Assembly: GCA_965279515.1 (NCBI GenBank)
Contig: CBDIID010000003.1
Coordinates: 1,632,001-1,696,000, forward strand
From: Turneriella sp.
GTDB taxonomy: Bacteria; Spirochaetota; Leptospiria; Turneriellales; Turneriellaceae
Reading direction: 5' to 3'
Length of the DNA stretch: 64,000 nucleotides
Each line of letters opens with the position of its first letter. Within the stretch, counting starts at the first letter, position 1. Made by a program: the position numbers and the translations under genes. Shown in pieces: positions 1 to 64,000 of the stretch. The notes beneath the pieces were generated by a model. It had not been told where the DNA came from. It saw nothing but the letters and a program-made list of their open reading frames with translations, and made no database searches.

Positions 1-69
1 CTTTTCTCTGCATTCGTCTGGGGAATCATCGCTCTCTTCACAACACCGGGCCTGGGCGCGCCGCGCTAA
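1..69 (+). CDS. 3' end of a probable membrane protein (partial, runs off window)
   Basis: Frame 1 open from base 1 to TAA at 67-69; hydrophobic LFSAFVWGIIALF. Confidence 0.3.
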   Translation, partial: LFSAFVWGIIALFTTPGLGAPR

Positions 70-91
70 TGCGTTGCATCGCCTGTGCTGT

Positions 92-328
92 TTAAAAATC
101 CGAAACCGATCTGCCTTCGTAAATCATGGAAAATTTATCGTCAAAAACCTGGGAAGCAAAGTGCTCGGTACTCCAGTTAGAGGCGATGTTGTCGGCATAC
201 TGCCGTGCATCCTCAAACCCCATGAAATCGTGGATCGCCAGCTTGCCGCTGTGGTCTTTGGAAACAACGCGGAAAGTTCCCCTGCGGAGCGGTTCGGATT
301 TAGCCATGGCGAGATAAATTTCCTGCAT
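92..328 (-). CDS. small hypothetical protein
   Basis: 78-aa ORF with protein-like composition downstream of tRNA-Val; start may be 307. Confidence 0.5.
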   Translation of the reverse strand: MQEIYLAMAKSEPLRRGTFRVVSKDHSGKLAIHDFMGFEDARQYADNIASNWSTEHFASQVFDDKFSMIYEGRSVSDF

Positions 329-394
329 GGGTTCAGGGCTATCGGGCCCGACTCAGGCGGAATCGTAAACAATTTTTGAGATTTTCAGGGAATG

Positions 395-468
395 TGGGCG
401 ATGTAAGATTCGAACTTACGACCCCCTGCTTGTAAGGCAGGTGCTCTAACCAACTGAGCTAATCGCCC
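395..468 (-). tRNA. tRNA-Val (anticodon TAC)
   Basis: Reverse complement GGGCGATTAGCTCAGTTGGTTAGAGCA-CCTGC-CT-TAC-AA-GCAGG-GGGTCGTAAGTTCGAATCTTACATCGCCCA; cloverleaf with TTCGA T-loop; CCA not encoded. Confidence 0.97.
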
Positions 469-480
469 TTTAAAGGAGTC

Positions 481-756
481 TTACGCTGCCGGAGCGGCAG
501 CTTTTTTCAGCAAATGCGCCGTGCGGGATTTCTTACGCGCGGCCGCATTTTTATGAACCAGGTTCTTCTTCGCAGCTTTATCAACGAGAGAAATTAACTG
601 GCTTTGCGCTTTGATTGCCTCATCGAGCTTCTTCTCAGCGACAAGTGCGCGCAGCTTTTTTTCCTGCGTACGGATCGCAGACTTCTGCGCCTGATTTTTT
701 GTACGGCGCTTTTCGTTCTGGCGTGTGCGCTTTTTTGCTGAAGCTATATTTGGCAT
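481..756 (-). CDS. rpsT: 30S ribosomal protein S20
   Basis: MPNIASAKKR...HKNAAARKKSR signature. Confidence 0.98.
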   Translation of the reverse strand: MPNIASAKKRTRQNEKRRTKNQAQKSAIRTQEKKLRALVAEKKLDEAIKAQSQLISLVDKAAKKNLVHKNAAARKKSRTAHLLKKAAAPAA

Positions 757-819
757 TTTTTAACCTGTCCTGATCCCTATTGTGTAGGCAATATCTGGCT
801 TTGAGTCATGGCGTCAATC

Positions 820-1989
820 CTACTTGAACACGCCTGACTTGTCGGTTTTTTCCCAGGTAAAAGAATTTTGCCCTTCGCGGCCAAAATGGCCGTACGCTGC
901 GGTCGGACGATACTTGATGTTACGCAAATTCAGGGCTTCGCGGATGCCCCGCGGTGTCAGGTCAAAATTCGCTTCGATGAGCTTTTCGATTTTGTCATCG
1001 CCGATTTTTCCTGTGCCGAACGTATTCACAACGAGTGAAACGGGTTTGGCGACACCGATCGCATACGCCACCTGGATTTCACACTGGTCTGCGATGCCTG
1101 AAGCGACAACATTCTTTGCAACGTAGCGCATCATGTACGCGGCGCTGCGGTCAACCTTTGATGGGTCTTTACCGCTGAACGCGCCGCCGCCGTGACGGCC
1201 ATAACCGCCATAAGTGTCGACGATAATCTTGCGGCCCGTCAGACCGCAATCTCCGTGAGGACCGCCGACGACAAAACGACCGGTAGGATTGATATAATAA
1301 TTCGTGCCTTTGAGAAGTTCCGCGGGCAAAACCTTTTTTACGCACATTTCGATGACCTGTTCGGAGAGTTTAGCGTGCTCCACATCGGGTGTATGCTGCG
1401 TGGAAACGACAACCGTTTGAATTCCGACCGGCTTGCCTTTTTCATAGCGCACGGTGACCTGTGATTTTGCATCCGGGCGCAGGAAAGCGAGTGTATTGCT
1501 TTTGCGCAGGGCCGTCAGCTCTTCGAGAATCTTATGTGCGTAGTAGATCGGCATAGGCATGAGCGCGGCGGTTTCATTAATGGCGAAACCAAACATCATA
1601 CCCTGGTCACCCGCCCCTTCTTCCTTGTGCAGGCCGTCGCCGGTCACACCTTGGGCGATATCCTGTGATTGTTCATGCAGCAGAACGTGCACTTTTGCAG
1701 TTTTCGCGTCAAAACCGATATCATCGTGCACATAACCGATATCTCTCATGACATCGCGGGCGATCTGCTCGATCTTGTCTTTGCCGATCGAACCTTTGGG
1801 CGATGTGGAGATCTCACCCGCTACGGTCACATGATCCGTCGTGGTCAGAGATTCGCAGGCAACACGCGTTGTGTTGTCGAGGGCTAAGTAGGCATCGAGA
1901 ACCGCGTCGGAAATCTGATCGCAAACTTTATCGGGGTGGCCTTCTGAGACAGACTCAGAAGTGAATACAAAATCACGTTGTTGAAACAT
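820..1989 (-). CDS. metK: S-adenosylmethionine synthetase
   Basis: [28 protein letters not shown] motifs; start trimmed to ATG at 1989. Confidence 0.98.
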
Positions 1990-2171
1990 GCGCTCAAACC
2001 GGAGTTTCTGACAGGTTGTAAAGGACTTTACCGGGGTTAGGCAGTTCATCCCAAACAGGTCTGCTGAGACGAAACATGCAGTGATTGTACGACATACAAC
2101 CGATTGTTTTCCAAACCGAAAAAATGCCGGCGAAAGGCTTGACGGAAGCGACGGGCAATATACAGGGCGCA

Positions 2172-3101
2172 ATGTCTGAATTGAAGAATGAGACGCAGGT
2201 TGCGCTCAAAGGCAGATTCCGCGCCCCCAATATGCGCTACTATGGCCAATTCTTTTTTCTGATCAACCAGAAGGGCGGCTATATTGATGTCGCTTCGCTC
2301 GTCATCACGGTTGGGTCTGAACTTTTTAACGCCCTGACGCCCTCAGACTCGTGGAAAAAATACGAAGCGCTGATTAACAAGCTCAAGTACGAGAATAAGT
2401 ATTCGCAGGCGATCACGAGCGAGTTCCAGGCAAAACTCAAGCAACTTTCCCTGGATAAACAATTCTTTTCCGACCTGCTGAAAGCCATGCACGGAGGCAA
2501 ACAAGAGACGCTGAATTTTCTGCTCGCGGGTTTTTATCGCCGCGTGATTAAGGACGACGAGTTCTACCTGGAATCTCACGCAGAGAAAGCAACCCTGAAC
2601 GGGGGTGAAGAAGAAAAGACCGAAGATTCTGCAGGTGCCGCGGGCGGCGAAGATCTGGGGAACTACATGCCAATAAAACTGGATCTCGACCCGATCGGCG
2701 GCAGGGACGTCAAAGAGCTGAGGCCTGGTGATAAAATTCTTGTGCGCATTCTTCCGCAAAACGACCGCGCCAACGCCTACATCGACACGGCGGGGCTGAG
2801 AACCGAAAGCGGCTTCATTAAATCGGCACCGTTCATCATCACAAGCGTCACATACCCGGGTGTCGGCGTTGAGCTTATCGGCAAAATCGCCGAAGGTGTT
2901 CATGGCCGTATCGTCGAAGAGCAGAATGTTCTCGTGCGCACAACCGAACCCGTCAAAAAACCCACATCGCAGGCTGTCGCGCAGCCGGCGCTAGCCTCGG
3001 GCACACCGGGCGATAAAAAACAAATAATGGTCATCGGCGGCGGCATTGCCGGCGCGGTGATTCTCGCAATTATTCTCTACTTTGTGATTTCAAAACTGTA
3101 A
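2172..3101 (+). CDS. hypothetical protein with C-terminal transmembrane anchor
   Basis: Long ORF (track start 2085, likely ATG 2172); hydrophobic tail [22 protein letters not shown]. Confidence 0.75.
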
Positions 3102-3104
3102 AAA

Positions 3105-4358
3105 TTACACGAATGTAAAGACCGTAATCTCGGGCGGACAGGCGATGCGTAGCGGAAACCAATGCCCGAGCCCACGGTTGACGTAGAGCTGAGAGCCGTT
3201 TTCTTCGTAGTGATCGATATAATATTTATATCCCCAGCGCGCGCCGTTCATCAGCGACTCGCGGTCCCGGGAAAACTGGATCTGCCCGCCATGCGTATGC
3301 CCTGAAAGCACAAGATCGACCTTTTGTGTTTTCAGAAATTCAAAATCTGACGGATGGTGGTTGAGCACAATCGTTGGGCGGTCCGCGCGCAGTTTTTTCT
3401 GCACTTCGCGGAAATAGCCCTCCGCGAGCTCGGCCCGCCGGCTGCCGAGCGGAGGATAATCCAAACCGGCAATTTGCAACAAGGCCCGGCCGCGCCTGAG
3501 TTCGAAAACTTCGTTGCGCAGCATGTTCATGCCGGCATCGCCGAAACTCTGCGCGGCCTTGTCGCCGTTATCGATATAGTCATGGTTGCCCATGATGCCA
3601 ATCACATGCCCCCAGGGCAGCAGGGCACGTAGCTGCGAGAAATATTTTCCCGCCAAGGGTAAGAATGCGTTGTTATTGTCGATGATGTCACCGGTGACGA
3701 AAACATAGTCAGGCTTCGCCTGCCGGATTAACCCCAGCGTAAAATCCAGGTACTTTTCGTGGATTAAATTGCCGATGTGGATATCCGAAAGCTGCACCGC
3801 CTTCAGCCCCTTCAGATCATCGTGCAGGTTCTTTATTTTTATCTGCTTTTCGTTTACCCAAATCTCGCGCGAGCCCAGGAACATGCCGCTGATGGCGACA
3901 GCACTTGTCGCTGCGGGCAAGAGATTGATGCCGAGCGCAGCAACGCCGCCTGCCTTGCGGAGAAAATCCCCGCGGGACATACCATCGCTGTGCTCGCGAT
4001 CGGGATCCATCACCGGCGCACCTTTAAAAATACGTTTCAGTATCATCGCCAGCAGCCAGAGGACTGAAATCGGCAAAAGCCAGATAAAATGCGAATAATT
4101 TATCGCAAGCAGAACCTTATGGATCGGGATATACCATTCCGGAAATGCGCCCGTCAGACCACGGCCGGGATACACAATCGCAAACCAGAGAATGCTTTGG
4201 CAGACGACGAGAATGGTGAAATAAACCGCACGGTAAATTTTGAAGCGCTTTGACGCGGCAAAGCGGGCAGATATTTTTTTCCAGATGACAATCTGGAAAA
4301 AAAGCAGCGACAAAGTGATCGTCGCAAATATCAGCTTAAAAGCAATGACGCGGTTCAT
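3105..4358 (-). CDS. membrane-bound metallophosphoesterase (YkuE-like)
   Basis: N-terminal TM helices; SDIH, TGDIID, GNHD, HHP, GHTHGGQ motifs. Confidence 0.92.
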   Translation of the reverse strand: MNRVIAFKLIFATITLSLLFFQIVIWKKISARFAASKRFKIYRAVYFTILVVCQSILWFAIVYPGRGLTGAFPEWYIPIHKVLLAINYSHFIWLLPISVLWLLAMILKRIFKGAPVMDPDREHSDGMSRGDFLRKAGGVAALGINLLPAATSAVAISGMFLGSREIWVNEKQIKIKNLHDDLKGLKAVQLSDIHIGNLIHEKYLDFTLGLIRQAKPDYVFVTGDIIDNNNAFLPLAGKYFSQLRALLPWGHVIGIMGNHDYIDNGDKAAQSFGDAGMNMLRNEVFELRRGRALLQIAGLDYPPLGSRRAELAEGYFREVQKKLRADRPTIVLNHHPSDFEFLKTQKVDLVLSGHTHGGQIQFSRDRESLMNGARWGYKYYIDHYEENGSQLYVNRGLGHWFPLRIACPPEITVFTFV

Positions 4359-4362
4359 CGTG

Positions 4363-6732
4363 TCAGGATTTTTTTACCGGACGCTTTGCTGCCGCGGCTT
4401 TCTTTGCTGCCTTCGCCACCGGCTTCACTTTGGCGGGCTTCTTTTCAGCCACGGGTGTTTCCGGCTTTTTTAAAGGACCTTTCGTTATCTTATCGATTTC
4501 CAGTTTATCGTCCTTGCGCGTGATGAGCACTTCATCGCCCGCTTTCACGCGGTCGTCGATGATCGCATCGGTGATGATGTCACGCAGGGTATCCTGGAAG
4601 AGCCGCGCCATCGGCCGCGCGCCCATCACCGGATCATAACCTTTCTCGGCGAGGTAAGAGCGCGCCGCAGCGGTGAGGGCGATGGTAATCTCTTTTTCAA
4701 CGAGCTGCGTGTTGAGCAGGGCGAGGTTCTTATCGACAATCTTGTCGAGCACGCCGTCGGCGAGGCGGTCAAAGACCACCACGTCGTCGAGACGGTTCAG
4801 GAATTCGGGTGTAAAGAACGTCTTCAGTGCCGACTTGACGTGCGCGGCGCCTTTGGACTTGTCTTCAAAACCGATGCGCGCGGTATTGAGCTCGGAAGAA
4901 CCCGCATTGGACGTCATGATCAGCAGCACATGGCGGAAATCCGCCTTTTTGCCTGTCGCATCGGTGACGGTCGCATAGTCCATGATCTGCAGCAGGGTGT
5001 TGAAGACGTCGGGGTGGGCCTTCTCGATCTCGTCGAGCAGCAGCACCGAGCGCGGGTGCTTGCGTATCTGGTCGGTCAGCTGCGCGCCCTGATCGAAACC
5101 GACATAACCCGGGGGTGAACCCAACAGCCGCGAGATCGAATGTTTCTCCATATACTCGCTCATGTCAAAACGGATGAGCTCCACGCCGAGTTCGGCAGCA
5201 ATCGCGCGCGTGAGTTCTGTTTTACCGGTGCCGGTGGGGCCGGTGAAGAGAAAACTGCCGATTGGTTTCGTTTTATTGCCAAGGCCCGCGCGGTGGCGTT
5301 TGATCGCGCGCGCGATTTTTTCGACCGCCGCATCTTGCCCGTAGATTTTCTTTTTCAGATTATCGGCGATGGATTTCAGGCCCGCGCCTTCGCTGCCGCT
5401 ATATTGCTCCAGGTTGACGTTCGCGAGGCGCGAAACAATACCCCTGAGATCGTTTTCTGTTACCTCACGCTGCTCGGGCTTATAGATATGCAGAGAAGCA
5501 CCGGCTTCATCGACAACGTCGATGGCTTTATCGGGCAAATAGCGTTCGTTGATATGCTCAGCCGAGAGATCGACTGCGCGGCGCAGAATTTCATCCGAAT
5601 AAGAAACCTCGTGGTAGTCTTCATAGAGTTTGCGCAGGCCTAAAAGAATCGCATAGGCGTCGTCGGCGCTCGGCTCGCCGATATCAACTTTCTGGAAACG
5701 GCGCGAGAGCGCGCGGTCTTTTTCAAAGTAGCGGCGGTATTCTTCGTAGGTTGTCGCCCCGACGCAGCGCATGTCGCCGCGCGTCAGCACGGGCTTCAGC
5801 ATATTCGCCGCGTCCATGCTGTCGCCGCGCGTGGCACCGGCGCCGACGATCTGGTGTATCTCGTCGATGTAGAGAATGACTTTCTTCTTCGCCGAAAGCG
5901 CGGCGATGATCGCCTGCATGCGTTCTTCAAAGTCGCCGCGGTAGCGTGTGCCGGCAACCAGCGAGCTGACGTCGATCGAATAGATCTGGTAACCCTTGAT
6001 GCGGTCGGGTACATCACCATCGACAATCTTTTGCGCAAGTCCGCGCATGATCGCCGTTTTACCGACGCCGGGCTCGCCCACGTGCAACGCATTATTCTTA
6101 TTGCGGCGGCAGAGAATCTCCATCGTGCGGTTGAGCTCGGGTACGCGGCCGATCAGGGCATCGTATTTGCCGGCAGAGGCTTCAGCCGTCATATTGACGG
6201 TGAATTGTTTGAGAATGCGTTCGGGATCATTTTGCCCTGCAGATGCCTGGCCTTCTTCACCGGCGTTTTCCGCGACCTCACCATGCTCGTCACCCGCAGG
6301 TGCCCCCGTATGGGGTGTCATGCCATGGGTGATGTAACGCAGCACGCGTGCGCGGGTAATATTTTGTTTTTCCAGAAAGTAGACGGCGTATGAATCGCGC
6401 TGCCTGAAGATGCCGTCGAAGATGTCAGCGATCGAGAGCTCGCGGTTATTATTCAGAATCAGGCGCACGAGCAGCATTTCGCGAAAATTGGCCAACGCCG
6501 CCGACTCGGCGATCTCAGATGCGGACTCGAGATCCTGATCATAGGTCTGTATGTGGTTGGTGAGGTCGCGGCGCAGCTCTTCGACATTGCAGCGCAGGTC
6601 ACGCAGAATCTCGAGGCCTGCGTCGTCTTCGGTCACCGCGAGCAAAAGGTGCTCGAAGGTGATAATTGAGTTCTTGTGGTCGCGCGCAATATCGAATGCA
6701 CGCTGGTGTATTTTTTCTACGGAATTAGCCAA
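4363..6732 (-). CDS. clpA: ATP-dependent Clp protease ATP-binding subunit ClpA
   Basis: Two Walker A motifs (GEPGVGKT, GPTGTGKT), RFDMSEY, next to clpS; TTG start at 6732 follows an AAGGAG RBS. Confidence 0.95.
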   Translation of the reverse strand: MANSVEKIHQRAFDIARDHKNSIITFEHLLLAVTEDDAGLEILRDLRCNVEELRRDLTNHIQTYDQDLESASEIAESAALANFREMLLVRLILNNNRELSIADIFDGIFRQRDSYAVYFLEKQNITRARVLRYITHGMTPHTGAPAGDEHGEVAENAGEEGQASAGQNDPERILKQFTVNMTAEASAGKYDALIGRVPELNRTMEILCRRNKNNALHVGEPGVGKTAIMRGLAQKIVDGDVPDRIKGYQIYSIDVSSLVAGTRYRGDFEERMQAIIAALSAKKKVILYIDEIHQIVGAGATRGDSMDAANMLKPVLTRGDMRCVGATTYEEYRRYFEKDRALSRRFQKVDIGEPSADDAYAILLGLRKLYEDYHEVSYSDEILRRAVDLSAEHINERYLPDKAIDVVDEAGASLHIYKPEQREVTENDLRGIVSRLANVNLEQYSGSEGAGLKSIADNLKKKIYGQDAAVEKIARAIKRHRAGLGNKTKPIGSFLFTGPTGTGKTELTRAIAAELGVELIRFDMSEYMEKHSISRLLGSPPGYVGFDQGAQLTDQIRKHPRSVLLLDEIEKAHPDVFNTLLQIMDYATVTDATGKKADFRHVLLIMTSNAGSSELNTARIGFEDKSKGAAHVKSALKTFFTPEFLNRLDDVVVFDRLADGVLDKIVDKNLALLNTQLVEKEITIALTAAARSYLAEKGYDPVMGARPMARLFQDTLRDIITDAIIDDRVKAGDEVLITRKDDKLEIDKITKGPLKKPETPVAEKKPAKVKPVAKAAKKAAAAKRPVKKS

Positions 6733-6773
6733 CCAAAGCTCCTTGCCCAAAATGGTGCTTCAAAGAATGAACC

Positions 6774-6870
6774 GCAAAGGCAGCGAAGTTACGCAAAGTT
6801 CCGGATAAGCAGGCAACCTGGCAAGCCAGCCACTGCATGAAATAACTTTGCGTAACTCTGCGTACTTTGC
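6774..6870. repeat. 27-bp imperfect inverted repeat (REP/MITE-like) between clpS and clpA
   Basis: AGTTACGCAAAGTT (6787-6800) is the perfect complement of AACTTTGCGTAACT (6844-6857); arms extend to GCAAAG/CTTTGC, 22/27 matches. Confidence 0.8.
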
Positions 6871-6899
6871 ATTTTTCCTGAATATTCATGCTCATACTA

Positions 6900-7205
6900 T
6901 CATTCCGGTTCAGTTTTGCACGCAAGGGGAAATCCCTCTTGTTCTGCATGCGCCATTACCTGTTTTGATTTAGTCTCGGCCACTTCGCGGGGGTAAATGC
7001 CGGCGATGCCGCTGCCGTTATTGTGGACATCGAGCATGATACGCTTCGCCTCGTGTTCGTTTTTTTGAAAGTATTTCTGCAAAATATAGATCACGAACTC
7101 CATGGTGGTGTAGTTGTCGTTGAGTAAGATCACCTTATAGAGCTTGGGTTTCTTTGCCCGGGTGAGTACATCTGATTCGTCATCGTGCCGCGCACCCGTC
7201 GCCAT
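6900..7205 (-). CDS. clpS: Clp protease adaptor ClpS
   Basis: YKVILLNDNYTTMEFV, AETK, FPL motifs. Confidence 0.96.
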   Translation of the reverse strand: MATGARHDDESDVLTRAKKPKLYKVILLNDNYTTMEFVIYILQKYFQKNEHEAKRIMLDVHNNGSGIAGIYPREVAETKSKQVMAHAEQEGFPLACKTEPE

Positions 7206-7284
7206 ACCTATGAAATATAACACAATATAAGGGGGGAATCAAAAATATCTTGAAACGCCGACTTTCCTTTGGATTCTGGCGGGA

Positions 7285-7626
7285 ATGGATAAGGTGCAGA
7301 TTAAAGACGTCGCCGTCGGACAAGCCATCGCCTACCTGCACGGTCGCCTCGACGTTGCGGTTTCGGGCGAGGTCGAAGAACATCTCTTAAAGACCATCGA
7401 TACCAAGGCGATTAAACACCTGATTCTCAACATGGCAGACGTCGAATACATGTCATCCTCGGGCTTTCGCGTCATGATCGCGCTGCTGCGCAAACTCAAA
7501 GACCTCAAGGGCTCGCTGAAGATCTGCTGCGTGCGCCCTGCGGTGAAACGCATCTTCGACGTCATTGAACTGACCACCCTCTTCGACATGTTTGAAACCG
7601 AAGAAGCGGCAATCGCCGCCAAATAA
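7285..7626 (+). CDS. STAS-domain anti-sigma factor antagonist
   Basis: GRLD, LNMADVEYMSSSG phospho-Ser motif. Confidence 0.92.
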   Translation: MDKVQIKDVAVGQAIAYLHGRLDVAVSGEVEEHLLKTIDTKAIKHLILNMADVEYMSSSGFRVMIALLRKLKDLKGSLKICCVRPAVKRIFDVIELTTLFDMFETEEAAIAAK

Positions 7627-7628
7627 TA

Positions 7629-8393
7629 GTGGGATTACCCCCGGTGCTGATCCGGCTTTTGCTTTGCAGTCTTTTCCTTCTTTTACCCCTATTTGCCCAG
7701 AGTGACCTGAATGTCCTCAGCGGCCGCTTTGTGCCCGATAAGAACCCGTCGTTCCGGGCTGTGCCGGCCAAATACAACATGGGTACGACACAGTACCTCA
7801 ACATCGATGCGCTGGCGGCTTTTTTGAAGCTTGCCAGGCTCGCCGAGGCGAATGGTTATAATATCAAGATCGTTTCCGGTACGCGCAACTTCAATACGCA
7901 GAAGGCGATCTGGGAACAAAAATTTTCCGGCAGCCGCAAGGTCGGCGGTAAGAATTTAGCCGAGTCTGTCAAAGACGAAGAAAAGCGCGCGCTAGAAATT
8001 TTACGCTATTCTTCGATGCCCGGCACCTCGCGCCACCACTGGGGTACCGATCTTGACCTGCATGAAACGAAACTCACAGGTCCAGCGCTGCACAACCAGA
8101 CATTCAAAACGGGCCGCGGCAAAGAGTTCCACACCTGGCTGACCCAGAATGCGCCGCAGTTCGGCTTTTGCCAGCCGTACACGGGTAACCCCAGTACGCG
8201 CAACGGCGGTAAATTCGCGCGCGGCTACCAGGAAGAGAGCTGGCACTGGTCGTATAAGCCGATCTCTGCCGAATACCTGCGCACTTACCAGGGCCAGGCA
8301 GCGGCGATGAAGCCGAAGGGCTATGCAGGCGACAAAGCTGCCTCGCATTTTTATATGGATTACGTCCAGAACATCGATCCCTCCTGCTTGTAG
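7629..8393 (+). CDS. D-Ala-D-Ala carboxypeptidase, M15B/VanY family
   Basis: Signal peptide; SGTR, PGTSRHHWGTDLD, EESWHW motifs. Confidence 0.9.
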   Translation: MGLPPVLIRLLLCSLFLLLPLFAQSDLNVLSGRFVPDKNPSFRAVPAKYNMGTTQYLNIDALAAFLKLARLAEANGYNIKIVSGTRNFNTQKAIWEQKFSGSRKVGGKNLAESVKDEEKRALEILRYSSMPGTSRHHWGTDLDLHETKLTGPALHNQTFKTGRGKEFHTWLTQNAPQFGFCQPYTGNPSTRNGGKFARGYQEESWHWSYKPISAEYLRTYQGQAAAMKPKGYAGDKAASHFYMDYVQNIDPSCL

Positions 8394-8398
8394 GTAAC

Positions 8399-9697
8399 AT
8401 GGCCATAGAAAAAACCCTCGAATTGCCTTGCGGTGTGACGCTGAAGAACCGCCTCGCGAAATCAGCGATGAGTGAAAACATGGCTGTGAGAAATTTGCCC
8501 GACGAAAAGCTTACCCGCCTCTATGAAACCTGGGGTGAAGGAGAGCTCGGCCTCATCATCACCGGCAATATCATGGTCGACGGCGACGAATTGGGTGAAC
8601 CCAACAACGTGGTACTCGAAAACGATAAACACATCGATGCTTTTCGCCAATGGACAGCGGCCGCGAAAAAGCACGGCTCGCAGATCTGGGCACAGATCAA
8701 CCATCCCGGCCGGCAGGCGCCGTCAGCTATTTCGAAAGTCACTGTCGCGCCCTCGCCTGTAAAACTGAAACTGGGCAATCTCGGTTTTCGCATGCCGCAC
8801 GAGCTCACCGATGCTGAAGTCAAAGGTATTATTGCGCGTTTCGCGAACACTGCGCGCCTCTGTAAAGAAGCAGGTTTTGATGGCGTGCAGATCCACGGCG
8901 CGCACGGCTATCTTGTCAGCCAGTTTTTGTCGCCTCTCGCCAACCTAAGGAAAGATAGCTGGGGCGGTTCGATCGAAAACCGCATGCGCTTTGTCATCGA
9001 ACTCGTACGCGCGATGCGCGCCGCCGTCGGTAAAAAATTTCCGATCGGCATCAAGATCAACTCCGCCGATTTCCAGCGCGGCGGGTTCAGTGAAGAAGAT
9101 GCTGTCACCGTTGTAAAAGCCCTCGAAGCTGAGGGAATCGATCTGGTTGAAATTTCTGGTGGCACCTACGAGAGCGCTGCTATGACGGGCGCCAAAGGTG
9201 CGCTCGGCGAAACCGTCGCTGCTTCGACCGGAGCACAGGATGTGCCTGGGTCGACGCGCGACACGACGTCGCTCCGTGCGTCGACCGCCGCGCGCGAAGC
9301 CTATTTCCTCCCCTTTGCGGAAAAGATCAAAAAATCATTGAAGATCCCCCTCATGCTGACCGGCGGCTTTCGCTCTTCGGCCGCGATGAACCAGGCCATC
9401 GAATCGGGGGCCATCGACATCGCCGGTATCGCCCGCCCACTGGCGATGGAACCGCGCCTCGGCAAACGCCTCATCTCTGACGCCCATGCGCGCATTGAAC
9501 TCAAGCCCGTAAAAACCGGCATCGCCATGATTGACCGCATGGGCGTGCTCGAAATCGGTTATTATTCACTGCAGCTGAAACGTATCGGCGAAGGTAAAGA
9601 GCCGGATAAAAACCTCAGCGCCCTGGTCGCGCTGCCGCTTTTGGGACTCAACTATGGTTCGGGAATATTGCAGCGGTTTTTCAACCGCGACAAATAA
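8399..9697 (+). CDS. NADH:flavin oxidoreductase (old yellow enzyme family)
   Basis: NRLAKSAMSE, QINHPGRQ, HGAHGYLVSQFLSP motifs. Confidence 0.93.
   Translation: MAIEKTLELPCGVTLKNRLAKSAMSENMAVRNLPDEKLTRLYETWGEGELGLIITGNIMVDGDELGEPNNVVLENDKHIDAFRQWTAAAKKHGSQIWAQINHPGRQAPSAISKVTVAPSPVKLKLGNLGFRMPHELTDAEVKGIIARFANTARLCKEAGFDGVQIHGAHGYLVSQFLSPLANLRKDSWGGSIENRMRFVIELVRAMRAAVGKKFPIGIKINSADFQRGGFSEEDAVTVVKALEAEGIDLVEISGGTYESAAMTGAKGALGETVAASTGAQDVPGSTRDTTSLRASTAAREAYFLPFAEKIKKSLKIPLMLTGGFRSSAAMNQAIESGAIDIAGIARPLAMEPRLGKRLISDAHARIELKPVKTGIAMIDRMGVLEIGYYSLQLKRIGEGKEPDKNLSALVALPLLGLNYGSGILQRFFNRDK
9215..9272. repeat. GGA-loop palindromic element, in frame inside the oxidoreductase gene
   Basis: Nested stem GTCGC..TCGACC..GCACA-GGA-TGTGC..GGTCGA..GCGAC, then GCGAC-ACGAC-GTCGC. 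Confidence 0.65.
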
Positions 9698-9698
9698 T

Positions 9699-10538
9699 CT
9701 ACAGATACGTCTTGACCATATCTTCTGAAAGGCGCCAAAGTTTTTCCTGTTTTGTTTTATCGTAAGACTCTTTCGAAGAAGGGATTGCTTTTTTGTTGTC
9801 GAAATATTTAGCCGTAACTCCCGCTACTTCCGGCGATGAAGCGAGATAGACGCTTGTCTCGGCGCCCTGCGCGGTGCTCTTCAGCACCAGCCCTGCGACA
9901 AAACGGATAAAGCCCGGCATCTCGCGCGTGATGTCGCTGGCAATGACACCGGGATGCAGGCAGTTGACGGTGATTTTGCGCGCAGCGAGCCGCTCGGCGA
10001 GAACATAGGTAAACATGACGTTTGCGAGTTTCGACTGGCTGTACGCGGTGATCGAACCCCAGTTTTTTTTGAGCTCCGGATCGTCTAAGTTGATGCTGCG
10101 CCACGAATGCATCTTCGACGCGACGTTGATAATCCTACCGCCATCGCTGATATTCTTTAAGAGTAAATTGGTCAGTAAAAAGGGCGCGAGGTGATTTACG
10201 GCAAAGACGGTTTCGAGGCCATCTTCGGTTTTAGAAGCCTTTGTGGCATTGAGGCCGGCATTATTCACCAGAATATCAACCTGGGAAGCTTTGGCTGAAA
10301 TCTCGCCGGCGAGCTTTTTCACCGACTTGAAGGATGCAAAATCCACCGGCAGAAATTCGATCGCGGCGCCGGGTATTTCGGCACGCACTTCGGCGATGAG
10401 CGAGCCCCCCGCATCGGCATTGCGCCCTGTGAAAAGCACGCGGGCACCTAAACGCACGAGGGCGCGTACCGTTTCACGGCCGATTCCCGCCGTACCGCCG
10501 GTCACCACTGCCACCTTACCGCCCAGATTTGCCTGCAT
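9699..10538 (-). CDS. short-chain dehydrogenase/reductase (retinol dehydrogenase-like)
   Basis: VTGGTAGIG, NNAG, YSQSK, LHPG; start trimmed to MQANLG. Confidence 0.93.
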   Translation of the reverse strand: MQANLGGKVAVVTGGTAGIGRETVRALVRLGARVLFTGRNADAGGSLIAEVRAEIPGAAIEFLPVDFASFKSVKKLAGEISAKASQVDILVNNAGLNATKASKTEDGLETVFAVNHLAPFLLTNLLLKNISDGGRIINVASKMHSWRSINLDDPELKKNWGSITAYSQSKLANVMFTYVLAERLAARKITVNCLHPGVIASDITREMPGFIRFVAGLVLKSTAQGAETSVYLASSPEVAGVTAKYFDNKKAIPSSKESYDKTKQEKLWRLSEDMVKTYL

Positions 10539-10594
10539 AGTGCACCCACCCTGTAAATCGGTTGTCGGCGCAACGAAAAACCAAGGAATACGCA

Positions 10595-11380
10595 ATGCCG
10601 CGCGCCGCCGCGCCCACAAACATACTCGGAAAACCAGCCCCTGTCATCGCCGAAAATGCGCTGAAGCTTGAAACACGCAATCTCGTGAAGGTATACGGTA
10701 AGCGCACCGTGGTGCGCAATGTATCCTTCAATGTGCGGCAGGGCGAAGTCGTCGGTATTCTCGGCCCCAATGGCGCGGGAAAGACGACATCATTCTATAT
10801 GACCATTGGTCTTGTGCGTCAATCGGGCGGGCAGGTTTTTATGGGCGGTGAAGATCTCACCAAGATGCCGATGTACCTGCGCGCACGCCGCGGCATCGGT
10901 TACCTTGCACAAGAGGCCTCGATCTTCCGCACGCTTTCGGTGCGCAAAAACATCGAAGCGATCTTCGAGCTGCGTGACTTCGATAAAGACAGAATCAAAA
11001 CAGAAACCGACAAACTGCTGAAAGAGCTTGAAATCGAACATGTGCAGAACCAAAATGGGATTACCCTCTCAGGGGGCGAAAGGCGCCGCGCCGAAATCGC
11101 ACGCGCGCTGGCTTCGGACCCCAAATTTCTGCTGCTGGACGAGCCTTTCGCAGGTGTCGACCCGATCGCCGTCAAAGAGATCCAGCGCGTGGTCTGGCAA
11201 TTGCAGCAGCGCGGGCTGGGCATCCTAATCACTGACCACAATGTGCGTGAAACTTTAAAGCTGACCGACCGCGCTTATATTATATTCCAGGGGCAGGTAC
11301 TGATTGAAGGCACCGCCGACGTGCTGATTAAAGACAAAAAAGCAAGGGAGATCTATCTTGGCGAAGACTTCAAAATCTGA
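10595..11380 (+). CDS. lptB: LPS export ABC transporter ATP-binding protein
   Basis: GPNGAGKTT, GYLAQEASIF, LSGGERRR, DEPFAGVDP, ITDHNVRETL; upstream of rpoN. Confidence 0.95.
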   Translation: MPRAAAPTNILGKPAPVIAENALKLETRNLVKVYGKRTVVRNVSFNVRQGEVVGILGPNGAGKTTSFYMTIGLVRQSGGQVFMGGEDLTKMPMYLRARRGIGYLAQEASIFRTLSVRKNIEAIFELRDFDKDRIKTETDKLLKELEIEHVQNQNGITLSGGERRRAEIARALASDPKFLLLDEPFAGVDPIAVKEIQRVVWQLQQRGLGILITDHNVRETLKLTDRAYIIFQGQVLIEGTADVLIKDKKAREIYLGEDFKI

Positions 11381-11433
11381 TTTGAACTTGCGGGGTTTTT
11401 AAGGGGTGCGCATCGCGCAGCGATTTTCAGAAT

Positions 11434-12774
11434 ATGCCGAAGACGCAATTAAAGCAGAACGTCTCCCTTAAGACCGGTGTCCGGCAAAAACTGCATGGCA
11501 CCTTAACCCACGCGGTCCAGTTATTATCCTTACCGCAGCATGAACTGCGCGAAGAGGTACTGCGCGTCATCGCTGAGAATCCCTTCGTCGAAGAAATCTC
11601 TTCGGGCGAGACACCGCCGGTAGGCGTTGGCGAAAGCAAAGATTTTATCACGAAGGCCCACATCGGCCTCCAGGAAAATCTGCTGCTGCAGCTCGTCGAC
11701 ATGGGCCTGCCCGATAAAATCTATGACCTCGCACGCATCGTGGTCTCGACGATCGACAATGACGGCTTTACGGCTTTCCCCCACCGCACCATCATCGCCG
11801 ACTATAATTTCACGACGCGCGACCTGCGGGCCTGCATCGAATACCTCAAACAGCTCGAACCCTGCGGCGTCGCCGCGGAAAATCTCTGGCAGAGCCTCAG
11901 ATGGCAGGCCGAGGTGCGTTACGGCAAAGATGAATTACTCTTCGATCTCATCGACATGCTGCATGAAGCGCGCGAAGGTTTATCGCGTTTCTCGCAGGCT
12001 GAAAAAAATTCACTCTGCGAGATCCTTGAAGTCGACGCTGAAACCCTTGACGCTAAAATTAAGCTCTTAACCGCGCTCGATCCACACCCGGTTAACCGCA
12101 GCGACGGCACTGCCGCCGAATGGGCGCTGCCCGAGATTTTTTTTGAAGTTAAAGAGAAACAAATCTACGTCAAGGTTTCGGACCAATACCTGCCGCGCTT
12201 CCGCGTAAACCACAAGCTCTACCAGCAGATGATGGGTAAAAAGAGCGCCACAGCGCCGGGAGGAGCCGCACCTGCAATAAGGGACGCGGGGCAGCAGGCA
12301 GAGTGGCAATCGACATACCAAACGGCGAAATCCCTGATCGAAACACTGACATTCCGCGCCGATACGCTGACACAGGTGGCAAAAATCATAGCGGTCAAAC
12401 AGTACGATTTCTTCACCAAAGGCTCGGCGTACATACGCACGATGAGCCTCAAAGATCTGGCGCAGGAAACCAAACGCCACGTTTCGACAATCAGCCGCAT
12501 TCTTAACCGCAAATATTTTCATTGCTCGTGGGGCATCTTTCCGCTGCGCTTGTTTCTCATGCGTCGCATCAAATCTTCTGATGGCCAGGAACGCAGCGCC
12601 GAAGATCTCAAAACAGCAATTCTGACGCTGCTGGCACAAGATTCAGAGCGCAAAAAATCAGACCGCGTCATCGCGGAGATTCTGGCGGAACAAGGCTTCG
12701 AAGTCAAACGCCGGACCGTGAATAAATACCGGCGGCTGATCCACCAGGGTTCGTCGCGCAAAAGAACCAAATGA
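11434..12774 (+). CDS. rpoN: RNA polymerase sigma-54 factor (divergent)
   Basis: Region I ...QLLSLP..EL...ENPF, HVSTISR HTH, RpoN box KRRTVNKYR; lptB-rpoN synteny. Confidence 0.9.
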   Translation: MPKTQLKQNVSLKTGVRQKLHGTLTHAVQLLSLPQHELREEVLRVIAENPFVEEISSGETPPVGVGESKDFITKAHIGLQENLLLQLVDMGLPDKIYDLARIVVSTIDNDGFTAFPHRTIIADYNFTTRDLRACIEYLKQLEPCGVAAENLWQSLRWQAEVRYGKDELLFDLIDMLHEAREGLSRFSQAEKNSLCEILEVDAETLDAKIKLLTALDPHPVNRSDGTAAEWALPEIFFEVKEKQIYVKVSDQYLPRFRVNHKLYQQMMGKKSATAPGGAAPAIRDAGQQAEWQSTYQTAKSLIETLTFRADTLTQVAKIIAVKQYDFFTKGSAYIRTMSLKDLAQETKRHVSTISRILNRKYFHCSWGIFPLRLFLMRRIKSSDGQERSAEDLKTAILTLLAQDSERKKSDRVIAEILAEQGFEVKRRTVNKYRRLIHQGSSRKRTK

Positions 12775-13889
12775 CAGTCCCCTTCAATAAGACCTATCTG
12801 ACCGGTCTTGAAAAGAAATACCTCGACGAAGTCCTGGAGTCCGGAAAATTTTCAGGCAACGGTGATTTCACTAAACGTTGCCAGGCGCACCTCGAAAAGA
12901 CCTACGGCTTCAGAAAAACCCTGCTGACGACATCGTGCACCGACGCATTGGAGCTCGCCTCACTGCTTATCGATCTGAAGCCCGGTGACGAGGTCATATT
13001 GCCCTCTTACACATTTGTCTCAACCGCAAATGCATTCGCCCTGCGCGGTGCGAAACTTGTTTTCGCAGACAGCCGTGCTGATCACCCCAACCTCGATGCA
13101 GAAAAACTCGAGCCTCTCATGAACAAACGCACGCGGGCTATTGTGCCCGTGCATTACGGCGGGCAGGCCTGCGATATGGCGCGTATCATGGCATTGGCCG
13201 ATCAGCGCAAACTTTGGGTGATCGAAGACGCGGCGCAGGCCATCGACTCAGCTTACGGAGAGAAATACCTGGGCGGTGTCGGGCACTTGGGCGCCTTTTC
13301 TTTCCACGATACGAAAAACATTTCGGGCGGCGAAGGCGGCGCGCTTGCCATCAACCACGAGGCATTCGTCAAACGCGCCGAGATTCTCTGGGAAAAGGGC
13401 ACCAACCGCAGCGCCTTTTTCCGCGGTGAGGTCGATAAATACGGCTGGGTCGATGTCGGCTCATCATTTCTGCCTTCTGAACTTATTGCAGCTTTTCTGT
13501 TCGGGCAACTCGAAAAAACCGCTGAAATCCAGAAGATGCGCGTCGCGGCGTGGAATGAATACCGCCGCAACCTTGCAGTATTAGAACAGAAAGAAATCCT
13601 ACTGATGCCGGATGTATCTCATAACGCACATCTCTTTTATCTGGTTTGTCGCGGCTTAGACGAGCGCACAAAACTGATCGCTCACTTAAAAGCAAATGGG
13701 ATCGCCTCGGTGTTTCACTATCTCTCGCTGCATAAGAGTCCGTATTTTGCGGATAAGCATGATGGGCGAGAACTCGCGAACGCGGACCGTTTTACCGACT
13801 GCCTGCTGCGGTTACCGATGTATGCGGAGCTCGAAACCAGCACCGTAAATAAAATCTGCGACCTGATTCTTTCGTTCTACAAGGCGTGA
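12771..13889 (+). CDS. wecE: dTDP-4-amino-4,6-dideoxygalactose transaminase (DegT/RffA family)
   Basis: PSYTFVSTANAF, EDAAQ, SFHDTKN, EKGTNR motifs. Confidence 0.88.
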   Translation: MTVPFNKTYLTGLEKKYLDEVLESGKFSGNGDFTKRCQAHLEKTYGFRKTLLTTSCTDALELASLLIDLKPGDEVILPSYTFVSTANAFALRGAKLVFADSRADHPNLDAEKLEPLMNKRTRAIVPVHYGGQACDMARIMALADQRKLWVIEDAAQAIDSAYGEKYLGGVGHLGAFSFHDTKNISGGEGGALAINHEAFVKRAEILWEKGTNRSAFFRGEVDKYGWVDVGSSFLPSELIAAFLFGQLEKTAEIQKMRVAAWNEYRRNLAVLEQKEILLMPDVSHNAHLFYLVCRGLDERTKLIAHLKANGIASVFHYLSLHKSPYFADKHDGRELANADRFTDCLLRLPMYAELETSTVNKICDLILSFYKA

Positions 13890-13896
13890 TTTTTTA

Positions 13897-13925
13897 TTGA
13901 CCTCGTATATATTCGACTTTATATT
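13897..13925 (+). promoter_or_regulatory. sigma70-type promoter with TATATTCG/CGTATAT direct repeats (probable TA operator; leaderless mRNA)
   Basis: TTGACC-N17-TATATT, 7 nt before ATG 13933, no SD. Confidence 0.7.
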
Positions 13926-13932
13926 CGTATAT

Positions 13933-14166
13933 ATGAAAACCTTGGTAGATATCCCCGTCGGGGCATTACAAGAAGTGCAGAAAATCTATCACCTGAAGAC
14001 CAAAAAGGCCGCGATCGAGTTTGCTTTGAATGAAGTGATTCGTATGAAAAAACTTCGCGACCTCGCCGAATTATCAGGGACGTTCAAAGACAGCGAAATT
14101 ATGTCGCAGGCCGAACTAAAGAAGATGAGGCGCCTTGATACTTCTCGAATCTTCAGCATTCATTGA
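13933..14166 (+). CDS. vapB: VapB-family antitoxin
   Basis: MKTLVDIP...KTKKAAIEFALNE pattern; overlaps a PIN gene. Confidence 0.85.
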   Translation: MKTLVDIPVGALQEVQKIYHLKTKKAAIEFALNEVIRMKKLRDLAELSGTFKDSEIMSQAELKKMRRLDTSRIFSIH

Positions 14167-14524
14167 AAATCTGCGCGAAAACGGCCGCCGTGACATAAAA
14201 GCAAGGGTTAAGGCCGCGCTGCTCAACTCCAAGGCCGCTCTCTGCGAACCGGTGTTGCTTGAGCTCTGGGGAGGCTGCAAAGCAGGCAAAGAGGCAAAAG
14301 TCCTGAAAGCCTTTGAGTCCACTTTACCAATGCTCGAATGCGATGCGCTCGTGTGGCATCACGCCCGGAATAATGCGAGGCTTTTCCGGGCTAAAGGTTT
14401 CACCTTTTCGAATTTTGATATTTTGATTTTTTCGATCGCGCTGCGCCACAACGCCGGCATCATTGCCGTCGACAAAGCCTATGCGCAAATGCGCGATACG
14501 CTCCGAAAGGCTACCTTAGGTTGA
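14135..14524 (+). CDS. vapC: VapC PIN-domain toxin
   Basis: MILLESSAFI, LLELWGG, FDILI, AVDK; first PIN acid is Glu rather than Asp. Confidence 0.85.
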   Translation: MILLESSAFIENLRENGRRDIKARVKAALLNSKAALCEPVLLELWGGCKAGKEAKVLKAFESTLPMLECDALVWHHARNNARLFRAKGFTFSNFDILIFSIALRHNAGIIAVDKAYAQMRDTLRKATLG

Positions 14525-16946
14525 AGCCGGCCTTTTGCATTTTGCCGATCAGGCCGTCCTGAAGCTTCTTGATCTCATCGCCGGCAAGCGTGCGCGTGGG
14601 GTTTCTCCACGTGGCGCGCACCGATACCGCTTTTTCGTCGGGCTTCAGATTGCCACCAGTAAAGGTGCTCAGGTGTTCGAAGGAAACCAGAACAGTTTTG
14701 TCGAGATCACGGCGCACCAGGGGGTCTGGAAAACCTGCTGCCTTTAAAAGCATGGCAAACTCAGCGCGCTGCGGCATGACAAGCGTCAGCTCAAACTCGA
14801 CGGCCGGGTATGTGAAAGGTGAACGGTATGCCGAAGATTTGCCTTTAAGCGCGAGTAAGTCTTTCAACAAGGCGTCGAAATAATAGACCCGCTCCTTAAT
14901 GCCATACGCCGCAAGAATACGCGGATGCACCTCGCCGAAACGGAAGATTTGTTTCTCTTTGTTTCCCGCGGCACCCGAGCGACCGGGGTGAAAAATAGCG
15001 TCCGGTGCGTTCCCGAATGTCTGCTCATGGCGCCCCAGTCCACAAAAGGCCAGTATCTCACCGACCATTGCCGAGACACCGGCAAGCGCGGCTTCTGCAT
15101 CTTCGGCAGAAGTAATAGCGCCGGCAAAGAAATACTCTTCGCCGCGCGCCAGCTTATCTTCGGCAGGTTTCAGGAAAATTTTTTCAATTTCGAAAAGCCG
15201 GGTATTTTTATCTTCGCGGTAGTTCCCTTGCACGGCGCGCAAAAGACCGGGCAGCGGTGAAATGCGCAGGTGGTCGAGGTCGCTGTTCAGTGCATTCTGC
15301 ATCTTCAGCACTTCACTGGCCTTAGCAAAGTGCTCGTCGCTCTGGATATCAGCGGCGCTGTGAAACGCGTAACTCAGGGATTCGTTGAGTTGCAAACGGC
15401 CGGCCGCCAGCGCCCTCAGGTTATGCTCGAGCGCGCGCAGATCGTTTTTCGCACGCGGGGTTTCACAAGCAACGAGCGCAGGTTCGATGTTGATTTCTTT
15501 ATACCCGATAAAGCGGCCGATCTCTTCGACCAAATCTTCGGCGCGCGTGATATCATACCACTTGCGGTAGTCGGGCGGAGTGACAACCAGGACATCACCC
15601 GACTCTTCTACCTTAAAATTCAGGCGGCGCAGAATATCGGCATTCGAGGCCGGGCGATGAGCGATCTTGCCCAATTTCTGATCGATGAAGGCATTTGTGG
15701 CGTGAATGGTTTCCGTCTTCGTAAAATCCTCGGTCGACACTTCATGGATTTCCGAGAGTTGGATGTCCCTCTGTTCTTCGGCCAGTAATTCCGCAAAGCG
15801 GTAGATCGCCGCCTTAGCCTTCGCGGGGTTCTGCGCCTTCTCAAAGCGCTGCGACGAATCGCTGCGGATGCCTGTCTTCGCCACTGTGCGCCGTATTTCA
15901 GAACGCGGGAACGTGGCCGACTCGAGAAAGAGTTTCGCCGTCGCCGTAGTCGTGGACGAACCCGCACCACCCATGACGCCAGCAAGCGCGACGGCCTTTT
16001 CACCGTCGCGTATCAGGATCAGGTTTTCAGGTAGCGTATGCTCAGTGCCGTCAAGGAGCGCAATCTTTTCATTGGCTTTGGAATAACTGACGCGCACAGG
16101 ACCTGAGATTTTGTCACGGTCGAAGGCATGGTTCGGTTGACCGATCTCGAAGAGCACATAGTTTGAAAGATCGACAATATTGCTGATCGGCTTTTGCCCG
16201 ATCGAAAGCAGGCGCATCTGCCGCGCAATTGGCGACGGCGCAACTTTGAAACCCAAAATTTCCGCACCGCAGTAAGTGATGGCGCTTTGTTTTTCAATTT
16301 CAATCTTGGGCAGGGAAGACGAAGCGACAGTTTTAAAAGTTGCTTCTTCGGGGTTTTTCTTCAGGGGTTTGCCCAAAAGCGCGGCAATCTCGCGCGCAAA
16401 ACCAAAATGACACCACAGGTCCGGGCGGTGTGTGATTGATTTATTATCGATATCGAATATGACATCCGCGGCGCCGAAATAATCCGAAAGCGGTGCACCC
16501 ACTTTCCAGTCATCGGGCAGCAGCATGAGGCCGTCGATCTTTGCGGGCGCATAATCGAGCTGTGTAATGCCCAGCTCATTGCCTGAACAGAGCATGCCGA
16601 AACTTTCCACGCCGCGCAGCTTCGCCTTTGTCATTTCGCGGCCGTCAGGCAATTTGACACCGACGAGCGCAACGGGGAATTTTTTTCCCTGTTCGACATT
16701 CGCTGCACCGGTGACGATCTGCACCACTTCTTTGCCGGTATTCACCTTGCAGATTTTGAGTTTATCGGCGTCGGGGTGCTTCGAGAGTTCATCGATGTGC
16801 GCCACGGGAATCTTTGCGAGGTGGCCCATAAAATCTTCGAAACCTTCGACCTCGCAGGTCTTCATCGTCAAGAGATCGGCCAAATCTTTCGGCGCGACGG
16901 TTGAGAGATCGACGAATTCGTTTAACCAATTGAATGAGAGCTTCAT
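14511..16946 (-). CDS. pheT: phenylalanyl-tRNA synthetase beta subunit
   Basis: HPDADKL, LRGVESFGMLCS, THRPDL, DLVEEIGR motifs; coupled to pheS. Confidence 0.97.
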   Translation of the reverse strand: MKLSFNWLNEFVDLSTVAPKDLADLLTMKTCEVEGFEDFMGHLAKIPVAHIDELSKHPDADKLKICKVNTGKEVVQIVTGAANVEQGKKFPVALVGVKLPDGREMTKAKLRGVESFGMLCSGNELGITQLDYAPAKIDGLMLLPDDWKVGAPLSDYFGAADVIFDIDNKSITHRPDLWCHFGFAREIAALLGKPLKKNPEEATFKTVASSSLPKIEIEKQSAITYCGAEILGFKVAPSPIARQMRLLSIGQKPISNIVDLSNYVLFEIGQPNHAFDRDKISGPVRVSYSKANEKIALLDGTEHTLPENLILIRDGEKAVALAGVMGGAGSSTTTATAKLFLESATFPRSEIRRTVAKTGIRSDSSQRFEKAQNPAKAKAAIYRFAELLAEEQRDIQLSEIHEVSTEDFTKTETIHATNAFIDQKLGKIAHRPASNADILRRLNFKVEESGDVLVVTPPDYRKWYDITRAEDLVEEIGRFIGYKEINIEPALVACETPRAKNDLRALEHNLRALAAGRLQLNESLSYAFHSAADIQSDEHFAKASEVLKMQNALNSDLDHLRISPLPGLLRAVQGNYREDKNTRLFEIEKIFLKPAEDKLARGEEYFFAGAITSAEDAEAALAGVSAMVGEILAFCGLGRHEQTFGNAPDAIFHPGRSGAAGNKEKQIFRFGEVHPRILAAYGIKERVYYFDALLKDLLALKGKSSAYRSPFTYPAVEFELTLVMPQRAEFAMLLKAAGFPDPLVRRDLDKTVLVSFEHLSTFTGGNLKPDEKAVSVRATWRNPTRTLAGDEIKKLQDGLIGKMQKAGFNLR

Positions 16947-17998
16947 TAGAACTGCCTCAGAAAGTCGAGTTTACTGGCCATAAAATGGCGGATGTCTTCA
17001 ATGCCGTGCTGCATCATCACAAGACGGTTGAGACCTAACCCAAAAGCGGCGCCCTGCCATTCTTCGGGGTTGAGGCCGACATTTTTCAGAACATTGGGGT
17101 GCACGAGACCGCAAGGCAAGACTTCAACCCAGCCCGAATGTTTGCAGACAGGGCAACCCGAGCCGTTGCAGACTAAACATTTCATATCGAGCTCAAATCC
17201 GGGCTCGACGAACGGAAAATAACCGGGTCTGAGGCGGACATCCACCTCGCGCCCGAAGACTTCTGTCAACAATGTCTGCATGAGATGCAGAAGATTGCCG
17301 ACCGAAACCTTGCGATCGATGATCATACCTTCCATCTGGTAAAAAGTATGCTCGTGTGACGCATCGACTTCTTCATAACGGAAGACACGGCCCGGTGCGA
17401 TGATGCGCAGAGGCGGTTTCATCTTCTCAAGCGCGCGGATCTGCACTGTGGAAGTATGTGTGCGCAGCAGATGCCCGGTTACCGTGTAGAATGTATCTTG
17501 CATATCACGCGCGGGATGGTCGTCGGTAAAATTCAGCGCGCCGAAATTATGGTAATCGTCTTCGACCTGCGGCCCATCGACGATCGAAAACCCCATTGAG
17601 GTAAATATTTCTTCGAGTTTCTTTTGCGTCTGCGTGATCGGGTGAATATGCCCCGAGTGCACGGCACCTGTTTTGACGGCCGCAAATTCAGATGGCGTTA
17701 CAGACAAATCGATGAATTCAGTTTCAGCGAGACTGGCAAATTTCGCCTCAGCGAGCGTAGCTTCTTTAGCCGCCAAAAGTGCTTCGAGTTTTGCCTTAAA
17801 TGCATTCGCGGCCTTACCCACAGCGCCGCGCTCTTCGGCAGTGAGCGACCCCAGCTGTTTCATCACACCGGTGAGCGCACCTTTTTTGCCGATGAAGTCC
17901 TGGGTGACTGCTTGCAGAGCCTCGCCCGATGCAGCTGCGGCAATGGCCTCGGCCGCTTTCGGTTCGAGGGCGTTAATTTCGGCGATTAAATCGGCCAT
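16946..17998 (-). CDS. pheS: phenylalanyl-tRNA synthetase alpha subunit
   Basis: HPARDMQDTF, LRTHTS, YFPFVEP motifs. Confidence 0.98.
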   Translation of the reverse strand: MADLIAEINALEPKAAEAIAAAASGEALQAVTQDFIGKKGALTGVMKQLGSLTAEERGAVGKAANAFKAKLEALLAAKEATLAEAKFASLAETEFIDLSVTPSEFAAVKTGAVHSGHIHPITQTQKKLEEIFTSMGFSIVDGPQVEDDYHNFGALNFTDDHPARDMQDTFYTVTGHLLRTHTSTVQIRALEKMKPPLRIIAPGRVFRYEEVDASHEHTFYQMEGMIIDRKVSVGNLLHLMQTLLTEVFGREVDVRLRPGYFPFVEPGFELDMKCLVCNGSGCPVCKHSGWVEVLPCGLVHPNVLKNVGLNPEEWQGAAFGLGLNRLVMMQHGIEDIRHFMASKLDFLRQF

Positions 17999-18071
17999 GG
18001 GCCCCGATAGAACAGGGATTTAAGACACCGCGTCAAACTTCCTTAGTTATGCGGGGGTAACAAAAATTTGG

Positions 18072-18099
18072 CGTACGTTTTAAACTTTATTAACGTACG
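18072..18099. promoter_or_regulatory. inverted-repeat operator of the TA operon
   Basis: CGTACGTT-N12-AACGTACG ending 3 nt before ATG 18103. Confidence 0.65.
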
Positions 18100-18102
18100 T
18101 AC

Positions 18103-18333
18103 ATGATTAATGTCACTGAGTTACGGCAAGACATCTACCACAAATTCGACGAAGTCATTGCCAAACAAGAGCCCCTGCTGATCGACCGAAAAGGGCATAT
18201 TCTGAAAATCGTTCCGCTCGGGCGCAATTCGCGTATTGCATCGCTCGAGCCACAAGAGCTGGTCGTGGGCGATATCGACGATCTGATTCACATGGATTGG
18301 TCTGAGACCTGGTCTGAAACCCAGAAACCCTAA
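18103..18333 (+). CDS. Phd/YefM-family antitoxin
   Basis: MINVTELRQDIY...EPLLIDRKG pattern. Confidence 0.85.
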   Translation: MINVTELRQDIYHKFDEVIAKQEPLLIDRKGHILKIVPLGRNSRIASLEPQELVVGDIDDLIHMDWSETWSETQKP

Positions 18334-18710
18334 TGGCAATCTATCTCGATACCCATGCGGTGATTTTCCTCTACACAGGCCAGGTACAAAAGCTGTCGGC
18401 CCGTGTGCATGAGCTTCTGGAAAGTGAAGAAATCCGCATATCGCCGATGGTTTATCTCGAATTGCAATACCTGCACGAAATCGGGCGCCTTACCCAAGGC
18501 CCGGAAAAGGTTTTTACCTACCTTGAGGCCCGTATCGACCTCAAGCTCTGTGGCCTGCCTTTTCCGCGGGTGGCGCAGTTTGCTGCACGCGAGGGCTGGA
18601 CACGGGACCCCTTTGACCGCATGATTGTCGCGCAGGCACGGCTGGGCGAGCACCGGCTGATTTCTAAAGATGAAATAATCCTCAAAAACTATAACCAGGC
18701 GCTGAATTAG
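18333..18710 (+). CDS. vapC: VapC PIN-domain toxin
   Basis: YLDTH, LELQYL, RDPFDRMIVAQA, LISKD. Confidence 0.92.
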   Translation: MAIYLDTHAVIFLYTGQVQKLSARVHELLESEEIRISPMVYLELQYLHEIGRLTQGPEKVFTYLEARIDLKLCGLPFPRVAQFAAREGWTRDPFDRMIVAQARLGEHRLISKDEIILKNYNQALN

Positions 18711-18921
18711 GCCAAGGCCTGATTTTATTGGGGGAAATCCTGGCGCTCATGCCAATGCGTCATAAATCTTGGTGCACCACACCATAAACTGATTGACGGC
18801 ATGTTGCGGTTATAGAAAATCCCGCTAATGGTGCGCCGCACTACTGACGACAAATCGAGTGTGAGCACAAGGTTTGCGCCATGATGCACTTTGTATGCAG
18901 CGCAGACCAGAGGAGGAAATT

Positions 18922-19581
18922 ATGAAAGCTAAACAAGCCAACAAACCTCAACCGAGCATAAAATTTATCAAACGCCCCGCCATGTTTTTCGCGGGCTTCG
19001 CATCCATTGCTGTCGCTGCATCGCTATTTGCGGCCTACCCGAAATGGCACCAGCAAGAGACCGAGAACTGGGTCTATTCCTATGTCACCGATCATTTCCC
19101 CGGTAAAGGGGTCGAAAACCTGCAAAAGCTCGCGCAGATTATTTTCCGCGAATCGGCGAAGATCCGCCTCGATAAGGCGTCCGACGGCTCAAAATACGAT
19201 AAGGCCGCCCTGCTTTTGGGAGTGATCCAGACCGAGAGCGAATTCAACCGTAAGGCGCGCTCACCCGTCGGTGCCCGTGGTTTTATGCAGCTGATGCCTG
19301 CAACGGCTGCGCTCTTAAAAGGCCGGCGCCTGTCGCAAGAAGAGATCGTCGATGCCGAGACCAATATCACGCTGGGCGTGCGCTACATCAACGAGATGAT
19401 CCGCGAGATGGGCAGTGTCGAAAAGGCCCTGCTCGCCTACAATGCCGGCCCGGGCGCGGTACGCCGCTGGGGCGGAGTGCCTGCGTATTACGACCATGTC
19501 GTCGCCGGTCACAATAAGTTCCTCGCCTACCGCACCGAAGGCAGAAACGCCCGGCTGGTGCTTGCGCAGCTGGCGGACTAG
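18922..19581 (+). CDS. lytic transglycosylase (SLT domain)
   Basis: TESEFN, SPVGARGFMQLMP, AYNAGPG; GAGGAGG RBS before ATG 18922. Confidence 0.92.
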   Translation: MKAKQANKPQPSIKFIKRPAMFFAGFASIAVAASLFAAYPKWHQQETENWVYSYVTDHFPGKGVENLQKLAQIIFRESAKIRLDKASDGSKYDKAALLLGVIQTESEFNRKARSPVGARGFMQLMPATAALLKGRRLSQEEIVDAETNITLGVRYINEMIREMGSVEKALLAYNAGPGAVRRWGGVPAYYDHVVAGHNKFLAYRTEGRNARLVLAQLAD

Positions 19582-20104
19582 TCTTTCTCCCCGGGGCTGG
19601 GGGAGAGGGCTTTCTCATACACCCAAAACTGCCGTCCCATCCGTTCCCAATCACGGGTGGGATTTCTCCCGTAACCTAACTTGGTATAGAGCTTGTGCGC
19701 GGCTGTCATCATCGGCTGCGTCGACAACACCGCTTTTGGAAATCCGTCCACGAGCGCCTGTGCTTCAAAGCTGCGGCACAATGCTTCGGCAATTCCGTGG
19801 CCGCGTGCCGCCGGTAACACGCCCAACAGCTGCATCTCGGCCTCTTCTACGGTCGCCACCTGCTTATAGGGATTCTGCGCTGTGCCGACGATGATCATGC
19901 CGATGACGTTTTTTTCCGCGCTCAGCGCAAGAAAGATCTTGCCGCGCTTTTGATTTCCGCACTGGCAAAGGCCGTCGGCACCACTGCGGGGGGCGTGAAG
20001 CCGGCATCGACATAGACAGCCCTGAGCAGAGCGGAAATTTCAGCATCAAAACGGTTTTCTTTTTCGTCGCAGGCAATAATTTCAAACACGGGCAAAAACC
20101 TCAC
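19578..20104 (-). pseudogene. GNAT acetyltransferase split by a 1-nt frameshift (or sequencing error)
   Basis: ORFs 19922-20104 and 19578-19898 join if one base is added to the T-run at 19948-19951; ARGHGIA acetyl-CoA motif. Confidence 0.8.
19584..19609. repeat. TCTCCCC..GGGGAGA hairpin (REP-like / bidirectional terminator) at convergent gene ends
   Basis: TTTCTCCCC-GGGGCTG-GGGGAGAGG. Confidence 0.5.
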
Positions 20105-20146
20105 AGCGAAACGCGGGAGCGAACAGTTTTTGCCAAGCGCCAGGAC

Positions 20147-21148
20147 CTATTTAAGGCTTAAGACAACTTTCCCCTTTGCCCTGCCGGTTTCAAGATAAGC
20201 AAAAGCTTCTTTGAATTCAGCGAACGGAAACACACGATCGACGATGGGTTTGATGCGGCTGCTTTCAAACAGTTCGCCCAGCTGCTCCAGTTGCCTGCCC
20301 GAAGGCCTGACGAAGAGAAATGCATAGTTTACGCCGGCGCGTTCTGTGCTCCAGGTCTCGCGCAGACTTAGCAGGTAGCAGACGAATTGCAGCAGCGGAT
20401 TTAATCCGAACTCACGCGCAAATTTGGCATCGGGCGGGCCTACCAGTGAAATCAGATGGCCTCCGCGTTTCAGAACCTGGACAGCGCGGCTCGGGTTATC
20501 ATTGTCGACAGAGTCGAGAGCGATGTCGAAATCCCGGAACACATTTTCAAATTTTTGCGCCCGGTAATCCAAGACATGGTCTGCGCCGAGGGCACGAACC
20601 CATTCAACGTTATGTGCGCTGGTCGTCGTCGCAACCTCGAGCCCCATCGCCTTCGCATACTGTATCGCAAAAGTGCCTACGCCGCCGCTGCCGGCTTTAA
20701 TGAAAATCTTCTGGCCTGGCTTTGCATGGGCAATCTCAGTCAGCGCCTGGTGTACCGTCAGGGCATTCAGCGCCAGCGATACTGCTTCCGTAAGACTGAG
20801 ATTACGCGGTTTTAAAGCAAGATCACCTTCAGAAACAGCAGCATATTCGGCGAATGCACCCATGCGTTTTTTGTCGACGCTGCCATACACCTCATCCCCG
20901 GGTTTGAAACGTGTCACGCGGGCGCCCACGCGCACAACTTTGCCGGCAATATCATTGCCCAAAACCAGCGGCAAATTATAGTTCAGCATCGGGCGCATCT
21001 TGCCGTTGCGGATTTTTATATCGACAAAGTTTAGTGCCGCTGCATGCACTTCGACCAGTACCTCGTCAGGTGCCACTCCGGGCTCTGGAAGATTACGTAT
21101 TTCAAGGGCCTCGTTTCCACCATAGTTTTTTAGCACGATTGCTTTCAT
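20147..21148 (-). CDS. NADP-dependent oxidoreductase (MDR/quinone reductase family)
   Basis: PLVLGNDIAG, AGSGGVG, GRAKGKVV. Confidence 0.92.
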   Translation of the reverse strand: MKAIVLKNYGGNEALEIRNLPEPGVAPDEVLVEVHAAALNFVDIKIRNGKMRPMLNYNLPLVLGNDIAGKVVRVGARVTRFKPGDEVYGSVDKKRMGAFAEYAAVSEGDLALKPRNLSLTEAVSLALNALTVHQALTEIAHAKPGQKIFIKAGSGGVGTFAIQYAKAMGLEVATTTSAHNVEWVRALGADHVLDYRAQKFENVFRDFDIALDSVDNDNPSRAVQVLKRGGHLISLVGPPDAKFAREFGLNPLLQFVCYLLSLRETWSTERAGVNYAFLFVRPSGRQLEQLGELFESSRIKPIVDRVFPFAEFKEAFAYLETGRAKGKVVLSLK

Positions 21149-21255
21149 CGCGTGATAATAACTGACAAGAGAACATTCGACTTGTACAAACGTGCAAAAC
21201 GGCGGATTCCTGAATAAACGGTTTCAGGTATGTCAGACTTTCAGGCTGTTCTGTC

Positions 21256-22041
21256 ATGCGGCATCCCGAACTGCTCTGCCTCTGGGGCAATCGTGCTCTT
21301 TTTATGGGGTATTTGCCTGAATTCGGCATGCGCCGGCAGGGGGCTGCGGCGATCTGCGTGGGCCTTGAACGCGATCTTGAGATTTCCACAGACGAGCGCG
21401 AATGGATTACTTGCCGCACTGCGTTAACGCCTCCCCTGCTCAATCATGCGATCCGGTTTTCGGGCGGCTACTGTGCATTGCTGTTTATCGACACGCATGC
21501 GCAGGACCTGAAAACACTCGCAGCAGCGAATAAAGAACAACACCGTAATGGGCTATACGTCCCGCTGCTTGAAGAAGCGGCCTTGCTGGATATTCTGCAA
21601 CGGATATCCGGGACATCATCAGACGCCGGGCTTAGGGAACTCCTGAAAGAACTCAGCTTCGGCGAACAGCCAGTGCCAACGCCTATGCCAGACGGCGGCC
21701 TCGGGCGCGTCATGGCACACATGCTTGCCCGAATCTCTGAAAATACACCGGTGGAAGAACTGGCAGTCCTTGCCGGAATGTCGGTCTCGAATCTCGAACA
21801 TCAGTTCCGCGAACGGGTCGGCATTCCGCTCAGAATGTTCCGGAATTGGTTTCGCCTGAAGAGCGTTGTTTTATCGGTTTCTAAAGGGAAAAATTTAACG
21901 GATGCCGCGCTCGCCGCAGGCTTTTTTGATTCGGCACATTTTTCGCGTGCCTTCAAGGAAACCTTCGGCCTGCCACCCTCGGAGATTTTCAACCCCCGGC
22001 GGAATTTACGCTGGTTTATAGATACGACAGGCCCTGAATAA
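21256..22041 (+). CDS. AraC-family transcriptional regulator
   Basis: C-terminal double HTH, AGFFDSAHFSRAFKETFG; divergent from the oxidoreductase. Confidence 0.92.
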   Translation: MRHPELLCLWGNRALFMGYLPEFGMRRQGAAAICVGLERDLEISTDEREWITCRTALTPPLLNHAIRFSGGYCALLFIDTHAQDLKTLAAANKEQHRNGLYVPLLEEAALLDILQRISGTSSDAGLRELLKELSFGEQPVPTPMPDGGLGRVMAHMLARISENTPVEELAVLAGMSVSNLEHQFRERVGIPLRMFRNWFRLKSVVLSVSKGKNLTDAALAAGFFDSAHFSRAFKETFGLPPSEIFNPRRNLRWFIDTTGPE

Positions 22042-22048
22042 GCTGAAA

Positions 22049-22528
22049 CTAATTCGGCAGTTTACTCTGCTTCACTTTTTCAGCCAGTTGAGCCCGGTAT
22101 TTCTCAAGCGTATCTGCAAGTTTATCGTCAGCCAGCGCCAGAATCTGTGCGGCGAGAAGGCCCGCGTTCTTCGCATTGTCGAGCGCCACTGTGGCAACCG
22201 GAATTCCCGCGGGCATCTGCAGAATCGAAAGTATGCTGTCCCAGCCGTCGAGTGAGTTCGAAGACTTAACCGGAACGCCGATCACGGGCAAAGTCGTGAG
22301 CGAGGCCACCATGCCCGGCAAGTGCGCCGCGCCACCCGCGCCGGCGATGATCACCTGAAAGCCATTGTTTTTCGCCGCCTTCGCGAATTCAAACATCTTC
22401 TCTGGCGTGCGGTGAGCCGAAACAACTTCGGCATGCGCATCGACGCCGAGTTCCTTCAGTACTTCAGCGGCAGCCGACATGATCTTCCAGTCGGATTCAG
22501 AGCCCATAATAATTGCGATTTTTGCCAT
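22049..22528 (-). CDS. purE: N5-CAIR mutase
   Basis: [33 protein letters not shown]; start 22528 coupled to purK stop. Confidence 0.97.
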
Positions 22529-23643
22529 CAGCTTTTTACCAGCGTTTCGTATTGCTTCAGGAGACCGCCGCGCTCTCCCGTCAGCGTTATGTGGCCGAGC
22601 TTGCGGAAGGGGCGTAAATCCTTTTTGCCATACCAATGCACGCGCGCGCCGGGCATGGCATGGGCACGCGCGATCAGCGTCTCAAACTCGGCTTCGCGGC
22701 CGGCCTCGGGCCCCAACAGGTTCATCATCAGCGATGGCACTGTCGTATCTGCGGCACCCAGGGGGAGCCCCAGAAGAATGCGCACGAGATTGTCGTACTG
22801 GCTGGTCGCCGCGGCTTCAATGGTGTGGTGACCGCTGTTATGCGGCCGCGGCGCCATTTCATTGACGAGCAGCTTGCCCTCTTTCGTAACGAACATTTCG
22901 ACGGCGAGAAGTCCCCTGACGCCCAGGTGGCGCGCCGCACTCGTGGCGATAAACTCCGCGCGGTTCGCGAGATGTTGATGCATGTCGGCCGGGCAAATCT
23001 GGTAACTCAGGATATTGTGCATGGGATCAAAAACCATTTCAACGGGCTCATATGCGACGAAGGCGCCATCTTCGGCCGTTGCGATGACGATCGAGATTTC
23101 CTGGGCGATATCGATTTTTTCCTCGACGAGCGATTCGCCCTCGAAGGCGGATTCGAGATCGTTTTCGCTCTTGAGTACTTTGACACCGTAACCGTCATAG
23201 CCCGCTGTTGCCATTTTCTGAACGCAGGGGAAATCCAAACCGGCGCTCTTGAGTTCTGCGCGCGAATGGAAAACCCTGAAAGGCGCGGTCGGTATATGGT
23301 GTTTCGCGAGAAACTCCTTTTGCCGGCATTTATTCTGGATCGTACTCAGCACCTCACCCGAAGGAAAAACTCTTTTTCCCGCACTGGCAAGCCCGGTAAG
23401 CGCAGCGGCATTGACGTGCTCTGAATCGATTGTCACCGCATCGCAGGGGGCGGCAAAACGCATGACGGTGTCGAAGTCCAGGGCATCGCCCTGGGTAAAA
23501 TAACGTGTGAAGGAGGCCGCCGGTGCTTCGGGATTTTTGTCGAGAATATGGCAGTGCACGCCCAGGCGCATTGCTGCCTCAAGCGTCATACGCGCCAGCT
23601 GGCCCCCGCCGAGAATGCCGATGGTCTTCTGTGGGTTCAGAAT
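22528..23643 (-). CDS. purK: N5-CAIR synthetase; apparent non-canonical start (ATT 23643 or CTG 23640)
   Basis: [10 protein letters not shown] motif lies upstream of first ATG (23589); [23 protein letters not shown]. Confidence 0.93.
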
Positions 23644-23704
23644 GTTAGTGCAAGGCTAGAACAGAATCACGGTGTATACGGAAAATAACAGCCGCGCTGG
23701 GCAT

Positions 23705-23853
23705 AAAAAAAGACGGCTACAGGCAGGAGAACCCGACAGCCGCCAATGTTCGGAGTTAAATTCAGCACACGGATGTGCCTACTCCGCCGCCGCTGCGGCG
23801 GAGACATGCGCCCAATACAGAGCAGACCTCGCCCTGTTCAGCCCGGTTCCCTC
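23705..23853 (-). ncRNA. structured RNA candidate, 6S RNA-like rod ending in a terminator-like hairpin
   Basis: 5' GGGAACC pairs with 3' GGTTCTC; apical stem CTCCGCCGC/GCGGCGGAG; 3' hairpin GGCGGCTG..TAGCCGTC followed by T7. Confidence 0.45.
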
Positions 23854-25081
23854 ATTTATATAATTTGTATTTTGCCATCGCGGTAACGAAGGCTGCCATA
23901 CGCTTCTTTTCTGCGCGGATAAATTCGTCGTAACTCAGTTCTTCGAGCAGGGCCTTGCGCATCGTGGTTGATCCGGTCTGCGCATCGAGCCCCTGCTTTT
24001 CGGTGAGATGATTTTTCAGCCATTCGTCTTTACCGTTCTTCACATGCCAGAGAAAGAACTCATAGGCGGCGCGCGGCGGATCGACCTTCGTCTCTGAGAA
24101 ATCGAGCTTATAGCCCGGCAGCAGTTTACCCTTGTGTTTGCCGCTATAGGCAAAAAACGGGTAGGGATAAAATTTCACGCCACCCATTTTGGGCAGCACA
24201 GCGTTAGCAAAATCAGGATGGCCGATCTGGCAGAACGGGTCTTTTGTGATACGGCCTTCTTCAATCGACGTCGCCTCAAAGAACACGGAAATCCAATAAC
24301 ACTGGTTCGCCCTGAGATGAGGCAGGTTCGGCGAAGGCGGATAAAAAACGAGGCCGCGGTGCGAATGCGCGGTTTTGGGTTTATACCCCGCCATTTTCTG
24401 GATATGGATTTTTATCTTCAGCTTATAATCGGCGATAAATTTGCGCGCGATTTCGGCATGCGTGAAACCCGGCATAAACGGAATCTCTTCTTCACCGACA
24501 TACGAAAAGTTCGTCTTCTGTGCCACCGGCCCCAACGGGCCCAGGTGCGACGCCGGGTTGGGTACGTCGATGAGGTAGAGCAGCTGGTCTTTGTCGGCTT
24601 TATCCATCGCGCGCATGATGCGGTTTAAGACCGTACGGTAGGTATAGGGCCTGACTCCGGAATCGGGCAAATCGAAGACAATCGCCTCGCAGCCGGCGAT
24701 TTTTTCCTGCAACTTCTCTACGGTCGTCAGATAGATCGTCTCTGGAGAACCCGCTTTGCTTTTGGTATTGCCATGATCATCTTCCTGTCCCGTCAGCCCG
24801 TGCTCGGGAGTAAAAAGATGCGCAAGTTTGATTTCATGTTTTGCCAGTTTTGCGCGGATGTATTTATCGGTCTGCTCCATGGCATCGTAGAGAAAGAAGC
24901 GTCCGAGCCCTGAGGCATTGGTGATAAAACAGACTTCCTTACCCTTGAGGCGTTTAAGGCCTTCTTTAAAGAAGATCTCCGCAGGCGTTCGCTGTGACTT
25001 CGTCTTCGCGGTACTTTTTTTTGCCGCGGCGGAAATCCCCCCTGAGGCCAGGGCCAGTATAACAATAAAAATGGTGCGCAT
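23852..25081 (-). CDS. exo-beta-N-acetylmuramidase NamZ / DUF1343 family
   Basis: Signal peptide; ITNASG, FTPEHG, FDLPDSGVRPYTY, PPSPNLP. Confidence 0.82.
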   Translation of the reverse strand: MRTIFIVILALASGGISAAAKKSTAKTKSQRTPAEIFFKEGLKRLKGKEVCFITNASGLGRFFLYDAMEQTDKYIRAKLAKHEIKLAHLFTPEHGLTGQEDDHGNTKSKAGSPETIYLTTVEKLQEKIAGCEAIVFDLPDSGVRPYTYRTVLNRIMRAMDKADKDQLLYLIDVPNPASHLGPLGPVAQKTNFSYVGEEEIPFMPGFTHAEIARKFIADYKLKIKIHIQKMAGYKPKTAHSHRGLVFYPPSPNLPHLRANQCYWISVFFEATSIEEGRITKDPFCQIGHPDFANAVLPKMGGVKFYPYPFFAYSGKHKGKLLPGYKLDFSETKVDPPRAAYEFFLWHVKNGKDEWLKNHLTEKQGLDAQTGSTTMRKALLEELSYDEFIRAEKKRMAAFVTAMAKYKLYK

Positions 25082-25162
25082 AGTATAGGGCTGCTAAAAG
25101 AGCGGAGGGCGATACGGCGACCATCAAGAACCTTGACGGTGTGTCTTAAGTGCGAAGATTAA

Positions 25163-26166
<1,004 letters not shown>

Positions 26167-26167
<1 letters not shown>

Positions 26168-26220
26168 GTCGGTCGCGAAGATGCCGTCCTAGCAGCGACC
26201 GACTAGGCGCATCCGTGCGC
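26167..26220. repeat. hairpin after ilvC plus GGA-loop mini-palindrome
   Basis: AGTCGGTCGC...GCGACCGACT 10-bp stem; GCGCA-TCCG-TGCGC (CGGA loop on minus strand). Confidence 0.6.
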
Positions 26221-26284
26221 ATAAGAGACTTTACGCCAACGGGGCTTCTCAATGGGGTGCTGAACGCCCCGGTGAGGGCCTCTT

Positions 26285-27721
26285 ATGGCTGAGGACGTCC
26301 TCAAACCCTTCAATTTTTCTCCTGAAATTATTGCGCGTATGCGTGATACGCAGGAGATCCCCGTTAACTTTTACAACGCCAACGGACAGGTGTTGATCCC
26401 CCGAAAAGAACAGGCTTCGGGTGATATGATCAATAAGCTGCTGCAGCATATTGGCACCGGCGTCTACTACCGCGAGGGCGACGAAGACAGGCTGGGGATT
26501 AAATCCAGCAAGAAAAACGAAGACGGCCTCAGCGACACCAACCTGATCTCTGAAAAACGTGTCGCCGAGATGACAGAGGCGACCGAGAGCCTTTTTAACG
26601 AACTTAAATTCGCTGCCTTCGGCGCGGTGCATTCGCAGAAGATGCACAGCCAGGTGAATTCCTTCATCACCGATTTTGAGCAACAACCCGATCTCATGAT
26701 AGGCGTAATTAACATTCTCGATTCAGTCAAAGGCGCCTCCACGTCCTCAGACATGTCGCAACAAGCGGTGAAGCGCGCCGTTGTGGCGATGGCACTGAAA
26801 TCACGTTCGATGAAGGCGATGATTAGTAAGGACCGGGGCCGCGGTTCAGAAGCGGTACAGCCGCTGATGATGAGCGGCATGCTGGCGCAGATCGGCAAGA
26901 CAAAGATGAATCTGCCCGAAGGTGGCACGCTCACCGCCGATCAGCGTGCCTATTTGAGAAAATATCCCCTGCTCTCATACCTGATGGTCGCGCATGAACC
27001 GAGTGTCGGGTTCGAGGTCAAGCGCCTGATCCTGAATCAGAAACGCACGCTGCCCGAAAATACCGTCACGAATAACTTTCCCGAATTCCGCTGGATGTCG
27101 ACGACGCTGCAGAACCTCGTCCAGGAGAATGATAAAAAAGGGAAAAAAGAAGTCGCCAGCGATATTCTGCGCCAGCTTGCCGCGTTCAAAGAATTCGTCG
27201 TCTATGAAGAAGATGTCAACATACTGAGCCTCGCGACAGATTTTGCCGAGCTGACCACCGATTCGAATCAGCGCGAGGCGAAAGATCCGATGACGGCCAT
27301 CAAACTCATTCTCAACACTTCGTATTTTCAATATGGTCCGAAGGTTATCCGCGATTTTCTCGACCACATCTCGATGTCGCTCAGCCACAATCAGAAAATT
27401 ATCAAAGACGGCGATCTGCTGATACTCTCGCTTGCCATGGCCAGCGGGCAGACCTATTTCGAAGTGGTGCGCGTTCTCGAAGTCGGCCGATACCAAAGCC
27501 GCGGTATGGTGCAGCGTCTCGGCGTCGTCCACATGACCGTGGTGCACGCCGATGGTCTGCACCACGGTGCCTTCCAGGTCGATTCGTTCCGTCCCGACCC
27601 GCGTAAAATCCGCATCAATCTCGGGCAGGATTTCCTGCGCCGGATCATCTATATTATCGATCCGGTTATCGATCCGCAGCTCTTCGAAAAAATGACGAAG
27701 CGCATTCAGCCCGCGCCCTGA
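26285..27721 (+). CDS. degenerate HD-GYP-like protein
   Basis: MLAQIGK..LTADQRAYLRKYP matches spacing of LLHDIGK..LTxxE..HP with ligands lost. Confidence 0.6.
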   Translation: MAEDVLKPFNFSPEIIARMRDTQEIPVNFYNANGQVLIPRKEQASGDMINKLLQHIGTGVYYREGDEDRLGIKSSKKNEDGLSDTNLISEKRVAEMTEATESLFNELKFAAFGAVHSQKMHSQVNSFITDFEQQPDLMIGVINILDSVKGASTSSDMSQQAVKRAVVAMALKSRSMKAMISKDRGRGSEAVQPLMMSGMLAQIGKTKMNLPEGGTLTADQRAYLRKYPLLSYLMVAHEPSVGFEVKRLILNQKRTLPENTVTNNFPEFRWMSTTLQNLVQENDKKGKKEVASDILRQLAAFKEFVVYEEDVNILSLATDFAELTTDSNQREAKDPMTAIKLILNTSYFQYGPKVIRDFLDHISMSLSHNQKIIKDGDLLILSLAMASGQTYFEVVRVLEVGRYQSRGMVQRLGVVHMTVVHADGLHHGAFQVDSFRPDPRKIRINLGQDFLRRIIYIIDPVIDPQLFEKMTKRIQPAP

Positions 27722-27723
27722 GA

Positions 27724-29685
27724 TTATCTTTTACGTTTGATTTCGCCGCGGATTTTACGGGCAATTTGTTCGCCCGTCAGGCCGCATTCTTTTTCGATAT
27801 CGGCAATGGAACCGTGGTGTACGACCGCATCGGGAAAGCCCAGCGCACGGTGTTTTACAGCAATGTCGTGTTCGGCGAGCAGCCGTGCTGTGAGGTCGCC
27901 GAGGCCGCCGATGAGTCCGTGGTTTTCGAGCGTAATCAGCAGCTTTTTTCCTTTCAGCGCTTTGAGTATTTGCGGCGCAGGCAAGGGTTTCAGCGAGCGC
28001 ACATCCATTACCGAGACGCCGATTTTCTCTTTGAGCAGAAGTTCGCGCGCCGCGAGGGCTTTTTCGGCAAATACACCTTCGCTGAGTATCAGCACATCCT
28101 TGCCCGGGGCTAAGACTTCTGCATGGAAGGGATTATAACGATTTTTTACCGAATTCCTGAGAATCGCTGCCGGTTCTGCGATCGCAAATTCTCTTTTCGG
28201 AAAGCGGATCGCGAGCGGCCCCTCATTATAACGCGCGGCGAACGCCAGCATACGTACAAGTTCATGCGCGTCGCGCGCCGAAAGGATTCTCATGTTGGGC
28301 AGCGCTGCCATGAAAGCGATATCGTAAAAACCCTGGTGTGTCTCACCGTCTTGCCCGACACAGCCTGCGCGGTCGATCACGAGGCGCACCGGCAGGTTCA
28401 TTAAGGCAATATCCTGCACGAGCTGATCGTAGCCGCGTTGCAAAAACGTCGAGTAGATGCAGAGAAAGGGTTTCAGGCCCGCATTGGCAAGCGCTCCGGC
28501 AAAAGTTGTCGCATGCTGCTCGGCGATGCCGGCGTCGAAAAAGCGCGACGGATATTTCGCCGCAAAGGGCTGCAGGCCTGAGCCTTCTTTCATCGCAGGT
28601 GTAATGACCGTGATCTTTTCGTCGTTCGTGCCGAGGTAGGTCAGCGTCTCGCCGACGAATTTACTCATACCCCACTGCGTCGCGGTTTTTGGCTGAATGC
28701 CATATGTCGGGTCGAAGATACCGACGCCGTGGTACTGTATCGGGTCCTTTTCGGCGAGCGGGTAGCCATAACCTTTTTTTGTAACGACGTGCAAAAGAAT
28801 CGGCTCTTCAATCGGCGGCAGGTGCCCAAGCACATTGACGATGCGGACAACGTCATGGCCGTCGATGGGGCCCAGGTAACGAAAGCCGAGCTCACCGAAA
28901 AACTGGTGATCGATCGCCAGCGATTTCATCGACATGCGAAAACGTTTCGCGAGGCGGTTAATAACCTTGCCGATCAGGGGAATTTTTGAAACAAGCGAAA
29001 TAAAGCCGCGCTTGCTGCTCTTGTAGAAACTGGTGTTGATGAGTTGCGTGAGATGGTAACTGATCGCCCCGACATTCTTCGAGATACTCATCTCGTTGTC
29101 GTTGAGGATAGCCAGCATCGGCGTACGCGCAAAGCCCGCATGGTTCATGGCTTCGAACGCCATACCCGTTACAATAGAAGCGTCGCCGACAATTGCAACG
29201 GCCGTGCGCGTTGCGGCGCCGGGTTGTACCTGGCCGCGAGCAGCCACGGAAGGCTTCTGTGCGAGCGGCGCCAGTTGAAATCCTACCGATTCGCCCATCG
29301 CCTGCGAGATCGCGGTACCCGCATGCCCGGTGTTATAGAGATCGTGCGGCGACTCAGAGCGCTTGGGGAATCCCGAAAGCCCGCCGGTTTTGCGGATGGT
29401 ATGCAGTTCGGCCTTGCGGCCCGTCAGAATTTTATGCGCATAACACTGGTGGCCGACATCCCAGCAAAAGCGGTCTGAAGGCGAGTTAAAGACGTAGTGC
29501 AACGCGACGGTGAGTTCGACCGACCCCAGGTTCGATGACAGGTGCCCGCCGCTCGCCGCGACACTCTCGAGAATAAAGCCGCGCAGGTAGTCGCAGAACG
29601 CAGGCAGATCGGTAATTTTCAGTTTCTTCAGCGCCGCAGGCGAATCGATGCGGGAAAAATCGGGTGTGTCAGCGGAACCGGGCAT
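27724..29685 (-). CDS. dxs: 1-deoxy-D-xylulose-5-phosphate synthase
   Basis: GGHLSSNLG, WDVGHQCYAHK, GDAS..EAMN, LNDNEMSI, GIAEQHA, DGETHQG. Confidence 0.97.
   Translation of the reverse strand: MPGSADTPDFSRIDSPAALKKLKITDLPAFCDYLRGFILESVAASGGHLSSNLGSVELTVALHYVFNSPSDRFCWDVGHQCYAHKILTGRKAELHTIRKTGGLSGFPKRSESPHDLYNTGHAGTAISQAMGESVGFQLAPLAQKPSVAARGQVQPGAATRTAVAIVGDASIVTGMAFEAMNHAGFARTPMLAILNDNEMSISKNVGAISYHLTQLINTSFYKSSKRGFISLVSKIPLIGKVINRLAKRFRMSMKSLAIDHQFFGELGFRYLGPIDGHDVVRIVNVLGHLPPIEEPILLHVVTKKGYGYPLAEKDPIQYHGVGIFDPTYGIQPKTATQWGMSKFVGETLTYLGTNDEKITVITPAMKEGSGLQPFAAKYPSRFFDAGIAEQHATTFAGALANAGLKPFLCIYSTFLQRGYDQLVQDIALMNLPVRLVIDRAGCVGQDGETHQGFYDIAFMAALPNMRILSARDAHELVRMLAFAARYNEGPLAIRFPKREFAIAEPAAILRNSVKNRYNPFHAEVLAPGKDVLILSEGVFAEKALAARELLLKEKIGVSVMDVRSLKPLPAPQILKALKGKKLLITLENHGLIGGLGDLTARLLAEHDIAVKHRALGFPDAVVHHGSIADIEKECGLTGEQIARKIRGEIKRKR
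29230..29274. repeat. GGA-loop palindromic element, in frame inside dxs
   Basis: CTGG-CCGC..AGCC-ACGGAA-GGCT..GCGG..CCAG. Confidence 0.55.
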
Positions 29686-29703
29686 CGCCTTGAGCAGCAA
29701 AGG

Positions 29704-29949
29704 TTACTTCAGCTCCACGGCGTTTTCGTAGATCAGAACAGGAATGCCTTCGCGGATAAAATAGAAAACACCGGTCTCTTTTTGCAAAAGACCCTCGGTC
29801 GCCGGCTGGGTAACTTCGGCGCCCGAAATCTCGCGGCATTTACCGGCCTTGACGAGCCCATTGACGCGCTCAAGCACCGCGGTGTCGGCCAGCGCGAGTT
29901 TTTTCTTAGAGCGGGGGCAGACCAGAATTTCGAGGAGCTCGGGACTCAT
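29704..29949 (-). CDS. Trm112-like protein
   Basis: MSPELLEILVCP...YFIREGIPVLI. Confidence 0.9.
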   Translation of the reverse strand: MSPELLEILVCPRSKKKLALADTAVLERVNGLVKAGKCREISGAEVTQPATEGLLQKETGVFYFIREGIPVLIYENAVELK

Positions 29950-29983
29950 GACCTCCAGAACAGGCGGCCGAAACACGTCGTCA

Positions 29984-30049
29984 ACCGAGGGCAGGATGCC
30001 TCGGGTGCGAGCTCGCATGGAGGCGATCTTTGCGAGCACCGAGGGCAGG
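29984..30049. repeat. intergenic GGA-loop palindromes bounded by a 12-bp direct repeat
   Basis: CCGAG-GGCA-GGA-TGCC-TCGG; TCGC-ATGGAG-GCGA; ACCGAGGGCAGG at 29984 and 30038. Confidence 0.65.
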
Positions 30050-30055
30050 GTTTGG

Positions 30056-31360
30056 CTATTGTTCAGCGCAGAGGAAGGGTAAAGGGTTTGAACAAAAATC
30101 GCCGACACCATCGTTTATCGCTGTAGCATCTGTTGCATTGCCATTCCCAGTACCAGTGCCTGTCCCACCACCTCCTAAAAAAGCATTGCAGGTACCTGTA
30201 GGGTTGATCAACCATGCTGCATTCAAACCTGTCCAATATTTGTTGCCCGGAGCAATGGAATTCGCCAGATTGAAAGGAAAAACTCTGGCGGCATTGGTTG
30301 TACCAATAAGCAACTTATCGCTGTAACGGTAGTACTTTGTATTAGCAGCCAATACCCAATCAACCCCAGGGCTGCCCGCCTCACGAATAATCGTACCACC
30401 ACCATTTGCCCCTACGAGAATCGCCTTATAGGTTCCCCCTGCAGGAGGTTTACCCGCGTCACATTTTGCATCAGCCCCTGGAATCCCCCCGATCAAAGGA
30501 GGCGTGAGGGTAACACTAAACGCGCCCGAAACATAGATGAACTTTCCGACATCGGTATTGATATTCGTAACGTCCACACTGAAGGTAACACCAGCATACG
30601 GATAAAGCCCCGTGGCAGGATCAGAATAAATAGCATAAGGTACGTCGCCGTCTAATTTATTATCAGCAACACCAGAAACCACCACAGTTTGATCTGTATT
30701 CCAGTTTGTAGACGTAAATGTCAAGGTGGCAGATGACACCACTGTCCCTTCGGTAGCTACACTTGATCTGACATTGTTGAAAACAATATCCCCTGCAGGT
30801 TGCGTGGCCAACCGTATGCGGAAAGACGTCGTCATTGCGCCTGACTCTCTAGTTACCAATCCGGTTGCGTTCGATAATATCAACTCAGCCCCTGCATCAT
30901 TATCGCTGTTCAGAATTAATAGCGGCTGCACACGCAAATTCTGATAGCGGGAATCGCTGCTTGCAACGGTCGTCTGAATGCTGTATTCGACTGCTCCGTC
31001 TGGCGCTGCATCATCTTGCCCAACAACCACCAGATTTTGCTTTACATTCCAGTTTTGTGGCGTGAAAATCAAGGTACAGCTCGTAGCCGTTGTGACCAAG
31101 CTACCAGCATCACAAATGTTCCCGTTTGCGCGAATTTGCCCCTCATTAACATTGCTGCTGCTGAGTGTCAGCACAACTTCAGTCGTTGGTGGATAAGTCA
31201 GTTCGATCTGCAGCATCGTCGTTACGCCTGATTCGCTGGTCGTAAGCCCGGCTGCCGGCGTCATTCTAACGGAACCAAACTGCGCTTCGAGTTCGAACTC
31301 CCTGCTACAGACCAACGTCGTCAAAGCGCACAACAAAAGTATAGTAATTTTCGTTTTCAT
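30056..31360 (-). CDS. surface (lipo)protein with two cadherin/Calx-beta-like repeats and a DUF1554 (Len/endostatin-like) domain
   Basis: Signal ending LVC; repeats with FTPQNWN/FTSTNWN..Q; GGIPGADAKC..YKAILV..DWVLAANTKYYR..WTGL..LCAEQ. Confidence 0.8.
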   Translation of the reverse strand: MKTKITILLLCALTTLVCSREFELEAQFGSVRMTPAAGLTTSESGVTTMLQIELTYPPTTEVVLTLSSSNVNEGQIRANGNICDAGSLVTTATSCTLIFTPQNWNVKQNLVVVGQDDAAPDGAVEYSIQTTVASSDSRYQNLRVQPLLILNSDNDAGAELILSNATGLVTRESGAMTTSFRIRLATQPAGDIVFNNVRSSVATEGTVVSSATLTFTSTNWNTDQTVVVSGVADNKLDGDVPYAIYSDPATGLYPYAGVTFSVDVTNINTDVGKFIYVSGAFSVTLTPPLIGGIPGADAKCDAGKPPAGGTYKAILVGANGGGTIIREAGSPGVDWVLAANTKYYRYSDKLLIGTTNAARVFPFNLANSIAPGNKYWTGLNAAWLINPTGTCNAFLGGGGTGTGTGNGNATDATAINDGVGDFCSNPLPFLCAEQ

Positions 31361-32481
31361 ATTCTGAGCCCCAACCCTGTCATTGTTATGACGTTACCTG
31401 AAAAGGAACCTTGCAGAAATGTAGCCTGGTATACTGCCCCGATCTCCCAGCTGATGTACGGCGTTAGCTGAATGCCGGTACGGAAACCAGCACTTGCCGT
31501 GGGACCGTAAATGGTTCCCGAGAAAGAATTCGAAGCTTCACCTGAGCGGGTATCGAGGGGTAAGTTCTTAAGCGAACTCATGTCGACGCTGAAACGGCTG
31601 TAGGTTCCGCCCCCACCTGCCAACAGGTTAAGGAAAAACTTTTTGTATCGGATTACCTGGTAACCGAGACCAATTTCTCCGGTAAAACCCGTGCCTTTGA
31701 TCGTCGCCGTCTCAGAAGAGTTCACAAGGCCAACAGCAGAGTTCATCCACTGCATGTCGGCGCGAACAAAGCCGATGAAGCGGTTAAGCCCAAGAAACCG
31801 GTCGTGGCGGTACTCCGCAGAAACCATAAGCCCGCCGAGGTCGGCGGGCGCAATGCGCGAGCCAGAATCCATCTGCGGATGTTTACGCAACGTCGGGAAG
31901 GCGCCATTCAGATTGTAACCTGCGTAGACGGCAAGCTGGTCTGTCGTGAAGGGTGCATGCCGGTCGAAATCGAATCGGCCTTTGTTCGGCAATACCGACT
32001 TTGCCTCGGAGGCAATTTTTTCCGCGAGGCTATCAACCGAAGAGAAAATATTTCCGTCTACCTTAATAGCATAGTTAAGCCGCTTGGCCAGCCGGGCGTT
32101 TTCGATATCGAGAATCAGCACTTCGATGAGAATCACCGAACCGATGCTGCTTTCACTTTTCTTGGAAAATCCGCCGCTCAGCACAATATCCTGCCCTGTG
32201 AGGACTCCCAGCTGCAGTGCCACATTTTTATTGTGAAAATCTTCTGCGAACAGCAGGTAGCCGTCCTTGGCGCGTTTCGCAACGTCGGCCGGGTCGGGCT
32301 CGAGAATTTCAAATTTCTGCTGAATCGCCTTGCGCACGCCATCGGTCAGCAAAGATTCGAGGTATTCATAATTCGGGTCATGGTCGAGATTACGAAAGTC
32401 CAATATCAGCATTTTTTTCGCAGCGAAAATGCCGCCGGAAACCGGCAATAGCAGAACGATCGTAAGGACACATTTAAGCAT
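31357..32481 (-). CDS. outer membrane protein: TolB-N/CsgG-like periplasmic domain plus C-terminal beta-barrel
   Basis: Signal peptide; LILDFRNL..YEYL..DIVLSGGF; amphipathic strands ending TGLGLRI; ATGA overlap with downstream gene. Confidence 0.7.
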   Translation of the reverse strand: MLKCVLTIVLLLPVSGGIFAAKKMLILDFRNLDHDPNYEYLESLLTDGVRKAIQQKFEILEPDPADVAKRAKDGYLLFAEDFHNKNVALQLGVLTGQDIVLSGGFSKKSESSIGSVILIEVLILDIENARLAKRLNYAIKVDGNIFSSVDSLAEKIASEAKSVLPNKGRFDFDRHAPFTTDQLAVYAGYNLNGAFPTLRKHPQMDSGSRIAPADLGGLMVSAEYRHDRFLGLNRFIGFVRADMQWMNSAVGLVNSSETATIKGTGFTGEIGLGYQVIRYKKFFLNLLAGGGGTYSRFSVDMSSLKNLPLDTRSGEASNSFSGTIYGPTASAGFRTGIQLTPYISWEIGAVYQATFLQGSFSGNVITMTGLGLRI

Positions 32482-32523
32482 ATAAGTCAGGATGCGCGGC
32501 CTGCAAGCTCCGCTGATACCTTA

Positions 32524-32553
32524 TATACGAGGGTTTACCGCCGTTGATGCCAA
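32524..32553 (-). promoter_or_regulatory. putative ECF-type promoter TTGGCA-N18-CGTATA
   Basis: Same motif recurs upstream of other secreted-protein genes in the window. Confidence 0.65.
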
Positions 32554-32623
32554 TATTCCCGCGCCGTGGTAATCCCCCCGAACTTAGACGTGACGGTGTG
32601 TTTCGATTCTTCAGCCATGCTCA

Positions 32624-33346
32624 ATGTATAGAGGACTGCGCATCCCGTCGCCCGTTCATTTTTTTATGAAAGCAGGCAAGAATCTGCCTGTTTTACGGCT
32701 CTGCCTGCTGGTGGCGGTAGTCGCTGCCGGCAACCTTTGGTCGGTCGGCGCCTCGATCGATCTGCCGGGAAAAACCGCGGAACAGGCCACGGAAGTTGCT
32801 AAAAAGGCATTGCAACGCCTCAACACTACCTGCACCGAAAAAGAAGAAACCATGGGCGCGCACTGGCGCTGCAAGACACCTTTTTATTCGATCGTATCCC
32901 TCGATGTCTTTGTCTCGACGATTCCCGATAAGGCGATCGTCCGCGCCGATTCGCGCGGCCGGCAAGGTTATGCCTTTATCGATCTTGTTGCCCAGGACGC
33001 GGGCCAGGGCCCCTTTGACCAAAAGTACGGTGAAAAATCCATGCTGCTGACCGTAGGCGCCACGATGGTTTCTCCGGCATTCGGTTACTGGTATATCAAT
33101 TCGGGTTCCATGATTAAAAGCAAATCGATCTTTCTCCCCTTTCTCGGCATGCTATTCGGCGACCTGGCGTTGTTCTGGGTCAGTTCAAAAACATTCTTCA
33201 CGAACGGTTTCGATCCGTTCGGCGACGGCCTGGCGCCGATGCTGGTTTCGATGGGCGCCTACCGCGCGGTGATGCTGGTGCCGTTTTCAATGCAGATTCT
33301 GGCGCACAACCGCTTCGCCGGATTGCAGATCACATACCGATACTGA
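32624..33346 (+). CDS. hypothetical envelope protein
   Basis: Signal-like N-terminus (start may be 32666), hydrophobic C-terminal half. Confidence 0.7.
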   Translation: MYRGLRIPSPVHFFMKAGKNLPVLRLCLLVAVVAAGNLWSVGASIDLPGKTAEQATEVAKKALQRLNTTCTEKEETMGAHWRCKTPFYSIVSLDVFVSTIPDKAIVRADSRGRQGYAFIDLVAQDAGQGPFDQKYGEKSMLLTVGATMVSPAFGYWYINSGSMIKSKSIFLPFLGMLFGDLALFWVSSKTFFTNGFDPFGDGLAPMLVSMGAYRAVMLVPFSMQILAHNRFAGLQITYRY

Positions 33347-33379
33347 ATTACCTGCGGTGAGTAGCAGGCGTATCGAACC

Positions 33380-34225
33380 GTGATCCAGGCTCTGCCGCTC
33401 TTCAAAGCGCTGGTCGAGCCTGTACGCATCCGCATTTACCTGCTGCTTAAAAAATCGTCGCTGACAGTTTCAGAACTTTCAGAAATTCTCGACCTTTCAC
33501 AGTCGAATACCAGCCACCACATCAAGGCGCTGCGCGATTTGGGATTACTCTCCGCGGAAAAAACCGGGCAACATACCTACTACCGCCTCGACACAGAGGA
33601 ACTCGCCGGCGAGCGCACACAAAAACTGCTGGCGACGCTGGGCGAACTCGGCGCAGAAATTCCCGAAACGAAGAGTGATTCGACAAAACTGAGAAGTGTG
33701 CTCGCGGCGCGCAGCGAAGATACCTTTGCGCAGTGGCGTCTCGAGCAGCCCGACCTGCCCTACTCCGATGTATTCGCGCACCTCGCCGCGGGGCGCCAGG
33801 GTACCGTGCTTGATATCGGCTGCGGGGAAGGCGATTTTTTTGAGCCGCTCAGCCTCGCCTATGAAAAGGTGATCGGCATCGATATCGATGCCGGCCACAC
33901 ACGCCGGGCTGCGGCGCGCGGGGGAGTGGTGTTGAGGGCCGATGCGCAAAATATACCGATTTGCAATGATTGTTTTGACGGCGTCGTCATGCGTATGGCG
34001 CTGTCGCAGATTCCCGATCCGATTGCCGCGCTCGACGAGGCTGTGCGCGTACTGAAACCCGGCGGCTTCATCAGCGTCATCGACGGCGAAAAAAAATCGG
34101 GGGATGCCTTCCAGCGGAAAATTATGGCACACTGGAAAGAGCGCGGCGCACTGCGTATCGATTTCGAACGTTCGCTGCCGCGGCTTTTCATGCTGCGCGC
34201 ACAGAAACGCTCAACGGGTCAGTGA
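33380..34225 (+). CDS. ArsR-family regulator fused to SAM-dependent methyltransferase
   Basis: FKALVEPVRIRI, LSQSNTSHHIKAL; VLDIGCGEG, RVLKPGG. Confidence 0.92.
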   Translation: MIQALPLFKALVEPVRIRIYLLLKKSSLTVSELSEILDLSQSNTSHHIKALRDLGLLSAEKTGQHTYYRLDTEELAGERTQKLLATLGELGAEIPETKSDSTKLRSVLAARSEDTFAQWRLEQPDLPYSDVFAHLAAGRQGTVLDIGCGEGDFFEPLSLAYEKVIGIDIDAGHTRRAAARGGVVLRADAQNIPICNDCFDGVVMRMALSQIPDPIAALDEAVRVLKPGGFISVIDGEKKSGDAFQRKIMAHWKERGALRIDFERSLPRLFMLRAQKRSTGQ

Positions 34226-34507
34226 AGCGTTGATGATCAGATCTGTATCTTCCCAGGCATTTTGTGTTTCTGTCACAATCGCTGTCGCCGATGTTTCGCT
34301 GAGCCCGGCATAAGTTTCTGCCCTTGTACCGCTGCGCGAGAACCAGAGCGTGCCCGCAGCTATGACGGCGACAGCCGCCGCGGCCCAGGGCGCATAGTGC
34401 TGCCGCGAAGCCGCACGCCGCAGCACTGCCGCGGTGGTTCTACGCGAGAAATCCTCATCGCCCAGCAACCGCTCGACTTCATGTTGATTATTTTTTTCCG
34501 TGCTCAT
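34211..34507 (-). CDS. small single-TM protein, putative anti-sigma factor
   Basis: WAAAAVAVIAAGTLW helix; directly after the ECF sigma. Confidence 0.65.
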   Translation of the reverse strand: MSTEKNNQHEVERLLGDEDFSRRTTAAVLRRAASRQHYAPWAAAAVAVIAAGTLWFSRSGTRAETYAGLSETSATAIVTETQNAWEDTDLIINASLTR

Positions 34508-35015
34508 GGCGCCCTCCTCTGTTGTTTTGCCTATTGCTTCTCGCCAGCCATTCTTTTCCCCGGGATAATCTTGACTTCACAGTTCCCGGCGCGATGCCCA
34601 GGTGCGAGGCAATTTCCGATACTTTCATGCCATTGCTGCGCAGCTGCACCGCTTCACGGAAAGGTTCGGGTATACCTGCAATCTGTAAATGCAGATTTTC
34701 AAGGCTTTCTTCATCAGGCATGTCGCCGGCTTTTTCGGGAAAGTTTTCTTTACGGCGAAAAATCGCAAACCACTCGCGGCGGGCTTTGCGGCCGGCCTTA
34801 TAGCTCTCATTGCGCGCGGCGACGAACAGCCATTTCTGCAGATCGTCACCCGTGAGCGGTTTTTTGTCCCTGAATGCGAGAAAATAGCGCAGGTAGGTTT
34901 CCTGCGCCACGTCTTCAATCTGACCGCCGGCATTTTCGGGAAGATACCTGCCGATCGCGCGCAGAACCGTTTGTTTGCTTGCCTCGATGCCCTGCGCGAG
35001 TTCGGCCTCGGTCAT
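34488..35015 (-). CDS. ECF RNA polymerase sigma factor
   Basis: EDVAQETYL, WLFVAARN, GTVKSRLSRG. Confidence 0.92.
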   Translation of the reverse strand: MTEAELAQGIEASKQTVLRAIGRYLPENAGGQIEDVAQETYLRYFLAFRDKKPLTGDDLQKWLFVAARNESYKAGRKARREWFAIFRRKENFPEKAGDMPDEESLENLHLQIAGIPEPFREAVQLRSNGMKVSEIASHLGIAPGTVKSRLSRGKEWLARSNRQNNRGGRHEHGKK

Positions 35016-35506
35016 TTTTCGTCCTGATCGTCTCCCGGGCGCGGTTTATCTTTACCGTGCTCCATTCTCTTCTTGTGCATCGTTTTGAGTTTCTTTTTCT
35101 GTTCGGGCGTCAGTAACGCTTCGAACTCCAGCCGGCCCTGGATGTCCTGCATCCGCATTTCGACATGGCCCTTACCGATCACCTCAAGCTGTCGGCGCAC
35201 GGCCCCCAGATCGACTTTATCTGCCTCAAGCAGTTTACGCAGCTCTTCGTGCAGCGGCTTCATTTTTTCACGCTGTGTCTTTTGCAACGCTTCGCGTGTC
35301 TCGTGGAGGGCCTTCGCCTTTTCCTGCTGTTCCTTTGTCAGGTTCAGCTCCCTGGTCATGCGTTCGAGGTGCTTTTTCGGATCGCCATGTCCTCTATGCG
35401 GCCCCGGCCCCATTCCCTCGCCGTGGTGGGCTGGCTTTTCCGCCCCTGCTGCGAATGTCGCAAGACTGAGGGCCAAAACCAGTAGAATTTTAATTTTTCG
35501 TTTCAT
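35012..35506 (-). CDS. Spy/CpxP-family periplasmic chaperone
   Basis: Signal peptide, His/Gly-rich linker, LNLTKEQ and LLTPEQ motifs. Confidence 0.9.
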   Translation of the reverse strand: MKRKIKILLVLALSLATFAAGAEKPAHHGEGMGPGPHRGHGDPKKHLERMTRELNLTKEQQEKAKALHETREALQKTQREKMKPLHEELRKLLEADKVDLGAVRRQLEVIGKGHVEMRMQDIQGRLEFEALLTPEQKKKLKTMHKKRMEHGKDKPRPGDDQDEK

Positions 35507-35532
35507 TGTTCCTCCTGAAGTATTTGCTACTA

Positions 35533-35558
35533 TAAACCCGCAGGAGCCAAAAGGTTCC
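35533..35558 (-). promoter_or_regulatory. ECF-type promoter GGAACC-N15-GTTTA for the spy-ECF-anti-sigma operon
   Basis: Canonical GGAAC -35 / GTT -10 arrangement ahead of the CAGGAGG RBS. Confidence 0.6.
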
Positions 35559-35564
35559 CGTTTT

Positions 35565-35909
35565 TTAACGCGGCACGAGCGTGCGCAGGTATTCGATCAG
35601 GTTTTGCCGGTCTTGGGGAGAAATCATCACAAACGAACGATGCCGCGCATCGCCTTCGAGAAATGCCAGAAGTTCGGTAAAATTTTTGCGCACGCGGATT
35701 AATCCCACTTCTTGTTTCTCGCGTTTCTGTCGCAGAATGTGCGCCGCGAGATGGCAGTCGCTGCAATCGTGAGAGGCGTAAACTTCTTCACCCAGCGCCG
35801 CGGTTGTATCTGTCTGCGAGCGGCGGCTGAGCCAAACCAAAACCACGAGCGCGGCAATGAGCGTAGCGCCGAAAATCTGAAGAATCAGCCGTTTATTTTT
35901 GCCCGACAT
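35565..35909 (-). CDS. membrane-anchored monoheme cytochrome c
   Basis: N-terminal TM helix; GEEVY..CSDCH; LIEYL C-terminal helix. Confidence 0.8.
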   Translation of the reverse strand: MSGKNKRLILQIFGATLIAALVVLVWLSRRSQTDTTAALGEEVYASHDCSDCHLAAHILRQKREKQEVGLIRVRKNFTELLAFLEGDARHRSFVMISPQDRQNLIEYLRTLVPR

Positions 35910-37716
35910 ACCGCCGCTCGTTATCGAAGCGCCTGAGTACGGCGACAAATAAATTCCCGGAAGGGGTGGGCCGGCAGCGCGCAAAACCCGAGCGCTGGCG
36001 CGCGCGCGCCTGAATGCCCGCGAGCCCCTGCCCTTCGCCCAGGCGCTCACCGCTCCAGCGAAAAACCTTACCGTCGGAGAGAATGGCCATTCTCAGGCCA
36101 TAATGCCGCTTTTCAATGCGGATAACCATGCGCGAGGGCGCACCATGCCGCATGCAGTTGCCACTCCATTCCTGCAGGATGCGCAATGCATCGAGCAGAA
36201 GAAAGGCATTGGTTTGGGCGGCATCGAAATCGACGGCTGTTGTCAGCGTAAAATTATCCATGCCGCGCAGTATTTCAAGATAGGCTTCGAGTTCGTCACG
36301 GATGGTTGCGGCAGTCAGATCGCTGCGCAGCAGAAATATGATGTCGCGGATACGACTGCTCATGCTGCCGGATTTCTGCCCCAGCCAGAGCGCAATGTCA
36401 CCCGGCACGTCGGCGCGCGCGAGCTTCATCTGTATCTGGCCAAATTCAGAACCCAGCACATCGTGCAGATCGCGGGCCAGCACCTCACGCTCGACCGCGA
36501 GCTGTGCGCTGAACTGCCCGGCCTGTTTTTTGTAAAATCGTACACGGACACTCAATGCCACGGTAAAAAGCAGGTTTTCCGCAACCGAGCCAAACTTCAT
36601 CATGTGTGCCAGGTAGTCGTTATACGAAATTGCAAACAGACCCAGGATATGGAAGGAACTCAGTATCGCTGAAACCATAAAAAATACCCAGCCGAAAAAC
36701 ATGATCCATGCCGGTTGAAATCCGCCCAGCATGGCTTTGATCACGAAAAAAAGCGCCACAACACAATGAATTACCGTGATAATGAGATTCACCGGCATCA
36801 TGCGCCGGTATTCGACCATGAAATTCATGGCGACGGCGAGAATATCGGCGGCAATCAGCAGGCGCCAGATCAGCACCTGGTGGCGCCCTGCCGCGGCGCC
36901 TAAAAAATCGCGGTTGAAGAGCGCAAAGGGAATCAGCATCGCGGGAAAAAGCGCTGAGCGGAAAAACAGGTAAACCGGCGCGTCGGAATGCCCCGCCATC
37001 ATTTCCGGGATTCTCTCGAGCGTGAGAAAAACGCCGATGAACAGAACCAGGTAGGCGGAGTAATAGAGATTAATCTTTTCCTTCAGGCCAAAATAGATCG
37101 CAAGATTATAGATCAGAATCGTCGCCAGCGCGCCGAAAAACAATCCTGCGGACCACAGATAACGTTTCTCAGAGTCGAGAAAACGCTCGGCGCGCGCGGC
37201 AAAAACCGGGTAGCGGCGCGAACCGGGCGGCGTGGCATCGAGATAGATATGGCCCGCTTCCCTGACTGTGTCGAAAACAAACAGCGCATTGCGGTCGCGC
37301 CCGATGCGTTTGCCGTTTTCAACAGCACAGGGGGTACCCGAACGGCAAGCGGCGGGAACATAGAGCGCCAACGCATGGGGAAACAGCCCCTGGACCTGAA
37401 CAAATATTTTGCCCACGGACGGTGCGGCGCAGACAGGGAAACGCAGAATAAAATTTTCCGCGGTGTAACCAAAACTTGCAAACGGATCAGGAACGCGCAC
37501 GAACCCCTTTAGCTCGCCGGAAAGTATGGCAGCCGCAAGCAGCGGTTGCTTTTTTTCGCGATACTCCAGGACATTGCCGGCAAAAACCGCCGCATCCGGG
37601 GCCGCGAGATCGACACATTCTTCGGCGCCGATTTCGAAAACGGCGACAAAAAACAGCAGGGTCACGGTGACACAGAAACGCGCTGCAGGCACCGGATGTA
37701 ATTTCGCGGACTTCAT
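35893..37716 (-). CDS. 7TM-DISM sensor histidine kinase (HisKA_3 type)
   Basis: Periplasmic domain, 7 TM helices (IYNLAIY..YYSAY), ARDLHD H-box, E..GN..RH and GQGL boxes. Confidence 0.85.
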   Translation of the reverse strand: MKSAKLHPVPAARFCVTVTLLFFVAVFEIGAEECVDLAAPDAAVFAGNVLEYREKKQPLLAAAILSGELKGFVRVPDPFASFGYTAENFILRFPVCAAPSVGKIFVQVQGLFPHALALYVPAACRSGTPCAVENGKRIGRDRNALFVFDTVREAGHIYLDATPPGSRRYPVFAARAERFLDSEKRYLWSAGLFFGALATILIYNLAIYFGLKEKINLYYSAYLVLFIGVFLTLERIPEMMAGHSDAPVYLFFRSALFPAMLIPFALFNRDFLGAAAGRHQVLIWRLLIAADILAVAMNFMVEYRRMMPVNLIITVIHCVVALFFVIKAMLGGFQPAWIMFFGWVFFMVSAILSSFHILGLFAISYNDYLAHMMKFGSVAENLLFTVALSVRVRFYKKQAGQFSAQLAVEREVLARDLHDVLGSEFGQIQMKLARADVPGDIALWLGQKSGSMSSRIRDIIFLLRSDLTAATIRDELEAYLEILRGMDNFTLTTAVDFDAAQTNAFLLLDALRILQEWSGNCMRHGAPSRMVIRIEKRHYGLRMAILSDGKVFRWSGERLGEGQGLAGIQARARQRSGFARCRPTPSGNLFVAVLRRFDNERRYVGQK

Positions 37717-37747
37717 AAGAAAGCAATCAAAATTGTTTTTGTTATTT

Positions 37748-37777
37748 TTGGCACACGATGCCACGTGAGAGCGTACA
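37748..37777 (+). promoter_or_regulatory. putative ECF-type promoter TTGGCA-N18-CGTACA
   Basis: Recurrent motif, 8 nt before ATG 37786. Confidence 0.65.
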
Positions 37778-37785
37778 AGCGTGAG

Positions 37786-38208
37786 ATGATGCTAGTTTCT
37801 GCGGATAAACAGCTGACGATTTCAGAAAAGCACGAATGGATGATCTTTGTGCGCGAAACTGTCCAGGCACAGGCCAGGCAAATGCCGAACCTCGAACTTG
37901 CCCGGGCATGGCAGATGTTCGCTGACAGCCTGCATGCCGTTCATGCCGGTATCGGCAATCGCGACGGATTCATCAGCGTCTCTGACGTCGCCGACCTGAT
38001 CCAGGTCGCCTCTTCGGGGCTGAGATTTAACCGCGCCGGCATCGGCGAAAACCTGTTGTGGATGGAAATCGGCGGCGATGGCGAACTGGAAGTGACGTTT
38101 GAAGATAAATCCGTCAGCTGCTCAGCGGCACAGATGCTGGGTGCATTACGGCAGCTCATGCTGCAAATGCAGAAAAGACTGGCGGCGACGGCGATGCGGG
38201 CTCCCTAA
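37786..38208 (+). CDS. hypothetical protein
   Basis: ORF 37765-38208; start moved to 37786 to follow the promoter motif. Confidence 0.6.
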   Translation: MMLVSADKQLTISEKHEWMIFVRETVQAQARQMPNLELARAWQMFADSLHAVHAGIGNRDGFISVSDVADLIQVASSGLRFNRAGIGENLLWMEIGGDGELEVTFEDKSVSCSAAQMLGALRQLMLQMQKRLAATAMRAP

Positions 38209-38544
38209 GCCCGCGGAGAAGATTCTCGATTCATCTGATTTCACCGGGAGGCCGATTTTACTCAAAATGTTTTCGGTCCTAAGTTATTCGTGACCTCATT
38301 GGGAGCCTACAAAGTCATCGACGGATTAATTGATTCCGGCTTCGCCTGTGTGGGTATCCGAAATTTCTGGTGTGTGAACCAGATTTAAGGCATACCGTAA
38401 TTGACGGTTGCCAAGTCTTGCCTTGCGGTAATTGGAAAGCAGATTTTTTTGGGACTGTTTTTTTTCCCGCCAAGTACATTTCCCAAAGTCTGCCTTTTTA
38501 CGATAATAACATCTTTCTCATGAAATCAACCCAGCGCGAACTTT

Positions 38545-38572
38545 TTTGCATGGAACTTTATGGAATCCGTCA
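38545..38572 (+). promoter_or_regulatory. putative ECF-type promoter TTTGCA-N17-CGTCA at the head of the ECF-FecR operon
   Basis: Variant motif repeated at 42712-42740. Confidence 0.55.
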
Positions 38573-38580
38573 TACAATGT

Positions 38581-38949
38581 ATGCTAATCAAAATACCGAG
38601 GCGATTTATCAGAATAAAAAAAATCTCCCTGATCTCAATATTCCTATATGCCATAGGCTGCGCCAATGATACCCCGTCTGTCGTCGGGGGCTGGTACAAC
38701 CACCTCGGTCAGTACGCGTGCTTTCGTACCGATCATCGTCTCGGCATCGGCGACCATGTCAAAGAAGCTTTGGCGGGAACATCTACATGGTTCGACGACA
38801 ATCGATTGAAATTTTCCGATGGCGTGACAGGTTCGTGGAACATCATCTCCGACGGCTCCCTCGAAATCCTCGCCGAAAACTGCCGAAAAGGCTGCGATGA
38901 AAACCCGATGAAATTTCAACGGAATAACTCTTTTGGCTGTCCCGAGTGA
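38581..38949 (+). CDS. small lipoprotein
   Basis: Basic N-terminus, hydrophobic stretch, AIGC lipobox; VVGGW; overlaps ECF start. Confidence 0.7.
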   Translation: MLIKIPRRFIRIKKISLISIFLYAIGCANDTPSVVGGWYNHLGQYACFRTDHRLGIGDHVKEALAGTSTWFDDNRLKFSDGVTGSWNIISDGSLEILAENCRKGCDENPMKFQRNNSFGCPE

Positions 38950-39518
38950 TGGCGATGACTCCCGTCAGTATCGCATTAACAGGCGGAGACCTGCAAAACC
39001 TGCGACACAATGAGCCGAATGCGGATGCAAAAATCTGCGCATACTATCGGGCTTTTTTCCATGAGATCTATGTTTTTGTCCATCGCTACAGCCATGACGA
39101 TGAAGAAGCACAAGACCTCGCGCAGGATGTATTTGCAAAAGCTCTAAAATACCTGCGCAGGGCAAACGACGAAATATCAAATCCACGCGCGTGGCTTTAC
39201 CGGATCGCAAGAACCCACTGCATCGACCGTGTTTTCCGAAAGAAGAAAATTACCGCGACCGAACTGAAGCCTGACCTCGTCGCCGCGGCAAGTTCAAATG
39301 GTTCTTTCGAGGATTCTATTCTCGACCAGGCTATGGTAGACTCGGTGCTCGAATGGGTTTCTGAAAACAGCTCAGAAACGGAACAACAGATATTTGAGCT
39401 TAAAATTATCCGCGGGTTATCACAGGCCGAGATCGGCGAAATCATGCATTGCCATGCTTCGACTATTTCACGAATTCTAAACGGCATGACCGAACAGATC
39501 GTACGGAGATTCGCATGA
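38946..39518 (+). CDS. ECF RNA polymerase sigma factor
   Basis: AQDLAQDVF, AWLYRIARTHCID, GLSQAEIGEIM..STISR. Confidence 0.93.
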   Translation: MMAMTPVSIALTGGDLQNLRHNEPNADAKICAYYRAFFHEIYVFVHRYSHDDEEAQDLAQDVFAKALKYLRRANDEISNPRAWLYRIARTHCIDRVFRKKKITATELKPDLVAAASSNGSFEDSILDQAMVDSVLEWVSENSSETEQQIFELKIIRGLSQAEIGEIMHCHASTISRILNGMTEQIVRRFA

Positions 39519-40618
39519 ACTACCAGCAAATAAACATACTCCATCAACTCAAACAACTGAGTTCCGACCGGGGATCGTCGGATATTGATCTTCTGAGGGA
39601 TCGCTGGCATGATCGGTATCTTGAGTTTTGGAAAATCCGGGAGACTCCTGTAGACTTAAATGACCAGGCTATCGTGGCGAAACTTGGGGCAGATTCCCAG
39701 CCCGCATCTCTAAAACCCGACAGGGAGAGCTTCAAGGGCAAGATAAACGGTTCTTATTTCTTTGGGTGGCCTGCGGCTGCCATATTGCTGATCACCTTAT
39801 CAGCCCAACTACTCAACCGACTGGGATCCGGATTTTTTCAGCCCGCAACACGGCAGGTGCAGCTTTCCAAGGAAACAGCTGCCGTCACTGCTGGTCTATT
39901 TTACGGCGAAATTAACCGCACCACGAAAATGATCCGAACGAATTATGACACATTAAAGCTGGGGAAAGACAGCATCGATACAGATCTTGCGACAAAAATC
40001 CAAACGACATCCGCCGACCTGAGATTTGAACTCTTCAGGGATGGCATCGGTATTCGCCTTATTCACGGCGAAGTGCTCTTTAATTTTTCTCCGGGCGCCC
40101 CGACTCAGCGCTATATCATCTTCCCCGGTGATGAAATCGTCACGATTACCGGTACAGAGGTCTATGCAAGAATCGATGCGACGACCAGGCAGGTCTACCT
40201 GCGCCACGGCAGCGCCAGGCTGGAATCGCCCCACCGGGGAACGACAACACTCAGAACCGGCAAAGTGTATATGTTGGGTACCTCGCTGACCCGGCAAATG
40301 AGCGAGGAAACGGATAATGAAATTCTCAGGCACTTCGGGCTGGCAGCACCTTTAAAACGAAAACTCCCGGTTGCCCGCAAGGCAAAAAAGCGTGAAGAGA
40401 TTTCGTACGATTCCTGGATCGAAAGCGTTGAAGACGGCACCGATGCACAACTCAAAAGTCTGTTCCTGGAATTCAGGCACGTCTATAAGGTTTTCCTGCC
40501 AGAACGCAAAGTCGTGTATCTGGGGCAGGATAAAAATGAATCCGCGTTTTTTTTCACATCAGAGTATCAAATCCGGATTCCCGAAGATGTCCTGCACACA
40601 AAGGTGAGGTTGAAATAA
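39515..40618 (+). CDS. FecR-like transmembrane anti-sigma factor
   Basis: ATGA-coupled to ECF; one TM; IRLIHGEVLF..VTITGTEVY..VYLRHGSARL FecR pattern. Confidence 0.8.
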   Translation: MNYQQINILHQLKQLSSDRGSSDIDLLRDRWHDRYLEFWKIRETPVDLNDQAIVAKLGADSQPASLKPDRESFKGKINGSYFFGWPAAAILLITLSAQLLNRLGSGFFQPATRQVQLSKETAAVTAGLFYGEINRTTKMIRTNYDTLKLGKDSIDTDLATKIQTTSADLRFELFRDGIGIRLIHGEVLFNFSPGAPTQRYIIFPGDEIVTITGTEVYARIDATTRQVYLRHGSARLESPHRGTTTLRTGKVYMLGTSLTRQMSEETDNEILRHFGLAAPLKRKLPVARKAKKREEISYDSWIESVEDGTDAQLKSLFLEFRHVYKVFLPERKVVYLGQDKNESAFFFTSEYQIRIPEDVLHTKVRLK

Positions 40619-40622
40619 ATTT

Positions 40623-41666
40623 ATGAAACATATTTTTGCACCACATGATAAATTCTTCCTGCTATCGCTGTTTTTCACTCTTCAAGGCCCGCAACTTTCC
40701 GCCAGTGAGAGTAAAATTATTTCAGTAGCGGTTGAAGCCCCTGACCTGATAGAAATCCCCACTGAGCTAAAATACCTGGGGGTAAGCCTGGCAAAAAATC
40801 TGTGTGCCGGAATCGTCAAGGAAGAAATATTCATGCTCACCGGTTGCGGCGTCAAAAGAGAATCCAGGGTCGGCGTTTTCACGGTCGTCAGTTCCATCCG
40901 CGCCGAAGCGCAGCAATTGCTCTTTGAAACTTCGATACGGAATGAAAAAGGAACAGAGCTCGCGTCAACGAAGACACACTCCGGATCGGAGCGATACCAC
41001 GGACTGACCCTTGAATCGCACAGCCAAAAGGTGCTCAGTTACCTGAGAAATTTTGAGACATCCGAAAAACCAACGCAGGCAAAGGCTGTCAGCGAGATAA
41101 CTAAACCGGTTTCTAATGGCGATCAAAAGCATGATGGATTTTATTTCAATACCACCGCCGGTCTCGGCTGGATGAAAATCGACAGCGGCATTGAAGGACT
41201 CCCCGCTATATTGGGGATTAAATTGGGCGCCGCCGTTTCGGAACATTTCGTCCTGTTCGGGGCCGTCGACTATGGCTGGCTACAAAACCCCAAAATTGAC
41301 GCTTCAGTTCTGGTTTGTGCCAACAATAGCTGTAAAACTCAGAAAATTTCCGGAAACATGGATGGCCATATCGGTCACTTAAGCAGTAGCGCAGGGTTTA
41401 CCTATTATTCAGATGCGAATTATTTAATCCAGTTTTCAATTGGTCTGGCTGGTCTTATGAATAACTTCAGTGCCACCGGATATAATTCGAAGCTATTACC
41501 CGATGTTAGTACAATATTCAATCTGGCTATTGGCAAAGAATGGTGGGTCAGCAAAGAATGGGGAGTAGGAATCGCCATTCTCGGTCTTTTGGCGCCAGGA
41601 TTTACAACGGGAACATCCGTTGCGTATTCTTTCGTGGGCATCGGCGTCACGGCAACTTATAACTGA
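40623..41666 (+). CDS. outer membrane protein: periplasmic alpha/beta domain plus beta-barrel (paralog 1)
   Basis: Signal peptide; HDGFYFN..GLG, IGKEWWVS..WGVGIA, terminal VTATYN. Confidence 0.75.
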   Translation: MKHIFAPHDKFFLLSLFFTLQGPQLSASESKIISVAVEAPDLIEIPTELKYLGVSLAKNLCAGIVKEEIFMLTGCGVKRESRVGVFTVVSSIRAEAQQLLFETSIRNEKGTELASTKTHSGSERYHGLTLESHSQKVLSYLRNFETSEKPTQAKAVSEITKPVSNGDQKHDGFYFNTTAGLGWMKIDSGIEGLPAILGIKLGAAVSEHFVLFGAVDYGWLQNPKIDASVLVCANNSCKTQKISGNMDGHIGHLSSSAGFTYYSDANYLIQFSIGLAGLMNNFSATGYNSKLLPDVSTIFNLAIGKEWWVSKEWGVGIAILGLLAPGFTTGTSVAYSFVGIGVTATYN

Positions 41667-41676
41667 GAGATCATTG

Positions 41677-42702
41677 ATGAAAATAATAATCCAACGGAAT
41701 CTTTACCGCGTGCTAATCATTCTCTTGTTTCAAACACCGGGACTTTTTGCCATTCAAGAAAGAACACTAACGATCTCTGTTGGAGTTACTGACCTCATCG
41801 AAATTCCTGAAAACCTGAAGTATCTAGCCACCAGTCTGGCAAAAAACCTGTGCGCAGGAATAACCCAAACAGACGGTTATGAGCTAGCCGGTTGCGGATT
41901 GAACGCCAAAACCGAATCCACAGACTATATTATCGGCAACATTATCCGGTCAGAAAATCAACAACTGACATTTGAGGCAATGATCCGGGATAAAAAAGGA
42001 CAAGTGCTCGCCACAATCAAGAGCGAATCCGGTTCGGAGCAATACCACGGACTGATACTTGAATCGCACACGAAAACTATACTCGCTCGATTAGCAGAAC
42101 TACAAATAAGAAATACAACTCCTGCGGCAATAAGTTCCATAAAAACTTTATTATCCCCGGTCCACCGCCATGACGGATTTTATTTTAATGCGGTTGCAGG
42201 AACAGGCTGGGCCAATATTGACCGAATGGCGATGGGCGGCGCCGGCCTATTTGGCATTAAACTCGGCGGTGCGGTATCAGACCATGTCGTACTCTTTGGC
42301 GCCATCGATACCTATTGGATGTTTAGCCCTATCATGAAAACCGTAATAACCCTGGGAGATAAATCGATTGCGCTTTCAGGAAACCTCGACGGATATATAT
42401 TGATGCCAAACTTCAGCGCCGGAGCCGGGTATTATACCGATAGCAATTATTTTCTATTACTTTCCATGGGGATGGCCGCATGGCAAATAAAATCCGATGT
42501 GCCTCAAACGACATTTGGTGGCACAAAAGAATCAAATCCCGGTTCGAGCTTGAGCCTCTCTATCGGCAAGGAATGGTGGATCAGTGACAATTGGGGAATC
42601 GGTGTCGCACTGATAGGCCATGGCGCTATAAATATGAGCAGAGGGGTCTATGGCAGCGGCTACTATTTCGCGGGCATCGCGGTTACGGCAACCTATAACT
42701 AA
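41677..42702 (+). CDS. outer membrane protein: periplasmic alpha/beta domain plus beta-barrel (paralog 2)
   Basis: Shares DLIEIP, LKYL..SLAKNLCAGI, SGSE.YHGL.LESH, HDGFYFN, IGKEWW, VTATYN with paralog 1. Confidence 0.75.
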   Translation: MKIIIQRNLYRVLIILLFQTPGLFAIQERTLTISVGVTDLIEIPENLKYLATSLAKNLCAGITQTDGYELAGCGLNAKTESTDYIIGNIIRSENQQLTFEAMIRDKKGQVLATIKSESGSEQYHGLILESHTKTILARLAELQIRNTTPAAISSIKTLLSPVHRHDGFYFNAVAGTGWANIDRMAMGGAGLFGIKLGGAVSDHVVLFGAIDTYWMFSPIMKTVITLGDKSIALSGNLDGYILMPNFSAGAGYYTDSNYFLLLSMGMAAWQIKSDVPQTTFGGTKESNPGSSLSLSIGKEWWISDNWGIGVALIGHGAINMSRGVYGSGYYFAGIAVTATYN

Positions 42703-42704
42703 TA

Positions 42705-42740
42705 TGGCTTTTTTGCAAGGGTGGTATCGTATCTTCGTCA
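42705..42740 (+). promoter_or_regulatory. overlapping ECF-type motifs TGGCT-N18-CGTA and TTTGCA-N18-CGTCA
   Basis: In the 46-nt gap before ATG 42749. Confidence 0.5.
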
Positions 42741-42748
42741 GACAGATT

Positions 42749-44371
42749 ATGAAAACTAATAATCCTGCGATGGACATGATCGATCGCCTATTTAGCTACG
42801 GACGAATATTTTCTTGCGGCAGTGCCTTTTGCCTGTTTTTACTTTCTTGCTCCGGGGGAATGACAACAACCGAAATCGGCGGCAACACATACCAGAAGCC
42901 AGCGGAACCGATGCAGCCATTACCGCAACCTCCGGTGCTTACCCCCTATATGTTTGGATTAAGTACTGCCATCTCCGGAGACACGATGGTCGTTGGAGCG
43001 CAATACGACAGCAGCGATGAAACGGGCGTAAAAAACGGAACGGCAGGCGAAGCAAACGGCAATTTGGGCGGAAGTGGCGCGGCATACGTCTACAGGAAGA
43101 TTGGTAATGACTGGGTGCAAGAAGCTTACCTCAAAGGCTCTGGCACCAGCATCGGCGACATTTTTGGAACAAGCGTTGCTATTTCAGCAGATACGATCGT
43201 TGTAGGGGCATTCAAGGAAGACAGCAACGAAACCGGCGTTAAAAACGGGACAACAGGCGGCACAAATGACCTCTTAACGGACAGCGGTGCAGCTTATGTT
43301 TTCAGGCGGACGGGGAACCTCTGGACGCAGGAAGCATATCTCAAAGGTTCTGCAACAAGTAGGGGGGATAGGTTCGGCAGAAAAGTCGCCATCTCCGGTG
43401 ATACCATCATCGTTGGCGCTGCTGAGGAAGACAGCAATGAAACGGGTGTAAAAAATGGTGCGACCGGCGGCACAAACGATCTCTTAACGGACAGCGGCGC
43501 AGCTTATGTTTTCCGGCGCACGGGAAACCTCTGGGCGCAGGAAGCATATCTCAAAGCCTCGTCGACAGACTCTGATGACCAATTCGGATACAGCGTGGCC
43601 ATCTCCGGCGACACCATCGTTGTCGGTGCCCGGCTTGAGGAAGATCCCGGTGACGTTACTTTAAATAGCGGAGCAGCATATGTTTTCAGGCGCACTGGTG
43701 CCCTCTGGGCCCAGGAGGCATACCTAAAGAACTCCGGTATCAGTTCTAACGGTAATTTCGGTTCGAGCCTTGCGATTGCAGGTGACACGATTGTGGTTGG
43801 CGCTCTCTATGAAGACAGCAATGAAATGGGTGTGAAGAATGGAATTCAGGGAGGCATTAATCTCATGTCTACGGATAGCGGTGCTGCCTACGTTTTTAAA
43901 CGGACGGGAACATTTTGGGTCCAGGAAGCATACCTAAAAAGTTCAAATCCATTTCCAAGCAGCTATTTTGGTCAAAGTGTCTCTATTTCCGGGGACACAA
44001 TCGTCGTCGGCTCAGATCTTGAAGATAGCGACGAAGAGGGCGTCAAGAACGGAACGGGAGGAGGGCTGAACAATTTGCGGACATGCAGCGGTGCAGCCTA
44101 TGTTTTCAAACGCGCAGGTAATCTCTGGTCGCAGGAAGCTTACTTAAAAGGTTTAGGTACAAGCAACTGGGATAGATTCGGATCTAGTGTCGCAGTATCC
44201 GGTGATTCTATCATGGTGGGAGCTCCCTACGAAGCCAGCGACGAACTGGGTATAAAAAACGGACCATTTGGTGGTCTCAACGATCTCTGGAAAGACAGCG
44301 GCGCCGCCTACGGCTACACACGCACCGGCAACACGTGGGCGTCGACGGCTTTTTTTAAAAGGTCCAATTAA
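42749..44371 (+). CDS. FG-GAP (integrin-alpha-like) seven-repeat beta-propeller lipoprotein
   Basis: LLSC lipobox; seven FGxSVAISGDTxVVGA...SGAAYVF..W.QEAYLK repeats; start may be 42770/42776. Confidence 0.9.
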   Translation: MKTNNPAMDMIDRLFSYGRIFSCGSAFCLFLLSCSGGMTTTEIGGNTYQKPAEPMQPLPQPPVLTPYMFGLSTAISGDTMVVGAQYDSSDETGVKNGTAGEANGNLGGSGAAYVYRKIGNDWVQEAYLKGSGTSIGDIFGTSVAISADTIVVGAFKEDSNETGVKNGTTGGTNDLLTDSGAAYVFRRTGNLWTQEAYLKGSATSRGDRFGRKVAISGDTIIVGAAEEDSNETGVKNGATGGTNDLLTDSGAAYVFRRTGNLWAQEAYLKASSTDSDDQFGYSVAISGDTIVVGARLEEDPGDVTLNSGAAYVFRRTGALWAQEAYLKNSGISSNGNFGSSLAIAGDTIVVGALYEDSNEMGVKNGIQGGINLMSTDSGAAYVFKRTGTFWVQEAYLKSSNPFPSSYFGQSVSISGDTIVVGSDLEDSDEEGVKNGTGGGLNNLRTCSGAAYVFKRAGNLWSQEAYLKGLGTSNWDRFGSSVAVSGDSIMVGAPYEASDELGIKNGPFGGLNDLWKDSGAAYGYTRTGNTWASTAFFKRSN

Positions 44372-44399
44372 TCCGGGAGCCCTTTTGAAATGACAAATT

Positions 44400-44429
44400 T
44401 TGGCATCTGGCTGCTCTATTTCTCGTACA
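44400..44429 (+). promoter_or_regulatory. putative ECF-type promoter TTGGCA-N18-CGTACA
   Basis: Recurrent motif, 8 nt before ATG 44438. Confidence 0.65.
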
Positions 44430-44437
44430 GACGTTTA

Positions 44438-44848
44438 ATGAAAGTAAAAATAATATTCTCCGCATTACTGCTGGTGTCAGCGGCTATCTGGAGCGAATCA
44501 ATCGCAGTACCGGAAAATCACAAAGAAATCGTCGCAAAAAAATGGAAGCTAAAGAAAGTTTTGCGCGATTCAACGGACGTGACAAAAATGTTTAAGAAAC
44601 AAACCTTTACGGCTGTCGAATTCGTCGTCGACGGCAAACTGAAGACCAACGAGCCCGGCGTCATGTCGGCCTCCTGGAAATTCGAAAATAACGAATTGAT
44701 TATGGACACTCAGCATAAGAACAAACGCGACCCTAAACACCCCACAAGAGCCACAGTGAACTACACAGACGTCGAAGCGACGGCAAAATCTTTAAAATTT
44801 TCTAAGGATTTTGGTGGGGCCAAAATAACCTGGATCTTTTCAAAATAG
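44438..44848 (+). CDS. secreted lipocalin-like hypothetical protein
   Basis: Signal peptide; IVAKKWKL, FVVDGK, SWKF pattern. Confidence 0.65.
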   Translation: MKVKIIFSALLLVSAAIWSESIAVPENHKEIVAKKWKLKKVLRDSTDVTKMFKKQTFTAVEFVVDGKLKTNEPGVMSASWKFENNELIMDTQHKNKRDPKHPTRATVNYTDVEATAKSLKFSKDFGGAKITWIFSK

Positions 44849-45052
44849 GCTCTTCCGGTAATTCATCATCCAAGAGGTTCCTGCGCGCTGGTAATCGCTT
44901 CCCTATAGCAGGTTTCCGGCGCCGGTCATTTTCAGGCTGCTGCTTCTGCTGATAGCCCGTAATCGGGCAATCAGAACGCCGACTGGATTCTTTTTCTTCA
45001 ATCGCAGCCTAATCGTGTTTGCCGCCGCATCGCAAAATCGGCAAAAGTCTCC

Positions 45053-46375
45053 GTGCATCTGCGATTCTCTGTCTTTCTTGCCTTGATAACAACGGCCCAA
45101 TTGCCGGCCTACCGCGTCGTGCTCGACCCCGGCCATGGTGGGCGTGACATCATTCCGCATACTTTATACGGCGACAAATTCGATCGCCGCCTCGGCACCT
45201 ACCTCGATAAATTCCGCGAAGGCGCGCGTTATAAAGGCGTGTGGGAATTCGAGGTCATGTACGACATCGCCGCGAGAGCCAAAGCAATTCTCGATAAGAC
45301 GACAACGGAAGCCGGGCGAGCCGAGTTTCAAAAAATCCTGAAAAAATACGGCAAGCCCGGTAAGATGGAACAGATCGACGCTTTTGTCTCACGCCCGGCG
45401 GGTTATATCGAGAACTATTTCGAAAACCGCGACGACCTCAATGCTCCATTCCGCCTCTATGATTATCCCAACCAAAAGACCGGAGCGATCGAACCCGGCA
45501 CGATCAGCCGCATCAATGCACTCGAGCCCGAACTCGTCATCACATTGCACCTGACGCACACACAGGCACCGAAACAGGGCGGCATGGCAACCGTCATTAC
45601 GCCCGGATACAAAACCTACGAAAACGCACTCCGCTATGTACGCACCGACGGCGACGGGCGCAAGCAAATCCGCGCGCGCTTCGGTGAAAGCGCCTGGGCC
45701 AACTGGTTTGTCTCCGATGACAAATACACGACCTACCCGAGCTTCATGGCCGATGCCTTCATCTACTATATCGGCTTCTGGTCAAAAAACGACGGCCTTC
45801 ATACTGACTACAAACGTTTCCGCGGCTACCGCCACAATCTCGTCGACTGGAGTTATGCCGATTCGGACGCGATCGTCGAATCGCTCTATGGCCAAAAGGG
45901 CGAACGTTATGCCACAACGCTCGCCGCTTTCGAACCGAAAGGCAAGTTCTGGGAAAGAGAAAAAGCCGAACCTGAAAACTGGCGCCGTGAAGCCGGTCCC
46001 GAAGGTTTCGGTGGGGATAACCATTTTGCCGGCACGGAAACCTTACGTTTTATACGGAAGGCCTTCGTCGTCAATGGCTTTGACACGCCTGCAACAGCTC
46101 CGAAAATTCTCAAACCCTATATGTCGACTTGGGCGGTCCCAACGTATGTCAACGCGGTCGCGGCATTTGTTGAAATTGCGCATACGACGTCGAAGCGTGA
46201 TCATCTGCGCATGGCAAAACACCGCCGCATCTATGCCGAGGGCATCGCCGTCGCCGCTTACTCCTTACTTTACGGTATGAACGACGTCGGTATGGCGAAG
46301 GGAAAAAAGTTGCCGCTGGAAAGATATGAAAATCTCGCGGGCGGTAATTACTTCAAACGCGTCAAAAAGATATGA
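45053..46375 (+). CDS. N-acetylmuramoyl-L-alanine amidase (Amidase_3) with large inserts
   Basis: VVLDPGHGG, E, RIN..LVITLH, AFVEIA zinc-ligand pattern. Confidence 0.75.
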   Translation: MHLRFSVFLALITTAQLPAYRVVLDPGHGGRDIIPHTLYGDKFDRRLGTYLDKFREGARYKGVWEFEVMYDIAARAKAILDKTTTEAGRAEFQKILKKYGKPGKMEQIDAFVSRPAGYIENYFENRDDLNAPFRLYDYPNQKTGAIEPGTISRINALEPELVITLHLTHTQAPKQGGMATVITPGYKTYENALRYVRTDGDGRKQIRARFGESAWANWFVSDDKYTTYPSFMADAFIYYIGFWSKNDGLHTDYKRFRGYRHNLVDWSYADSDAIVESLYGQKGERYATTLAAFEPKGKFWEREKAEPENWRREAGPEGFGGDNHFAGTETLRFIRKAFVVNGFDTPATAPKILKPYMSTWAVPTYVNAVAAFVEIAHTTSKRDHLRMAKHRRIYAEGIAVAAYSLLYGMNDVGMAKGKKLPLERYENLAGGNYFKRVKKI

Positions 46376-47424
46376 CGTTTTCTCCCGTGCGCATTCTCGT
46401 CCATGCCCCCAACTGGGTGGGCGATCATGCGATGGCATTCCCTTTCTATGCGGCATTGCGTTCGCTGTTTCCAGCCGCCACGCTGACGCTGATTGGCCGC
46501 ACCTGGGTCTCTGATCTTATACCCAAAGGTTTTGAGGAAGTCATTCAGCTGAAAGGCAAAAATTTACTCAAGGGGGATTTCCAGCGTATTGCAGAACAGC
46601 ATTTCGATCTGGCGTTCACTCTCTCACCCAGCTTCCGCTCTGCCTGGCTGCTGAAAAAACTGGGAATTCCCCTGCGCCATGGTTTTGCGTCCGATATGCG
46701 GGGCCTTCTGCTCACCACTCCGGATAACAAATTCCGCAAGCAGGTATATAACCGGAGTGAACACCGCGCACTGGCCTACTTGCGCCTTTTGGCCCCCTAC
46801 CTGCCGCCAGAGATTTTGCCCGAAGACCAATTCGAAGCATACCGCAACGTCAAGCTTGAGATTCTGCCGCTGGAGCCGCTGAGGAAAAAATTTCGGCTGG
46901 GACAAAAAGTGAGGCGCGTGGCGATTTGCCCCGGAAGCACTGCGGCATCGAAAAAATATCCTGTAGGCCATTTTATCCGTGTGATCGAAACGATCGCAGC
47001 AAAAAAATCCGGAATTGAATTTTTGCTGCTCGGCGCCGAGATCGACCGTGTTGAGTGCGAAGCGATCGCGAGCCATTTCGCCGGGTCGAAAATCAAAGTC
47101 GTTCCGCTCTGCGCTATGACAACGTTGCGGGAAACGCATACCCTGATCGGCTGGGCTGCCGTGGCAATTGCCAATGATTCAGGCCTTGCCCATATCACCT
47201 CACTCACAGGAACGCGGCTGGTAACTTTCAACGGTATGGGTCGCCGCGAAGAGACATCCCCGCTGACGCGATACAAAACACTCTTCGACCTGAGCCTCGA
47301 ATGCTCACCGTGTTTTCAGCGCGAATGCCCGCGCAAAGATGCGCCGCTGGCCTGCCTCACAGGAATAGCCCCCGACGCCGTGGCAGAGGCCGCCCTTAAA
47401 GGTCTTCAAGGTGGCAGCGCGTGA
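46372..47424 (+). CDS. waaF: LPS heptosyltransferase II (GT9)
   Basis: PNWVGD, SFRSA, ICPGS..KKYP, NDSGLAH, CSPCFQRECP. Confidence 0.9.
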   Translation: MTFSPVRILVHAPNWVGDHAMAFPFYAALRSLFPAATLTLIGRTWVSDLIPKGFEEVIQLKGKNLLKGDFQRIAEQHFDLAFTLSPSFRSAWLLKKLGIPLRHGFASDMRGLLLTTPDNKFRKQVYNRSEHRALAYLRLLAPYLPPEILPEDQFEAYRNVKLEILPLEPLRKKFRLGQKVRRVAICPGSTAASKKYPVGHFIRVIETIAAKKSGIEFLLLGAEIDRVECEAIASHFAGSKIKVVPLCAMTTLRETHTLIGWAAVAIANDSGLAHITSLTGTRLVTFNGMGRREETSPLTRYKTLFDLSLECSPCFQRECPRKDAPLACLTGIAPDAVAEAALKGLQGGSA

Positions 47425-47798
47425 GATCCTACCTTCTGCTGTTAATCGCGGCAAGCGCCTGCCCCATCGGCGCAGAAAGATTCTGTTTTACGAATACCAC
47501 TGCGAAAACGAAAAGCGTTGTGACATTCGACAGCGAGCGCAACCGCATCACCGACGGGGTTTTCAAAATCACATGGACCGACGGCGGGGAAAACACGGCG
47601 CGCTTCCATGGCACAAAATCAGGTACGGTCTACGCAATCACTTTTAAGGGAAAACCGCCTTACAAAAGACCCAAGGGTGACGACACCATCATCTGGACTC
47701 GGAACGGCAACAATCTCGAAGTGCCTATGTACGGTAAAAATGCGAAGACAGGCAAGTTTGCCGAATACGCTGCGCAACTGGCCCCGTGTAAACGTTAG
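47421..47798 (+). CDS. small secreted hypothetical protein
   Basis: Signal peptide; GTGA-coupled to waaF. Confidence 0.65.
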   Translation: MRSYLLLLIAASACPIGAERFCFTNTTAKTKSVVTFDSERNRITDGVFKITWTDGGENTARFHGTKSGTVYAITFKGKPPYKRPKGDDTIIWTRNGNNLEVPMYGKNAKTGKFAEYAAQLAPCKR

Positions 47799-47848
47799 CC
47801 CAAAGCGGCGATTACTTTACGCACTCACTCAAAATAAAACTCCCGCGC

Positions 47849-48526
47849 ATGGCAAAACTTGTTTTAATCCGCCACGGCCAGTCACTGTGGAACCTGCATA
47901 ACCTCTTCACCGGCTGGGTAGATGTACCGCTTTCGGCGCAGGGAGTACAGGAGGCGATTGCCGCCGGCAAACGCCTCGCCGATGAGAAGTTTGACTTGAT
48001 CTATACTTCGACGCTGATCCGCGCGATCACGACGGCAATGATCGTGATGTCTGAAAACAAAGAAGGCAAGGTGCCGATTTTGCAGAAGACCGCGGCTGAA
48101 AAACCGTTAGACTGGTTCAAGATCTATTCGCCTGCCACCGAAGCCAACATGATTCCCGTCTACTCGGCCTGGGAGCTCAACGAGCGCATGTATGGCGAGT
48201 TGCAAGGCTTGAATAAAGAAGAAACCGCGAAAAAATTCGGCGACGCCCAGGTGAAAATCTGGCGCCGCAGCTACGATGTGCCGCCACCCAACGGTGAGGC
48301 GCTTAAAAACACCGCTGAGCGTACCATTCCGTGGTTTCAGAAAAATATTGAACCGCAGCTGAAAGCGGGCAAAAATATTCTCGTGGCGGCGCATGGCAAC
48401 AGCCTGCGCGCAATCATCATGTATATCGAGAAGCTCAGCGAAGCGCAGGTGCTCGAACTGGAACTCAAAACCGGGGAACCGGTGATTTTTACGGCAAAGG
48501 GTGACACGATCGCGCGGGGCGGATAA
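47849..48526 (+). CDS. gpmA: 2,3-bisphosphoglycerate-dependent phosphoglycerate mutase
   Basis: LIRHGQS, FTGWVD, LNERMYG, WRRSY, AHGNSLR. Confidence 0.97.
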   Translation: MAKLVLIRHGQSLWNLHNLFTGWVDVPLSAQGVQEAIAAGKRLADEKFDLIYTSTLIRAITTAMIVMSENKEGKVPILQKTAAEKPLDWFKIYSPATEANMIPVYSAWELNERMYGELQGLNKEETAKKFGDAQVKIWRRSYDVPPPNGEALKNTAERTIPWFQKNIEPQLKAGKNILVAAHGNSLRAIIMYIEKLSEAQVLELELKTGEPVIFTAKGDTIARGG

Positions 48527-48534
48527 ACAGCCTC

Positions 48535-48753
48535 GTGCCACGCGAACTTGCCCTGTTGGTTTTACAACACCTCTTCGACAGGCAGGGGAGGCGCGTTCCG
48601 CTCGGCGATCTCGAAGTTGCCCTGGGAAAAGACATCCACACACTGCGCCCGGCGATCGAAGATCTCAAGCTGCGCGGATTCATTAACGAAGAAGAATACC
48701 TGATAGAAATTCTCGCGGCGGGCCGCGACTTCGCGCGCAGCCGCTGGGTATGA
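48535..48753 (+). CDS. small winged-helix-like hypothetical protein
   Basis: 72 aa filling the gpmA-ruvC gap; ATGA overlap with ruvC. Confidence 0.6.
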   Translation: MPRELALLVLQHLFDRQGRRVPLGDLEVALGKDIHTLRPAIEDLKLRGFINEEEYLIEILAAGRDFARSRWV

Positions 48754-49241
48754 AATTCCTGGGTATCGACCCCGGCTATGCGCGGCTGGGTTATGGCATC
48801 ATTGAGGTTACCGGCAACCGCGCGGCATTCGTCGATGCCGGGGTTTTCGAGACCAGCCCCAAACACGCCGAAGGGGAAAGGCTGCTGCAACTACAGAAAT
48901 TTCTCCAGAACCTGTTTAAATCCCATTCGCTCACGCACGCAGCGCTCGAGCAGGTTTTTTTGCGCCGCGACCTGACGACGGGTATTAAACTTTCAGAGGC
49001 CCGCGGCGTAATTTTAATGAATCTGTTTCAGGCCGGGGTTTCATATTCTGAAATCTCACCGAGCGCGATGAAAAAGACAATCACGGGCTCGGGGGCAGCG
49101 CAGAAAAAAACCGTGCAGCTGATGACGGCGAAACTCCTCCATTTGCCGGCGCAGATGAAGATTGATGACGCGGCCGACGGCCTGGGCCTCGCATTTTGTG
49201 CATGGTTGAAATGGCAGGCGACACAGAGATCACTTGCCTGA
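48750..49241 (+). CDS. ruvC: Holliday junction resolvase
   Basis: LGIDPG, E, ARGV, KKTITGSG.A.K, DDAADGL. Confidence 0.96.
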   Translation: MKFLGIDPGYARLGYGIIEVTGNRAAFVDAGVFETSPKHAEGERLLQLQKFLQNLFKSHSLTHAALEQVFLRRDLTTGIKLSEARGVILMNLFQAGVSYSEISPSAMKKTITGSGAAQKKTVQLMTAKLLHLPAQMKIDDAADGLGLAFCAWLKWQATQRSLA

Positions 49242-49803
49242 ACCTAAAGAGAAACTACCTTCCGTCGAATACACAATCGACAACCATAATCGCCTGATCC
49301 ATTTTGGCGGTGATTGGGATCAATTCGCCCAGGAAAATGAAGGCGAAAACTTGTCTGCTGCGAAACTGCACATGCAGCACCTGTTCGACCACATTGGCGA
49401 TCCGAATCTGCATCAGCTTTGGCACGCCATTATTCAGCGGGTGCGCGGAAAAAAAGAAGCTGCGGAATTTAATTACCGGTGCGATTCACCTGGTCTCAGA
49501 CGATTTATGAGAATGCGTGTTTTTCCTGCCGATGACCACATCCACTTCAAATCCACGGTTCTGCGAACAGAAACACGCCCCGAACTGAAGATCCTCGAAA
49601 AAAAACGTCCTCACAGCAAAAAGCTACTGATTGTCTGTAGTTGGTGTAAAAACATCAAGGCACCGGATGAAACCTGGCTGGAACCTGAAGTCGCCGTTAG
49701 CCAGCTGGGCATTCTCGAAGAAGAACCTCTTCCGGAAATCTCTCATGGTATCTGTCCCGAATGTACAGTGCGGGTTACCGAACAGTTAGATGTAATCATA
49801 TGA
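49234..49803 (+). CDS. PAS-like domain plus C-terminal Cys-rich motif protein
   Basis: WDQFAQEN..YRCDSP..RFMRM; VCSWCKNI..W..SHGICPEC. Confidence 0.75.
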   Translation: MPEPKEKLPSVEYTIDNHNRLIHFGGDWDQFAQENEGENLSAAKLHMQHLFDHIGDPNLHQLWHAIIQRVRGKKEAAEFNYRCDSPGLRRFMRMRVFPADDHIHFKSTVLRTETRPELKILEKKRPHSKKLLIVCSWCKNIKAPDETWLEPEVAVSQLGILEEEPLPEISHGICPECTVRVTEQLDVII

Positions 49804-49867
49804 CCAGAGGCCGGGCATGCCGGCACAGGTCGACGTACTTCAATGATGTGGCTCTGCCACTGCACCT

Positions 49868-49891
49868 GCAGCGCGGCTTTCACCGCGCTGC
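49868..49891. terminator. GC-rich hairpin between convergent genes
   Basis: GCAGCGCGG-CTTTCA-CCGCGCTGC. Confidence 0.6.
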
Positions 49892-49897
49892 GGAAAA

Positions 49898-50008
49898 TCA
49901 CGCAGGAATAAAAGTTTTCTTTTTCTCTTGCTTAGCGACCTTTTTTTCTTTGGCCGTTTTCGTAGGTTTTTTCTTCTGATCTTTTTTAGTGTTTTTATCT
50001 TTTGACAT
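49898..50008 (-). CDS. 36-aa lysine-rich small protein (below ORF-track cutoff)
   Basis: MSKDKNTKKDQKKKPTKTAKEKKVAKQEKKKTFIPA; followed by the hairpin. Confidence 0.65.
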   Translation of the reverse strand: MSKDKNTKKDQKKKPTKTAKEKKVAKQEKKKTFIPA

Positions 50009-50115
50009 TGTCCGTCATGAACGGCAAACCACGCTCATTGGCAAGGGTATCTGTGATTCTTTTTCCAGCGATACGATTGACATCGCTGCGGGGGCCCACA
50101 CCCCGCCATTACGTT

Positions 50116-52806
50116 ATGAGTCCCGAACTCGAAAGCCTCGAAAAGAAGATCGCGGCACTGGAAGGCCAGGTTTTCAGCCTGCGCTCCGAACTCGAAAAAG
50201 CCAAAAGAGGAACTCCGCCGGTAGTCGCCACGAAAGCGGAAGCACAGCCAGTGACGGCAAAGCAGGCGGCCCCGCCGCAGACGACCCTAACTGCGACAGC
50301 CAGCCCTGCGCCCGCCGCGAGGCCAAAAGAGGCGCCGGCGGTTCAGCCGGCTGCAGCAACGGTCAACGACGCCGGCTTTTCATGGGAATGGCTGATCGGC
50401 GGCAATATCATCGGCAAGATCGGTATCGTCACGCTGATCGTCTCGACCGCGCTCTTCATGGTCTATGCGCTCGACCAGGGCTGGCTCAGCGAGTGGATAC
50501 GACTTCTGATGCTGCAGGCCGCATTCGGCGCGCTGAGCTACCTGAGTTATCGGCTCTATGTAAAGAACTACAAGGTGATTCCCGAGATTCTCGCGATCAC
50601 GGCGCTGGCCGCCAATATCATCGCCATCTATTCCGCGCATTTTGTGTACCGCTTTCTCGGGCGAACCGAGACGATGGCGATGATGGCTCTCCTCATGGCG
50701 ATTGCGCTCGCCTTCGCGCGGCGCATACAGTCCACCGCGCTAACGGTCATTTTATTTGCCGGATTTTTTGCCCTGCCCGTTATCCATTCGCGCGGCATCA
50801 ATGAACCGAAAGCTTATTTTACTTATCTTTTGGCAGTAAACCTGCTCTATTTTCTGCTGCAACAATTCAGGTCTTCGCCGCACACCCTCTGGGTTCTGGC
50901 GCTCGGCAATGCACTTAGCCTCTTTGGCTGGGCAGGTGCTTACCGGCAGTATGCGACAACGCCGCTGTTTTTCTGCGCGGTGACGCTGGTGATACTGCTG
51001 TATAACGCACATAAGTCATCATGGGGACAGGCAAGTCCCGGGGCCGGCGACGCCATGGATGGCGTCCGTTCGACGGCCGGGGGTTTCTTTCGCGCTGCGG
51101 CGGTGATTTTCGTCAATATCGTCTATGCCGGCATGGTATCCTCCGTACTTTCACTCAACAAAGACTTCTCCAAGGAAATCACCGCGCTTGCCTTGCTCTG
51201 CCAGGCTGCGATTAATTTTCTCGTCGTGCAGTTTCTTCCAGGTGAAAAGCGCAGCCTGTCGTCTGCGACGCTCATCGTCATTTTGTTCATGGCTTCGGGC
51301 GTCAGCGTGATTATGGATGGTCCGGCAGAACGCCTCGTACTGGCGGTGCTGCTGACCGCGGCGATGTTTGTTGCCGGCAAGTGGCCCGACCCGCTCGTCT
51401 ACTATGGCGCGGCGACGGTGAATCTCATCAACCTCGTCGCGCTCTTTGTCGGCCTCTCGCATTCAAGCGACCGCTGGTTCATCCTGAACTTCCAGGCCGG
51501 TGGATTCCTCTTCTATGCGGTGGCGGCTATTTATATGCGCGCGAAAACAATCTGGCCGCAACGTTTCAATTTCGGCATCGCACTCACGGGCGTGGCATTG
51601 GTGACATCGTTTATCGGCATTATCACCGAATTGCAGCGCGTCGTGACAACGAAAGACTCACGCCTTTTAATGATCACGCTCGTCTTTGCCGCCTATGCGC
51701 TGACATTGCTGTTCATCGGTTTCCGCTGGCAAAAGGTCTGGTTCCGCCAGGCGGGTCTCTTTTTTATGGGCCTGGCGATCGCAAAATTTTACTTCATCGA
51801 TATCTGGCAATGGGATAAATCAGTCCGCATTATTGCGGGCATCATTATGGGAGGTGGCCTCGTGCTCATCAGTTTCTATTACGAAAAATTCAGGAATAAA
51901 TTCAAAGAATTAGGAGTGATCCTTATTCTCGGTGGTTTTGTGCTGTCTTCAAGCCCTGTCGAAGCGGTGGAGAAATTCAAACCGAACCGCTTTAAGTTTG
52001 TCAAAGAGCTCTCGCTCAAAGGCGAACTCAATGGCAAAACTTTCGGCAGCGTGGTCGTCGACGCCGACATCTACAAGTCGGCTGGTGAAAACGACGTGCG
52101 CCTCGCCTACGACGGCAAGATTGTCCCCTATGCGCGGCAAATGAAAAAATCGGGCGACGATAAGAGAATGGAAAAAGAGATCACGGTCGCAGACCTCGTA
52201 ACGTCTGTCGATGGTGAAAACAACTCGATCTTTATCTTTGAGAACCGCGACAACATCCGCCTGAGCGGGCTCAAACTTAACTTTAAAGAAAAAGATTATA
52301 CCCGCGAAATTCTGGTCTACCACCGCTCCGGCAAATTTCAGCCCAATGTCCTCGCGAAATCGATCACTCTCACACGCAAGGCGGGCAAGCCCGAATTCCA
52401 CACGGTTGATTTTGCTCCGGTCTCGGGGGAGATCCAGCTGCAGATCCGCAATGAAGACGATGCGGCGTTGGCATTGACGCAGTTCGCCGCGGTTTCAGAC
52501 AAAGAGTTTATCATCTTCCGCGTTCCCGATAATTTTGCCGATTCTGATAAGAAGATCCAGCTCTACTACAGCGGCGAATATTCGCAAAAGCCCAAGTACG
52601 ATATCGCCGATTCGCTCGGCGAAGGTACGGCCTATGCCGAGTTCGCGCTCGAAGCAGAGAAACCAAACCCCCAGCACAAGCTGACGCTGTTTGACCCGCC
52701 CTACTCGATCTGGCTCTTCCGTACGGTGTTCTGGCTGCTGCTGGCACTCATTGCCTGGCGGATGTTCGCGATTTACAAGAGAGAAAAGACTTCGACAGCT
52801 ATTTGA
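50116..52806 (+). CDS. DUF2339-like multi-pass membrane protein fused to a DUF3999-like extracytoplasmic domain
   Basis: WEWLIGGNIIGKIG start of TM region, AKFYFIDIW..RII end; then DVRL...VPY and QLYYSG..PKYD with final TM. Confidence 0.75.
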   Translation: MSPELESLEKKIAALEGQVFSLRSELEKAKRGTPPVVATKAEAQPVTAKQAAPPQTTLTATASPAPAARPKEAPAVQPAAATVNDAGFSWEWLIGGNIIGKIGIVTLIVSTALFMVYALDQGWLSEWIRLLMLQAAFGALSYLSYRLYVKNYKVIPEILAITALAANIIAIYSAHFVYRFLGRTETMAMMALLMAIALAFARRIQSTALTVILFAGFFALPVIHSRGINEPKAYFTYLLAVNLLYFLLQQFRSSPHTLWVLALGNALSLFGWAGAYRQYATTPLFFCAVTLVILLYNAHKSSWGQASPGAGDAMDGVRSTAGGFFRAAAVIFVNIVYAGMVSSVLSLNKDFSKEITALALLCQAAINFLVVQFLPGEKRSLSSATLIVILFMASGVSVIMDGPAERLVLAVLLTAAMFVAGKWPDPLVYYGAATVNLINLVALFVGLSHSSDRWFILNFQAGGFLFYAVAAIYMRAKTIWPQRFNFGIALTGVALVTSFIGIITELQRVVTTKDSRLLMITLVFAAYALTLLFIGFRWQKVWFRQAGLFFMGLAIAKFYFIDIWQWDKSVRIIAGIIMGGGLVLISFYYEKFRNKFKELGVILILGGFVLSSSPVEAVEKFKPNRFKFVKELSLKGELNGKTFGSVVVDADIYKSAGENDVRLAYDGKIVPYARQMKKSGDDKRMEKEITVADLVTSVDGENNSIFIFENRDNIRLSGLKLNFKEKDYTREILVYHRSGKFQPNVLAKSITLTRKAGKPEFHTVDFAPVSGEIQLQIRNEDDAALALTQFAAVSDKEFIIFRVPDNFADSDKKIQLYYSGEYSQKPKYDIADSLGEGTAYAEFALEAEKPNPQHKLTLFDPPYSIWLFRTVFWLLLALIAWRMFAIYKREKTSTAI
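51024..51082. repeat. GGA-loop palindromic element, in frame inside the DUF2339 gene
   Basis: GGGAC-N6-GTCCC, then GGCCG..GACGCCA-TGGA-TGGCGTC..CGGCC. Confidence 0.65.
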
Positions 52807-52820
52807 GCCGCGGCTTTTTT

Positions 52821-52849
52821 TTGGCACTTTAGAAAATCTCTATCGTACA
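52821..52849 (+). promoter_or_regulatory. putative ECF-type promoter TTGGCA-N17-CGTACA
   Basis: Recurrent motif directly after AGCCGCGGCT-polyT terminator-like site. Confidence 0.65.
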
Positions 52850-52886
52850 TAGGGCATGGCTCTTGCGCTAAAAAGCAAGAGCCGCT

Positions 52887-54230
52887 ATGTGCCTACGAAT
52901 AATAAAACCGATCTCTTTTTTTGCCTGCGTGGCGCTTGCCCGCTGCCAAGGCTGGGGTAATTTCTGGGATGTCCCCGGCGAGACCGCGCCCAAAATAACC
53001 GCAGTCACTCCCCCGTCGGGCATAGTGGGCGACACCATAACTATCAGCGGCCAGCGTTTCGCCAGTCTCGCATCGGGAAATACTGTGAAGTTTTCGGGTA
53101 CACTGGCGACAGTCACCGCGGCTTCCGCGACAACACTGACAGTGCTCGTGCCACCAGGGGCACATTCGGGTTCCCTTACCGTTACGACAGCAGACGGCTC
53201 AGGCTCTGCTGATTTTGCCGTCCTCAAATACTTTGTCTATGTCACGACGAGTTTCAGCTCTGCAATTTCCGTTTTTTCGATCGATTTCAGCAGCGGAGCG
53301 CTGAGCGAAATAAGTGGTTCGCCCTTTGCGACGGCCGCAATTTCACAGGGCCTTGCGATTCACCCGTCGGGAAAATTCATATATGTGACACTCACTTCGA
53401 ACGTCGTCGTTGCTTACTCGGTAAATACTTCCGGCAGCCTGACCTCGCTCGGGGGATCGCTTCCCACGGGAACCGGCCCTGTTATCGCCGAGGTCGAACC
53501 GGCGGGAAAATTCCTTTATGTTGTGAATACAAATGCGGTGTCGAATAACATCAGTGGATATGCGATCGGCGCAAACGGCGCTCTGACAAGCCTGGGAAAC
53601 ACCCCTGCAACCGGAACAAATCCCAGCAGCATCACCATCGACAAAGCCGGCAATTTTCTCTACGTGCCCAACAACAATGCCGCAACGAGCACAATCTCCT
53701 GCTTTGCGATCAACAAAGCATCCGGTGCGCTCGGCAATTGCGGCACCTTTGCCGCCGGCACCAATCCCTGGGATGCGACGCTTTCGCCCTCGGGGAGATT
53801 CCTCTATGCCACGAACGCCGGCGGGAATAGTATTTCGGGATTTACCGTAGACAATGTCACCGGGGCCCTGACCGGCGGCCTGCCCGCTTCGCCTTACGCT
53901 ACAGGTACCAGCCCGCACGGAATTCGGGTACACCCTTCCGAAAAATTTCTCTACGCTGCAAACTTTAACGGCAGCTCTGTCTCTGCATTTAGTCTCGATA
54001 CAGCGAACGGGTCTTTAACCTTTGTGGGTAATTATTCAACTATTACCACTCCGGAATCACTGATGATCGAACCGCACGGTAAGTTTCTCTATGCAACCAA
54101 TAATGGTGGCAGCTGCAACCAGGTGAATGTCTATTCCATCAACCAGCAGACGGGTGCCCTGACCTCGCTGCCCACAGCCGTCACACAAAACAATCCCTAT
54201 GCGATTGCAATCATGGGCGTGCCGCAATAA
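52887..54230 (+). CDS. surface protein: IPT/TIG domain plus lactonase-type beta-propeller
   Basis: Signal with Cys; PKITAVTP..GDTITISG..F; repeated P.GKFLY.N...IS.F.I..GALT blades. Confidence 0.85.
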   Translation: MCLRIIKPISFFACVALARCQGWGNFWDVPGETAPKITAVTPPSGIVGDTITISGQRFASLASGNTVKFSGTLATVTAASATTLTVLVPPGAHSGSLTVTTADGSGSADFAVLKYFVYVTTSFSSAISVFSIDFSSGALSEISGSPFATAAISQGLAIHPSGKFIYVTLTSNVVVAYSVNTSGSLTSLGGSLPTGTGPVIAEVEPAGKFLYVVNTNAVSNNISGYAIGANGALTSLGNTPATGTNPSSITIDKAGNFLYVPNNNAATSTISCFAINKASGALGNCGTFAAGTNPWDATLSPSGRFLYATNAGGNSISGFTVDNVTGALTGGLPASPYATGTSPHGIRVHPSEKFLYAANFNGSSVSAFSLDTANGSLTFVGNYSTITTPESLMIEPHGKFLYATNNGGSCNQVNVYSINQQTGALTSLPTAVTQNNPYAIAIMGVPQ

Positions 54231-54280
54231 TGCCTGCCCGGCTTTCCGTTTTGTCGGCATTTTTTCCTTCGGAACTGCAA

Positions 54281-55651
54281 ATGAATTTCAGGCGGGCGAT
54301 CTGCTGTGTTATGGCCGGTTTAGTAGCCGGCAGTTGCATGGGACATCCCATCACGCAATTTCTGGATGCTGTCGACGGACAAAAGAACATATCCGTTCTG
54401 ATTACCCTGCAGGTATCCGGGCTTTTGGGTTCCGGGCTCGTCCTCAGATCGGCCGCTGAAATCTTACCCGTTACAACCAACGGCTCCATCAGTTTCAAAT
54501 CCCGCATCCGCGCCGGGCAAAGTTATGCCATAGCTGTCGATCGCTACCCGGTATCACCCAGCCAGTATTGTTCGGTTTCGATGGCCACAGGTACCGCCGG
54601 AAATGAAAATTTAACCCTCGCGGTCATTTGCACCGCGGGAACAGCGGCGGGTCCTTTAACAGGCGGAAACATTATCCGTCCGCTGAATCTTACGGGCAAT
54701 GCGGATCTATTGCTCGGACAGGTTTTTGCCGGCTCTCTGGGCGCCAGCGCTACCACCGATGGAACAGGAAACTCGGCGCGCTTTACGGACCCCATGCAAC
54801 TGACAACCGATGGTACCTACCTATATGTACTGGAACTGGGCGGCAATATCCGCCGTACCACCATTTCAACGCGTGAGGTGACCACGCTGGGTAATATCGG
54901 TGGCTCAGATAACATCACCACCGACGGCAGCTATCTCTATGCGACGAACTTCAGCGACTGCGGCATCCACAAGATGCGCCTCAGCGACCTGAGCGTATCG
55001 ACGCTTGCCGGGGGCACATTCACCTGCAACTTCGCCGATGCGTCGTCGGGGGCTGCGGCACTCTTCAACCATCCCGTGGGGATTACCAGCGATGGCAGTT
55101 ATCTCTACATCGCGGATTATCAAAACCACCGTATCCGCAAGGTTGACCCGAATAGCGGAGCTACCACAACCATTGCAGGTACCGGTGCCCCCGGCAATGG
55201 CAATGGTGCAGGGCTGAGCGCAACATTCAATATTCCCCACGGCATTATCTATTTCCAAAATAAGCTCTATATCACCGAGCTCAATAACTATGACATTCGT
55301 GTGCTCGATCTCTCCTCGGCGACGAATACTGTTACCACGTTAACCGGCGGTACATCGGGCAATGCCGATGGCGCTCCGGGAGTGGCACAGTTTATGAAGC
55401 TGCGCAATCTCGCCATCGACGGGGTATACCTGTATGCCACGGACGAAGATACACACAGTGTCCGCCGCATCGACCTCGTGTCGGGTTACGCTTCGACACT
55501 TTCGGGTTCGCCAACGCGCACGACGACTGCCATCGGCACAGGCGGCGCTTCAGGCACAGCAGCCTTTCTGGATATTACGGGAATTACTTCAGATGGTTCT
55601 TATCTTTATGTGACCGATACTTCGGATTTTATCGTGCGGCGTATCGAATAA
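54281..55651 (+). CDS. NHL-repeat surface lipoprotein
   Basis: VAGSC lipobox; VSGL.GSGLVL Ig-like unit; repeated F..P.GITSDG.YLY.AD..NH.IRK. Confidence 0.85.
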   Translation: MNFRRAICCVMAGLVAGSCMGHPITQFLDAVDGQKNISVLITLQVSGLLGSGLVLRSAAEILPVTTNGSISFKSRIRAGQSYAIAVDRYPVSPSQYCSVSMATGTAGNENLTLAVICTAGTAAGPLTGGNIIRPLNLTGNADLLLGQVFAGSLGASATTDGTGNSARFTDPMQLTTDGTYLYVLELGGNIRRTTISTREVTTLGNIGGSDNITTDGSYLYATNFSDCGIHKMRLSDLSVSTLAGGTFTCNFADASSGAAALFNHPVGITSDGSYLYIADYQNHRIRKVDPNSGATTTIAGTGAPGNGNGAGLSATFNIPHGIIYFQNKLYITELNNYDIRVLDLSSATNTVTTLTGGTSGNADGAPGVAQFMKLRNLAIDGVYLYATDEDTHSVRRIDLVSGYASTLSGSPTRTTTAIGTGGASGTAAFLDITGITSDGSYLYVTDTSDFIVRRIE

Positions 55652-55664
55652 GCGGGCACAAAAA

Positions 55665-55931
55665 CTAGTCTTCAGCCATCGGTTCTTCGGGGGTCGATGG
55701 CCGCTCCATGCGCTGCATCAGCGCCTCGGGACGCATCGCCGACATAAAGATAAAATCGCTGTCGGTCAGGACCATCGAACGCAGCTTGCGCCCCATCGTA
55801 CAATCGATCAGGTTATTACTTTCGCGGCCCATATCGCGCAGCCGCTTCGCCACCGCCGTCTCGGGTGAGATGATCGCTACGATCTTATCGATCGAAACGC
55901 TGTTGGAAAAACCGACGTGCAAAAGCTTCAT
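55665..55931 (-). CDS. remA: DUF370 / RemA-family regulator
   Basis: LLHVGFSN.V...IVAI, LIDCTMGRK.RS; follows yicC. Confidence 0.85.
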   Translation of the reverse strand: MKLLHVGFSNSVSIDKIVAIISPETAVAKRLRDMGRESNNLIDCTMGRKLRSMVLTDSDFIFMSAMRPEALMQRMERPSTPEEPMAED

Positions 55932-56845
55932 TCTAAATTCCTCACCTGTTCGCGCAGCTTTTCAATCTCGGTTTTCATGATAACAGTGAGTGTATTGATC
56001 TCGGCGTCCTGGGCCTTGGCGCCAATCGTGTTTGTCTCGCGCTGCAGTTCCTGCAGAAAAAACTCGAGTTCGCGGCCCGCGCTCTGGTTCTTACGGAAAA
56101 TCTCAAGCATGCGCGTCAGGTGCATGCCCATACGGCTGATCTCTTCGCTGGCGTCATTATGCACCGAGCGCAGAATTTCATCCTTCTTTTCGTTCCAGAT
56201 CAGTTTCGCCACCTTCATGGTATTCGACCCGGCGAGTCTTCCCTTGCCGGTCTGGCCTTCGAGCGCCTGCGCGCCGAAAAAATCCTCGAGAATCCGGTGG
56301 CGCACACCGCTCAGCTTCTTGCGGTGCGAGTGTGTGTGCAATACGCCGATCTGGCGCTGCACCCTTTTCAGGTAACGCAGGTGCGTGAGGCAGGCGCGTG
56401 TGGTGCGCTTGCCTTCTGCCGCACGGCCACGCTGCATCTTGATCAGGGCGCGCAACAGGTGAAAATCAAATTTGCCTTGGTAACCGCGCCAGTTTTTTAC
56501 GCGGCGCTCGACAAAACCCGGCATGTTCAGGAATTCGCGGGGGTCGAGCGAGTATTTTTTTTTGCCCAGGCGCTGCGACAGAAAACGTTCGTATTGAGAA
56601 ATGATTTCGGTGTTAAAGACAACGTCGACTGGCAGCGACGCCGCCGGATGAAATGCGACTTCGATGCGTCCCCGCTGAAAACGTTTACGGATGATTTCTT
56701 CGCTGTGGAAACGAAACCACGAAAGTTCTTCGGGAAAATTCAGTTCGACATCGAGAAAGCGGCTATTGAGGCTGCGCGCTGAGCAGACGATTTGCACACC
56801 TTCGGCGCTGAAATGGCTTTCGCCATAACCCGTCATGCTCTCCAT
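55928..56845 (-). CDS. yicC: YicC/YloC family endoribonuclease
   Basis: SMTGYG, SLNSRFLD, EEISR, QELQRETNTIGAK, EKLREQVRNLE. Confidence 0.93.
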   Translation of the reverse strand: MESMTGYGESHFSAEGVQIVCSARSLNSRFLDVELNFPEELSWFRFHSEEIIRKRFQRGRIEVAFHPAASLPVDVVFNTEIISQYERFLSQRLGKKKYSLDPREFLNMPGFVERRVKNWRGYQGKFDFHLLRALIKMQRGRAAEGKRTTRACLTHLRYLKRVQRQIGVLHTHSHRKKLSGVRHRILEDFFGAQALEGQTGKGRLAGSNTMKVAKLIWNEKKDEILRSVHNDASEEISRMGMHLTRMLEIFRKNQSAGRELEFFLQELQRETNTIGAKAQDAEINTLTVIMKTEIEKLREQVRNLE

Positions 56846-56851
56846 GGAGCA

Positions 56852-57022
56852 TCAAGCCTTAATATCTACACCTTTCTCGGTATCGATATGTTGTTTTTCT
56901 TCACGCGGTGCGAGGCCGTTTTGCCCACGAATCGTCAGGTACAGAAGAGCCTTCAGGTCCTCCGAGGAGATGACAGTGGGCTGCGCGGCCGTCGCGGCGC
57001 TGATTTCTTGTATCCCTTGCAT
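56852..57022 (-). CDS. 56-aa small protein ending KGVDIKA
   Basis: GGGAG RBS before ATG 57022; stop 6 nt before yicC start. Confidence 0.6.
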   Translation of the reverse strand: MQGIQEISAATAAQPTVISSEDLKALLYLTIRGQNGLAPREEKQHIDTEKGVDIKA

Positions 57023-57113
57023 AGACTCCCTCACTTTCAGAGTGTCGGTCAGGGTAACTCAAGGCTTGAGAAAAAAAGCTCACTTTTTTCACAAACCGGC
57101 CGAAATATGTCAC

Positions 57114-57866
57114 ATGAGGCTTAATACGTTCATCGCAGCAATATTCATGGTGGGATTCACCCCCGTCCTGATGGCCGGCCCCGAGGTCTATGATCCGCTC
57201 GAGGCATATAAGAGGCAAAACAACCTGGGCTCGCGGCCTGTTTCCGAAACTGTCACGCAGGGCACGGTCAACGAAACCGCGAAATTCAAATACGAAGCGG
57301 GGCTTCTGGTTCGCGCTGATTATTTTGGACACAAAAACGTACCGGCAGGTTACAGCCTCTACGCCTATGAAAAGGGCGTACTCATGCATGAGCAACTTTT
57401 CGATGCAGCTGGCAGTCTGGCCGAAGATATCCGCTACCAATATAAGAAAGACAAACTCGAAAAATCCCTGATCAACGATATTCGCGGCAATGCCCGCATT
57501 GAATGGCAATACCTGTACGACAAAGAAGGCAATCTGGTCGGCGGTAAAAGAATCATCGACAAAAAGGGCACAGAATCCTTTAAAATGGTAAGATCCCCGT
57601 CGGGGGTTGCGCAGCACATCTATAACGCCAAGGGCGAACTGACCTCAAAGGTCGAATCGGTTTTTGAAAATGGCCTGCTGCGCTATCGCATGAAGTCGGG
57701 CCTGACCGGCGCTAAATATGCCGAATACAGATACAACGATAAAAAACAACTTATTGAAATCCTTTACCATGAAACCATACGCGGCGAAAAAACCTTTGTT
57801 AAGAAGCACCACTTCGATTATTCGCTGAACGCAGAGCCGCAAAAAACAGCGGCTCTCACTCCTTAG
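57114..57866 (+). CDS. secreted hypothetical protein with YD/MORN-like beta-hairpin repeats
   Basis: Signal peptide; repeated Y.YEKG, YLYDKEGNL, YNAKGEL, YRYNDKKQL. Confidence 0.75.
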   Translation: MRLNTFIAAIFMVGFTPVLMAGPEVYDPLEAYKRQNNLGSRPVSETVTQGTVNETAKFKYEAGLLVRADYFGHKNVPAGYSLYAYEKGVLMHEQLFDAAGSLAEDIRYQYKKDKLEKSLINDIRGNARIEWQYLYDKEGNLVGGKRIIDKKGTESFKMVRSPSGVAQHIYNAKGELTSKVESVFENGLLRYRMKSGLTGAKYAEYRYNDKKQLIEILYHETIRGEKTFVKKHHFDYSLNAEPQKTAALTP

Positions 57867-58906
57867 CCGTGCATTAACCGGGCCTTCAGGCCCTCTTTTA
57901 AAAGTATTTCATTTTCCAAAACTTCGAATTCAATCTTCAGGTAATAAAACTGCCTGAAGACTTTCAGGGCATCCATATGCTTCCTGAGCCGCACATAATC
58001 TTTTTCCGTGGTGACGATGAGGTCATAAGGGCGAACCCGGTTTAAGATCATTTGGATATCCCGCTCTGAAAAATCGTGGTGATCGCGGAAGCTGATCTGC
58101 TCCACTTTTTCGGCTCCGGAACGGCGCAGCATCTCTTCGAAGGCGCGGCTGTTGGCGATCGCCGACAATGCCCAGACGGTTTCATGCCTGAGCACCCCCG
58201 TATTTTCTATTTTGCCGGGATGCTGCGGCGTATATTCGTGCGGAATTTTGACTAAACCCTTCGCCGCATGCCGGCTGATAAAGATGTGCGACAGGCCGGA
58301 AATTTTCTTAATCTGCTCGCGCAATTCTTCGAGCACCGAAAGCTCAACCAGATCGGTTTTGGTCAGAACGATCGCCGAAGCGCGCGCGAGATTTTCGACA
58401 GGTTCGCGCAAAATACCCTGCGGTAAAAGTTTGCCGCTGCCAAAGGGGTTCGTGGCATCGATAAGTACGACATCCGCGTCACGGGCAATGCGGTAGTGCT
58501 GAAAGCCATCGTCTAAAAGAAAGAGGCTGGTGCCCGATTGCTCCATGAGTTTTTGCGCATTCTTGAGCCGGTTGCGCCCGACGGCGATCTTAACGCCCGG
58601 CAGATTGACTGCCATGAGATAGGGTTCATCCCCGGAATCGTCGCTGTCCATCAGCAGGCGAAAACCGTCGGAGAGCAGGTTCGTTTCATGCGAGAGCTTG
58701 CCGCCATAGCCACGCGACAGTACCGCCTGGTTCGGATATTCGGCCCTGAGCAGTTTCGAGAAATAAATCGTCGCCGGAGTTTTGCCGGTACCGCCGGTTG
58801 TAATGTTGCCAATCGAGATGATTTTGGTGCCCGGTATGCGCACCGGTTTGGTTATACGGCGGTGTATACGATTACCGAACGAATAAAGCTTTTCGAGGGG
58901 ATTCAC
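57863..58906 (-). CDS. lpxK: tetraacyldisaccharide 4'-kinase
   Basis: SIGNITTGGTGKTP, LSRGYG, GDEP, LDDGFQH, TTEKD; GTG start at 58906. Confidence 0.95.
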   Translation of the reverse strand: MNPLEKLYSFGNRIHRRITKPVRIPGTKIISIGNITTGGTGKTPATIYFSKLLRAEYPNQAVLSRGYGGKLSHETNLLSDGFRLLMDSDDSGDEPYLMAVNLPGVKIAVGRNRLKNAQKLMEQSGTSLFLLDDGFQHYRIARDADVVLIDATNPFGSGKLLPQGILREPVENLARASAIVLTKTDLVELSVLEELREQIKKISGLSHIFISRHAAKGLVKIPHEYTPQHPGKIENTGVLRHETVWALSAIANSRAFEEMLRRSGAEKVEQISFRDHHDFSERDIQMILNRVRPYDLIVTTEKDYVRLRKHMDALKVFRQFYYLKIEFEVLENEILLKEGLKARLMHG

Positions 58907-58923
58907 AGGTACTGTAACACCTC

Positions 58924-59736
58924 GTGTTTTTGCGGAGACGGCGTCGAGCGGTTCTAAGTCTTCTGCTGTGCTGCAGTTATGCGGCCGTCGCAGCCCCCCC
59001 GGGTAAACGCGTAAAGCCGGGGAGCATCCCCGATGAAACCCCCTTGCCACCGGCTGCCGCGCCGGGCAAGGCCGAAGAATTCTGGTATGGCCTGAAGCCC
59101 GACGGCGTGACTGCATTCCGCCTGGTGTCAGATTTTAACCTGAAACAACTCGCACCCGACCGCAATTATCTGCACCAGGTGACCGCACGCGTGACGCCGG
59201 TGCATCCGCTGACCGATAAGAAGACCGACCTGAAGCCCCTGTTCGATACCGATATGGAGCTCGTACGGCAGACGCTGCGCATCGAAAAAAAGCCCGAACT
59301 TGCGCCCTCGGGAAAATCCGTTGAGTACCGCTGGAATGTCGAGCGCCCGGGAAAAGACGTGCTCTATATCAAACCCCGCAAGGAAATCTTCCTGCCCGAC
59401 CGCAACCGCATCTTTTCCTTTTATGTCCGAGGTGCCGGGCATGCGCACCAGATCTTCGCCGTGTTCCGCGGCCCGAACAAGGTTCAGCAGGAAATTTTTG
59501 TCTGCTCGCTCGACTACCAGGGCTGGAAGCGCTTCGAGGTAGTCATTCCGCCTTACCTGAGGCTGCGCAATCCCTTGAAGTATAACAGGTTCGAACTCTA
59601 TTTCCTGGGGCTCAAGGTGCAAAGTTATTTCCGTGACCAGCCGGGCACGTCGGTGTTTAACCTGGCGGAGATGTTTATCCTCGCGGATACTTCGGATAAA
59701 AAAATCCCGGGCTCGGATATGCCGTCGGAATTTTAA
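58924..59736 (+). CDS. FlaA-like flagellar sheath / carbohydrate-binding-fold protein
   Basis: Signal peptide; FSFYVRG...H.IFA.F...SLDYQGWKRF...IP resembles the FlaA core. Confidence 0.6.
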   Translation: MFLRRRRRAVLSLLLCCSYAAVAAPPGKRVKPGSIPDETPLPPAAAPGKAEEFWYGLKPDGVTAFRLVSDFNLKQLAPDRNYLHQVTARVTPVHPLTDKKTDLKPLFDTDMELVRQTLRIEKKPELAPSGKSVEYRWNVERPGKDVLYIKPRKEIFLPDRNRIFSFYVRGAGHAHQIFAVFRGPNKVQQEIFVCSLDYQGWKRFEVVIPPYLRLRNPLKYNRFELYFLGLKVQSYFRDQPGTSVFNLAEMFILADTSDKKIPGSDMPSEF

Positions 59737-60347
59737 TCTAAATTAATGTCCGTCAGCAACTTCTGTGCGTCCGTTTCGAGCTCGATCTGCTCGATCTCGA
59801 TATAATCAGGTTTGAAAAACTGCACCAGCGATTTCAGCACCAGGTTCGAATCGAGGTACCAGACAATGCGGCGCGGCTCGAAGGCGACGTTGACGATCTT
59901 GATCTTGCCCAGCGCATCGAGCTCAGGGGGAATCTGCATGAGAATAAAATTGAGATCGAACCCGACAAAACGTTTGCGGCGGTTGACCATAAAAAACGGT
60001 GAATCACCGCGCGTGAGGTGGTAGAGAATAATATTCTGCAGCTTGTGCGAAAAACGCGTGCTGAGCCTGATCATGTCCGGTTTTCCCGAGCTGAAAAAGC
60101 GCGCCTTCGACATGCGCATCTTTACCGTGTGTGCGGTAACCTCTTCTTTCAAGAGCTGAAAATCAAAATAGATCTCACCGGTCTTCAGGCCGAATATTTT
60201 TTCTTCGCCTTCGCGGATGATGCCGCGCAGGTGAAGCGCGCGCTTCACACAGAGAAAGCGGATGCTTTTCAGGCGCTCGAAGCGCGACACGACATGTTCG
60301 TCGAGTAATTTATTCAGCGATTCCTGCCGCGTGACCGCCTTATACAT
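59733..60347 (-). CDS. hypothetical protein
   Basis: 204-aa ORF coupled to upp. Confidence 0.75.
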   Translation of the reverse strand: MYKAVTRQESLNKLLDEHVVSRFERLKSIRFLCVKRALHLRGIIREGEEKIFGLKTGEIYFDFQLLKEEVTAHTVKMRMSKARFFSSGKPDMIRLSTRFSHKLQNIILYHLTRGDSPFFMVNRRKRFVGFDLNFILMQIPPELDALGKIKIVNVAFEPRRIVWYLDSNLVLKSLVQFFKPDYIEIEQIELETDAQKLLTDINLD

Positions 60348-60967
60348 CAGGTACCGAAGTAACGATCCCCTGCATCGCCCAGCCCCGGCAAAATATAGCC
60401 TTTATTATTCAGCCTTTCATCCAAAACTGCTGTATAAAATTTCACATCGGGATGGTTTTTCTGTAAGTGTGCAATCCCCTCGGGTGAGGCGAGCACACTG
60501 ACCGCGCGGATGGTATGCGGTTTGGTTTCCTTGATTTTAGTCAGCGCGAATTCGAGCGAGCCGCCTGTTGCCAGCATCGGGTCCAAAACCCAAACCTCGG
60601 CCCCCTTGAGCGGCGGCGTCTTATAATAATAGAATTTAGGCTTGAGGGTTTTATGATCGCGCTCGACGCCGACATGCCCGACCGCCGCCTCGGGCAAAAG
60701 CGCCTGAAAACCTTCGAGCATACCTAAACCGGCGCGCAGAATCGGCACCAGCACCGTCGGCCGTCGGATCTTCACGCCACGGGCACGCATCAGCGGCGTC
60801 TGCACAAAGACCGGCGCGGTTTCGATCTCGGCGCTCACCAGGGCGCAGAGAATCGTGCTGATGTCAGCCATGTTGTCGACGAAGTCGCGGTGCGGTGTTT
60901 TTTTGTCACGCAGCCGCGTGATCTTCGCCTGCAACAACGCATGCTCGGAAAATATTTTTACACTCAC
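60347..60967 (-). CDS. upp: uracil phosphoribosyltransferase
   Basis: VPILRAGLGM, DPMLATGGS, YILPGLGDAGDR. Confidence 0.97.
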   Translation of the reverse strand: MSVKIFSEHALLQAKITRLRDKKTPHRDFVDNMADISTILCALVSAEIETAPVFVQTPLMRARGVKIRRPTVLVPILRAGLGMLEGFQALLPEAAVGHVGVERDHKTLKPKFYYYKTPPLKGAEVWVLDPMLATGGSLEFALTKIKETKPHTIRAVSVLASPEGIAHLQKNHPDVKFYTAVLDERLNNKGYILPGLGDAGDRYFGT

Positions 60968-61932
60968 GCTGCCACCGGGTTATAACAATGGAATGCCGCC
61001 AAACCACCCGACTGCGACAGCGCGGGAAAAGCACTGTTGCACTGCGGCTGCACGCGGCTGCAGCGCGGGGCGAAGGGGCAGCCGGGAGGCGCGTTGACCG
61101 GCGAGGGGATCTCCCCCGGCAGCGTATAAAAATCGCGTTTGTGCACATTCATATCGAGCTTACTCAAGGCCAGCGCCTGCGTGTAAGGGTGGCGGCTTTT
61201 CTCAAAAATGATCTCGGCCGGCGCCGTTTCGACAATGCGCCCGAGATACATCACCGCCACGCGATCGGCGAACCACCGAACGATCGAGAGATCATGCGTG
61301 ATGAAAATTGCGGCAAAGCCGTATTGTTTTCTCAGGTCGCTCAAAAGATTGAGAATCTGCGCCTGAATCGAGACGTCGAGCGCGCTGATCGGTTCATCGA
61401 GAATCAGGTAACGCGGTTTTAAAACCAGCGCGCGGGCGATGGCAATCCGCTGTCTCTGCCCGCCTGAGAATTCGTGGATTTTTTTCGTCAAATCTGCCGC
61501 GGAAAGCCCTGTCGCCTCAATAATCTCCACAACGCGGTCGCGCCGCTGTGCTTTGGTAAAACTGAGATTTTTCTTACGGATAACCATGGGTTCTGCGACA
61601 ATCTTCTCGACCGACATCCAGGGGTTCATCGACGAAGCAGGATCCTGGAAAACCACGCCCAGCTCTTGTCTGAGTGATCGCCAGTCATGCCGCGTCATCG
61701 TGCGGCTGTCAAAATTTTCAAAGGTAAAATGGCCTGCATCGGGCTTGTAGAGCCCCATGACGATACGCGCCAGGGTGCTCTTACCGCTGCCCGACTCGCC
61801 GACGAGCCCGACAATTTCACCGGGGTTCACGTCGAGCGACACGTCGTTGAGCGCCTTTACAGTCAGCTTTTCGCGCGAAAACATGCCGCGCTTAATCGAA
61901 AAAAATTTTGAAACGGATTTAAGTGAAATCAT
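60964..61932 (-). CDS. oligopeptide/dipeptide ABC transporter ATP-binding protein (OppF/DppF type)
   Basis: GESGSGKST, FSGGQRQR, DEPISALD, HPYT, PPGCPFAPRC. Confidence 0.93.
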   Translation of the reverse strand: MISLKSVSKFFSIKRGMFSREKLTVKALNDVSLDVNPGEIVGLVGESGSGKSTLARIVMGLYKPDAGHFTFENFDSRTMTRHDWRSLRQELGVVFQDPASSMNPWMSVEKIVAEPMVIRKKNLSFTKAQRRDRVVEIIEATGLSAADLTKKIHEFSGGQRQRIAIARALVLKPRYLILDEPISALDVSIQAQILNLLSDLRKQYGFAAIFITHDLSIVRWFADRVAVMYLGRIVETAPAEIIFEKSRHPYTQALALSKLDMNVHKRDFYTLPGEIPSPVNAPPGCPFAPRCSRVQPQCNSAFPALSQSGGLAAFHCYNPVAA

Positions 61933-61965
61933 GTCCCGATACGCGAGGCTACTCGGCAAACCATC

Positions 61966-62955
61966 CTATTCAATCGGCGTAAAATCGAGGCGCAGCATCG
62001 CCGTAAAGCCGACGACCCAGGCGCGCTGAGTCGCGAGGTACTGCATCGTATTGCACTGCGTCGTTGCCGCACCGCCGGCGGTTTGCGCGCACATTTCTGC
62101 CGGGCGCGTCTCCTTGATGGAATCCGATTCACTCCACCACCACTGTGCGCGCGCGACGTTTAAGCCGAGCGCAACTTCTTCTGTAATATGGTAAAAGAAG
62201 CCAAAATATCCCCAGCTCTCGACTAGCGTACGGTTGCCAAAATTCAGCGCAAAATGCGCTTCATACTGCAAAAAGAAAGTCATAAACGGCCGGTCACCGT
62301 CCATCCAGAAGTACTGCAGGCCGGGGCGCAGAATGTATTTCATTTCTGCAACATTCGCCGAACTTTGCCCCCAGTTATCGCGGCTGGCATAACGGTCATC
62401 GGAATACCAGGTGTACATAAAGCGGTTTTTCAGCTCAAAGACCCAGTTCTCACCGGGCAGGAACGGCAATTTTTGCCGCACCGTGACATCGCCGACGAAT
62501 GACTGTTCAGCGCGGTTATTGGTATTCAGCCAAAACCAGTCCCACGTCGATGATCCGCTGGCCGCCCAGCCGCTGCCGACCCAATCGTTGCGGTGCCGCT
62601 CACCCTGGCCGTAACGGTAAAAACCACCGACCATCAGATTTGGGAAAATATTGTAATAAGTGCCGAACATCGCATGCCAGGTCTGCTGGCTGAAACGACC
62701 GAGGCCGGTCTGCGTCGTATTCGCGAGGCCGTCAATGCGCGGGTTACCCGAATTACCGCCTTCGAGGCGATAATTGGTTTCAATCAGCGGTAGCCAGGCT
62801 TTGTAACGCAGCTGCGCGCGCAGTGTGCCGCTGTAGCGCACGGTTTCTTTTTCTGCTTCGGCGCGCGCCACCGGCGTCTCCCACGCGAACAAGCCGGCAG
62901 GCAAAACAAAAACGAGGAAGCAAACCCAATGTCGGCTAAGAAACGTGGACGCCAT
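61966..62955 (-). CDS. putative outer membrane beta-barrel protein
   Basis: Signal peptide; aromatic amphipathic strands, C-terminal ..MLRLDF. Confidence 0.65.
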   Translation of the reverse strand: MASTFLSRHWVCFLVFVLPAGLFAWETPVARAEAEKETVRYSGTLRAQLRYKAWLPLIETNYRLEGGNSGNPRIDGLANTTQTGLGRFSQQTWHAMFGTYYNIFPNLMVGGFYRYGQGERHRNDWVGSGWAASGSSTWDWFWLNTNNRAEQSFVGDVTVRQKLPFLPGENWVFELKNRFMYTWYSDDRYASRDNWGQSSANVAEMKYILRPGLQYFWMDGDRPFMTFFLQYEAHFALNFGNRTLVESWGYFGFFYHITEEVALGLNVARAQWWWSESDSIKETRPAEMCAQTAGGAATTQCNTMQYLATQRAWVVGFTAMLRLDFTPIE

Positions 62956-62998
62956 TGTCCGTGCATCTTTGAAGGTGTACAACCCGGCAAGCAGAATA

Positions 62999-64000
62999 TC
63001 AGAACCGGCGCGTGATTCCGGCGTTAAAAGGGACGAACTTCAGAAACTTGCCGCTGGGGTCATAGGTAAAATTGATTCCGCCACCCAGGTAAACTGAAAG
63101 CTTTTCTGTCAGCGCATACTGCATCTCAAACGCGGGCATGACGCCCCATTGCAGTATCGATGAAGATCCGGCGGATGACAACAGCAGGAACAGGTTGGGC
63201 CCCGTAGAGAGAGAGACCAACAGGCTGAATCCCTTGCCGATGACAAACGGATGGTAGATGCCCGGGTAAAAATTCACGTACCACATCGCGTCGAATTCAT
63301 TGGATTTAGACGGTGAATATCCGCCCTGTAATTTTAATTGCGGCCGGATAAAACCCCAGAACGCTTTGTCGTAGCGGACAAAACCTTCTAAACCATAGTT
63401 CATCCGGAAAAATTGTAAATTGGTATCCTGGATTCCCGCATAAAGCCCGGCGCCCCAGAAAAACGCCGATGCAATGCTGCCCGCCGGCGGCGCGGCCGCA
63501 TCTGCAGTCATTTTGAGGCTGCGCCCCGGTAGGCCAGCCACGGCAGACATGGCATAGGGTTCGGTTTTTTTATTTATCGCCAGGTAGAGTGCCGCATTTT
63601 GCGGCACCGTGACATCGGCCTTTGCATCCGTTGCGCTGGCATTGCCCGCAGACAAACCGCGCAGCGTCTTCAGGTATTCGCCGCGGATCGAGCGCTGTAT
63701 TTTAATTTTCTCGCGTAACCCTTCAGCGCGCTCTTCAGCGGCGAGCTGCGACGCATCGGGTTTGCCGCGCGTCACTTTGACCATCGTCATACGCGAGTAG
63801 GTGCCGGTCTTGAACTTCGTGACCGCGGCGACCTGAAAATAGTACTCCCCCTGCGTGAGCTCGAGCGACAGGGAATTTTCTTCGGTGTTTTTGGTCTCGA
63901 TGAGGTTCTTCTTTGCGTCGAAGAGTTTCACACTATAACCCGTCACACCTTCGATCGGCGACCACTCGAGCCGCTGCGTTTTTTTCGCGGGCGCTTTGGC
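62999..64000 (-). CDS. outer membrane protein with FN3-like domain and C-terminal beta-barrel (5' partial)
   Basis: Frame open to window end (RLEWSPIEGVTGY..GEYYFQVAAV); terminal AGITRRF. Confidence 0.7.
   Translation of the reverse strand, partial: AKAPAKKTQRLEWSPIEGVTGYSVKLFDAKKNLIETKNTEENSLSLELTQGEYYFQVAAVTKFKTGTYSRMTMVKVTRGKPDASQLAAEERAEGLREKIKIQRSIRGEYLKTLRGLSAGNASATDAKADVTVPQNAALYLAINKKTEPYAMSAVAGLPGRSLKMTADAAAPPAGSIASAFFWGAGLYAGIQDTNLQFFRMNYGLEGFVRYDKAFWGFIRPQLKLQGGYSPSKSNEFDAMWYVNFYPGIYHPFVIGKGFSLLVSLSTGPNLFLLLSSAGSSSILQWGVMPAFEMQYALTEKLSVYLGGGINFTYDPSGKFLKFVPFNAGITRRF

Follow-up and report, generated by a model that had tools for sequence, protein, structure and literature searches.

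The stretch of Turneriella DNA analyzed here (64 kb, hereafter the window) carries sites of two predicted promoter motifs. From sequence comparison we consider it probable that the ECF sigma factor G000:C3:3,588,634-3,589,113 reads motif 1, which would serve ~31 transcription units, including four or five in the window, and that ECF 38946, encoded in the window, and its paralogue C3:1,454,547 read T6GCA-N17/18-CGTC (motif 2) only within their own clusters. Regulons of ECF sigma factors are in themselves a known kind. The sites and genes in the window are collected in Table 1.

Table 1. Promoter sites, predicted targets, and related genes in the window. Bit scores are for motif 1.
Feature	Coordinates	Strand	Remarks
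TTGGCA-N17-CGTT before frameshifted GNAT gene	20110..20136	-	outside both regulons
DUF1554 (Len-like domain) putative lipoprotein, second of pair	30056..31360	-	PF07588 1e-21; LenA/B model below cut-off
Target: signal-peptide protein, first of pair with DUF1554 gene	31357..32481	-	without Pfam match
Motif 1 site TGGCAT-N17-CGTA with A/T tract	32526..32559	-	22.4 bits by a matrix trained on sites outside the window; ATG 44 nt downstream
Motif 1 site TGGCAC-N17-CGTA	37742..37775	+	23.8 bits; ATG 10 nt downstream
Target: 140-aa protein	37786..38208	+	no signal peptide, no family
Motif 2 site T6GCA-N17-CGTC	38542..38571	+	ATG 9 nt downstream
Putative lipoprotein, 122 aa	38581..38949	+	start shifted from 38560
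ECF sigma factor	38946..39518	+	likely motif 2 reader, not motif 1
Putative single-pass anti-sigma gene	39515..40618	+	"FecR-like" from position and look only; no Pfam or NCBIfam match at E 0.01
Two paralogous-looking signal-peptide proteins of ECF 38946 cluster	40623..42702	+	C-termini barrel-like by eye; no family match
Overlapping sites before FG-GAP gene	42705..42739	+	motif 2 T6GCA-N18-CGTC, 42709-42739, ATG 9 nt on; weaker motif 1 TGGCTT-N17-CGTA, 42705-42731, 16.6 bits
FG-GAP repeat putative lipoprotein, 540 aa	42749..44371	+	PF14312 1e-71
Motif 1 site TGGCAT-N17-CGTA	44394..44427	+	24.4 bits; ATG 10 nt downstream
Target: 136-aa signal-peptide protein	44438..44848	+	
Motif 1 site TGGCAC-N16-CGTA	52815..52847	+	24.9 bits; in-frame ATG at 39 nt, out-of-frame ATG at 8 nt
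Targets: IPT/TIG + beta-propeller putative lipoprotein, NHL-repeat gene	52887..55651	+	

Sequence and Spacing of Motif 1

The earlier note had described four copies of a strict motif, TTGGCA-N17/18-CGTAYA, in the window. Their positions and strands are correct, and none of 100 shuffles reaches four matches (mean 0.01). Genome-wide, 12 matches are found at spacers 17/18 versus 13 summed over 24 other spacers (5 to 30), so the strict pattern is not limited to the window in which it was defined. As to how often it falls in coding or antisense positions, seven of the eight matches outside the window lie in the sense direction just upstream of a gene, and one is antisense within a gene. The statement that the window sites are always outside coding sequence needs qualification at two of them: the 37748 site is intergenic by the codon-model gene call but runs into the divergent ORF when that ORF is taken at its longest, and the 44400 site lies upstream of the likely start at 44438 but inside the longest ORF (44390).

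The refined motif 1, A/T-tract-TGGCAY-N17(16)-CGTAYA, has 31 sites genome-wide, with N17 in 28/31 and N16 in 3/31. Intergenic TGGCAY..CGTA pairs number 20 at spacer 17 and six at spacer 16; the ten remaining spacers between 12 and 23 have 0-4 apiece. The motif 1 matrix yields 30 intergenic sites above 18 bits, a count that takes in the training sites, versus 0-2 at wrong spacers. Within the spacer, each column holds <0.3 bit over the 31 sites, save the base preceding CGTA. The -35 box is TGGCAY in 24/31 sites and TGAAAC in none, and the motif is directional and not palindromic. Two conserved blocks 16-18 nt apart around an uninformative spacer are the layout of an ECF-type promoter. Todor et al. 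number the CGT -13 to -11 (PMC7776599 Table S1), and by this numbering CGT occupies the same positions in motif 1. The sites are intergenic, sense, and upstream of genes, and they are kept before orthologous genes. Spacing, CGT position, placement, and conservation thus bear out the ECF-type reading that the repeated motif had been given; motif 1 is likely an ECF-type promoter made up of an A/T tract, the -35 element TGGCAY, 17 or 16 nt, and the -10 element CGTA. It is undescribed among the papers listed in literature searches, and figure logos, the ECF Hub, and parts of the PMC7776599 datasets could contain a similar one; in the part of the ECF classification supplement that was searched (PMC7826278), TGGCA has no occurrence.

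Other promoter classes fit less well. Housekeeping sigma-70 (TTGACA-like) was rejected by eye: a TAYA box would lie 19-20 nt from the -35, and most sites lack the final T of TAnnnT. That the motif 1 sites are sigma-54 promoters or transcription-factor operators is highly improbable. The sigma-54 consensus is TGGCAC-N5-TTGC, and TGGCAY does equal its -24 box; moreover, rpoN lies in the window, and the sigma-54 motif is in use in this genome, with 18 intergenic copies at N5 versus 3-6 at other spacers. However, TTGC is found at the -12 position in none of the 31 motif 1 sites, the second block of motif 1 is 17 nt off, the spacer is almost without information, and the motif, which is non-palindromic and directional, tracks one ECF clade. 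The GNAT site that had been put forward with the others has the letters claimed for it but scores <9 bits; CGTT at spacers 16-17 occurs behind none of 80 intergenic A/T-tract-TGGCAY boxes, and the reading frame from 20089 is broken ahead of the GNAT domain ORF.

A Candidate Sigma Factor for Motif 1

The candidate sigma gene sits 1.9 million bases from the window. Among 34 sigma-70 genes, C3:3,588,634 is the only one with a reciprocal match in the motif-bearing relatives G001, G006, and G013 and none in the near-complete, motif-poor relatives G011, G002, G007, and G004. Motif counts (pattern/reversed control) in the five genomes with the sigma factor are 26/11, 16/6, 11/2, 6/3, and 3/0, and the nine genomes without it have 0-3 pattern matches; G003 (77% complete) has the sigma factor and three pattern matches, no more than the sigma-less G012, G009, and G007. 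The genomes compared are kin, and the presence/absence match of sigma factor and motif is not independent among them.

The locus of the sigma factor points the same way. TGGCAY occurs at most 100 nt past the sigma stop codon, before a FecR-like anti-sigma gene, in 9/9 clade members, versus 3/143 distant ECF loci among the matches listed, 1/9 sister loci, and 2/16 loci in motif-poor genomes. Two close contig-scan matches were excluded from all counts as possible duplicates of known loci, and the distant ones were the negative controls. In 6/9 clade members the -10 of the anti-sigma site departs from consensus (AGTA, CGGC, CGAC), and the relaxed -10 pattern for these sites was fitted to them. 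The sigma gene has no motif 1 site of its own, and sites with unrelated spacers precede four genes of the home island in G000, five in G001, and six in G006. The protein, at 159 aa, consists of regions 2 and 4 only, with matches to PF04542 and PF08281 and with TIGR02937 above its cut-off; its clade is small (41 clusters), the named ones being Turneriella, Leptospiraceae, or Spirochaetes bins.

Residues of the sigma factor were compared with published tests. Asp at the Asn84 position, which directed 0.62 of activity to CG at -13/-12, is invariant; ECF 38946 also has Asp there, so this residue does not separate the two sigma factors. Met is found at the Arg171 position in 15/18 clade-A rows. In the published test, Met gave T at -31 in 0.63 and C in only 0.06; in motif 1 sites T is the commonest base at -31 (17/31), yet C is present in 12/31. 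Because of this C, and because Arg at the Ser172 position was without base preference when tested, the residue code leaves the GC of TGGCA unexplained.

It is unlikely that motif 1 is the promoter of a different ECF or is shared by several, with, for example, the 16-nt-spacer sites read by a second ECF. Three ECF genes (C3:1,809,020; 1,821,385; 2,487,485) are also present in G001 and G006 and missing from the four motif-poor genomes, and they are excluded solely by absence from G013. In a sister clade B, the neighboring genes are preceded by TGGCAY-N16-CGTC, and G012, with clade B only, retains an N16-CGTA site ahead of a gene orthologous to a G000 target; overlap of ECFs on such promoters is described for B. 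subtilis in the available text of PMC5758882. On the other hand, G000 yielded no clade B gene, N16 matches in genomes without the motif 1 sigma clade are mostly inside ORFs, and the G000 neighborhoods of the three rival ECFs contain no intergenic site, save the region of C3:2,811,870 (a different gene). We keep C3:3,588,634 as the probable reader.

Motif 1 precedes the close homologues of gene 31357 in G000, G001, G006, and G013, and in sigma-bearing genomes 5/5 close homologues (48-100%) have the site. As controls, the 50% homologue in G005 (92% complete; sigma factor not found there) scores -0.8, the 45% G000 paralogue behind another ECF scores -4.6, and 23/23 distant homologues score <10 bits. 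Gene 52887 has a paralogue at C3:3,252,884 with its own motif 1 site (18.4 bits). For the 52887, 37786, and 44438 sites cross-species footprints were not obtainable, since in the 13 other genomes of the genus these queries found no full-length orthologue of 52887, no relative of 37786 (for which the Atlas had no usable match either), and only three distant orthologues of 44438, none with a site.

Motif 2 and ECF 38946

The TTTGCA/CGTC sites at 38542-38571 and 42709-42739, described earlier as variants of the strict motif, are present but belong to a separate, local motif. A genome-wide variant TTTGCA..CGT was rejected, as it is not enriched and amounts to a four-site local motif; all four intergenic copies of motif 2 at spacer 17/18 belong to two clusters, those of ECF 38946 and of its paralogue C3:1,454,547. 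Motif 2 heads the gene's own operon or the gene itself in 3/3 members of at least 44% identity, including the orthologous operon in G006 and the C3:1,454,547 paralogue, and is absent from the operon heads of four more distant relatives at 27-35%. By this pattern, motif 2 is likely the autoregulatory promoter of ECF 38946. The start of the lipoprotein gene was shifted to 38581; the former start at 38560 falls inside the promoter spacer.

The earlier note had proposed that ECF 38946 co-controls the strict sites, and in its fullest form this reading has ECF 38946 recognize both motifs and control all sites. Proximity speaks for it: ECF 38946 has three motif 1 sites, plus a weak fourth, at a distance of <5 kb, and the window, with four motif 1 sites, ties as the densest 64-kb stretch. 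The two motifs also have GCA and CGT in common, and the Ser172 position is Arg in either sigma type. We nonetheless regard it as very unlikely. Neither G001 (84% complete) nor G013 (99%) yielded ECF 38946, and both have motif 1 before orthologous genes; the head of its own operon bears motif 2, which differs from motif 1. The loci of its G006 orthologue and paralogue have no motif 1 site above 14 bits, and it falls outside the 39-row motif 1 sigma clade (99/98 support). The sites thus likely form two regulons, with the FG-GAP gene as their sole overlap. A further ECF in the window (34488-35015) was set aside, having no orthologue in seven relatives.

Regulon Content and Start-Site Geometry

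The genome scan for enrichment upstream of signal-peptide genes, a check proposed in the earlier note, was positive: signal-peptide-like starts, called by our own heuristic, are found in 21/31 motif 1 targets versus 825/2689 genes that have a gap upstream (p 3.6e-5). The description as a scattered surface-protein regulon holds in that the targets are mostly secreted and dispersed, but about one-third of the genome-wide targets are non-secreted, among them the anti-sigma factor, ClpP, two STAS proteins, SpoIIE, and radical SAM.

Of 60 pooled sites, 26 have a start codon 8-16 nt past CGTA, including 16 at 8-10, and one has it nearer; among other intergenic CGTA, a distance of 8-16 nt is seen in 123/3036. 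This clustering 8-10 nt past the -10 box is as leaderless mRNAs would give. With CGT numbered as above, +1 would follow CGTA after 8-9 intervening bases; this and the start-codon geometry make 8-9 nt more likely than the 4-8 nt suggested earlier. No pyrimidine-purine start signal was seen in 33 long-leader sites.

Possible Signaling Pathway

The FecR-like single-pass gene holds the same +1 place next to the sigma gene in 9/9 loci, and its PF04773 score is 24.1 bits (cut-off 24). Its structural model matches the periplasmic domains of PupR and BDI_1681 (E 2e-6 and 5e-8) and has a predicted C-terminal Hfq/Sm-fold domain. The +2 gene encodes a 235-aa OmpA/NspA-like 8-stranded barrel and not a TonB-dependent receptor, and no TonB receptor is found near the island, all seven PF00593 matches in the genome being >400 kb away.

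The anti-sigma factor would keep the adjoining gene's sigma factor inactive until an envelope or outside signal frees it. RNA polymerase would then begin 8-9 nt past CGTA, often on or beside the start codon. Because the anti-sigma gene bears a motif 1 site and the sigma gene does not, activation would raise the anti-sigma level and damp the response. The outputs would be mostly secreted proteins and putative lipoproteins, and the ClpP, STAS, and SpoIIE proteins could tune the signal. We tentatively suggest, as a doubtful extension, a TonB-independent form of cell-surface signaling in spirochaetes in which the small 8-stranded barrel, presumably in the outer membrane, may be the sensor, its periplasmic five-stranded N-terminal domain (residues 18-75) pairing strand to strand with the anti-sigma Hfq/Sm-fold domain (residues 258-313), upstream of a chromosome-wide, largely leaderless surface regulon with feedback (anti-sigma, ClpP, STAS/SpoIIE). 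Profile comparison of the anti-sigma C-terminal domain with the barrel N-terminal domain is not significant (probability under 1%).

Relation to Known Systems

By group description, the C3:3,588,634 locus resembles ECF242 of spirochaetes, which in the available text of Casas-Pastor et al. 2021 (PMC7826278) has a minimal ECF, a one-TM FecR-like protein at +1, no adjacent TonB-dependent receptor, and no autoregulatory motif. That text gives no promoter motif for ECF242, none being predicted because the members are not autoregulated; here a motif could be recovered by way of the anti-sigma gene and the targets, the predicted regulon covers ~31 sites, and an 8-stranded barrel is encoded at +2. Proteobacterial and Bacteroidetes members of the FecI-like ECF239-243 have a TonB-dependent receptor at +2, which the C3:3,588,634 locus lacks. 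The anti-sigma model's matches to PupR and BDI_1681 recall FecA-FecR-FecI and PupB-PupR-PupI; the differences are the lack of a TonB receptor within 400 kb, the Hfq/Sm-fold end of the anti-sigma factor, and the dispersed output.

B. subtilis sigma-W (TGAAAC...CGTA), as covered in the available text of PMC5758882, shares the CGTA -10, the TG..A/C register of the -35, and the N..D residues of region 2.4. Motif 1 differs in its TGGCAY -35, its spacer of mostly 17, and an A/T tract upstream of the -35 rather than in the spacer; region 4.2 also differs, and the anti-sigma factor is FecR-like. LIC_12757/LIC_12756 of Leptospira interrogans, by the description in the available text of PMC12155086, likewise combine an ECF and an adjacent FecR-like regulator with a CGT -10 and no known outer-membrane transducer. 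LIC_12757 is autoregulated there, whereas the motif 1 sigma gene is not itself preceded by a motif 1 site; ECF 38946 with motif 2 is closer in this respect.

In L. interrogans, start-site mapping yielded the sigma-54 motif alone, by the available part of PMC5243855. Promoters of spirochaete ECF sigma factors are almost unknown, and two predicted sigma-promoter pairs are specified here. Searching behind the sigma gene, not ahead of it, may recover the motifs of other non-autoregulated ECFs. For a putatively FecR-controlled sigma factor without a TonB receptor, motif 1 supplies a list of candidate targets, and this list bears on the question, raised in the available text of PMC12155086, of where the input to such systems comes from in Leptospiraceae.

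Motif 1 and its predicted promoter geometry

The four copies of TTGGCA-N17/18-CGTAYA that the earlier note described in the window are present as placed, and no shuffle reached four. Because this pattern had been defined on the window, we tested it outside. At spacers 17/18 it occurs 12 times genome-wide, compared with 13 summed over 24 other spacers, and 7/8 matches outside the window lie upstream of a gene, in sense. The looser TGGCAY..CGTA gives 20 intergenic matches at spacer 17, 6 at 16, and 0–4 at each of ten other spacers (intergenic share of the contig 12%, by our own gene call). Training a matrix on sites outside the window alone yields A/T-tract-TGGCAY-N17(16)-KCGTAYA, and with it the four sites in the window reach 22–25 bits; the wrong-spacer control of this matrix is biased by its training sites. 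The resulting motif 1 set comprises 31 sites of ≥18 bits, of which 30 are intergenic and the other is window 44401; three further matches >18 bits, two in coding sense and one antisense, were dropped. At least four consecutive A or T stand ahead of the -35 element at 26/31 sites. Our literature search found no description of motif 1 in print, figures and further supplements being places that may contain one.

In Table S1 of PMC7776599, the CGT of ECF promoters is numbered -13 to -11. This places TGGCAY at -36 to -31, where it lines up with TG..AC of the general ECF consensus, and +1 at 8–9 bases after CGTA. Among 60 sites pooled from five genomes, a start codon lies 8–16 nt downstream in 26 (6 at 8, 7 at 9, 3 at 10) and closer in one, as against 123/3036 for other intergenic CGTA. 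With start codons so near the predicted +1, many motif 1 transcripts would be leaderless or nearly so; leaderless transcripts are reported as common in L. interrogans (PMC5243855). No start-base signal was seen among 33 long-leader sites. A sigma-54 reading of motif 1 was excluded, its -12 box occurring in 0/31 sites. The sigma-54 type TGGCAY-N5-TTGC, which has the upstream hexamer in common with motif 1, is present in 18 intergenic copies on contig C3.

Motif 1 targets

Signal-peptide-like starts, by our own heuristic, are found in 21/31 first genes versus 825/2689 genes that have a gap ahead of them (p 3.6e-5). Target families include DUF1554, IPT + propeller, NHL, LamG/Ig, Lcl_C, CsgG-PEGA and LpoB; the FecR-like anti-sigma is among the non-secreted targets, which also include a ClpP, a pair of STAS proteins, a SpoIIE phosphatase, DUF805 and a radical SAM enzyme. 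Orthologues of targets, STAS and 90-aa secreted ones among them, retain the site in the congeneric genomes G001, G006, G013 or G003. In the family of gene 31357, a target paired with a DUF1554 gene, it occurs at 5/30 loci examined, all close homologues in genomes carrying the ECF of C3:3,588,634; an equally close G005 homologue is without it.

Probable assignment of motif 1 to a sigma factor

The window corresponds to C3:1,632,001-1,696,000 of the source genome (G000; 4.9 Mb, near-complete). This genome encodes 34 sigma-70 region 2 genes, and the window contains two (34488, 38946). Motif 1 matches number 26 in G000, 16 in G001, 11 in G006, 6 in G013, 3 in G003 and 0–3 in nine other genomes, and a match of ≥51% to the ECF at C3:3,588,634 (the key sigma, clade A) is found in exactly the five named. 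When all 34 genes were set against the sigma loci from seven relatives, only the key sigma combined presence in G001, G006 and G013 with no match found in G011, G002, G007 and G004, each 98–99% complete; three other ECFs fit this pattern except at G013. TGGCAY lies shortly past the sigma stop, ahead of the anti-sigma gene, in 9/9 clade members examined (6 clade A, 3 of sister clade B) versus 3/143 distant ECF loci. Within the key sigma's island, sites precede 4 (G000), 5 (G001) and 6 (G006) genes, and no intergenic site there is directed at the key sigma gene. Its named relatives are Turneriella, Leptospiraceae or Spirochaetes bins.

We located the residues by aligning to Mtb SigE and B. subtilis SigW and gave them presumed RpoE numbers. 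The published substitution data (PMC7776599), in which Asp84 favours CG, Met171 favours T at -31 and Arg172 shows no preference, match the key sigma and motif 1 partly, C at -31 being commoner than Met171 predicts. On these comparisons of sequence, motif 1 is quite probably read by C3:3,588,634, an assignment that we put no higher since the genomes are kin and the G003 count is low. The proposal of an ECF promoter linking scattered surface-protein genes is supported for the motif and for its mostly secreted targets, with this sigma replacing 38946 as the probable reader.

A putative signal input

In the model of the FecR-like anti-sigma, helices at the N terminus are followed by a single long helix that crosses the membrane and then by a beta domain that matches PupR and BDI_1681; the last domain matches Hfq/Sm (rmsd 1.2–1.9 over 50–55 residues, E about 0.01–0.05). 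The last domain matches the Leptospira LA_0442/LA_0875 domain weakly, below cut-off. The gene that follows, present in each of the four clade A islands that were aligned, codes for a protein that combines a signal peptide with a five-stranded domain and an 8-stranded OmpA/NspA-like barrel. Within 400 kb of the island there is no match to a TonB receptor. We hypothesize that the last anti-sigma domain would contact the five-stranded domain of the barrel protein; profile comparison of these two domains detects no relation. The mode of working is likened to FecI/FecR cell-surface signalling, and the -10 box of motif 1 resembles that of sigma-W. The closest group, spirochaete ECF242, is described in PMC7826278 with a FecR-like gene at +1 and without a TonB receptor, as here, whereas that description gives it no predicted motif.

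A separate motif at ECF 38946

The TTTGCA..CGTC element, which the earlier note took for a variant, does precede the ECF operon and the FG-GAP gene; it is, however, a distinct motif (motif 2, T6GCA-N17/18-CGTC), and its four intergenic copies in G000 at these spacers all lie in two ECF clusters, two at ECF 38946 (38542, 42709) and two at its paralogue C3:1,454,547 (44%; C3:1,454,899 and C3:1,457,137). ECF 38946 falls outside the key sigma's clade; it has a 52% match in G006, where motif 2 also heads the orthologous operon, and no orthologue was found in G001 or G013. CGTC is followed 9 nt on by an ATG in G006 and, in the window, at 38581 and 42749; for C3:1,454,899 the ATG at 9 nt opens 12 codons only, the sigma frame beginning at 19. 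Motif 2 is not seen at the operon heads of four more distant homologues (27–35%), nor does the pattern by itself follow the distribution of ECF 38946 in the genus (0–6 matches per genome). Motif 2 is likely the promoter of ECF 38946. Motifs 1 and 2 overlap upstream of the FG-GAP gene, which may take both sigma inputs. The GNAT site, also listed in the earlier note, fits neither motif, and the frame of its gene is broken.

Further features (bare positions, window; C2 and C3, source contigs; L, single loci)
Position	Strand	Feature	Remark
19578-20089	-	GNAT gene split between two frames (start at 20089; ORF with the domain, 19578-19898)	Looks frameshifted or an assembly error
34488-35506	-	Second ECF, behind Spy/CpxP-like periplasmic gene, downstream of 7TM histidine kinase	Paralogue C3:4,129,085; orthologue not found in seven relatives
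38450-38476	+	Weak motif 1-like TGGGAC-N17-AGTA, 14.1 bits, ~100 nt upstream of ECF 38946 operon	Could link two regulons
38560-44848		ECF 38946 cluster	G+C 48.3% (contig 53.1%) and patchy occurrence in genus suggest acquisition
52856-52960	+	34-codon out-of-frame ORF overlapping IPT/propeller gene	Begins 8 nt past CGTA of site 52822, at the predicted start site
L049:8453-12217 (G006), L071 (G003)		Clade A ECF beside divergent motif-bearing gene (G006: SpoIIE/HAMP); STAS-like gene after anti-sigma	Neighbours suggest partner-switching module tied to clade A sigma
L051:3109 (C3:858,109)		16.2-bit N16 site ahead of DUF6249 gene and genus-wide ECF	Possible sigma cascade
L083, L084, L072, L219:7022-7050		Clade B ECFs	TGGCAY-N16-CGTC ahead of neighbouring genes
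C3:4,229,022		TGGCAY-N16-CGTC retained before homologous lipoprotein gene	Clade B sigma not found in G000
L109:645 (G006)		23.7-bit motif 1 match inside another ECF's coding region	Probably coding coincidence
C2 (19.8 kb)		Same matches three times, period ~6,626 bases	As from small circular element assembled three times

The observation in the earlier note is confirmed and its interpretation partly supported; in our reading there are probably two distinct ECF promoters, a global one served by a sigma encoded elsewhere and a local one.
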